Assembly (NCBI GenBank): GCA_016176845.1 | Contig: JACOWJ010000016.1 | Location: forward strand, 1-25,876 | Reading direction: 5' to 3' | Length of the DNA stretch: 25,876 bases | Source: Nitrospinota bacterium | GTDB taxonomy: Bacteria; 2-12-FULL-45-22; JACOWJ01 | In this document: positions 1 through 25,876 of the stretch, piece by piece | How positions within the stretch are numbered: position 1 is the stretch's first letter | How the letters are laid out: each line of letters starts with the position of its first letter | Translations under genes and position numbers: made by a program | Notes under the pieces: model-generated | Told to the model about the DNA's origin: nothing | Databases searched by the model: none | The model's input: the letters and a program-made list of their open reading frames with translations, nothing else

Positions 1-124
1 GCTCGACGGAGACGAGGAGAAGTCAATGGCGAGCGACTACTCCCTCTTCCTGATCCTCAACGCCGACTGGCGGATGCAGACCGTGAAGATACCGCCGGCT
101 CCAGGAAACGCGAGGCTTCTAAGC

Positions 125-994
125 TTACATCCTCCCACCCCGGATGGCCTTTCCCAGGTTGAAGATGGGCAGGAAAAGGCAGATCAGAATGATCCCCACA
201 AGGCCCCCCACCAGGATGATGAGGAGCGGCTCCAGGACGGAGGTGAGGGTGGTGGTGGAGGCCTCCACCTGCTGCTCGTAGAAATCGGCCCCTTTGTTGA
301 GCATTCTCTCCAACTCTCCGGCTTCCTCTCCCGAGTAAATCAGTTGGATGAGGGTCTCCGGAAAGATCCCCTCGGCCCTGAAGGAGTCGGCGATCGAGCT
401 CCCGTTCCGGATGGCATCGATGCTGTTCAGGATGGCCCTCTCCACCACCCGATTCCCACTCGTCTGGCTCACCAACCTCAGGGCCTCCAGGAGGGCCCGG
501 CCCAAGACAAGGTCCCGGATCTCCTGCCTCATCTCCAGCATCTCGATGATCGCCGTGCGTCCGTAATATCCCGTGTTCTTGCACCGACGGCAGCCGGTTC
601 CCCGGTAGAAGAGGACCTCTCCCCCCTCATCGGGCCTGAGCCCCAAGCTGGCGAGCAGTTCCTGGGAAGGGACGAAGGGCTCTCGACAGGAGGGACAGAC
701 CACCCGCACCAGCCTCTGGGCCACCGCCAGGCTTAGGGACGAGCAGACCAGGAAGGGCTCGATCCCCATGTTGATCAGGCGGATCACGGTGCCGACGGCG
801 TCGTTGGCGTGCAGGGTACTGAGGACCAGGTGGCCCGTCAATGCCGAGCGGATGGCCATCTCTGCCGTCTCCAGATCTCGGATCTCCCCCACCATGATGA
901 TGTCAGGGTCCTGACGCAGGATGTGACGCAGGCCGTTGGCGAAGGTGAGGCCAATGCCGGGCCGGCCCTGGAGGCGATCACCGGGCTGATCTCA
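125..994 (-). pseudogene. gspE: Remnant of a GspE/PilB-family secretion ATPase (Asp-box/His-box through the tetracysteine C-terminus) fused in frame to the C-terminal repeat domain of a GspF/PilC-family platform protein. Walker A and the N2 domain are missing, and an in-frame stop lies at 992-994 just upstream.
   Basis: Minus-strand translation gives ...[52 protein letters not shown]..., the GspE Asp/His boxes. CPSC...CRRC is the tetracysteine motif, followed by [13 protein letters not shown]. The same frame then reads straight on into [21 protein letters not shown]...[24 protein letters not shown]...[27 protein letters not shown], which is typical GspF/PilC C-terminal sequence. No GPTGSGKT Walker A is present anywhere. 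Confidence 0.6.
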
Positions 995-1018
995 CAGCCT
1001 GTCAGCGCCTTCAGGGAA

Positions 1019-1384
1019 TCAATGGCCAGGGATGTCAAAGGGATCCGCCATGGCCAGGCTGAGCCGCCTTCCCTCCCGGGAGAGGGGGAAGACCTGGTAA
1101 CGGTGCAAGAGCTGCTCGGGGAGGAAGGAAAGCAGCGCGGGGTCTATCTCACCCACACCCCTCTCGAGGTCCAGGCAAGGGATGCCCAATTGAGCCCCTA
1201 ACAGCCGCATGATCGCCATCTCCGAGGCGAAGCCGAGACTCACGATAATCTCTCCCAGCCGCCCCCCTTTTCTCCTCTGCTCGTCCAGGGCCATCTTGAG
1301 CTGATCCTCGGTGACCAGTCCCTCCGCCAGCAGCAGATTCCCCAGCTGGTCATAGCCCAACCGGTATCCGTATCCCTTGCTCAT
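1019..1384 (-). pseudogene. gspE: Detached N-terminal (T2SSE_N/N1) domain ORF of the same GspE/PilB-family ATPase. It is separated from the ATPase core by a frameshift and by a deletion of roughly 200 codons.
   Basis: The 121-aa ORF reads MSKGYGYRLGYDQLGNLLLAEGLVTEDQLKMALDEQRRKGG...LSLAMADPFDIPGH. The continuation [22 protein letters not shown] lies in a different minus frame (ORF 838..1038) and runs directly into IGLTFA of the ATPase core. Confidence 0.6.
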
Positions 1385-1402
1385 CTGTGTCCATCCTTGT
1401 CC

Positions 1403-1503
1403 ATTTGTGTCAACTTAACTCCTCTGGGAACGCGGGCGTCCCGCCCGCAAAGAGCGGCCAAGATGGCCGCGCTCCCAGCACCAACCTTAAGTTGACACAA
1501 ATG
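1403..1503 (-). mobile_element. MITE-like 101-bp element, copy A, in inverted orientation relative to copies B and C. It has 16-17-bp terminal inverted repeats and is flanked by a perfect 10-bp direct repeat ATCCTTGTCC (1393-1402 and 1504-1513).
   Basis: The element runs atttgtgtcaacttaa...ttaagttgacacaaatg. Its reverse complement aligns along its whole length with 2071-2171 and 13766-13866. The internal sequence is GC-rich and palindromic (cctgggagcgcggcc...ggccgc...gcgttcccagg). Confidence 0.75.
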
Positions 1504-1735
1504 ATCCTTGTCCGTCAAAATGGAGCTGAAAGCTCTTGACACGAAAAAGGAAATTCCTATACCTTTCAATTAACATTCTTTTAAGAAGGTCTGTATGATA
1601 TCTTGCCATATCCTCGATTTGGTTCTCGAAAAATCTAGCAACCAATTTAAAGATATCTTCATAAGCTGAATATAGATTGTGAAGCTTATAGGCCAAATTA
1701 ATAGTTAAATCTTCATTATAAATATCGCTTTTCAA
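1487..1735 (-). CDS. Small ORF of 82 codons with a TTG start, anomalously AT-rich. It is a candidate toxin partner of the upstream AbrB-type antitoxin. Its family was not recognised.
   Basis: The ORF lies 26 nt downstream of the antitoxin and is co-directional with it. GC is about 30% in a window that is otherwise about 60% or more; an 82-codon open frame is unexpected in such AT-rich DNA. The 3' end, including the stop codon, lies inside MITE copy A, so the native C-terminus is uncertain. There is no ATG start and no strong SD. The protein is MKSDIYNEDLTINLAYKLHNLYSAYEDIFKLVARFFENQIEDMARYHTDLLKRMLIERYRNFLFRVKSF... Confidence 0.3.
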   Translation of the reverse strand: MKSDIYNEDLTINLAYKLHNLYSAYEDIFKLVARFFENQIEDMARYHTDLLKRMLIERYRNFLFRVKSFQLHFDGQGSFVST

Positions 1736-1761
1736 TGTCGCAATTTTTTTCTCTATAGATC

Positions 1762-1995
1762 TCAGTCACGCTCGGCCGCTTCCCTCCGATCCTTTAGAAG
1801 GGCCTGGAGAAGGGAGGTCTCCCCCTTCAGGATCCCCCGAGATCCCTCAATGGGGTCCTCCATCAAAGGCCGAAGAACGATCACTCCGCCCTCGTCCACA
1901 ATGCTGACCTTGCTTCCCTTCCTGATCCCATACCTTTCTCGGATCTCGGCCGGAATGACCACTTGCCCCTTGGCAGTAGTGATTGATATGGTCAT
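1762..1995 (-). CDS. AbrB/MazE/SpoVT-family (swapped-hairpin) antitoxin-like DNA-binding protein of 77 aa.
   Basis: MTISITTAKGQVVIPAEIRERYGIRKGSKVSIVDEGGVIVLRP is the canonical AbrB/MazE/VapB N-terminal motif. The sequence GGAGGTG sits 7 nt upstream of the ATG at 1995. The 99-aa ORF on the provided track is an upstream over-extension. Confidence 0.7.
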   Translation of the reverse strand: MTISITTAKGQVVIPAEIRERYGIRKGSKVSIVDEGGVIVLRPLMEDPIEGSRGILKGETSLLQALLKDRREAAERD

Positions 1996-2070
1996 TCTAT
2001 ATACACCTCCTCTAAAGTTACAACTTGCTCCTAGCATATCACCCCGAAGAATCCAGGTCAATTCCTATTC

Positions 2071-2171
2071 ATTCGTGTCAACTTAAGGTTTAATCCTGGG
2101 AGCGCGGCCATCCTGGCCGCTCTTTGCCGGCGGGGACGCCGGCGTTCCCAGGGGTTAGATTGACACGAATG
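2071..2171 (+). mobile_element. MITE-like 101-bp element, copy B. The flanking direct repeat is degenerate (attcctattc / atccatattc).
   Basis: The element runs attcgtgtcaacttaagg...ggggttagattgacacgaatg with the same TIRs and the same length as copies A and C. Confidence 0.75.
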
Positions 2172-2363
2172 ATCCATATTCAGCAAAAGGGAAAAAGGGA
2201 GAAGGTCCGGAAATTTCCGGTTGGTTTTGGCCCGGGATTTTGATAGACTAGGCGGGTCAAACCACCTCGGCCGACGCGGCCAATTTCGTGAGGCATCAGG
2301 GACAAAGGGCGCGATCCGCGGCTCCCTCATGCCCCGCGGCAACTTTCAAGGGAGGGTCAGGAG

Positions 2364-3680
2364 ATGGCTTCAAAGGTCTACTTTATGGACGATCGGGCCT
2401 CCGGCGTGAAGGAGAGCCTGGTGGCCAAGATGCTTACCGTATTCGATGCTGCAGGGCTCGCCGATACCATCAAGCCGGGCGACTCGGTGGCCATCAAGCT
2501 CCACATGGGCGAGTACAACAACACCGCTTACCTCCGGCCCGTTTACGTGCGGGCCCTGGCGGACAAAATCAAGGGCCTGGGCGGGGAGCCCTTCGTGGTG
2601 GATACGACCACGCTGCTGGGCCTCTACGCCTCCCGGGCCACCGCCGTCGATTACCTGAAGACCGCCGCCCGCAACGGCTTCACCATGAGCACGCTGGGCT
2701 GTCCGGTGGTCATTGGCGACGGCTTTATCGGCAACGACGACGTGCGGGTGGACCTGCCCGAAGGTTTCATCCTCCAAGAACAGTACGTGGCCTCCGCCAT
2801 CGCCCTGGCCGACGCCATGATCGCCCTTTCCCACTTTAAGGGCCATCCGGTTGGCACTTACGGCGGGGCGATTAAGAACATCGGCGTTGGCTGTGCCTCG
2901 AAGCGAGGGAAGTACAACCTGCACCTCTCCCGCCACCCGAAATATGGGTTCCACATGCGCCCTCTCTACCCGGAGCGGTGCAAAGGGCGAAATTGCGCCA
3001 CCTGGCAGACTTGCGAGATCTGCTGTCCCGAGGGGGCCATCCAGATCACCGATACCACCATCAATTGGGACCGCAGCAAGTGCCACGGCTGCTTCGCTTG
3101 CGTGGGGGTGCTCCACTGTGGGGCCATCGAGTTCATCCCCGAGTGGTTCGACGCCACCACCGCGGGCATTGCCGATTCAGCCCGGGCCGCCGTCAAGACC
3201 TTCGCTCCCGGCAAGGTGGGCTTCGTTACCCTGGCGATTGATATCGTTCCCTGGTGCGACTGCGTTACCTTCAGCGACCGGCCCATCATTCCCAACATGG
3301 GCGTCTTCGCCTCCTACGACCCGGTGGCCATGGATACCGCTTGCGTCCAGATGGCCCAGCAGTCCGAGGGGATCCTCGGCTCAGCCGCCGAGGAGCACGA
3401 CGTGATGGCCCCCGGCACGATGAAGTTCGCCCACTGCAGCTCCTGGATGCCAGGCGGGGCCAAGAGCGAGGACGTGCAGCTGAACGCCGGGGTTTACAAC
3501 GGACTGGGCAGCAAGGAGTACGAGCTGGTCGAGGTGGGCAAGACGAAGCTCGCTTCCAACTTCCTCTACGCCACGGAACCGCTGACCCCGCGCTTCGGCC
3601 GACACATGAAGGTCCACCCCGTCTTTCCCGCGCAGGGATTCAAGTGGGTCGAGGACGTGGACCTGACGAAAGTAAGATAA
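2364..3680 (+). CDS. DUF362-family iron-sulfur protein. It has the conserved N-terminal domain plus two ferredoxin-like 4Fe-4S cysteine clusters.
   Basis: MASKVYFMDDRASGVKESLVAKMLTVFDAAGLADTIKPGDSVAIKLHMGEYNNTAYLRPVYVRALADKIKGLGGEPFVVDTTTL is DUF362-like. Cysteine clusters are CKGRNCATWQTCEICCPEGAI and CHGCFACVGVLHCGAIEF. GGGAGGG lies 7-8 nt upstream of the ATG. Confidence 0.6.
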   Translation: MASKVYFMDDRASGVKESLVAKMLTVFDAAGLADTIKPGDSVAIKLHMGEYNNTAYLRPVYVRALADKIKGLGGEPFVVDTTTLLGLYASRATAVDYLKTAARNGFTMSTLGCPVVIGDGFIGNDDVRVDLPEGFILQEQYVASAIALADAMIALSHFKGHPVGTYGGAIKNIGVGCASKRGKYNLHLSRHPKYGFHMRPLYPERCKGRNCATWQTCEICCPEGAIQITDTTINWDRSKCHGCFACVGVLHCGAIEFIPEWFDATTAGIADSARAAVKTFAPGKVGFVTLAIDIVPWCDCVTFSDRPIIPNMGVFASYDPVAMDTACVQMAQQSEGILGSAAEEHDVMAPGTMKFAHCSSWMPGGAKSEDVQLNAGVYNGLGSKEYELVEVGKTKLASNFLYATEPLTPRFGRHMKVHPVFPAQGFKWVEDVDLTKVR

Positions 3681-3706
3681 TCCGGGAGATCAGGGGGAGG
3701 AAAGGA

Positions 3707-4948
3707 ATGAAAAAGGAGGAGTTCTACCGAGAGGCCCGCTCCGATATGACGGGCCCCCTCCAGGGGGTCCGGGTATTGGAGGCAACCACCTCCCAGGCCG
3801 GCCCGATTGCCGGGACGGTCCTGGCCGACCTGGGGGCGAATGTGATCAAGATCGATCTGCCGGAGATGGGCGACATCATGCGCCATCTCCCCCCCTTCAT
3901 TGAGGGGGCGCCCAAGCTCAACTCCAGCTGCTACCACCTCAGCATCAACCGCAACAAGAAGAACATCAGCCTGGCGATCAACCGCCCCGCCGGCCAGGAG
4001 GTCTTCCGCAAGCTGGCGGCCAAGATGGACGTCATCGTCCAGAACTTCAAGCCCGGCACGATGGACAAATGGGGCCTGGGCTACGAGGCGATCAAGAAGA
4101 TCAAGCCCGATATCGTCTATGTCTCGGTCTCGGGCTTCGGACAGTTCGGCCCCAACCACCAGAAGCCCGGCTATGACCCCGTGGGGCAGGCGATCGGGGG
4201 ACTGATGAATGTCAACGGCTACGCGGACGGCCCCCCCACGCGCACGGGAAACGCCATGGCCGACAATATCACCGGCTGGCAGGGGGCCATTGGGGCCCTG
4301 GCGGCCCTGCACCATCGACAAATGACCGGAGAGGGTCAGCATGTGGACGTCTGCCTGGTCGATTCCATCCTCTACACCAGCGACTACGGCGTGATGGCCG
4401 CCTCCAACGCGGGTTTCAACTGGAAGCGGATGGGGAGCGGCAACCCGGCCGGCGGCCCCTGCGACGTCTACCGCTGCAAGGACGGCTATGTCTTCATCCT
4501 GGTCCTGATCGATTCTCACCACAAGCGATTCTGGCCGCTCATCGGCCGGCCCGAGCTCTACCAGGACCCCCGGATGCAGACTCCGGTCGCGCGGGCGCAG
4601 AACCTGCCCTTCATCAATCAGGTGGTGGGCGAGTGGACCCAGGACAAGACGGTGGAGGAGGTGGTGCGGCAGCTGGAGGAGGCCCAGCTGGTGGTGACCC
4701 CTATCTTCGATTTCCCCCAGATCGTGCGGAACGAGCACCTGCGGGAGCGGGAGATGGTGACCGAGGTGGAGTACCCCGACGTGGGCAAGCTGACGATCTA
4801 CGGCGTGGCGGCCAAGTTCTCCCGCACCCCGTGCAAGGTCCGAACCCACGCCCCGGCCATCGGCCAGCATAACGAGGAGGTCTTTGGGGAGCTGCTCGAC
4901 CTGGGGGCCGAGGAACTGGCCCAACTGCAGCAAGGGAAGATCATCTAG
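3707..4948 (+). CDS. Family III CoA-transferase (CaiB/BaiF family), paralog 1.
   Basis: GPLQGVRVLEATTSQAGPIAGTVLADLGANVIKID...SINRNKKNISL...DVIVQNFKPGTMDKWGLGYEAIKKIKPDIVYVSVSGFGQFGP...GYDPVGQAIGGLMNVNGYADGPP carries the family III signature, including the catalytic Asp region. The start is the ATG at 3707 with AGGGGGAGG upstream. The 564-aa ORF on the track is a 5' over-extension that overlaps DUF362. Confidence 0.85.
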   Translation: MKKEEFYREARSDMTGPLQGVRVLEATTSQAGPIAGTVLADLGANVIKIDLPEMGDIMRHLPPFIEGAPKLNSSCYHLSINRNKKNISLAINRPAGQEVFRKLAAKMDVIVQNFKPGTMDKWGLGYEAIKKIKPDIVYVSVSGFGQFGPNHQKPGYDPVGQAIGGLMNVNGYADGPPTRTGNAMADNITGWQGAIGALAALHHRQMTGEGQHVDVCLVDSILYTSDYGVMAASNAGFNWKRMGSGNPAGGPCDVYRCKDGYVFILVLIDSHHKRFWPLIGRPELYQDPRMQTPVARAQNLPFINQVVGEWTQDKTVEEVVRQLEEAQLVVTPIFDFPQIVRNEHLREREMVTEVEYPDVGKLTIYGVAAKFSRTPCKVRTHAPAIGQHNEEVFGELLDLGAEELAQLQQGKII

Positions 4949-4978
4949 TACTTAGTTGCGTTAATTCGCGTATAAGAA
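4946..4978. promoter_or_regulatory. Conserved 33-bp motif (tagtRcttagNNgcRttaattcgcgtataNNaa), copy 1. It begins on the stop codon of CoA-transferase 1. Its function is unknown.
   Basis: tagtacttagttgcgttaattcgcgtataagaa matches tagtgcttagcggcattaattcgcgtatacaaa at 14746-14778 at about 28 of 33 positions. Confidence 0.4.
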
Positions 4979-4984
4979 TCCCCA

Positions 4985-5069
4985 TTTCCGTCTAAGCGGG
5001 AATCCAGTATTTCTCTGGATTCCCGCTGGAGTTTACCCCGCACTTGATGCGGGGCAGGAATGACGGAAA
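4985..5069. repeat. REP-like compound palindromic element, copy 1. The core arms are agcgggaatccag / ctggattcccgct, followed by a second hairpin ccccgca...tgcgggg, and the whole is enclosed by tttccgtc...gacggaaa.
   Basis: Inverted repeats are visible in the sequence. The same core (gcgggaatccag, caggaatgac) recurs at 6708-6778. Confidence 0.6.
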
Positions 5070-5378
5070 CCGTCAAAATAACTAACGCTCACTTTTGCAA
5101 ATAAGTACCGCTCCAGAGGAAAAGGTATCCGAATAAACCGCAGAGGGCGCGGAGAGTGCATAGAGAACCCTCTTTCCCTCTTCTCTGCGGCCTCTGCGTT
5201 CTCTGCGGTAAATGGATACTTTTGTTGCGTGGAGTTCAAGCGCTAGCATTCCCCCGCCTCAGAGGAATTTCCTCCCCGGGTGGAAGGCGTGGAGCCCTTC
5301 GCAAAGGTGAGCTGTGGCCCTGTGCGTGGGGAAAGAGAACCCCCTGCAGAGGGCCTCTTCATCTGGAGATCCATATCC

Positions 5379-6623
5379 ATGAGAAAAGAGGAGTTCTACC
5401 GGGAGGCCCTCCCCGACTCCCGGGGGCCGCTGGAGGGGTTCCGGGTCCTGGAGGCCACCAACGTGGCAGCCGGCCCCCTGGCAGGGACCCTGCTGGCCGA
5501 CCTGGGGGCCGAATCGGTGAAGTGCGAGATGCCCGGGAAGGGGGACCTGCTGCGGCAGGTGACCCACTGCCAGGTGGAGGGGCCCTCGGAGCTGGACCGT
5601 AGCGCCTACTACCTGAGCATCAACCGCAACAAGAAGTGCATCACGCTGAACCTGAAGCACCCGGAGGGACAGGAGCTTTTCCGGCGGTTGGCCCGCCACG
5701 TGGATGTGGTGATCGAGAATTTTAAGCCCGGCACCATGGAGGGATGGGGCCTGGGCTACCAGGAGATCCGGAAGGTCAAGCCGGACATCATCTATACCTC
5801 AGTCTCCGGCTACGGCCAGTACGGTCCTTACAGCCATCGGCCGGGCTACGACCATATCGGCCAGGCGATGGGAGGGCTGATGAGCATCACCGGCTACCCC
5901 GACGGGCCTCCCACCAAGACCGGCCACGCCGTCGCGGACAACCTGGGGGGCTGGCAGGGGGCCTTCGGCACGCTGGCCGCCCTGGTCCACCGGATGAAGA
6001 CGGGCCGCGGTCAGCACGTGGACGTGAACCTGGTGGACGCCATCCTCTACACCACCACCTTCGGGATCATGGGCGCCGCCAATGCCGGCTGGCACTGGGA
6101 GCGCTGCGGCAACCGCCATCCGCTTGCCTCCCCCTCCAACACCTTCCCGTGCCGGGACGGCTGGGTGATCATGGCGGTGGCCTCCGACTCCCACTGGGCA
6201 AAGCTCTGCCGGCTGATGGGCCGGGAGGCGCTGATTGCGGATCCCCGCACCGCTTCCCCCGCCCTGCGGGCCGCCAACTGGCAGTTCGTCGAGGGGGAGG
6301 TGGCCGCCTGGACCCAGGGGAATACGGTGGCCGAGGTGGTGGATCGTTTCGAGGAGGCCGGTCTGGTCGCCTCTCCCATCCTCTCCTTCGAGGAGATCGT
6401 GCAGGACCCTCACTTCCGCGAGCGGGAGATGGTGGCTGAAGTAGAGCACCCCACCGCAGGTCCGCTAAAACTCTTCGGTGTGGCTTCCAAGTACTCCCTG
6501 ACGCCGGCCCGGGTCCATGCCCCCGCCCCCCTGTTGGGGCAACATAACGAAGAGGTCTATGGGGGCTGGTTGGAGTTGACTTCGGAAGAGATGGGAAGGC
6601 TCCGAGAGAAAGGGGTCATCTGA
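5379..6623 (+). CDS. Family III CoA-transferase (CaiB/BaiF family), paralog 2.
   Basis: MRKEEFYREALPDSRGPLEGFRVLEATNVAAGPLAGTLLADLGA...SINRNKKCITL...ENFKPGTMEGWGLGYQEIRKVKPDIIYTSVSGYGQYGP...GYDHIGQAMGGLMSITGYPDGPP is clearly paralogous to 3707..4948 along its whole length. ATG is at 5379. The track ORF 5280 is a GTG over-extension. Confidence 0.85.
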   Translation: MRKEEFYREALPDSRGPLEGFRVLEATNVAAGPLAGTLLADLGAESVKCEMPGKGDLLRQVTHCQVEGPSELDRSAYYLSINRNKKCITLNLKHPEGQELFRRLARHVDVVIENFKPGTMEGWGLGYQEIRKVKPDIIYTSVSGYGQYGPYSHRPGYDHIGQAMGGLMSITGYPDGPPTKTGHAVADNLGGWQGAFGTLAALVHRMKTGRGQHVDVNLVDAILYTTTFGIMGAANAGWHWERCGNRHPLASPSNTFPCRDGWVIMAVASDSHWAKLCRLMGREALIADPRTASPALRAANWQFVEGEVAAWTQGNTVAEVVDRFEEAGLVASPILSFEEIVQDPHFREREMVAEVEHPTAGPLKLFGVASKYSLTPARVHAPAPLLGQHNEEVYGGWLELTSEEMGRLREKGVI

Positions 6624-6707
6624 CAGGCCGAGCCCGCCGGACACCATGGGCCCTACTTGCAAGAATTATTTTTTTAGGGACTTTCGAAAAATAGATTGGT
6701 CCGAGTC

Positions 6708-6778
6708 GTCATTCCCGCGAAAGCGGGAATCCAGGCAACTCATATCAAAATCTGGATTCCTGCTTTCGCAGGAATGAC
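6708..6778. repeat. REP-like palindromic element, copy 2. It is a near-perfect 27-bp-arm inverted repeat, gtcattcccgcgaaagcgggaatccag ... ctggattcctgctttcgcaggaatgac. It is the source of spurious 'IPAKAGIQ' / 'IPAFAGMT' ORFs on both strands.
   Basis: Track ORFs 6696..7115(+) and 6740..6937(-) both translate the palindrome arms (VIPAKAGIQ, WIPAFAGMT). Confidence 0.65.
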
Positions 6779-6789
6779 AAACAACGGGC

Positions 6790-6990
6790 TATTGGGGAAG
6801 GAGCCCTCGCTCGTGAAATTGCGCCCCCAAGAGGTGACAGGGGCTATCTCCCCCGAGTCCCAGCCCCTGGTGTCGCTGGTAATTACATGCGTCACCGCGC
6901 CGTTGTTAACCCATTGGACGTCATCCCCGATACGCACTACAATGAGCTGGGGCGCGAAGGAGAAGTCGTTGATCGAGACCCGGGCTGGGG
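6790..6990 (-). pseudogene. Cupredoxin (amicyanin/pseudoazurin-like blue-copper protein) N-terminal fragment. It is truncated just before the Cys-His-Met ligand region by REP-like copy 2.
   Basis: The minus frame reads ...VSINDFSFAPQLIVVRIGDDVQWVNNGAVTHVITSDTRGWDSGEIAPVTSWGRNFTSEGSF and then runs into PNSPLFVIPAKAGIQ, which is the REP element. The pattern F-x-F-x-P-x-x-L-x-V-x-x-GD-x-V-x-W-x-N-x-x-x-x-H-x-V ... F-T-x-x-G-x-[FY] is the cupredoxin signature. The expected downstream C-x-x-H-x-x-x-x-M is absent. Confidence 0.4.
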
Positions 6991-7179
6991 ACGGTGAAAT
7001 CGGCCCGGCTCTCGCTCGGAAGGCCTCCCGAGCCGTCCAAAAGGCGCCCGATGAAGCGGCCTATAGGCTTGACCGAAGTCAACAGTTTTTCGGAGGGTTT
7101 CTCCGAGTCTGGTGAAGCTTTCAGCTTGCCTGTGGCCGATAGATGCGGTATCCTACGGGCAGGGGTAAACTGGTAGTTT

Positions 7180-7276
7180 AATCGCATAGGAATTTCCATT
7201 TTTAAGTGGCTAGAGGCTAGGGGTTTGCAAAAGTTCTTCTTCACTAACCCCTAGTCCCTAATCCCTAACCCCTAAC
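7180..7276 (-). repeat. TAGGG-type palindromic repeat element, copy 1, in minus orientation. It carries the terminal AATGGAAATTCCTATGCGAT module.
   Basis: The reverse complement, ...ttaggggttagggattagggactaggggttagtgaagaagaacttttgcaaacccctagcctctagcc...aaaaatggaaattcctatgcgat, aligns with 10399-10503. Confidence 0.65.
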
Positions 7277-7315
7277 TTGAGAGAGGTTTCGAGGGTTTCG
7301 AGCTTCCAGCGAGCC

Positions 7316-7618
7316 ATGCCGAGGATCATCCCTACAGATCGCCATACATTAGATGAAGTTGCCCAGGCCGTGGTCATGGGGGAGCGGGGCTTGGGGCATG
7401 AGTTGGACCGGATCGCTGACGATATGGCCAGGTTGATGCTGAATCGGTTGGCGGCATCTGGTGCCCCTGGCTTTCATCGGGTTGCGCGAGAGCAATGGTA
7501 CGCCCCCCGCCACTGGCAGGCCATCTCAGCGCGTTACAGCGCTGATATGCTGAAGGCGATTCTGTCGCGGGTGGACAAATACCTGGCGGCCTTCGCGCAG
7601 AAGGCAAAGGATGCATGA
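7316..7618 (+). CDS. Small protein of about 100 aa, translationally coupled to the downstream nucleotidyltransferase. It is a putative antitoxin or partner. The start codon is uncertain.
   Basis: The TGA stop at 7616-7618 overlaps the ATG of the next ORF at 7611. No recognisable domain was found. Upstream of the start lies a 9-bp tandem direct repeat, ggtttcgag x2 (7286-7303). The protein is MPRIIPTDRHTLDEVAQAVVMGERGLGHELDRIADDMARLMLNRL... Confidence 0.4.
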   Translation: MPRIIPTDRHTLDEVAQAVVMGERGLGHELDRIADDMARLMLNRLAASGAPGFHRVAREQWYAPRHWQAISARYSADMLKAILSRVDKYLAAFAQKAKDA

Positions 7619-8243
7619 GCTTCGTAGCGATGACATGGATGCCTTCTTCCGCGCGTTGGCGAGGAAATTGCCCTGTCGCGTGAAAATTATTGTGACCGGA
7701 GGGGCAGAAGGGCTGCTCCTGGGCTCGACGCGCCCCACCCGCGACATTGACTTCGGCATCCTCCTCCGCGCGGGTCCTGACGAGCAGGCAGCCACCTGGG
7801 AGGCAGTCGAATCTGCCATCATGGAGGCGGCGGAAGAAACGGGCGTAACCGCACAATATGCCCAGGACATCGACCGCTGGTCGTCCGTTGCGGTCCCCCG
7901 ATATGACCTCCACACGCGGTTCTACCGGCGATTCGGGTGTGCCTATGTCCATCTGTTGGAACCAGCGTATTGGGCGGTTTACAAGCTGGCACGCTATCTG
8001 GACGCGGACGTTGCAGATTTGATCGCGGTGTTACGGACGCAGGGAGTGCCACCACGACAACTAGCCAAAGTGTGTGGGAAGGCGTTGCGCTCCAGCCCGC
8101 GATCATCCTCATTATTCCTGTTTCGCCGGCATGTGGAACACTTTTTCCGCGAGCACGGTCCGGCCATTTGGGGTCAAGGCTTTGACCCTTGTCGGGCGAT
8201 CGCCGCTTTTCACCATGCAGCGGGGATCCAGGAGCGGCCCTGA
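7611..8243 (+). CDS. AbiEii/DUF1814-like nucleotidyltransferase, a toxin-like component of a type IV TA or Abi-like module.
   Basis: The N-terminal motif IIVTGGAEGLLLGSTRPTRDIDFGILL matches the AbiEii hallmark GGxAxxLxxGxxRxTxDIDF (a pol-beta NTase GS...DxD signature). It also contains RRFGCAYVH (R-x6-H). Confidence 0.5.
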   Translation: MHELRSDDMDAFFRALARKLPCRVKIIVTGGAEGLLLGSTRPTRDIDFGILLRAGPDEQAATWEAVESAIMEAAEETGVTAQYAQDIDRWSSVAVPRYDLHTRFYRRFGCAYVHLLEPAYWAVYKLARYLDADVADLIAVLRTQGVPPRQLAKVCGKALRSSPRSSSLFLFRRHVEHFFREHGPAIWGQGFDPCRAIAAFHHAAGIQERP

Positions 8244-8694
8244 TCAACTATCCATTTACCAAATGGAAGCCCATGTCGGTCAGGATGATCATTTTTTGTG
8301 CCTTCTCAATAAATCGGGGCACAACCGAAAATTCCTCCGGAAGACTTCATATTTTTTCAATGGGTTAGGGGTAGAGGTTAATCGAGTTGCCCCGGATTTT
8401 TGAGAAGATACGAAGAAAGTGTAAATAAGGGAGAAATAACTCAAGAGGCAAAAGAAGGCAAATCAATCGCAAGAAAGTCGATAGTAAAATAAAGCCAAAG
8501 AGGAAAGAAAGAAAAGAAAAACTCGGCCTAACGACGTAATGGCAGCCGCGGCAACCTTTTCCCGGACGGTTGGCTCTCTCCCTGTCACATCTTGCTTTAG
8601 GGTCAGTAGTTCCTGCACGGTCGCTTCCAACCTTTTCTCACTGCCGAGAAAGCAGGTCCCATGAGGCCGAAGTGAATCTGCGAAAGAGAATCGA

Positions 8695-9084
8695 GTGCCC
8701 GACAAGAGCTTGAAAGACAGGATTGCCATCGTAGGCATCGGGGAAACCGAATTTGTCAGGGCTTCTGAGAAGAGCCTGGAAGAGCTCGTCATGGAGGCCG
8801 TTCTCAAGGCGATTGAGGATGCAGGCCTCTCGGTGCAGGAAGTCGATGGTCTGGTCACCGATGCCACCATCATGTGGCCGCGGATTAAAGCGGAAGATGT
8901 GGGTCGCAACCTGGGAATAGCGCATCGCACGTTCTCCGCCTGTATGTCGCTCGGGGGCGCGGGGGTAGTGGGTGCTCCCCTGCTGGCGGCTGCCGCGATT
9001 GACCAGGGTCTGGCCAGGAACATCGTGTGCTACTTCGGGGTTGACTGGGGCTCGGCGTCCGGGTATCTCGAAAGGAGGGATCGA
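8695..9084 (+). pseudogene. N-terminal fragment of about 125 aa of a thiolase-like (SCP-x/BbsB-type) protein. It lies in frame directly upstream of the AKR gene.
   Basis: [50 protein letters not shown]...[43 protein letters not shown] is thiolase N-domain-like. The remaining approximately 260 aa of a thiolase are absent. Confidence 0.5.
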
Positions 9085-10071
9085 ATGCGACGCGCAAGCT
9101 TGGGGACGAAGGGGCTTACGGTATCCGCGATCGGGCTGGGCTGCATGGGGATGTCACAGTCCTATGGCAAGGCCGATCTTGCCGAGTCCGAACGGACGCT
9201 GCGTCGAGCGGTGGAGCTGGGGATCGACTTTTTCGATACGGCAGACGGCTATGGCTGGGGACACAACGAGCAACTGGTCGGACGGGTGCTCGGCTCGATC
9301 CGCCATGAACTGAAGATTGCCACCAAGTTTGGCATGGTGCGATTGCCGGGGGGCAAACGGAGCGTCAACGGTCGGCCGGAGTATGTGCGGCAAGCGTGTG
9401 ATGCCAGCCTTTCGCGGCTCGGGATGGAGGTGATCGATCTCTACTACCTGCACCGCAAGGACCCGCAGGTAGAGATCGAAGAGACGGTCGGCGCCATGGC
9501 GGAGCTCGTCACGGCGGGCAAGGTCCGGTATCTCGGATTGTCGGAAGTTTCTGCCGCGACGCTGCGCAGGGCCTGCGCCGTGCACCCCATTGCAGCGGTG
9601 CAAAGCGAATACTCCCTCTGGACACGGGACCCGGAATCCGGGGTGCTGCCGGCCTGTCGCGAGCTGGGGGTGGGGTTTGTGCCGTTCAGCCCGTTGGGCC
9701 GCGCGATACTGACCGGCCGCCTGGTATCGACCGAGGGCCTGGACGAGCAAGACATGCGGCGCACCATGCCGCGGTTTCAAGGGGAGAACTTCGAGAAGAA
9801 CCGGGAGCTGGTCGCCCGCGTCTCGGCCCTGGCAGAGCAGAAAGGCTGTACGGCGGGTCAGCTGGCGCTGGCCTGGCTGCTGGCGCAGGGCGACGACATC
9901 GCCCCGATCCCCGGCACCAAGCGCGTCCGCTATCTGGAGGAGAACGCCGCGGCGGTGGACGTGGTGCTGTCGGCGCAGGAAGTGGCGCACCTGAGCGAAC
10001 TGATGGCGCCCGGGGTGGTGTCGGGTGCCCGTTACGCCCCGGAAGGCATGTCCTTGCTGGATCGGGATTGA
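9085..10071 (+). CDS. Aldo/keto reductase (AKR) family oxidoreductase of 328 aa.
   Basis: [69 protein letters not shown]...[44 protein letters not shown] lies 6 nt upstream of the ATG at 9085. Confidence 0.85.
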
Positions 10072-10207
10072 CCTGGAGATGGGGCGGCATGGGGGCTTCC
10101 ATATCGATGGAACCTCACCCTCTCCGCTTCGACTGGCATTCGAGGCCGCCCGGCCATTCCCGGGCCCTTCGACCATTTTCGCACGAGGAGGCAACCGCTT
10201 GCGACCT

Positions 10208-10378
10208 GTGAGCGCTTCGAGACATTCGCCCATCGGCATCCTGGGGGCCATGCCCGAGGAGACCGAACCCTTCCTGGAGACCCTGGAGGGGAGCCAATCG
10301 CAGCCAGAGGGGAGGTTCCGGTTCCACCGGGGGACCTACGGGGACCGGGAGGCCATCGAGTGCTATGAGCTCCCCTGA
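10208..10378 (+). pseudogene. N-terminal fragment of about 50 aa of a PNP_UDP_1-family nucleosidase (MTA/SAH nucleosidase or futalosine hydrolase-like). It is truncated at the TAGGG element.
   Basis: SPIGILGAMPEETEPFLETLEGSQSQPEGRFRFHRGTYGDREAIEC fits the Pfs/MtnN N-terminus (IGIIGAMxEE...G..F..G...G.EV). A stop follows, and then the repeat begins at 10399. Confidence 0.45.
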
Positions 10379-10398
10379 GAGGAATCTTAAAATGATCC

Positions 10399-10503
10399 AG
10401 TTAGGGGCTAGGGATTAGGGACTAGGGGCTAGTGAAGAAGAATTGTTGCTAACACTTAGCCCCTAGCCCCTCAACAATGGAAATTCCTATGCGATAGATT
10501 TAT
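10399..10503 (+). repeat. TAGGG-type palindromic repeat element, copy 2, full length.
   Basis: agttaggggctagggattagggactaggggctagtgaagaagaattgttgctaacacttagcccctagcccctcaacaatggaaattcctatgcgatagatttat. It has tandem TTAGGGN heptamers on the left arm, with their complement on the right arm. Confidence 0.7.
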
Positions 10504-10538
10504 CAGGCGGCCTGGCGTTGCGTGGACCAGAAAGGAGG

Positions 10539-11936
10539 ATGGAAGTGACCCATTCGGCGAAAGCAAAGGGAGGAGCGGCGGTGCTCCTCCTGCTCGCCTG
10601 CCTCCTCTTCACCTTGGAGGCGAGGGCCGGCATGGACGAGCGCGTGGTGGAGACGGTCCTCTCCAACGGCATGAAGGTGATCCTCCTGGAGAACCACAAG
10701 GCTCCCATGCTCACCTTCCAGGTATGGTACCGTTTGGGCTCCCGGAACGAGGTATGGGGCAAGACGGGCCTCTCTCATATGCTCGAACATATGATGTTCA
10801 AAGGAACCCAGAAGATCGGCCCCGAGGAATTCTCCCGCATCATCCAAGAACAGGGGGGAGTGAACAACGCCTTCACCTCGCAGGATCTTACCGCCTACTT
10901 TGAGAACCTCAGCGCAGATCGGGTCGACGTGGCGATCGAGCTGGAGGCGGACCGGATGCGGAATCTCCTCCTCCGAGAGTCGGACTTCCGCACGGAGCGC
11001 ATGGTGGTGATGGAGGAGCGGAGGCTTCGCACGGAGGACAGCCCCAAGGCCTATCTCTCGGAGCAGGTAGAGGCCACGGCGTTTCAGACATCGCCCTATC
11101 ACTGGCCCGTCATCGGCTGGATGCGGGACCTGGCCGATTTGACCCTGGAGGACCTGAAGGCTTACTACCAGGCCCATTACAACCCCAGCAACGCCTTCCT
11201 GGTGGTCGTGGGAGACTTCAAGAAAGAGGCGCTCCTGCCGAAGATCGAGCAGGCCTTCGGAGCCCATTCCTCGGGGACGGCGCCCAACCAGGAGAAAAAC
11301 GTTGATCCCCCTCAGCTCGGAGAGCGCAGGGTCGTGGTGCAGAAGGAGGCACGGCTCCCCTTCCTGGTGATGGGCTATCATGTCCCCAACCTGCGAGAGC
11401 CGGATAGCTACGTGCTGGAGCTGATCGCTGCCCTTCTCGCCAAAGGGAAAAGCTCCCGGCTTTACCAGTCCCTCGTCCGGGAGAAGCGACTTGCGCTGGA
11501 TGTTGCGGCCGACCATTCCCTGCTCTCCCGGGACCCCAATCTCTTCTCTTTTACTGCCACCCCGCTTCCCGGCAAAGAGGCGGCTGAGGTGGAGCGGGCT
11601 CTGGACGAGGAGATCGCGCGGCTCCAGCGGGAGCCCGTGGGGAAGTACGAACTGGAAAAGGCAAAGAACCAGCTCGAGGCCGCCTTTATCTCCGGACAGG
11701 ACGCGATCTTCAAGCAGGCCATGCTCCTGGCCCAGCACGAGATCGCGCTCGGCTGGAAGGCGATCGACCAGTACCTCCCTTCCATCCGGAAGGTCTCTCC
11801 CGAGGAGATCCAGCGGGTGGCGAGCCGCTACCTGATCCCCCAGAACCGCACCGTGGGGGTCCTCGTACCCCTGCCACCCAAAGAGGAGAAAGCTCCGCAG
11901 CCCGGATCTCCCGTCCAAAAACAACCTGTCAGGTAA
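10539..11936 (+). CDS. M16 (insulinase/pitrilysin) family zinc peptidase, the catalytic subunit, with an N-terminal signal peptide. An alternative GTG start lies at 10545.
   Basis: HMLEHMMFKGT is the inverted zincin HxxEH motif. Signal-like sequence is AAVLLLLACLLFTLEARA. GGAGG lies upstream. Confidence 0.85.
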   Translation: MEVTHSAKAKGGAAVLLLLACLLFTLEARAGMDERVVETVLSNGMKVILLENHKAPMLTFQVWYRLGSRNEVWGKTGLSHMLEHMMFKGTQKIGPEEFSRIIQEQGGVNNAFTSQDLTAYFENLSADRVDVAIELEADRMRNLLLRESDFRTERMVVMEERRLRTEDSPKAYLSEQVEATAFQTSPYHWPVIGWMRDLADLTLEDLKAYYQAHYNPSNAFLVVVGDFKKEALLPKIEQAFGAHSSGTAPNQEKNVDPPQLGERRVVVQKEARLPFLVMGYHVPNLREPDSYVLELIAALLAKGKSSRLYQSLVREKRLALDVAADHSLLSRDPNLFSFTATPLPGKEAAEVERALDEEIARLQREPVGKYELEKAKNQLEAAFISGQDAIFKQAMLLAQHEIALGWKAIDQYLPSIRKVSPEEIQRVASRYLIPQNRTVGVLVPLPPKEEKAPQPGSPVQKQPVR

Positions 11937-11945
11937 GGAGACCGC

Positions 11946-13361
11946 ATGTTCTTTGTTAGCACATCCCCCCCATTATGGCCGGGACAACCCGGGAAGAAAC
12001 CGGCCCGGAGGTTCCCGTTCCTCAGGAGCCCAAGATTCTCATCCCTTATTGGATTCCTCGTCTATGTCATGCTTGGACTGGGGCTGCTGGAGCGCACCGC
12101 TCTGGCCATACCACCCGTGCAGCGAACGATCCTTCCCAATCAGCTGGTCCTCCTCGTGAGCGAGGAGCACTCCTTGCCCCTCGTTACCCTTCAGCTTCTG
12201 GTGGACGCAGGATCCTGGAGAGATCCTCAAGGAAAGGAGGGGCTGGCCTACGTGACGGCCAACGGGCTCCTCTTGGGGACCTCAAAGCACAGGGCCACGG
12301 TATTGAACGAACTGCTCGATTTCATCGGGGCTTCCCTGGACGCCTCGGGGGGAAGGGATTATGCCACGCTGAGCCTCCAAATCCTGAAAAAGGACCTGGA
12401 TCAGGGACTCGATCTCTTCCTGGAGGCGCTCACCCAACCCACCTTCCCGGAGGAGGAGATCCGTCGGGAGATCGAGAAGACGCTGGGGAGCATCCAGGCT
12501 GCTGAGGATCAACCCACGGCCGTTGCGACCAAGGCGTTCCAGAAGGCCCTCTTTCCCTCCGGTCCTTATGACCATCCCGTCGAAGGGACCCGGGACTCCC
12601 TCCCCAAACTCAGCCGTGAACTGCTCGTGGACTTTTACAGGACCTATTACCATCCCAACAACGCCATCCTGGCCGTGGTGGGAGATATCACCCTGGAGGA
12701 GGCCCAGGCCAAGCTCCTCCTTCGGCTGACCGCCTGGCCCCAGGGCAAGATCCCCAAGTCTACGGTCAACCCTCAATTCGCTCAGGGACCTGAAAAGATC
12801 CAGATCGACCGGCCGATCACCCAGGCCAACATCATGATCGGGCATGGGGGGATCAGCCGGGAGAACCCGGACTATTACGCGCTCACCGTCATGAATTACA
12901 TCCTGGGGGGCGGGGGCTTCGCCTCCCGGTTGGTGGAGGAGATCCGGAGCGCGCGGGGACTGGCCTACTCGGTGAGAAGCAGCTTCGATCCGGGCAGGTA
13001 CCCGGGGCCCTTCCAGATCGTCCTGCAGACGAAAAATGCGTCCGCCCGCGAGGCGATCTCCCTCGCCCTGCAGCAGATGGAGCGTCTGCAGAAAGAGATG
13101 GTCTCGGACAAAGAGCTGGAGGGAGCCAAGAAATATCTTGTCGGCAGCTTCCCCTTACGGCTGGGCACCCAAGCCAATCTGGCCGGCCTTCTCGTTCAGG
13201 TCGAATACTACGGCTTGGGCCTGGACTATCCTGAGAGGTACCCCTCCCTCATCCGCTCCGTCACCCGAGAGGACGTGCTGCGAGTCGCGCGAACCTATCT
13301 CCACCCGGAAAGCTGCATCCTGGTCGTTGTGGCCAACCTGAAGGAGGCCAAGCTGGACTAG
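11946..13361 (+). CDS. M16 family peptidase partner subunit. It lacks HxxEH and is probably the non-catalytic member of the pair.
   Basis: The fold and length match the upstream M16 gene, but there is no HxxEH. AAGGAG lies 6 nt upstream of the ATG. The N-terminus is hydrophobic. Confidence 0.75.
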   Translation: MFFVSTSPPLWPGQPGKKPARRFPFLRSPRFSSLIGFLVYVMLGLGLLERTALAIPPVQRTILPNQLVLLVSEEHSLPLVTLQLLVDAGSWRDPQGKEGLAYVTANGLLLGTSKHRATVLNELLDFIGASLDASGGRDYATLSLQILKKDLDQGLDLFLEALTQPTFPEEEIRREIEKTLGSIQAAEDQPTAVATKAFQKALFPSGPYDHPVEGTRDSLPKLSRELLVDFYRTYYHPNNAILAVVGDITLEEAQAKLLLRLTAWPQGKIPKSTVNPQFAQGPEKIQIDRPITQANIMIGHGGISRENPDYYALTVMNYILGGGGFASRLVEEIRSARGLAYSVRSSFDPGRYPGPFQIVLQTKNASAREAISLALQQMERLQKEMVSDKELEGAKKYLVGSFPLRLGTQANLAGLLVQVEYYGLGLDYPERYPSLIRSVTREDVLRVARTYLHPESCILVVVANLKEAKLD

Positions 13362-13482
13362 TACAGCTTGGCGCAAGTTTCTCGCTGGGATTGCGAGAAG
13401 GCCCTCGCCAAGGCCCGAGAGATCTTCCCCAAGGGGCAGGGGGGATGGATAGGTTGGGTCAAATAAGGAGTTGCAAACCCCC

Positions 13483-13511
13483 TTGACTTTCTCCACCTCC
13501 TGCGATATTAT
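13483..13511 (+). promoter_or_regulatory. Sigma70-like promoter candidate: TTGACT, a 17-nt spacer, then TATTAT. It lies about 400 bp upstream of the activase gene.
   Basis: The -35 hexamer is at 13483-13488, the spacer is ttctccacctcctgcga, and the -10 hexamer is at 13506-13511. Confidence 0.4.
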
Positions 13512-13765
13512 GCGCCCATAACCTGCTGCCTCATGTACCGCCTATTTTTCTGCCAGCCTCACTGACGCCAGTTGGCAATACCTTCCGGACGCTTCTCATT
13601 CCGATTCGCATCTGGGGCCGCTCAGCCAGAGAGACTTCGATATTTTTGCAGTAAGTTCTCGCACATGCTCGTTAAAGACCCATGGGGAGGGCCTTCGGGC
13701 GCCTTTATTCGTCATCCCAGGGCGGGTTACGAGCTTGTGGAGCCGGGTTAGACCCAACGGCTTTC

Positions 13766-13866
13766 ATTCGTGTCAACTTAAGGTTTAGTCCTGGGAGCGC
13801 GGCCATCCTGGCCGCTCCTTGCGGGCGGGGGCGCCCGCGTTCCCAGGGGTTAAGTTGACCCGAATA
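13766..13866 (+). mobile_element. MITE-like 101-bp element, copy C. It is flanked by an 11-bp direct repeat CAACGGCTTTC (13755-13765 and 13867-13877).
   Basis: attcgtgtcaacttaagg...ggggttaagttgacccgaata, with the same TIRs and length as copies A and B. Confidence 0.8.
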
Positions 13867-13913
13867 CAACGGCTTTCAACTTACAACGCTCAAAGCATGA
13901 GGAGGGTCAGAAG

Positions 13914-14702
13914 ATGATCGTGGCTGGCTGTGATTGTGGCTCAACGACGGGCAAGGTGGTAATCATGAAGGATTCCCAGATCATCGGCACCAGTTGCGTG
14001 CCTTCGACCACGGTTTGCGAAAGGACGGCCATCAACTCGATGGAGGCAGCCCTGAAGGAGGCCGGGATCAAGCTGGAAGAGATCGAGTTTTGCGTGGGCA
14101 CCGGCTATGGCCGGGTGAACATCCCCTTCGCCCAGAAGAATATCACGGAGATCTCCTGCCACGGCCTGGGGGCCAGTTGGGTGAACAACGCCGTGCGGAC
14201 GGTCATCGACATCGGGGGACAGGACTGCAAGGTCATCCGGGTGGATGCCCAGGGGTTGGTCAAGGACTTCGTGATGAACGATAAGTGCGCGGCCGGGACG
14301 GGCCGGTTCCTGGAGACGATGTGTAAGATCCTGTATGTGGAACTGGAGAATTTGGGGCCCCTCTCCCTCCAGGGCGAAAAGGTCCTGGAGGTGAGCAGCC
14401 AGTGCAGCGTCTTCGCCGAGGCGGAGATCACGACGCTGATGGCCGAGAAGAAGCCTACCGCGGACATCTGCGCCGGTCTGAACATGTCGGTGGCCAACCG
14501 CCTGATCTCGATGCTCTACCGGGTTGGGGTAGAACCTCAGGTGATCATCGCCGGAGGGGTCTCCAAGAACGTGGGCGTGGTCAAGATGATCGAGGACAAG
14601 CTGGGAATGCCCCTGGCGTCCTCCGCCGTGGACCCGCAGCTCCTTGGGGCCGTGGGGGCGGCTCTCTTCGCCGCCAGGATCCTGGAGAAAAAGAAAAAAT
14701 AG
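13914..14702 (+). CDS. BadF/BadG/BcrA/BcrD-type ATPase. It is a CoA-substrate-specific enzyme activase, an HgdC-like electron-transfer activator (archerase).
   Basis: MIVAGCDCGSTTGKVVIMKD...ISCHGLGASWVNNAVRTVIDIGGQDCKVIRVDAQG...MNDKCAAGTGRFLE...IIAGGVSKN...LGAVGAALFA is collinear with HgdC-type activators at about 260 aa. GGAGGG lies 7 nt upstream of the ATG. Confidence 0.85.
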   Translation: MIVAGCDCGSTTGKVVIMKDSQIIGTSCVPSTTVCERTAINSMEAALKEAGIKLEEIEFCVGTGYGRVNIPFAQKNITEISCHGLGASWVNNAVRTVIDIGGQDCKVIRVDAQGLVKDFVMNDKCAAGTGRFLETMCKILYVELENLGPLSLQGEKVLEVSSQCSVFAEAEITTLMAEKKPTADICAGLNMSVANRLISMLYRVGVEPQVIIAGGVSKNVGVVKMIEDKLGMPLASSAVDPQLLGAVGAALFAARILEKKKK

Positions 14703-14745
14703 GTTGGCTCCCCTGGAGGGCGGGCGGGAAAATCCCCGATGGATT

Positions 14746-14778
14746 TAGTGCTTAGCGGCATTAATTCGCGTATACAAA
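14746..14778. promoter_or_regulatory. Conserved 33-bp motif, copy 2. It lies between the activase and the MFS transporter gene.
   Basis: tagtgcttagcggcattaattcgcgtatacaaa; see the entry for 4946-4978. Confidence 0.4.
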
Positions 14779-14796
14779 AAGGGGGAGGGTAGGGAA

Positions 14797-16146
14797 ATGG
14801 AAGGGAAGAGGAAGAAGCTCTTCTACGGGTGGATCGTGGTGGCCATTGGGTTTATATCCATGGCCCTGGGTTATGGCGTCCGTTACATGTATCCCATCTT
14901 CTTCATCGAACTGGAAGAGAAATTCGGGTGGACCCGGACCCAGACCTACGGTTCCTTCAGCTTGAAGATGCTCGTTTATGCCTTCGCGGCACCCCTGGCA
15001 GGGGCCCTGTTCGACCGGTTCGGGCCCCGTAAGCTCTTTCCCGCCGCGGCCCTGCTGATCGCCCTGGGGCTGCTTGGCTGCAGCCAGATCAGCCAGCTCT
15101 GGCACCTATACCTTTTCGGTGGGGTCCTGATTCCGCTGGGAATGGTCTCACTGGGCGTGGCCCCGCACAGCGCCCTCCTCTCCAACTGGTTCGTCAAGAA
15201 CCGGGGGCTGGTGATCGGCCTGGCCGCTGCGGGACTGGGGTTCGGCGGTGGGTTTCTCCCCCGGTTGGCTCAGTGGCTCATCTCGAACTACGGCTTTCGC
15301 TGGGCTTATGCCCTCCTGGGCCTGGGGCTCTTCCTGATCGTCGCGCCGCCCACGGCCCTCTTCCAGCGCCACCGGCCACAGGATAAGGGGCTCCTGCCGG
15401 ATGGGGAGGCCCCCGAACGGGAGGGGACGGCGGTTGCCCCCCGGCCCAGGCTGGACATGGTGGTTGACCGGGACTGGGCCGAGACGGAGTGGACGCTGGG
15501 GAGGGCGCTCCGCACCCGTCGGTTCTGGCTTTTCTTTGCCACCAAGTTCCTCCTGCTGATCGGCGTTTATGGGGTGATGATGCACGAGGTGGCCTTCGCT
15601 GTGGATATGGGCTTCAGCAAGACCACCGCCAGTTGGGCCTTTGGCCTCACCCTCTTTCTGGGGGCCTTCGCCAAGATCATCTGGGGGGGCATGGGAGATC
15701 GCATCGGCCGGGAGCTTACTTACAGCTTCACGATGTTCCTGGCCTCCGTGGCCATCCTGTTGTTTCTCTCGGTGCGGGACCCCTCCCAGGTCTGGTTTCT
15801 CTATGTGGCTGCCGGCTTATACGGCCTGGGCTACGGGGCCATCGTCTCCATCCTGGCCCCGACGTGCGCCGACCTCTTTCAGGGCAAGTCCCTGGGGGCC
15901 ATCTATGGCTTCTCCCTGGTAGCCGCCGGGACGGGCGGGGCCCTGGGTCCTTTCTTCTCGGCCTACATCTTCGACACTACGGGAGGTTACACGCCGGCAT
16001 TCCTGGTGGATCTGGCAGCCATCAACCTCTCCAGCGCTCTGATATGGGTCGTCGCCCCCAGGAAGGTGCGCCTGGTCGTGGGAAGGGCGCAGGCCCGGGC
16101 CCGGCAGGGAGCCCTGGCGGTGCTGAGAGAGGGGGAAGCGGGCTAG
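14797..16146 (+). CDS. MFS-family transporter with 12 predicted TM segments.
   Basis: Hydrophobic segments occur throughout. GALFDRFGPRK is an MFS loop 2-3 motif. GGGGGAGGG lies upstream of the ATG. Confidence 0.8.
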   Translation: MEGKRKKLFYGWIVVAIGFISMALGYGVRYMYPIFFIELEEKFGWTRTQTYGSFSLKMLVYAFAAPLAGALFDRFGPRKLFPAAALLIALGLLGCSQISQLWHLYLFGGVLIPLGMVSLGVAPHSALLSNWFVKNRGLVIGLAAAGLGFGGGFLPRLAQWLISNYGFRWAYALLGLGLFLIVAPPTALFQRHRPQDKGLLPDGEAPEREGTAVAPRPRLDMVVDRDWAETEWTLGRALRTRRFWLFFATKFLLLIGVYGVMMHEVAFAVDMGFSKTTASWAFGLTLFLGAFAKIIWGGMGDRIGRELTYSFTMFLASVAILLFLSVRDPSQVWFLYVAAGLYGLGYGAIVSILAPTCADLFQGKSLGAIYGFSLVAAGTGGALGPFFSAYIFDTTGGYTPAFLVDLAAINLSSALIWVVAPRKVRLVVGRAQARARQGALAVLREGEAG

Positions 16147-16321
16147 TCTAGTGTCTGAACGAAAACCCCGATTTTTAGGTAGCTACAAAAATCGGTCATG
16201 GTTCGACAGGCTCACCATGACCGGTCACCCTGAGCTTGTCGAAGGGCCTGTCCTTTTTCGTCCAGACACTAATTGTGACGCAGCCCCAGTTCCGTGGACA
16301 AAATGAGGGGAGGAAAGGAAA

Positions 16322-17434
16322 ATGGGAAAGGGCAGATCGGTGATCCAAAGGAGAAAACCTGTTTTCGCGCTCTGGCTGGGCCTCTTCCTGGCGTTTCCCG
16401 CCCATGCCATCGCCGCCGTTCCGGCATGGGTGAGCCCCAAGGAGGCGATTGGGCCCAACCTGGCCCGCTTCCAGCAGGGGAAGAAGGAGCTCACCGACCG
16501 GGAGAAGGAGGAGATTAAGAAGTACGGCTACACCGGCCTGGAGGTGATGACCTATGTGGACAGCAACCGCGAGACGCGGGGCAAGCCCGACTACACGATC
16601 TACCACCGCTGCCTCAATGTCACCGCCCGGGGGGGCAACATCCGAGCCTCGGGCATCCTCCAGAAGTACAAGTTCTACTACCCGGGCTACACCGCCCGCA
16701 TGAAGCAGGAGGGGATCAAGCCGGGAGACGTCGAGTACCGGGTCATCTCCCTGCTCACCAGCCCGGCCGAGACCAAGGGCGATACCACCATGAAGACCTT
16801 TTACCTGGCGGCGCCGGGATACCGCAAGGACAGCGACAACTGGCAGTATAGCAAGAAAACCCGCAAGGTCACCCGCAGCGTGGTTGCCAAGCGCCAGGAC
16901 GAGGGGATGATGATCACCACCCGCGACGACGACGAAGGGCGGGAGCCCTGGGAGGAGGAGCACCGGATCCTGGGGGAGGACGTTTACAAGGGACAGGCCT
17001 GCCTGGTGGTCGAGAGCATCCATTGGATCGTGAAAAATTACTACCTGAGCCGGCGGATCACCTGGGTGGAGAAGACGAATTTCCTGGACCTCCATGAGGA
17101 GCAGTTCGACCGACAGGGCATCCTCTTCAAGATCTTAGAGAAGGACTGGTTCCAGGTGAGGCCCTCCAACTACTGGTTCCCTCGGGAGACCAACAGCATC
17201 AAGTTCCCCTCCGGGCGAAGAACGATCCACCAGACTCCGATCTATATGGTGCATGAGGGGGCGATCAAGGAGAAGGACGACTACAACATGCAGGGCATCC
17301 GCAAGCAGGTCCCCTGGGTAGAAGTCGATGGCGTACTCCCCCCGGTAACCGGTTTCGCCAGCATACCTCCCGAGCCCCAGCCGAGGCTGGAGTTCTGGGA
17401 GAAGATGGGGATCAAGGTCCAGGTGAAACAATAA
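16322..17434 (+). CDS. Secreted protein, putatively of the LolA-like/DUF1329 outer-membrane lipoprotein-sorting-like family. The CDS itself is secure; the product assignment is tentative.
   Basis: Signal peptide VFALWLGLFLAFPAHAIAA. The C-terminal region YYLSRRITWVEKTNFLDLHEEQFDRQGILFKILEKDWFQVRPSNYWFP resembles the LolA-like family. GAGGGGAGGAAAGGAAA precedes the ATG. Confidence 0.5.
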   Translation: MGKGRSVIQRRKPVFALWLGLFLAFPAHAIAAVPAWVSPKEAIGPNLARFQQGKKELTDREKEEIKKYGYTGLEVMTYVDSNRETRGKPDYTIYHRCLNVTARGGNIRASGILQKYKFYYPGYTARMKQEGIKPGDVEYRVISLLTSPAETKGDTTMKTFYLAAPGYRKDSDNWQYSKKTRKVTRSVVAKRQDEGMMITTRDDDEGREPWEEEHRILGEDVYKGQACLVVESIHWIVKNYYLSRRITWVEKTNFLDLHEEQFDRQGILFKILEKDWFQVRPSNYWFPRETNSIKFPSGRRTIHQTPIYMVHEGAIKEKDDYNMQGIRKQVPWVEVDGVLPPVTGFASIPPEPQPRLEFWEKMGIKVQVKQ

Positions 17435-17511
17435 GGGGCTAAAGAGCTCGTAGCTCATGGCTCATAGCTATGAGCTACGAGCCATGAGCTAGGGCTAGGG
17501 AATCATTCCCC
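17435..17511. repeat. Imperfect long palindrome carrying CTAGGGCTAGGG and flanked by GGGG...CCCC. It sits immediately after the stop of the preceding gene. It could be a terminator or a variant of the TAGGG repeat family.
   Basis: ggggctaaagagctcgtagctcatggctcatagctatgagctacgagccatgagctagggctagggaatcattcccc. Confidence 0.5.
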
Positions 17512-17787
17512 TTACGATCGCTTCATCCGGTTGTGTTCCATATTGAAAATCATCCTGTTATTCCGATCGAGCATGTCGCACAGCCTTTCCCTCTCTCTCG
17601 TCGTAAGCCTTCGCTCTGCCTTGAGTTGAGCCTCTCTTGCCTTTATCCGGTCCAATCTCTCTTGTAGGATTCTAGCCTCTCCCCTGGTAAGTCTTCCCGA
17701 TGCAATCCCTTGGTGAATTCTATGCTGCTGTCTCTTTTAATGGATTACATTCGGGGGGGAAAAGTCAAGAATAGTCTATCAAAAGGC

Positions 17788-17815
17788 TTGACTGGGGAAT
17801 CAAGGCGGCTATAAT
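17788..17815 (+). promoter_or_regulatory. Sigma70-like promoter candidate: TTGACT, a 16-nt spacer, then a consensus TATAAT. It lies about 160 nt upstream of the FabV-like gene.
   Basis: The -35 hexamer is at 17788-17793 and the -10 hexamer at 17810-17815. Confidence 0.45.
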
Positions 17816-17977
17816 TCGAATAGATTCGCCCTCGTACATAAGGGAAGCCCTCTATAAGGTTTTATCCGGCCTAAACCGGCATAGCCAGGCAGAGTTGACC
17901 GCCCCCCGAGAATGAAACTGAGCTCCAAAGAGACTCGGGCAATTTCACGGTAAAAAATTTCATTCATGGAGGATCGA

Positions 17978-19177
17978 ATGTCGTACGAAATCCCGAGTAC
18001 TTTTGCCAGGCCCGCACCAGGCTTGCGCATCAAAGAAGGTGCTCCTGCCATTCCCCGGCCGACCAAGGAGGAGATTGCCTCTTTTCCCGAGGAGGCGCGA
18101 AAGCTTCTTGCCCAAAACTGGGGCGCGCAGGCGCCCTTGGTGAAGACGGGGCCATATTCTCTGAAGTGGTTGGAAGGAAGACATTTCCTTCTTGCCGGCG
18201 CCACTGGGCCCGGCCTGGGGGGAGCCCTGGCAACCGCGGTCCTAAACCTTCTTGGAGACTCCGGCAGTCTCACCGTCGTTGCCCGAGACCTGACCCGATC
18301 CATCGGGTACGAGACAGGAGTCGCCATGCAGAGGCAGGCAGAGGAGGCCGGCCTCGGAAAGCGATTCCACTGGCTCAACGACGGCCTGGCTTTGGAGGGA
18401 GAAGAGATCGAGAAGATCGTGTCCGCACTCTGGGAGGGAGGCGCGGATCGTGTGCTCTATATCAATACCGTCGCGGCGGCTAGCTCTGGGCTCCTCCCGG
18501 GTTGTCCCCCGGTGTTCGTAAAGGACGTGGACGAGAAAGGGCTTTTTCAATGGCAGCTCTCCCCCCTCAACGAACGAAGCATCGAGGCCACCCGGTTTAT
18601 CATGGGAACGATGGCGGTCCAGTTCCCCCACGAGCTGGAGAAGACCGGCATTCAGGTGGAAGCGACCGCATTCGCTGACTGGCGGGGCAGCCTGGATCGT
18701 TGCAGCCGAGATCCTGCCGCTCCCGAGTACGGCCGGCAAGGCGCATATTCGACAAGTCTCTATCTGCCCAAGGATATCCTCCAGGAGGCCACTGCCTCTG
18801 CCTATGGATCGGGAAAGATCCTCCTCGATATCTTCTTCCCGATCATGAGGACCCGGGCGCTGGGCTTCATTCCCGGGGGTACGACCATGTCTTGTGTTTA
18901 CAACAACCTGATGAAACGGGAAGGCGTGCGTCGGATCGACGTCCCGGAGTTAGCGTTGGCTATGCTGGACCGGATCGGCAGGGCGATCGACCAGGGTGAC
19001 GACAACCCGTTTCCCCGGCTTGACGCCCACGAGGCGCCGCTTGATTTATGGTTCTGCGAAGTGGTCAAACGCCTGAACGAGGACGAGGAGAGCGAGTTCT
19101 ACTTCAAAAGATGGATCGAAGGCAACTGGCGAGTCCTTGCAAAGGGCGATGCAATGCGCAACTTGCGCTTGAAATGA
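17978..19177 (+). CDS. Divergent FabV/TER-family (trans-2-enoyl-CoA/ACP reductase-like) protein.
   Basis: HFLLAGATGPGLGGALATAVL matches the FabV Rossmann segment (RVLVIGASTGYGLAARI). ADRVLYINTVAAAS and GKILLDIFFPIMRTRALG are collinear with FabV blocks. GGAGG lies 5 nt upstream of the second ATG at 17978. Confidence 0.45.
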   Translation: MSYEIPSTFARPAPGLRIKEGAPAIPRPTKEEIASFPEEARKLLAQNWGAQAPLVKTGPYSLKWLEGRHFLLAGATGPGLGGALATAVLNLLGDSGSLTVVARDLTRSIGYETGVAMQRQAEEAGLGKRFHWLNDGLALEGEEIEKIVSALWEGGADRVLYINTVAAASSGLLPGCPPVFVKDVDEKGLFQWQLSPLNERSIEATRFIMGTMAVQFPHELEKTGIQVEATAFADWRGSLDRCSRDPAAPEYGRQGAYSTSLYLPKDILQEATASAYGSGKILLDIFFPIMRTRALGFIPGGTTMSCVYNNLMKREGVRRIDVPELALAMLDRIGRAIDQGDDNPFPRLDAHEAPLDLWFCEVVKRLNEDEESEFYFKRWIEGNWRVLAKGDAMRNLRLK

Positions 19178-19245
19178 TCCCGTCAAAGTGGTAAAGTTAA
19201 GCTACTTTCCGATCGAGACCAGGCGGTAGAGCCGAGGGGACGTGT

Positions 19246-19294
19246 ACTAGTCCCTAGTCACTAAAAAAATGGAATTCCTGGACGATAAATTTAT
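19246..19294 (+). repeat. Partial copy of the TAGGG-element terminal module (ctagtccctagtcac...AATGGAATTCCTGGACGATAAATTTAT). It sits directly at the gpsA start.
   Basis: About 25 of 30 positions match 10476-10503. Confidence 0.5.
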
Positions 19295-20312
19295 GAAAAG
19301 GGTGGCGGTGATCGGGGCGGGTAGCTGGGGCACCACGCTGGCCAATCTGTTGGCCGATCGGGAATTGGAGGTCGGGCTGTGGGTCTATGAGCGCGATCTG
19401 TGCCAGGTGATGATCCAAAAACGGGAAAACCCTCTTTACCTGCCGGGTTTTCCCCTGTCCCCGGGGGTTCATCCTGCTTCCAGCCTGGAGGAGGTTGCGC
19501 GGGGAGCGGAGTCCTTCATAACGGTTTGTCCCTCTCAAACGTTACGGGGCGTCATCGCTGAGTTGGTTCCCTTCCTGCCGTTTCATCCCCTGATCGTTAG
19601 TGCCTCCAAAGGATTGGAAAAGCTTTCGCTCTACACTTGCTCTCAAGTATTGGAGGAGGCCGTTCCAGCGGCCTTGCAACCCAGGATTGCCGTGCTTTCG
19701 GGACCGAGCTTCGCCCGGGAGGTGAGTCAAGGGCATCCCACGTTGGTGGTTGCATCCTCTAAGGAACCCGAAGCGGCCGGGCAGGTTCAACGGCTCTTCT
19801 CCACTTCCGCCTTTCGGGTTTACACCAATACCGACATGTTGGGAGTGGAGTTGGGCGCGGCGCTGAAGAACGTGATCGCGATCGCAGCCGGGATCTCTGA
19901 TGGCCTCCGTTTCGGCCACAATGCCCGTGCGGCCCTGATCACGCGGGGATTGGCGGAGATCGCCCGGCTGGGGGTGGCCATGGGGGCCTCCCCTTTGACC
20001 TTTTCCGGGTTGGCCGGAATGGGAGATCTGGTCTTGACCTGCACCGGAGACCTCAGCCGCAACCGCAGCCTGGGACTTCGGCTGGGACAAGGGCAAAGGT
20101 TGGAAGAGATCCTGCGCGAGATGAAGGCGATCGCTGAGGGGGTAGAGACTGTACAGGCCGCCGTAGCCCTTGGGAGGAGGTACCCGGTGGAGATGCCGAT
20201 CTCGGAGGCGGTCCACGCGGTATTATACGAAGGAAAGAGACCCCAAGAAGCCGTGGCGGAATTGATGGGGCGAGCCCCGCGCCCGGAGTTCGAGGAGTGG
20301 CTGATCGCTTAG
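19293..20312 (+). CDS. gpsA: NAD(P)H-dependent glycerol-3-phosphate dehydrogenase.
   Basis: MKRVAVIGAGSWGTTLANLLA... is the canonical GpsA N-terminus. The length and C-terminal blocks also fit. Confidence 0.9.
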   Translation: MKRVAVIGAGSWGTTLANLLADRELEVGLWVYERDLCQVMIQKRENPLYLPGFPLSPGVHPASSLEEVARGAESFITVCPSQTLRGVIAELVPFLPFHPLIVSASKGLEKLSLYTCSQVLEEAVPAALQPRIAVLSGPSFAREVSQGHPTLVVASSKEPEAAGQVQRLFSTSAFRVYTNTDMLGVELGAALKNVIAIAAGISDGLRFGHNARAALITRGLAEIARLGVAMGASPLTFSGLAGMGDLVLTCTGDLSRNRSLGLRLGQGQRLEEILREMKAIAEGVETVQAAVALGRRYPVEMPISEAVHAVLYEGKRPQEAVAELMGRAPRPEFEEWLIA

Positions 20313-20336
20313 CGGCTTTTAAATTGCCGATGATCA

Positions 20337-20413
20337 AGTTAGGGGGTTAGGGATTAGGGACTAGGGGCTAGTGAAGAAGAATTTTTGCTAATCCCTAGCC
20401 CCTAGTCCCTTAA
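20337..20413 (+). repeat. TAGGG-type palindromic repeat element, copy 4. It has near-perfect arms and lacks the terminal module.
   Basis: agttagggggttagggattagggactaggggctagtgaagaagaatttttgctaatccctagcccctagtccctta. Confidence 0.7.
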
Positions 20414-20457
20414 AATCGGTGTCCATCTGTGTCTCCAACCAAGGAAACGGCGGTACG

Positions 20458-21225
20458 ATGAATTTATCCTCTTTGAAGAAGCTGCTGGAAGAGCTGTACG
20501 AGCAAAAACTGGAGCCCCAACAGGCTTTAAAGCAGTTGAAAAGCTGGCCTTATGAGGATCTGGGCTTCGCCCAGATTGACCACCACCGGAGCCTGCGCAA
20601 GGGCTTTCCAGAGGTGATCTATTGCGAGGGGAAGAGCAAGGAGCAGGTCTGTCAGATCGCCGAACGGATTTTGATGGCAGGCAGCTCTGTCCTGGCAACT
20701 CGGGCCGCTCCCGAGGTGTACGACCAGATGAAGCTGATCGACGGCCGGGCCCAGTATCACCCCCTGGCCCGGACCGTGACCATCGAGGTCCACTCAGAAC
20801 GCCAGGGGACTCGAGGAAGGGTCCTGATCGTGACGGCAGGCACCTCCGATATCCCCGTTGCGGAGGAGGCCCTGGTGACCGCGCAGGTCCTGGGCAGTAC
20901 CGTCGAACGTCTCTATGACGTGGGGGTAGCCGGCATCCACCGCCTGCTGGACAAAAAGGACCAGCTGATGGAGGCCCGTGTGATCGTGGTGGTGGCCGGG
21001 ATGGATGGCGCCCTGGCCAGCGTGGTAGGAGGGCTGGTCGACAAGCCGGTGATCGCGGTTCCCACCAGTGTGGGCTATGGGGCCAGCTTTGGAGGCCTGG
21101 CGGCCCTCTTGACCATGTTGAACAGCTGCGCCACGGGGACGGCCACGGTCAACATTGACAACGGCTTCGGGGCCGGCTACCTGGCCCATAAGATCAACCT
21201 GCTCGGGGAGTTCCCGATAGAATGA
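20458..21225 (+). CDS. larB: LarB: nickel-pincer cofactor biosynthesis, PurE-like pyridinium-3,5-biscarboxylic acid mononucleotide synthase.
   Basis: The N-terminal domain reads DLGFAQIDHHRSLRKGFPEVIYCEGKS. The PurE-like domain reads RVLIVTAGTSDIPVAEEA...VIVVVAGMDGALASVVGGLVDKPVIAVPTSVGYG. Its stop overlaps the larC start (ATGA). Confidence 0.8.
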   Translation: MNLSSLKKLLEELYEQKLEPQQALKQLKSWPYEDLGFAQIDHHRSLRKGFPEVIYCEGKSKEQVCQIAERILMAGSSVLATRAAPEVYDQMKLIDGRAQYHPLARTVTIEVHSERQGTRGRVLIVTAGTSDIPVAEEALVTAQVLGSTVERLYDVGVAGIHRLLDKKDQLMEARVIVVVAGMDGALASVVGGLVDKPVIAVPTSVGYGASFGGLAALLTMLNSCATGTATVNIDNGFGAGYLAHKINLLGEFPIE

Positions 21226-22445
21226 AGATCCTCTATATCGATGCCTTCTCGGGCATCAGCGGGGATATGTTTCTGGGGGCGTTGGTAGACCTGGGCGTGG
21301 ATCTCGCCCAGCTAAAAAACCAGCTGGGCCAATTGGCCCTGCGTGGCTACCAGTTAACCTCGTCGAAGGTCCACAAGAAGGGGCTGGCGGCCACGAAGGT
21401 CGATGTGGAGCTCACGCCAGGGCTCGCCCAGGAGTTCCGCCACTGGCCGGAGATTCGCCCATTGATCTCGGAGAGCACGCTTCCCGAAGCGCTGAAGGCC
21501 GATAGCTTCCGGGTCTTCGAGCGGTTGGTTCAGGCCGAGGCTCGCGTCCATGGGGTTCCGCCGGAAGAGGTCCACTTTCACGAGCTGGCCGTCCAGGACA
21601 CCATCGTGGACATCGTGGGCGCCGTCATCGGAGTCCACAGCCTGGGCGTAGACCGGATCATCTCCTCGCCGCTCAACCTGGGCCAGGGCCGAATTCGAAC
21701 GGCCCATGGGGAATATCCGGTCCCGGGTCCGGCGGTCCTGCAGCTGCTGGTGGGCTACCCGGCCTATTCCACCGACTGCGGCTTTGAGCTGACCACTCCG
21801 ACGGGTGCCGCCATTGCCACCACCCTGGCGGCGGAGTTCGGCCCGCTGCCCGCGATGCGCGTGGCGGGGGTCGGTTACGGAGCCGGCACCCGGGAGCTGC
21901 CCCACTCCCCCAACGTGTTGCGGCTCGTCCTGGGGGAAGCCTCGACCTCCGGGGAGGAGGACCAGGTGATCGTCATCGAGACCAACATCGACGATATGAA
22001 CCCGGAGTTCTACCCCCCAATCATGGAGCGACTCCTGGGGTTGGGAGCGCTGGATGTGGCCCTGACCCCCATCATCATGAAGAAAGGCCGGCCGGGCACC
22101 CGCCTCTCCGTCCTGGCGGAGGAGAAGGACCAGGAAAGGCTCACCCTGGCCCTCTTCGAGGAGAGCTCCACGCTGGGGGTGCGGTTTTATCCGGTACGCC
22201 GCAGGAAGCTTTCTCGCGTCGAGCAGCCGGTCCCCACTCCTTACGGGCCGGTAAAGGTTAAGGTCGGGCTTTCAGACGGCCGGCCTATCCAGCTCGCCCC
22301 GGAGCTGGAGGACTGTTATCGGTTGGCTCGCGAACGCAACCTTCCCCTGAAGGAGATTTACGAGGCGGCCCAGGCAGCGGCTCGGGAGCTATGGAGTAAA
22401 GGGACCCTCCCCGGGAAGCTCCCTTCGGGGCCGGCCGAGGCTTGA
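21222..22445 (+). CDS. larC: LarC: nickel insertion protein (DUF111 family).
   Basis: MKILYIDAFSGISGDMFLGALVDLGVDL is the characteristic LarC N-terminus. The length is about 400 aa. Confidence 0.85.
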   Translation: MKILYIDAFSGISGDMFLGALVDLGVDLAQLKNQLGQLALRGYQLTSSKVHKKGLAATKVDVELTPGLAQEFRHWPEIRPLISESTLPEALKADSFRVFERLVQAEARVHGVPPEEVHFHELAVQDTIVDIVGAVIGVHSLGVDRIISSPLNLGQGRIRTAHGEYPVPGPAVLQLLVGYPAYSTDCGFELTTPTGAAIATTLAAEFGPLPAMRVAGVGYGAGTRELPHSPNVLRLVLGEASTSGEEDQVIVIETNIDDMNPEFYPPIMERLLGLGALDVALTPIIMKKGRPGTRLSVLAEEKDQERLTLALFEESSTLGVRFYPVRRRKLSRVEQPVPTPYGPVKVKVGLSDGRPIQLAPELEDCYRLARERNLPLKEIYEAAQAAARELWSKGTLPGKLPSGPAEA

Positions 22446-22467
22446 AGCCAACGGGGATCGAGGAGAA

Positions 22468-22496
22468 TTGCAACCTTGGTGTGAAAGTGTTATATA
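22468..22496 (+). promoter_or_regulatory. Sigma70-like promoter candidate: TTGCAA, a 17-nt spacer, then TATATA. It lies upstream of the OmpA-family gene.
   Basis: Hexamers are at 22468-22473 and 22491-22496. Confidence 0.4.
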
Positions 22497-22688
22497 GAAC
22501 GTGGAGAGTTCGATGCCACGTTTATCGGGGACTAGTTTGAAAGCCCAATTGGGCCGAGCGCCGGTCGCAAGAAACGATGAACATTTTTTGGCCAAGCTGT
22601 ACCAATAGCCGAAAGGTGGGTTTAGATCCTTAGCCCCGGTTTTTCGTTCGGGGAAGAGGATGGTTAACCTTCAGAGGAGAAAGGGAAG

Positions 22689-23405
22689 ATGAGCGTGCTG
22701 AAGAAGATGACGGCCCTGACCCTGGTGGCCAGCCTGGGAGGTGGCGGTTGCGCCAACTGGCAATGGGGCAAACGAGAAACGGGGGCGGTGATCGGAGCTG
22801 CCGCAGGGGCTGCGATCGGGGCCGCGGGGGCCAAGCGGCAAACCAGAGGGGCCCTGGTCGGAGCCGCCGCAGGGGCCCTGGTGGGCGGCCTCATCGGGTG
22901 GTACCTGGACAACCAGCAGAAGGAAATGGAACAGTTGGCCAGCCAGATCAATGCCCAGCAGCAGACTGCACGACAGCAAGATCAATCCCCCATCAGAGCG
23001 GTACGGCAGGAGGATCAGCTGGTGATCATTATGCCCAGCAGCACCCTCTTCGACACCAATTCCACCCAGCTGCATCCCGGCGCCCAGAACAGCCTGCGAG
23101 AGGTGGCCGATATCCTCAAGCGCTATCCCCACTCCGATGTGATCATCGGGGGGCACACCGACGGCACGGGGACTTCGACTTACAACCAACGGCTCTCCGA
23201 GGAGCGGGCTGATGCGGTCCGGGCCTTTCTGGTGGCCCAGGGGGTAGACCCCAATCGTCTTTCTGCCCGCGGATATGGGGAGACCATGCCCGTTGCCAGT
23301 AACGAGACCACTGCCGGGCGGCAGCAGAACCGCCGGGTGGAGCTTCAGGTTAAGCCTCGGGCGGATGAGCTGGTCAAGGAATACCCGTCCGGCCCTCCGG
23401 CCTGA
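22689..23405 (+). CDS. OmpA-family lipoprotein with an N-terminal glycine-zipper region.
   Basis: Lipobox-like SLGGGGC. Glycine zipper GAVIGAAAGAAIGAAGA...GAAAGALVGGLIG. C-terminal OmpA_C: DVIIGGHTDGTGTSTYNQRLSEERADAVRAFLVAQGVDPNRLSARGYGE...NRRVEL. Confidence 0.85.
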   Translation: MSVLKKMTALTLVASLGGGGCANWQWGKRETGAVIGAAAGAAIGAAGAKRQTRGALVGAAAGALVGGLIGWYLDNQQKEMEQLASQINAQQQTARQQDQSPIRAVRQEDQLVIIMPSSTLFDTNSTQLHPGAQNSLREVADILKRYPHSDVIIGGHTDGTGTSTYNQRLSEERADAVRAFLVAQGVDPNRLSARGYGETMPVASNETTAGRQQNRRVELQVKPRADELVKEYPSGPPA

Positions 23406-23439
23406 AAAGGGAAGAGAAGTTTCCCGGGGTGCGAGTTTA

Positions 23440-23470
23440 AGGGGTGAACCGAATGGTTCACCCCTTTGTG
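23440..23470 (+). terminator. Rho-independent terminator after the OmpA-family gene.
   Basis: aGGGGTGAACC gaat GGTTCACCCCt is a perfect 10-11-bp stem with a 4-nt loop, followed by TTTGTG. Confidence 0.6.
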
Positions 23471-23605
23471 CATCTGATTTAAAACGTTAGCAACCCAGAA
23501 AGGGTTTCCTTGCCCATCTTCGCTCAAAGAAGGGTTTACCGTGAAAATGCCAAAGTCTTGCTGAAGTCCATTTTCATTCTCGGGAGCGGCCAGCTCAGCC
23601 TGGCC

Positions 23606-24727
23606 ATGTCGGTTAGGCTTGCCACACTGCTCGCGGCCCTGCTTGCCGGTTTTTCGATGATGCCCCTCCCCTTGGAAGCAGACGATGGTGCTCGATGGCT
23701 CTCCCAAGAGGTCATTCAAAGGGTGGAGGCCACGATCCTGGAATCTCGAAAGGCCAGAGCCAGGACGGAGGCGAAGATCAATCTGCTCAAACTCCTCCCG
23801 TTGAAGCACCCGCAACCGCCTGAGGGGTTTGCAGTGGCCCTCACGATGATCGACTGGTACAATGCGATCTACCTTTTAAAGATAAAAGGACCGACGGGGG
23901 GCTACCAGGTCGTATGGAACAGCGAGGACGAGGAGCTCCCCCTCCAGAAAGCCGGGCTTCTGGTCAAGGGCTCCTTGATTCAAGAGGACTTCTCCCTGGA
24001 GGACGTAGATGACGACGGAGCGAAGGAGATCTTTTTCGTCTGGCACAAAGGCGGAGGAGAAGGCACGGTAGAAGGAGATTACACGACCTTTTGTCTCTAC
24101 GACCTCCAGAAGAAAGCGCTGTTCGCCATACGGTTCGAACGACAAGCCTGGCCTTATCCGCTCTACCCCATTCCGAAGTTCTCGGCCAATGCCAACTTGC
24201 CCCAAAACAAGACTTACCGGAGTTGGTTGGAGAAGAAGGGCTACGATCTGGGGCTCATCGAGAAGACCACCATCGATCCCGATAACCCCGCCTTCGCCTT
24301 AAGCCTCTGGTTCGCTCAGAACGGGCCCATGAAGAATGGCCCGGTTCAGCTCCGGGAGTATCCTGGCCCGATCCTCTGGGGGACGCCCCTGGAGGCCGAG
24401 GTGTCCGATCCGGGAATCACTTGGAAGGCCTTTCAGAGGGGACCGGTCCTCGGCTACGATCGGGCCAGAGAGGTCTATTATGTGGTCTATGCCCCGGAGC
24501 GCATGCAGCACTGGGCTAAGGCCCTGGTGGCGGATAGCCAATTCCTGTGGATCGGGACTCGGGGCGATGGGCTCATTCGATACGACAAGGCTGCCAAGAC
24601 CTTGAAGCAGATCTTGAAGGCCGGGCCCGTACAGCTGCCCCAATCGATCTCTTCTTTAAGGGTAAAAGGCGACAAGCTCATCATCAACCGCACTCTCACT
24701 CTTTCCCGGGAGTCTCTTTCTCATTGA
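23606..24727 (+). CDS. Hypothetical secreted protein. The start was chosen at the signal-peptide Met.
   Basis: MSVRLATLLAALLAGFSMMPLPLEA|DDG is a classical signal peptide. No recognisable domain was found. The track ORF begins at TTG 23510. Confidence 0.55.
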   Translation: MSVRLATLLAALLAGFSMMPLPLEADDGARWLSQEVIQRVEATILESRKARARTEAKINLLKLLPLKHPQPPEGFAVALTMIDWYNAIYLLKIKGPTGGYQVVWNSEDEELPLQKAGLLVKGSLIQEDFSLEDVDDDGAKEIFFVWHKGGGEGTVEGDYTTFCLYDLQKKALFAIRFERQAWPYPLYPIPKFSANANLPQNKTYRSWLEKKGYDLGLIEKTTIDPDNPAFALSLWFAQNGPMKNGPVQLREYPGPILWGTPLEAEVSDPGITWKAFQRGPVLGYDRAREVYYVVYAPERMQHWAKALVADSQFLWIGTRGDGLIRYDKAAKTLKQILKAGPVQLPQSISSLRVKGDKLIINRTLTLSRESLSH

Positions 24728-24891
24728 GCGCCATTCTCGGTAAGATCCTCACTCTTCTGGTCCGTGGTGCACCTCCCTCCGGAGAATCGCTGGATGGATT
24801 CGTCGACTCGCTCCTTCAGGAGTTCGAGAACTGTCGCCCGGGTCTTTCGGACGACGTAATCGAAAGGAGGAGAGCGGAGGCGGAGAACTTT

Positions 24892-25406
24892 ATGAAACAG
24901 CGCTTTGCCGAGCGCGGCTTCAAGGTCGAGAAGTTGTTGCTCCGGAACTACAAGTACGCGGAGAATTACGAGGGGTCCCTCCGGGAGAAGAAGGTCGCCG
25001 TTCAGCTTACCAAGAAGAACCAGATGGAAAGCCTGGTGAACGAGGAAAAGGCCAAACTGAAGCAAATCGAGTCCTCGGGCAACGCCTCCATTTCGGGATC
25101 TTCGAGAAGCGCGGGCATCAGGAGATCTATCAGCCCGGCGGGGTCTACTTCTTTCTTCCGATCGTAAACAGTTGGAACAGACTTCCCATCTCACAGCAGA
25201 ACCTGTTGATGACCGCCAATTCGAAAGAAGGGGACCGCCCCGTTCCGGACGACGTCACGTTCAAGACCAAAGATGGGAACAACGTCCATATCGACGTGAA
25301 CGTAATGTGGCAAATCGACCCTAAAAAGGCGGGGAAGATTGTCTCGAACGTGGGGACGTCCATTGACGAGATCAAGGAGCGCCTCGTCCGTCCCATCTCC
25401 CGTTAA
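24892..25406 (+). pseudogene. SPFH/band-7 (stomatin/HflKC-like) domain gene with a frame shift near 25080-25095. Its 3' end is truncated at a heptamer-repeat array, and no N-terminal TM segment is present.
   Basis: One frame (25089-25406) reads HFGIFEKRGHQEIYQPGGVYFFLPIV...VTFKTKDGNNVHIDVNVMWQIDPKKAGKIVSNVGTSIDEIKERLVRPISR*, the typical start of an SPFH domain. A different frame reads the upstream coiled-coil-like segment MKQRFAERGFKVEKLLLRNYKYAENYEGSLREKKVAVQLTKKNQMESLVNEEKAKLKQIE. Confidence 0.45.
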
Positions 25407-25412
25407 GCAAGA

Positions 25413-25466
25413 AACCTAACACCTAACACCTAACACCTAACACCTAAAACCTAAAACTTAAAACTT
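25413..25466. repeat. Tandem heptamer array: (CCTAACA)x4, then (CCTAAAA)x2, then CTTAAAA. It lies between convergent genes.
   Basis: aacctaacacctaacacctaacacctaacacctaaaacctaaaacttaaaac. The reverse complement is TTAGGTG-type and is related to the TTAGGGA heptamers of the TAGGG elements. Confidence 0.7.
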
Positions 25467-25482
25467 TTTTGGCCATAACCGT

Positions 25483-25876
25483 TTATTCGTCGTGCGCCAT
25501 GGCAAAGGCCACCCTGGCTGCCTTTTCCGACTTGACCTGCGACTCCCGGGGCATGAGCAGGACGAAGCAGCCGCCCGCAACCAGATTGGCCAGGGCGAAG
25601 GTGGTGAAACCCCAGAAGAAGGAGCCGGTGATGTCCAGCAGGATGCCGATGACCAGCGGGGCTACCAGGCCGGCCACTCCCCCCCCGACGCCCACCAGCA
25701 GGCCTATGCCGGTAGCAAAGGCCTCGGGAGGAAACAGCTCGTAGAAGAGAACGACCAGGCTGTTGGTTGCCCCCATAGAGAGGAAGAGGGCCAGGGTCAA
25801 AAGGCCTATGATGGCCAACGGGGTGGTGGCCATCATCGCCCCGATCATGGCCGGACAGGCCAGGATACAAAAGCCG
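25483..25876 (-). CDS. C-terminal part of an MFS-type transporter. The gene continues beyond the end of the window.
   Basis: Hydrophobic TM segments: ...GFCILACPAMIGAMMATTPLAIIGLLTLALFLSMGATNSLVVLFYELFPPEAFATGIGLLVGVGGGVAGLVAPLVIGILLDITGSFFWGF... The frame stays open to the window edge. Confidence 0.55.
   Translation of the reverse strand, partial: GFCILACPAMIGAMMATTPLAIIGLLTLALFLSMGATNSLVVLFYELFPPEAFATGIGLLVGVGGGVAGLVAPLVIGILLDITGSFFWGFTTFALANLVAGGCFVLLMPRESQVKSEKAARVAFAMAHDE

Follow-up and report, generated by a model that had tools for sequence, protein, structure and literature searches.

Three copies of a short non-coding MITE, with a probable two-layer build of IS231-like ends and a REP-doublet core

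A repeat of about 100 bp occurs three times between genes in the window, by which we mean the whole stretch of 25,876 nucleotides that was analysed. These repeats raise the question of whether they are mobile DNA and, if so, what kind of element they represent and what moves them. A sequence-only reading of the window had called them MITEs, and this is supported by their length of 102 bp, lack of coding sequence, 17-bp terminal inverted repeats (TIRs), directly abutting target-site duplications (TSDs) and unrelated flanks. The three repeats are a real non-coding MITE, of an ordinary kind but with an unusual two-layer build. Our preferred explanation, to which we assign a probability of roughly 0.78, is that the copies are a two-layer non-autonomous element in which an IS231-like MITE shell encloses a REP-doublet core.

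The three copies and their boundaries

The copies lie where they had originally been placed, at 1402/3-1503 (inverted), 2070/1-2171 and 13765/6-13866. They had each been described as exactly 101 bp; the placement was correct, but the length needed adjustment. The base preceding each 'ATT' is C, and most copies of the wider TIR family described below end in CAT...ATG; therefore the elements are better written as 102 bp (1402-1503, 2070-2171 and 13765-13866). The final base is G in copies A and B. The features of the three copies are as follows.

1402..1503, minus strand: MITE copy A, 102 bp, with CAT...ATG ends, inverted with respect to B and C (previously 1403-1503)
2070..2171, plus strand: MITE copy B, 102 bp
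13765..13866, plus strand: MITE copy C, 102 bp
1402..1418, plus strand: TIR of copy A, CATTTGTGTCAACTTAA
1487..1503, plus strand: second TIR arm of copy A, TTAAGTTGACACAAATG, 17/17 complementary, with an outward-facing TTGACA at 1492-1497
1393..1402: left TSD of copy A, ATCCTTGTCC; 9 bp (1393-1401) if the element begins at C1402
1504..1513: right TSD of copy A, ATCCTTGTCC, 10/10
2061..2070: degenerate left TSD of copy B, ATTCCTATTC, 8/10 against the right
2172..2181: degenerate right TSD of copy B, ATCCATATTC
13755..13765: left TSD of copy C, CAACGGCTTTC; 10 bp (13755-13764) if the element begins at C13765
13867..13877: right TSD of copy C, CAACGGCTTTC, 11/11

When placed in a common orientation, the copies have pairwise identities of 86.5% (A/B), 87.5% (A/C) and 91% (B/C). 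Their 100-bp flanks are 46-54% similar, which is the background level, and are thus unrelated. No copy contains a complete ORF of 60 aa or more; two of the listed ORFs, at 1381-1569 and 1487-1735 on the minus strand, overlap copy A but reach well past it. The TIRs are 17 bp in each copy, with arm complementarity over 17 nt of 17/17 for A and 15/17 for both B and C. The pattern ATTYGTGTCAACTTAASS, with up to 3 mismatches allowed, had 6 matches in the window, found only at the six predicted ends; 0.03 matches were expected from shuffled sequence, and none of 100 shuffles reached 6. The direct repeats were also as originally described, perfect for A (10/10) and C (11/11) and degenerate for B (8/10), and in all three copies they abut the TIRs directly. 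With the boundaries set at CAT...ATG, the TSDs are 9 bp for A, 9 bp for B (7/9) and 10 bp for C.

The proposal of recent transposition was borne out in part. The direct repeats at A and C are intact, but the copies are 9-13.5% divergent and some of the changes are concerted: position 5 is T/A in both TIR arms of A, and the two sides of hairpin 2 in B are GCCGGC/GCCGGC. Because of this partly concerted divergence, we conclude that the copies derive from different sub-lineages and not from one recent burst. Among the Logan contigs for genes adjoining A, B or C (runs SRR12113418/21/26/29 and SRR4343435), every one recovered stops inside the element; independent assemblies thus break inside each copy, which confirms its repeat status. 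In the comparison of filled and empty sites, contigs encoding identical proteins all end inside the element, and there is no synteny with the nearest relatives (80% identity). The Logan contigs and relatives compared yielded no empty site, and we therefore infer mobility from structure.

The shell and its resemblance to IS231

A scan of genomes for the TIR found at least 115 loci, where about 35 would be expected by chance according to our own estimate. Among the loci listed were at least 59 inverted TIR pairs, 78-650 bp apart and with unrelated interiors; these short elements have TSDs of about 9-10 bp, and their hosts are Cyanobacteria, Chloroflexota and one Planctomycetota MAG. A looser 12-mer search found at least 65 TIR pairs, including the 3 of the window, and the perfect TSDs among them were mostly 9-10 bp. 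Since the same TIR bounds unrelated interiors, the shell is, as judged from these sequences, a transposon end that is independent of its contents. The cyanobacterial members are 160-205 bp long with TSDs of 9-10 bp. Their interiors, like those of the Anaerolineae members, are made of short palindromic repeats, and the Anaerolineae interior hairpin is also present outside shells, in loci L037 and L098.

In the IS231 subgroup of the IS4 family, the ends have the consensus CAT-------AA--TAA--- and the direct repeats are 10-12 bp (Table 1, PMC2266710). The ends in the window, CATTCGTGTCAACTTAAGGT, agree with this consensus at 8/8 fixed positions, namely the 5'-CAT, AA at positions 11-12 and TAA at positions 15-17. 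IS231F on pBtoxis has the ends CATGCCCATCAACTTAAGAA/GGA and TSDs of 11 and 12 bp; 14 of 20 end positions are identical between it and the window, including a common 10-nt run, TCAACTTAAG. The shell, with its TIRs CATTCGTGTCAACTTAA, thus appears to carry the end signature of the IS231 subgroup. The two are further alike in a target duplication of about one helical turn and in tolerating foreign DNA between the ends, extra DNA and passenger genes having been noted in IS231 elements (PMC2266710). There are also some distinct differences. TIR positions 4-9 differ (TCGTGT versus GCCCAT), and no transposase was found with the window element. Its repeats are 9-11 bp, with a 1-nt boundary ambiguity, as against 10-12 bp for IS231 and the 11 and 12 bp of IS231F; under the CAT...ATG boundaries, the 9-10 bp obtained is at or just below the IS231 range and closer to that of IS10, IS50 and IS4Sa. 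Finally, the hosts are Cyanobacteria, Chloroflexota, a Planctomycetota MAG and the organism of the window (60% GC), and not Bacillota, to which the IS231 subgroup is described as almost exclusive (PMC2266710).

The transposase had been presumed to be encoded outside the window, and Pfam searches of 20 ORFs and tblastn searches with IS231F and with RayT were indeed all negative there. The window, the 115 or more genome loci, 29 viral loci and the plasmid matches yielded no autonomous IS with these TIRs, and the transposase family is therefore deduced from the ends and the TSD length only. The sole transposase remnant found adjoining a TIR, at locus L022, is of an IS701-like family, which has its own ends, CCCTCTTCTGTCAC..., and TSDs of about 4 bp. 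The failure to find a parent leaves some room for a shell derived from a DDE family other than IS4/IS231, one that makes 9-10-bp duplications and resembles IS231 by convergence. The TSD mode of 9-10 bp with CAT...ATG ends, which is less than 10-12 bp, would fit such an origin, as would the distribution of IS231F-like plasmid transposases, which are almost all from Bacillota with none from cyanobacteria. Convergence would, however, have to account for the agreement at every fixed consensus position and for a 10-nt run identical to that of IS231F, and no other IS4-related end consensus tabulated in PMC2266710 fits. We consider such an origin unlikely and retain the IS231-like shell as the preferred reading.

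The internal core, its folding and its surroundings

The core inside the shell is 55-56 nt long and consists of two short GC-rich hairpins inside an 8-bp outer stem. Its units, GGAGC-GCGGCCA-TCY-TGGCCGC and GCGGGCN-RGA-NGCCCGC-GCTCC, are inverted, with spacers of 2-22 nt. In the window, all three modules sit inside shells.

1424..1478, minus strand: REP-doublet core of copy A; outer stem CTGGGA.C / G.TCCCAG around GCGGCCA-TCT-TGGCCGC and GCGGGCG-GGA-CGCCCGC
2096..2151, plus strand: REP-doublet core of copy B; hairpin 2 has a compensatory change (GCCGGC...GCCGGC)
13791..13846, plus strand: REP-doublet core of copy C

A GC-rich internal palindrome had been noted in all copies and is indeed present in each, but it had been regarded as part of the MITE, whereas it proved to be a separate module. 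A 22-mer from the core was found on at least 120 metagenome contigs (at least 164 instances) of 44-72% GC, and 140 of the 164 or more instances listed close with GCGCTCC within 150 nt. None of these listed metagenome instances has the TIR within 50-80 nt of the 22-mer; that core and TIR never occur together elsewhere is thus a statement about the sample of matches listed in the TIR and core scans. Core modules have diverse gene neighbours: 132 Pfam families were found among 126 of them. Eight of the 120 or more loci listed encode homologous RayT-like Y1 transposases (Pfam Y1_Tnp), for which the best NCBIfam match is REP_Tyr_transpos (E 1e-16 to 1e-22), at scores of 58-78 bits that fall under the NCBIfam curated cut-off of 80. 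At the five both-flank loci (L182, L228, L139, L189 and L218), modules lie on either side of the RayT gene in 5/5 cases, all in one orientation and with the nearest module 0-122 bp from the gene. The RayT-like protein has 2556 homologues, many of them named 'REP element-mobilizing transposase RayT' by JGI; those beside the 22-mer are only 32-59% identical to each other. The internal palindrome is therefore an independent REP-doublet module of the REPIN/BIME-like type, which is associated with RayT in metagenome contigs of other organisms.

The core resembles REPIN/BIME and RAYT systems in its two inverted hairpin units with a short spacer, in its occurrence singly, as long perfect hairpins or in tandem arrays (at least 18 units of 61 bp at locus L134), and in the location of modules on both sides of single Y1-transposase genes. 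The two hairpins of the doublet are different, like the Y and Z units of E. coli BIMEs. In the two large REP superfamilies, one end of every REP carries a conserved GTAG or CGTC tag. Here the head of each unit is (CT)GGGAGC, with neither tag, which excludes those two superfamilies but not REPs generally. The 22-mer is spread more broadly, both in GC content and in the divergence of the RayTs beside it, than the REPIN literature, with its lineage-specific picture, would suggest, and, unlike a REPIN, the doublet in the window is found only inside a DDE-type shell. The same module is also found within another shell, which has TIRs of the GTAAGCG type and 8-bp TSDs. We take this second shell, GTAA(C/G)CGTTCA...CCCCC with its 8-bp TSDs, to have an IS66-like signature.

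With a RayT-associated REP doublet at its centre, and with the whole unit forming one long imperfect palindrome, the entire 102 bp might be a REPIN/BIME-type element moved by RayT, a Y1 transposase, the 'TIRs' being simply the outer palindrome. To our knowledge, however, Y1/HUH transposition of the IS200/IS605 family proceeds without target-site duplications, and here direct repeats of 10/10, 8/10 and 11/11 abut the TIRs. The TIR also occurs with dozens of unrelated interiors, and the core at least 164 times without the TIR. We regard movement of the whole unit by RayT as very improbable.

As single-stranded DNA, copy A is predicted to fold into a TIR stem, an outer stem and two hairpins at -36.5 kcal/mol (z -8.4), and the elements have z values of -6 to -8.5 both as RNA and as DNA. 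In the core, 94.3% of cells pair, compared with 88.7% in shuffles, and there are 36 double-change cells, compared with 10.5 in shuffles (0/500 reach 36); 7 pairs are compensatory, hairpin 1 having been fixed by the search pattern and so unable to vary. It should be noted that palindrome symmetry can persist through DNA-level repair, without selection for function.

The neighbours of the copies are those named in the sequence-only reading: a gspE remnant for A, DUF362 for B and an activase for C. A 121-aa ORF with an MshEN domain, in a broken gspE/gspF region, starts (ATG at 1384, minus strand) 18 bp from copy A. Copy B falls between two divergently transcribed genes, one for a MazE-type antitoxin (1762-1995, minus strand) and the other DUF362 (2364-3680), and ends 193 bp upstream of the DUF362 ATG at 2364. 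Copy C is 47 bp upstream of the ATG (13914) of a BcrAD/BadFG-type activase and 404 bp downstream of the stop (13361) of an M16 peptidase. By consensus match only, there is a sigma-70-like sequence at 1492-1521 (TTGACA-18-CAAAAT), with the TTGACA of the TIR as its -35 box, and a candidate promoter at 13483-13511 that would place copy C in the activase leader. From these positions, the copies may alter the expression of adjacent genes; if transcribed, the element would, we speculate, behave as a strong hairpin within the leaders of neighbouring genes.

The very stable folds and the compensatory changes in the core could also indicate a selected structural element (a terminator or attenuator, an mRNA-stabilising hairpin or a small RNA family) that is not mobile DNA. 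All three copies share the polarity of the gene directly downstream, as such an element might, although this would happen by chance in 1 case in 4. Against this, no copy received a T-tract terminator call, and Rfam 15 gave no match at gathering thresholds in the whole window and none on the elements in 1350-2250 even at E<=10. The flanks and neighbouring genes are unrelated, and the TSDs are the footprint of an insertion and not of a gene family. Consistent boundaries, flanks that are not conserved and the lack of an Rfam match all agree with the MITE interpretation, and we consider a purely structural element quite improbable. The explanation as a two-layer mobile element may in any case accommodate a host role acquired after insertion.

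Possible mechanism and related systems

In the mechanism that we propose, the TIRs would be bound by a DDE transposase of the IS4 family, a type with a YREK motif and a single ORF, whose gene lies at another place in the genome; the enzyme would excise the element and insert it at cuts staggered by about one helical turn, giving rise to the duplications. The outer layer would comprise the two 17-bp TIRs and a few subterminal bases. An ancestral, minimal shell presumably took up the REP doublet at the loop of its TIR hairpin and has carried it ever since. Double-stranded DNA of this length bends poorly, and it is conceivable that the stem-junction fold helps to unite the two ends. More tentatively, REP doublets of a widespread RayT family could sit centrally in MITE shells of at least two unrelated DDE families, which might point either to the single-stranded loop of a MITE hairpin as a preferred landing site for Y1-driven insertion or to a second route, independent of RayT, by which the doublets spread within and between genomes in DDE-mobilised shells.

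At the least, these copies add one more bacterial MITE family and mark three intergenic insertion sites in a catabolic gene region, at which short-read assemblies of this organism therefore break. According to earlier descriptions, IS231-type ends hardly occur outside the Bacillus cereus group; they now appear to delimit large populations of MITEs in Cyanobacteria and Chloroflexota, with one copy in a Planctomycetota MAG. The interiors of the shells vary by lineage, and in the two cases checked, the core of the window and the hairpin of the Anaerolineae, the interior repeat is present outside shells as well. The packaging of a RayT-type REP doublet in shells of two DDE families would, if functional, link two classes of element that are usually treated separately. 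If true, either the landing-site or the shell-riding reading would qualify the idea that REPIN populations are restricted to vertical descent with their single RayT.

Among known systems, the element can be likened to the MIC231 cassettes of the Bacillus cereus group, which we take to be non-autonomous derivatives of IS231. The Nezha MITE of Anabaena and Nostoc is cyanobacterial, 130-170 bp long, and shares its TIR with an IS (ISNpu3); a direct repeat of 10 bp, CATTATCTAC, has been quoted for one copy. Compared by size and direct repeat alone, it is close to the cyanobacterial members of the present TIR family (160-205 bp), with which it may share a TIR, whereas the element in the window is shorter and has a different interior. 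Elhai and colleagues reportedly described, in 2008, tiny palindromic repeats in cyanobacteria that occur both free and nested in larger TIR-bounded elements. The arrangement seen here differs from theirs in having a RayT-type REP doublet as its nested unit and a host from outside the cyanobacteria.

Three copies and their insertion sites

The three repeat copies proposed by the sequence-only reading are present where it placed them, 86.5-91% identical in common orientation, and were correctly recognised there as a MITE family. With up to 3 mismatches allowed, the terminal motif ATTYGTGTCAACTTAASS was matched 6 times in 25.9 kb, each time at a predicted end, against an expectation of 0.03 from shuffles. 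Similarity among the 100-bp flanks of copies A, B and C is no higher than that of unrelated sequence, and no Rfam family is matched by the element; these findings speak against a structured RNA family with conserved flanks, which that reading had named as the alternative. Its description of 101-bp copies with 10-11-bp duplications reflects the same observation as ours, but one ambiguous base is better given to the element. The base preceding every copy is C and the final base of A and B is G; termini in the wider TIR family are mostly CAT...ATG, and the copies are therefore written here as 102 bp. The duplicated targets, with the ambiguous base in brackets, are ATCCTTGTC(C) and CAACGGCTTT(C).

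MITE copies of the window, with direct repeats as observed and duplications for a 102-bp element
Copy A: 1402-1503, inverted; ATCCTTGTCC on both sides (1393-1402 and 1504-1513); duplication 9 bp
Copy B: 2070-2171; ATTCCTATTC versus ATCCATATTC, 8/10 match; duplication 9 bp (7/9)
Copy C: 13765-13866; CAACGGCTTTC on both sides (13755-13765 and 13867-13877); duplication 10 bp

Because their duplications are perfect, the insertions at A and C are unlikely to be ancient, and to that extent the earlier proposal of recent transposition holds; the copies are not near-identical, however, and "recent" is a relative, uncalibrated term. Position 5 of both TIR arms is T/A in copy A but C/G in B and C, whereas hairpin 2 of the interior is GCCGGC...GCCGGC in copy B and GCGGGC...GCCCGC in A and C. 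These concerted changes in A and B indicate distinct source lineages.

Contigs were retrieved by exact-protein look-up for five copy-adjacent genes (DUF362, activase, MazE, the MshEN ORF and M16 peptidase) from public short-read assemblies of runs SRR12113418, -21, -22, -26 and -29 and SRR4343435. All contigs for DUF362, activase, MazE and MshEN terminate within one of the three copies, which shows that those samples carry the same insertions and that the assembly graph has branch points at them. The M16 peptidase contigs stop near the stop of that gene, short of copy C. An empty site was spanned by no contig from these look-ups, nor by any from the closest homologues, whose contigs are non-syntenic.

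By pattern matching, a promoter-like site lies at 13483-13511, and copy C, situated between this site and the activase start, may be part of the activase leader. The right arm of copy A likewise supplies the TTGACA of a 10/12 promoter-like match (1492-1521) pointing outward. No terminator-like site was called at copies A, B or C.

Near copy A, a type II secretion ATPase/platform region (125-1384) is broken into two ORFs, a 121-aa MshEN-domain ORF and a 256-aa ORF in which a C-terminal fragment of T2SSE is joined to one of T2SSF. Logan contigs show the same gene calls, so the break did not arise from a fault in the present assembly. A contig from another sample, run SRR4343435 (L278; L-numbers denote retrieved loci or contigs), carries an intact PIN (VapC-type) toxin gene after MazE. 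In a comparison with window positions 1504-1760, the window agrees with this contig as far as the first bases of the PIN gene and then changes to an AT-rich stretch with a HepT-like fragment (ORF 1487-1735); the altered segment sits between the inverted copies A and B.

The window also holds a second intergenic repeat family, unrelated to the MITE, at 7170-7280, 10396-10506 and 20343-20415 (85-90% identity, one copy inverted). It consists of CTAGGGG/TTAGGGA-type heptamers arranged as a palindrome around TGAAGAAGAAT, and two of its copies have in common a further flank, AATGGAAATTCCTATGCGAT, similar to 1546-1575 and 19267-19296. A tandem run of ACCTAAC heptamers occupies 25414-25462, and a near-perfect 46-nt palindrome, AGCTCGTAGCTCATGGCTCATAGCTATGAGCTACGAGCCATGAGCT, is found at 17445-17490.

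The outer layer and the search for its transposase

The outer layer, or shell, of each copy consists of 17-nt inverted ends, CATTCGTGTCAACTTAA, with a few subterminal bases. Members of the IS231 subgroup of the IS4 family have ends CAT-------AA--TAA--- and direct repeats of 10-12 bp (De Palmenaer et al., Table 1, PMC2266710), and the window ends match this consensus at 8/8 specified positions. IS231F, as read from plasmid pBtoxis, has ends CATGCCCATCAACTTAAGAA and ...GGA, with duplications of 11 and 12 bp in its two copies; the window ends are identical to these at 14/20 positions, the run TCAACTTAAG included. Judged by sequence, the ends place the MITE family, whose transposase is unseen, with the IS231 subgroup as its probable relatives.

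Scanning one genome per species (596 Gb) for the TIR gave at least 115 loci; for a pattern this informative, about 35 chance matches would be expected in 596 Gb by our estimate. Most of the matches listed are in Cyanobacteria (Nostoc, Microcoleus, Calothrix, Symploca and Caldora); further ones are in Anaerolineae and Chloroflexia, with one paired element in a Planctomycetota MAG. Single unpaired matches elsewhere (a Deltaproteobacteria MAG, Streptomyces, Enterobacter) look like chance. The scan included at least 59 inverted pairs with spacings of 78-650 bp, whose interiors bear no relation to those of the window, and a looser search found at least 65 pairs, the window's 3 included, whose perfect duplications are mostly 9-10 bp. 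Since the same TIR occurs with many interiors, it is a transposon end working with varied contents; together with the duplications, this indicates that the shell is probably moved in trans by a DDE enzyme of IS4/IS231 type that works by cut and paste.

We concur with the earlier statement that the window encodes no transposase for the element: neither the window nor any of the retrieved loci has an IS231-like gene, and a tblastn search of all loci and the window with the IS231F transposase gave no match. The same query matched 873 plasmid records, nearly all from Bacillus or Clostridium, and cyanobacteria are absent from the organisms listed. Clustering of the inward-pointing ORFs at each TIR of the at least 115 genome loci yielded no recurrent transposase, and none of the ORFs starting near TIRs is a transposase. 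Six plasmid records were found with a 30-nt cyanobacterial TIR consensus; in the two inspected (H1 and H4), no transposase lies near the match. Nothing relevant was found in the literature on the TIR and core strings.

Several candidates were rejected. In L013, L022 and L114, long TIR pairs that might have marked a parent IS enclose ordinary genes. The one transposase remnant seen next to a TIR, a truncated DDE_5 ORF in L022, has full-length relatives (441 aa, NCBI name IS701 family) with their own ends, CCCTCTTCTGTCACTCTCCGAGA, and TSDs of about 4 bp, unrelated to the shell. The TIR matches in viral contigs (29 loci) are all single chance matches with neither a partner TIR nor a transposase. 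In one metagenome (L281-L289), a cyanobacterial IS701-like insertion sequence with a 441-aa transposase, ends CCCTCTTCTGTCACTCTCCGAGA and duplications of about 4 bp occurs in tandem or nested copies.

The inner layer: a REP doublet

The GC-rich internal palindrome noted earlier is present, with a defined two-hairpin architecture. An 8-bp outer stem (CTGGGAGC / GYTCCCAG) surrounds the hairpins GCGGCCA-TCY-TGGCCGC and GCGGGCG-GGA-CGCCCGC. This core is a REP doublet in the REPIN/BIME sense, as defined in PMC3337134. Across 35 diverse modules, the outer stem and two hairpins are 94.3% paired, with compensatory changes in seven pairs and 36 double-change cells versus 10.5 in shuffles (0/500 shuffles reach 36), hairpin 1 being held constant by the search pattern and hence uninformative on covariation either way. 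RNAalifold favours one long imperfect hairpin for the modules; for such a palindrome the outer-stem and two-hairpin fold is also possible.

In metagenomes, a 22-nt segment of the core (GGAGCGCGGCCATCYTGGCCGC) was found in at least 164 instances on at least 120 contigs from many different datasets; the core has no match in plasmids. An IS231-like TIR lies near none of the 164 instances listed. Of these, 140 close with GCGCTCC within 150 nt, the module being most often 46-52 nt, and the contigs listed range from 44 to 72% GC. The module occurs singly, as long perfect hairpins (L129, L141, L153, L219) and as tandem arrays with periods of about 45-61 bp (L134 at 4881-5900 and 13131-13460, L127, L183, L234, L240), the L134 array comprising at least 18 units of 61 bp. 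The arrays are not CRISPRs, because they have no unique spacers; they resemble the BIME-2 arrays of E. coli. Unlike the two large REP superfamilies, the core has no GTAG/CGTC tags. A separate repeat class shares hairpin 1 only (GGAGCGCGGCCATCYTGGCCGC AGTGC..., then a ...GCTTTTTTCGACC motif) and recurs every 200-500 bp or so in L123, L130, L137, L142, L150, L201, L210 and L231.

Genes adjoining the modules are diverse (132 Pfam families among 126 neighbours), with the exception of Y1 transposases. Homologous proteins of this type, 32-59% identical to that of L182, are encoded in 8/120 module loci listed. They belong to Pfam Y1_Tnp, and their best NCBIfam match is "REP-associated tyrosine transposase" (E 1e-16 to 1e-22), with scores under the curated cut-off. 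In 5/5 loci with both flanks, modules lie on either side of the gene in one orientation relative to it, the nearest at 0-122 bp. The hairpin GCGGCCA-NNN-TGGCCGC is kept in those five loci, and the proteins are only 38-59% identical.

RayT-like genes between REP doublets
L182: 378-1355
L228: 1766-2535
L139: 5618-6404
L189: 711-1498
L218: 8451-9165

The protein family is large and its JGI name is often RayT, with members so named in Verrucomicrobia, Hydrogenedentes, Poribacteria, Sumerlaeia, KSB1 and Nitrospirota. The interior of the element is a RayT-type REP doublet, widespread on its own.

Combination of the layers

All three window modules (3/3) lie within shells; TIR and module occur together in none of the matches listed from outside the window. 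The same module is found at the centre of a second shell type of 100-104 bp, with ends GTAA(C/G)CGTTCA..CCCCC and duplications mostly of 8 bp. These are perfect in L180 (CCGCAGTG) and L207 (GTTCAATT), 7/8 in L202 and L225, and 9 bp long in L155 (ATACCCGCC). Among the ISfinder families, GTAAGCG-type ends with 8-bp duplications are the signature of IS66; that of the second shell is IS66-like. MITEs of 80-104 bp from Anaerolineae/Chloroflexota have the same IS231-like TIR as the window, with 10-11-bp duplications and a different GC hairpin (CCCGTCCCCGGG..CCCGGGGACGGG). In the same genomes this hairpin also occurs outside shells: L037 has it without TIRs at 374-420, and L098 has it within a tandem repeat with a unit of about 125 bp (3530-3990).

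Related composite elements
Second shell type, same module: L155 1397-1499; L180 10308-10411; L202 901-1003; L207 11491-11592; L225 1227-1326
Anaerolineae/Chloroflexota MITEs: L037 7166-7246; L082 193-273; L098 1620-1700; L109 2681-2760; L068 1397-1499; L095 4492-4595

The simplest reading would be that shells pick up a resident palindromic repeat: a minimal shell may take up, at its centre, the small palindromic repeat of its host and carry it from then on. What merits follow-up is this two-layer construction.

In Cyanobacteria, many elements of the TIR family (L035, L067, L096, L103, L116 and others) lie in near-palindromic targets of the form GGCA(N)TGCC, and their flanks therefore read as both direct and inverted repeats. 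These targets are reminiscent of the preference of IS231A, which reportedly inserts at GGG(N)5CCC.

Follow-up and report, generated by a model that had tools for sequence, protein, structure and literature searches.

Repeats built from G-rich heptamers, including inverted pairs, are already known and are not rare. The closest described system is the heptameric G-quadruplex (G4) repeats of Xanthomonas (unit GGGAATC) and Nostoc (unit GGGGA(C/T)T) (Rehm et al. 2015, PMC4692102). These consist of tandem 7-nt units with a G3-4 tract in each, typically number four units (the minimum for a G4), lie in intergenic DNA, mostly between co-directional open reading frames (ORFs), and frequently occur as convergent inverted pairs with the potential to form stem-loops (70 to 75 cases per Xanthomonas genome; PMC4692102). 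The repeats described here share all of these traits. They come from a 25,876-nt contig, which is the whole window analyzed, of a “Nitrospinae bacterium” metagenome-assembled genome (MAG) of an uncultured groundwater bacterium. They differ from the published ones in their host, a Nitrospinota/Tectomicrobia-related MAG as opposed to Xanthomonas or Nostoc, and in their unit, YTAGGGR, which, unlike the Xanthomonas and Nostoc units, carries a stop codon on both strands. Intergenic tandem heptamers with a patchy distribution across phyla, often near start codons, are also represented by the cyanobacterial STRR and the TAACTGA repeats of Beggiatoaceae, Cyanobacteria, and Bacteroidetes (MacGregor 2015, PMC4679880). 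In these, as in the contig heptamers, the stop codons within the unit confine the repeat to non-coding DNA. In contrast to the contig element, the STRR and TAACTGA repeats are almost always direct (one inverted among 170 sets) and lack both a predicted structure and G-rich units, and no insertion polymorphism of whole blocks is reported for them (PMC4679880).

Although a first-pass annotation of the contig considered TTAGGG heptamers within a bacterial hairpin unusual, fourfold TAGGGNN arrays have at least 120 matches in GTDB species genomes from many phyla, the exact left-arm 20-mer has at least 120 matches in JGI metagenomes, and inverted pairs have been published (PMC4692102). Among the matches listed, arrays followed by inverted C-rich units account for about 20 to 35% in the metagenomes and 7 to 15% in GTDB. 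In the two samples, such units were found 3' of the G-array in 20/99 and 8/115 of the matches listed by a strict test and in 34/99 and 17/115 by a loose one, as against 0 and 0 to 1 cases 5' of it. The heptamer hairpin of this contig thus belongs to a widespread, poorly understood class of bacterial heptamer repeats, within which it forms a local, apparently mobile family. With a probability of roughly 60%, we regard it as a mobile hairpin of the REP/MITE kind that is specific to this lineage, non-autonomous, and composed of G4-type heptamers. This agrees with the suggestion in the first-pass annotation and is favored by the unique loop and flanks common to the copies, by two sites that are empty in close relatives, and by the absence of matches to the exact core in 185,579 GTDB species genomes and in JGI metagenomes.

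The existence of related hairpin elements in the window was confirmed, with three full copies of about 100 to 115 nt each and a degenerate fourth. Read 5' to 3' on its own strand, the element opens with a short junction that ends in (C)AAG or CAG. The G-rich arm that follows has 4 to 5 YTAGGGR units and amounts to a canonical G4 motif with stop codons spaced 7 nt apart; next come the 17-nt loop, TGAAGAAGAAYTNTTGC, which is unique, a C-rich arm of 2 to 3 units that is shorter and more variable, and one of two alternative right-hand modules. The repeat finder paired positions 7170 to 7280 with 10396 to 10506 (111 nt, 85%) and 7200 to 7272 with 20343 to 20415 (73 nt, 90%). The three-copy alignment has the invariant core TAGGGATTAGGGACTAGGGG-Y-TAGTGAAGAAGAA within a common 43-nt stretch with only three variable columns, and the loop is found nowhere else: its pattern occurs three times, compared to 0.00 expected from shuffles. 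Module AATGGAAATTCCTATGCGAT occurs exactly twice (0.00 expected), in line with the terminal module noted earlier in two copies, and TAGGGNNTAGGG, with at most one mismatch, occurs 16 times (1.9 expected). Because the loop and flanks common to the copies are unique, the copies must be derived one from another and not from separate slippage events.

Two of the full copies are of the long form (type A), as delineated by the repeat finder, alignment, and module and loop counts. The one at 7170 to 7280, on the minus strand, consists of the junction CAAG, the G-rich arm TTAGGGGTTAGGGATTAGGGACTAGGGGTTAG (7243 to 7276, with the G4 motif at 7248 to 7272), the loop TGAAGAAGAACTTTTGC, a degenerate C-rich arm, module AATGGAAATTCCTATGCGAT (7181 to 7200), and a tail to CAG; its neighbors are a cupredoxin gene fragment (6795 to 7057, minus strand) on one side and the hypothetical gene HYS70_02100 (start at 7316) on the other. 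The other, on the plus strand at about 10390 to 10506, has the junction ATGATCCAG, G-rich arm at 10401 to 10432 (G4 motif at 10404 to 10428), loop at 10433 to 10449, C-rich arm at 10450 to 10471, module at 10476 to 10495, and tail AGATTTATCAG. It starts 12 to 23 nt past the stop codon of a truncated MTA/SAH-nucleosidase-like ORF and ends about 40 nt ahead of the M16 peptidase start (GTG at 10545). The short form (type B), also on the plus strand, is a 113-nt block between gpsA and larB (about 20326 to 20438), recognized from the alignment, the loop count, and empty sites in relatives; it is made up of the junction GCCGATGATCAAG, G-rich arm at 20339 to 20371 (G4 motif at 20342 to 20367), loop at 20372 to 20388, C-rich arm at 20389 to 20410, and the alternative right module TCGGTGTCCATCTGTGTCTCCAAC (20416 to 20439). 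The palindromic folding attributed to these elements is uneven in strength: predicted RNA folds are stronger for the copies at 20337 (-39.9 kcal/mol, z = -4.9) and 10399 (-40.5 kcal/mol, z = -2.5), with z values from -2.5 to -5.7 for the two together, and weak for the copy at 7180 (z = -1.9 and -0.8). The observed total amounts to 3.5 copies, all on one MAG contig, which could be mis-joined at repeats.

The degenerate copy is a 60-nt block on the plus strand (19227 to 19286) that is absent from relative L132. The partial copy reported at the gpsA start is real and forms part of this block, which has a short GGGAC/GTCCC stem, a remnant of the C-rich arm, CTAGTCCCTAGTCAC, and a module A variant, AAATGGAATTCCTGGACGAT, but no stable RNA fold. 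Within the gpsA leader, the block separates the ATG at 19293 from the ancestral Shine-Dalgarno sequence, which reads AGGAGG in L132 and AGGCGG in the window contig. A sigma-70-like gpsA promoter, TTGAAA-17-TAAAGT (19169 to 19197, plus strand), conserved in relatives, remains intact 5' of the insertion, which places the block in the 5' leader and not in the promoter. The earlier idea that the family affects promoter regions is thus not supported: no sigma-70-like site was found inside the elements, the gpsA promoter is intact, and divergent (promoter) spacers are depleted class-wide, with gene 3' ends favored.

Relative to intact genes, all copies are indeed intergenic. They lie 20 to 25 nt past a stop codon and 40 to 45 nt ahead of the next start; the DNA in which the insertions landed is intercistronic or leader DNA and not promoter DNA. 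Both truncated genes said to abut the elements were confirmed: the nucleosidase fragment matches only positions 1 to 43 of the 233 in PF01048, and the homology of the SPFH fragment to the intact gene of a relative ends about 10 nt before an array. Together with the cupredoxin gene fragment adjoining the copy at 7180, which we add here, copies or sister heptamer arrays are found at three gene-truncation or rearrangement junctions.

Two of the loci originally grouped together are only loosely related to the rest, sharing the 7-nt period and a TAG/CTA core and not the sequence. The palindrome at 17435 to 17511, 3' of a LolA-like/DUF1329 gene, is real (RNA fold of -45.8 kcal/mol, z = -6.8) but represents a separate heptamer hairpin family with the units AGCTCGT/AGCTCAT/GGCTCAT and their complements; its 3' end consists of two CTAGGG units. 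The same unit family fills the 7180 site in L133 (97.8% identical), where a different array, of the AGCTCAT type, ends at the same junction. The heptamer array reported at 25413 to 25466 is a plain tandem repeat, (ACCTAAC)n, of 7.6 units (25412 to 25464, plus strand) and not a palindrome; it lies exactly at the SPFH/Band_7 truncation point, and its length in this population varies by one 7-nt unit between the present assembly and an independent one. The contig also carries a second family with 20-nt terminal inverted repeats (1400 to 1505, 2063 to 2172, and 13758 to 13868), which is clearly MITE-like and indicates that this genome tolerates small mobile repeats.

The gpsA-larB spacer is 145 nt long in the window contig and 32 nt in L131 (flanks 96 to 97% identical), which entirely lacks the 113-nt block. 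In L004, 99.98% identical over 4,087 nt, the spacer is empty and about 25 nt long, this allele being read from the initial 40 nt of a contig from a de Bruijn graph. In relatives L127 to L130 (67 to 70% identity), gpsA and larB overlap (ATGA). In L132, the promoter and leader of gpsA align except for the missing 60-nt block. In Logan, the contigs of the source population end precisely at the two points of allele divergence (20311/20312 and 20440/20441), and the spacer alleles at gpsA-larB form a mosaic. Empty sites in near relatives, combined with the gpsA/larB overlap in distant ones, show recent insertions that are polymorphic in the population: the copies came into the lineage recently as blocks of 60 to 113 nt, and their presence or absence varies among near-identical genomes. 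The presence of five heptamer arrays in the window versus none in ~25 kb of syntenic DNA of relatives is a lineage-specific expansion. True terminal inverted repeats are absent: the inverted arms lie within the element, and the right-hand modules have no pairing partner. The only possible target-site duplication is a 3- to 4-nt (C)AAG/CAG direct repeat.

The contig copies would accordingly represent a small, non-coding, non-autonomous insertion element of the REP/REPIN or MITE type whose inverted arms are G-rich heptamer arrays. A trans-acting enzyme whose gene lies elsewhere in the genome may do the copying, most likely a hairpin-recognizing single-strand (HUH/Y1, RAYT or IS200/IS605-like) transposase; the 25,876-nt contig encodes no transposase, RAYT, or other candidate mobilizing gene. 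Insertions would survive only where six-frame stops and secondary structure are tolerated, and recombination between copies could produce neighboring deletions. Any effects on the host would be side effects, such as the uncoupling of the translationally coupled gpsA-larB pair, displacement of the gpsA Shine-Dalgarno sequence to 60 nt from the start codon, and the addition of G4/hairpin structure to transcripts.

A selected cis-acting hairpin or G-quadruplex at gene 3' ends or in intercistronic RNA/DNA, spreading because it is useful and not as a parasite, seems to us an unlikely but still serious alternative. Its roles might include protection of the upstream mRNA from 3'-exonucleases, attenuation of read-through, all-frame translation stop, or protein binding, possibly at a CsrA-like GGA in the arm or an Hfq-type (ARN)3 loop, GAAGAAGAA. 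Almost no variation is seen in the G-rich arm and the 5' loop half, whereas the pairing partner has drifted (3/43 variable columns versus 10/32 in the rest; Fisher p = 0.011), a lopsided conservation that is not predicted for a neutral mobile element and hints at constraint on the G-rich arm or gene conversion. Each copy also has a four-tract G4 motif on exactly one strand, accounting for 3/4 of such motifs on the contig, and every heptamer element has at least two stops in each of the six frames. The class-wide bias to gene 3' ends and away from divergent spacers (also in PMC4692102), as well as G4 formation and the four-unit preference of the sister repeats in Xanthomonas and Nostoc (PMC4692102), fit a cis-acting role, too. 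However, the same sites are empty in near-identical strains, one insertion parts an essential gene from its Shine-Dalgarno sequence, and the orientation relative to flanking genes is variable (two plus, one minus). Further, neither promoter nor terminator was found in the elements, which without a U-tract are not canonical intrinsic terminators, Rfam gave no match even at E <= 1, and Rehm et al. found no regulatory role (PMC4692102).

It is less probable still that the elements are immobile, the arrays having grown in place by polymerase slippage at hypervariable spacers and then been homogenized by gene conversion. The one-unit difference in (ACCTAAC)n between assemblies, the mosaic gpsA-larB alleles, the other unit type at 7180 in another strain, and the ranking of heptamers as the most over-represented long simple prokaryotic repeats, an excess that has been ascribed to slippage (Mrazek 2007, as cited in PMC4692102 and PMC4679880), are all in its favor, but slippage cannot make the same non-repetitive 17-nt loop, ATGATCMAG junction, and 20-nt module at three or four unlinked sites, and the blocks come or go whole. 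We hold out little prospect for break-repair scars, in which a templated enzyme (reverse transcriptase- or primase-like) would extend both 3' ends of a break by G-rich heptamers and the two ends would then be joined head to head, as in telomere fusion. The location of 3/6 heptamer features of the window at deletion or truncation junctions and the different fillers at the same junction in near-identical strains would suit such scars, as would the absolute polarity of the inverted units in two independent samples, among the matches listed; the polarity, however, could equally come from transposase recognition or fold-back template switching, and recombination between dispersed copies is a simpler source of the deletions. 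Moreover, independent synthesis would not give an identical unique loop and modules in three copies, and the window encodes no reverse transcriptase or primase-polymerase. Integron attC-like sites marking gene cassettes are scarcely credible. ACCTAAC conforms to the inverse-core consensus RYYYAAC, the left-junction GTTAGGG agrees with GTTRRRY at 6/7 positions, and the elements follow ORFs mostly running one way, but the inserts are non-coding DNA of 60 to 113 nt and not cassettes, the neighboring genes belong to housekeeping operons and are conserved in relatives, the right end has no matching inverse core, and there is no integrase in the window; the empty-site comparisons effectively refute attC-like identity.

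As a REP/MITE-like mobile hairpin, the element resembles the REP, BIME, and REPIN sequences mobilized by RAYT (Y1 HUH) transposases (PMC3333891, PMC3116915). These, too, are short palindromes outside genes, found at gene 3' ends and between cistrons, with the hairpin as the functional unit; they form mosaics with other short motifs, are lineage specific, vary between strains at each locus, and lack a classical terminal inverted repeat or target-site duplication. The mosaic build of BIMEs, in particular, recalls the alternative right-hand modules seen here. In contrast, the REP arm is a single imperfect palindrome, not a heptamer array, and REPs have a GTAG/GTGG foot that this family lacks. Bacterial MITEs (PMC3184786) are similar in being ~100 nt long, non-coding, and multi-copy, with a long hairpin fold, insertion polymorphism between strains, and a possible short flanking direct repeat, and differ in that, in the long forms of the contig element, the inverted repeat lies inside and not at the ends. 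Finally, unlike the Xanthomonas and Nostoc heptamers, the contig copies have a unique loop, a junction, and accessory modules in common, and the presence or absence of whole blocks between near-identical strains argues for a dispersed insertion element rather than a locally variable simple repeat.

The three copies of the element in the window lie at 7170-7280 (minus strand; the 7180 copy), 10390-10506 (plus strand; the 10399 copy), and 20326-20438 (plus strand; the 20337 copy). A repeat finder pairs 7170-7280 with 10396-10506 over 111 nt at 85% complementarity, which means that these two copies are oppositely oriented; it also returns 90% pairings of 7200-7272 with 20343-20415 and of 10404-10474 with 20343-20413. 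When all three are aligned in one orientation, each has a junction with CAAG or CCAG at its end, a G-rich arm of 4 to 5 heptamers (TTAGGGG / YTAGGGA / TTAGGGA / CTAGGGG / YTAG), the unique loop TGAAGAAGAA-YTNTTGC, and a C-rich arm that is shorter than the G-rich one (2 to 3 units). The C-rich arm is followed by an identical 20-mer, AATGGAAATTCCTATGCGAT (module A), in the 7180 and 10399 copies and by a different sequence, TCGGTGTCCATCTGTGTCTCCAAC (module B), in the 20337 copy. All units of the element arms (TTAGGGG, CTAGGGA, TTAGGGA, and CTAGGGG) contain a run of at least three G residues, and TRF finds a period of 7 with 3.4 to 4.7 copies at each element. The loop pattern occurs three times and the 20-mer AATGGAAATTCCTATGCGAT twice in the window, where shuffles predict 0.00 of each, and TAGGGNNTAGGG with at most one mismatch is observed 16 times versus 1.9 expected. 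None of this shared sequence is due to chance, and the related palindromic heptamer elements described in the first-pass annotation are real, being backed in all three copies by a unique loop and modules. Counting the partial copy at gpsA, 3.5 copies are seen in 26 kb, all of them on one MAG contig and outside intact genes. Variation among the copies is unevenly spread, with 3 variable columns of 43 in the G-arm and 5' part of the loop versus 10 of 32 elsewhere (Fisher p = 0.011, for regions chosen post hoc). Such lopsided conservation is a poor fit to a purely neutral parasite and would be compatible with gene conversion or with selection for a G4 or protein-binding role.

The gpsA product encoded in the window is identical to MBI1987133.1 from a “Nitrospinae bacterium” MAG (locus tags HYS70_), of which the window is one entire contig, and the closest named relative is the Candidatus Tectomicrobia MAG GCA_016190115.1, with 76-89% nucleotide identity. 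Near-identical sequence (99.7-99.98%) is found in the Logan assemblies of the public read sets SRR12113418, SRR12113422, and SRR12113432, and strains that are 96-98% identical are present in SRR22388208 and SRR22387819. Comparison of filled and empty sites in these relatives reveals insertion polymorphism of the element in the gpsA-larB spacer and in the gpsA leader. In the outgroup loci L127 to L130, with proteins ~70% identical, gpsA and larB overlap by ATGA. In the close strain L131 (96-97% nucleotide identity), the spacer is 32 nt long, and the alignment shows that the 113-nt block 20326-20438, i.e., the junction, the hairpin, and module B, is missing. The near-identical contig L004 (99.98% over 4,087 nt) starts with the end of gpsA and a third, element-free allele, GCTTAA-CTGTTGATA-AAGGAAACGG, which rests on the first 40 nt of this contig, Logan contigs being graph paths. 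The Logan contigs of the source population end at 20311 and resume at 20441, the points where the gpsA-larB alleles diverge; these alleles therefore coexist in the population. Taking the breaks as proof of a high copy number was dropped in favor of this population polymorphism.

In the gpsA leader, the relative L132 (85-88% identity) has the conserved promoter, TTGAAA-17-TAAAGT, and a leader that lead directly into AGGAGG-AATATT-ATG, whereas in the window the former Shine-Dalgarno sequence is separated from the ATG by an additional 60 nt (19227-19286). This inserted block, absent from L132, is what had been annotated as a partial copy at the gpsA start. It contains a degenerate stem, a remnant of the C-arm, and a variant of module A, and module A therefore belongs to the inserted unit and not to a pre-existing target. 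Directly 5' of the gpsA start (AATTTATG), L131 (1-113) has a sequence related neither to the window nor to L132; with three alleles in three close genomes, this junction is a hypervariable insertion point.

At the 7180 site, the close strain L133 (97.8% identity) has a different heptamer array, TATGAGCTACGAGCTATGAGCTAA, in place of the G-arm, with the same end junction TT(G/A)AGAGAGG; the window has this unit type in the separate palindrome at 17435-17511. In L133, DNA homologous to window positions 6795-7057 (the cupredoxin gene) lies on the opposite side of two hypothetical genes, so that the 7180 copy marks a rearrangement breakpoint; MAG contigs can be mis-joined at repeats, and L002, an independent assembly of the same population, backs the junction of the SPFH gene with the (ACCTAAC)n array but not the 7180 arrangement. 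For the 10399 site, identity to M16 peptidase relatives does not exceed 76%, and the single contig compared shows no upstream synteny. All three copies are flanked on both sides by (C)AAG/CAG and the empty alleles have a single AAG, by which a target-site duplication is only suggested, the spacer alleles being mosaic and the boundary ambiguous.

Gene remnants adjoin three of the six heptamer features of the window. The truncated genes recorded at the elements in the first pass hold up: the nucleosidase open reading frame (ORF) covers only positions 1-43 of the 233-position profile, its homology ending within ~40 nt of the 10399 copy, and the similarity of the SPFH gene to the intact gene of the Tectomicrobia relative ends ~10 nt before the (ACCTAAC)n array. 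The third remnant is a cupredoxin gene fragment adjoining the 7180 copy. The SPFH/Band_7 region (24725-25402) is a decayed remnant relative to positions 4938-6822 of L005, the Tectomicrobia locus: three pieces of 146, 216, and 311 nt, which directly adjoin one another in the window, lie scattered across ~1.9-2 kb in L005, where the matching stretch holds two intact Band_7 genes. The ACCTAAC unit fits the attC inverse-core consensus RYYYAAC, probably by coincidence.

Several other repeats were found in the window. A second, clearly MITE-like family of ~105-110 nt is represented at 1400-1505 (minus strand), 2063-2172 (plus strand), and 13758-13868 (plus strand); its terminal inverted repeats are 20 nt long (TCATTCGTGTCAACTTAAGG...GGTTAAGTTGACACGAATGA) and enclose two GC-rich hairpins. 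Its mean column identity is 82% in a three-way alignment (92% for the closest pair), its DNA fold has z = -7.7, and two of its copies lie just upstream of the gene starts at 2364 and 13914. The motif TGTCCATCTGTGTC, with 4 matches versus 0.06 expected, forms the right-hand module of the 20337 copy (20420-20433) and also occurs as three tandem 10-mers at 1378-1411, next to the MITE-like family. Short motifs appear to be exchanged among repeat families, giving a mosaic like that of BIMEs. At 6708-6778, GTCATTCCCGCGAAAGCGGGAATCCAG (also found at 4983-5012) forms an inverted pair that abuts the 3' end of the cupredoxin gene remnant. One strand of this repeat type encodes the spurious peptide WIPAFAGMT, which is found in many unrelated bacteria. 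An inverted repeat of ~86 nt with 79-80% identity connects 17869-17954 and 23535-23618; one arm lies upstream of a gene for a 403-aa hypothetical protein and the other at the 5' end of a gene for a 405-aa one, and the idea that these two proteins are paralogues was rejected upon their comparison. In the regions 125-1384 (minus strand) and 1500-2060, an ORF joins the C-terminal part of a T2SSE ATPase to a T2SSF domain, and a separate MshEN fragment is found nearby, which suggests disruption of pilus or secretion genes. These fragments adjoin an island of low GC content (44%) in which HepT-like and MazE/AbrB-like toxin-antitoxin ORFs are located. Finally, numerous short repeats spaced ~1672-1675 nt apart are a trace of gene duplication, not of a mobile element, and reflect the tandem family III CoA-transferase paralogues at 3254-4948 and 5280-6623.

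The predicted RNA folds upheld the hairpin strongly for the 20337 copy (-39.9 kcal/mol, z = -4.9) and moderately for the 10399 copy (z = -2.5), with weak folding of the 7180 copy (z = -1.9); DNA parameters gave the same order. A regex scan for (G3+N1-7)x4 found four motifs over both strands of the contig, three of which are the left arms of the elements, at 7248-7272 (minus strand), 10404-10428 (plus strand), and 20342-20367 (plus strand). By its sequence, the G-arm is a textbook G-quadruplex motif. The units contain TAG (TAA/TAG on the complementary strand), and all six frames are thereby stopped two or more times within each element. The copies at 10399 and 20337 lie 20-25 nt after a stop codon, and the minus-strand 7180 copy has its C-rich strand 40 nt ahead of the start at 7316. 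The window has 21 terminator-like sites, none coinciding with an element, and the 3' flanks of the elements read TTAAAATCGG and CAACAATGG, lacking the U-tract of intrinsic terminators. An effect of the family on promoters, as proposed in the first-pass annotation, finds no support, since the promoter and terminator scan placed no site inside any element. By eye, module A could be matched to a promoter (TCAACA-18-TAGATT, only 8/12 and below the threshold) or to a sigma-54 site (GG-N10-GC spacing), and both matches are too weak to claim. A covariance-model search of Rfam 15 found nothing, either at the gathering threshold or with the cutoff relaxed to E <= 1, and assignment to a curated RNA family was rejected on this basis.

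The exact loop-containing core GGGGYTAGTGAAGAAGAANTNTTGC had no matches in a set with one genome for each of 185,579 species, which does not include the source MAG, ACTAGGGGYTAGTGAAGAAGAA had none in JGI metagenome contigs, and module A had none in viral contigs; string searches of the literature with the arm sequences retrieved only plant-telomere and primer papers. The arms themselves are widespread. Arrays of TAGGGNN x4 have at least 120 matches in the species genomes; among the matches listed, about half are in cyanobacteria and others are in Planctomycetota, Acidobacteriota, Gemmatimonadota, Brevundimonas, Pseudoxanthomonas, Aliivibrio, and a Brocadiaceae MAG. The left-arm 20-mer TAGGGATTAGGGACTAGGGG has at least 120 exact matches in metagenome contigs and is present in two IMG/VR contigs; metagenomes from soil, peat, termite gut, and sludge contain it very commonly, although chance would account for only a handful of matches (loci L135-L256). 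The earlier view that the telomere-like units are unusual is therefore not supported, and the few (TAGGGTT)n-type matches that resemble plant- or alga-type telomeres are irrelevant. In filamentous cyanobacteria, TAGGGAA or TAGGGCA arrays lie within recurrent unique flanks, e.g., ...TATAGCGCTACGCGC-(array)-...GTCCTAACCTTAATGCGTAGCGCTATA or ...CTTGAGAAACGCTATA; recurrent flanks are seen in L030, L042, L044, and L048 (cyanobacteria), in L021, L046, and L121, and in L077 and L106. The cyanobacterial heptamer arrays, too, are embedded in small dispersed elements with inverted termini.

Among the arrays listed that had enough flanking sequence, 20 of 99 from metagenomes and 8 of 115 from GTDB are followed within 100 nt by inverted CCCTA units with 7-nt spacing, and none has such units upstream. 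A looser test gave 34 versus 0 (metagenome) and 17 versus 1 (GTDB). By the strict test, the hairpins thus run 5'-G-arm, loop, C-arm-3' on both strands. This motif count replaced an RNA-fold measure of pairing between array and flank, which could not tell real flanks from shuffled ones, owing to the promiscuous pairing of G-rich arrays. In a crude ORF context of the matches listed, divergent-gene spacers are depleted of arrays (3/65 and 11/89) and gene 3' ends are preferred, an approximate result, given that any ORF running into an array is closed by it.

In our reading, the family is a mobile hairpin element of the non-autonomous kind that resembles REP/REPIN sequences or MITEs and has G4-type heptamer arms and mosaic right-hand modules, because independent slippage is ruled out and recent insertion is shown. 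Slippage does account for the (ACCTAAC)n array at 25412-25464, which has exactly one unit fewer in L002 (4973-5026) and is therefore a slipping simple repeat, but it would not give unlinked copies a common unique loop, junction, and modules. Recent insertion is shown by the presence or absence of the whole block in near-identical genomes, together with the empty sites and the overlapping genes of the outgroups. The lineage-specific REP/MITE-like family proposed in the first pass is supported by these data and strengthened by the empty sites. We infer by analogy that mobilization would be provided in trans by a hairpin-specific single-strand transposase, a type of gene not found among the window ORFs. 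The contig matches to integron attC sites are one-sided and only 6/7, the inserted units are non-coding blocks of 60-113 nt, and no integron integrase is found in the window. Along with integrons, we rejected CRISPR, telomere, and eukaryotic-contaminant readings, as the genes are bacterial and syntenic with those of relatives, regular spacing is absent, and the elements are not at the contig ends.

It is also conceivable, albeit very improbable, that hairpins of the form 5'-(N4TAG)n-loop-inverted array-3' are patches written into chromosomal breaks or hypervariable spacers by templated 3'-end extension, the family being one template re-used; in place of ordinary transposition, this could be the equivalent, in bacteria, of telomere healing with subsequent head-to-head fusion. 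Such patching stays under consideration because of the strict G-first polarity and the association with deletion junctions. It would explain why the G-arm comes first in two independent samples (by the strict test, among the matches listed), why elements are found at deletion junctions, why near-identical strains have different heptamer fillers at one site, and why the same unit mixture recurs across phyla. Under the preferred reading as a mobile element, the contig is a clean natural experiment, with a hairpin present or absent between genomes that are 97-99.98% identical in flanking DNA, and the insertions have had consequences: a translationally coupled gene pair was split, a Shine-Dalgarno sequence was displaced, and copies lie at deletion junctions.

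G-rich heptamer repeats have been known since 1990 (cyanobacterial STRRs) and from work of 2007 to 2015 (Mrazek; Rehm). They are among the most over-represented bacterial simple repeats, yet they have no accepted origin or function. Mrazek (2007), as cited in PMC4692102 and PMC4679880, found heptamers to be the most over-represented long simple repeats, possibly because of polymerase slippage. MacGregor (PMC4679880) reported on heptamers of the sequence TAACTGA and pointed out that repeats of this kind are restricted to intergenic DNA by the stop codons that their unit contains. Rehm et al. (PMC4692102) reported repeats of GGGAATC (Xanthomonas) and of GGGGA(C/T)T (Nostoc) that are over-represented in non-coding DNA, prefer four units, and form G4 in vitro, with 70-75 convergent inverted pairs per Xanthomonas genome; most are transcribed, and no function was identified. 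The elements of the window resemble these repeats in their period-7 units with at least three G residues and four consecutive G-tracts, G4 being known here as a sequence motif, and the three copies are placed exactly as the published rules describe. Some inverted heptamer pairs, at least, are mobile as discrete blocks that include a unique loop and accessory modules, which links the “G4 simple-repeat” literature to that on REPs and MITEs. Like REP/REPIN sequences, the elements are short, imperfect palindromes in extragenic DNA, but the GT[AG]G 5' foot of REPs is absent, the feet reading CAAG/CCAG-TTAGGGG; GTAG is found only in the separate AGCTCGT family at 17445-17491, and there is no RAYT (Y1 HUH transposase) among the window ORFs searched against Pfam, NCBIfam, and PHROGs. 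They differ from MITEs in that the inverted repeat is internal and the left end carries no inverted counterpart of module A or B, and share with them insertion polymorphism, with filled versus empty sites.
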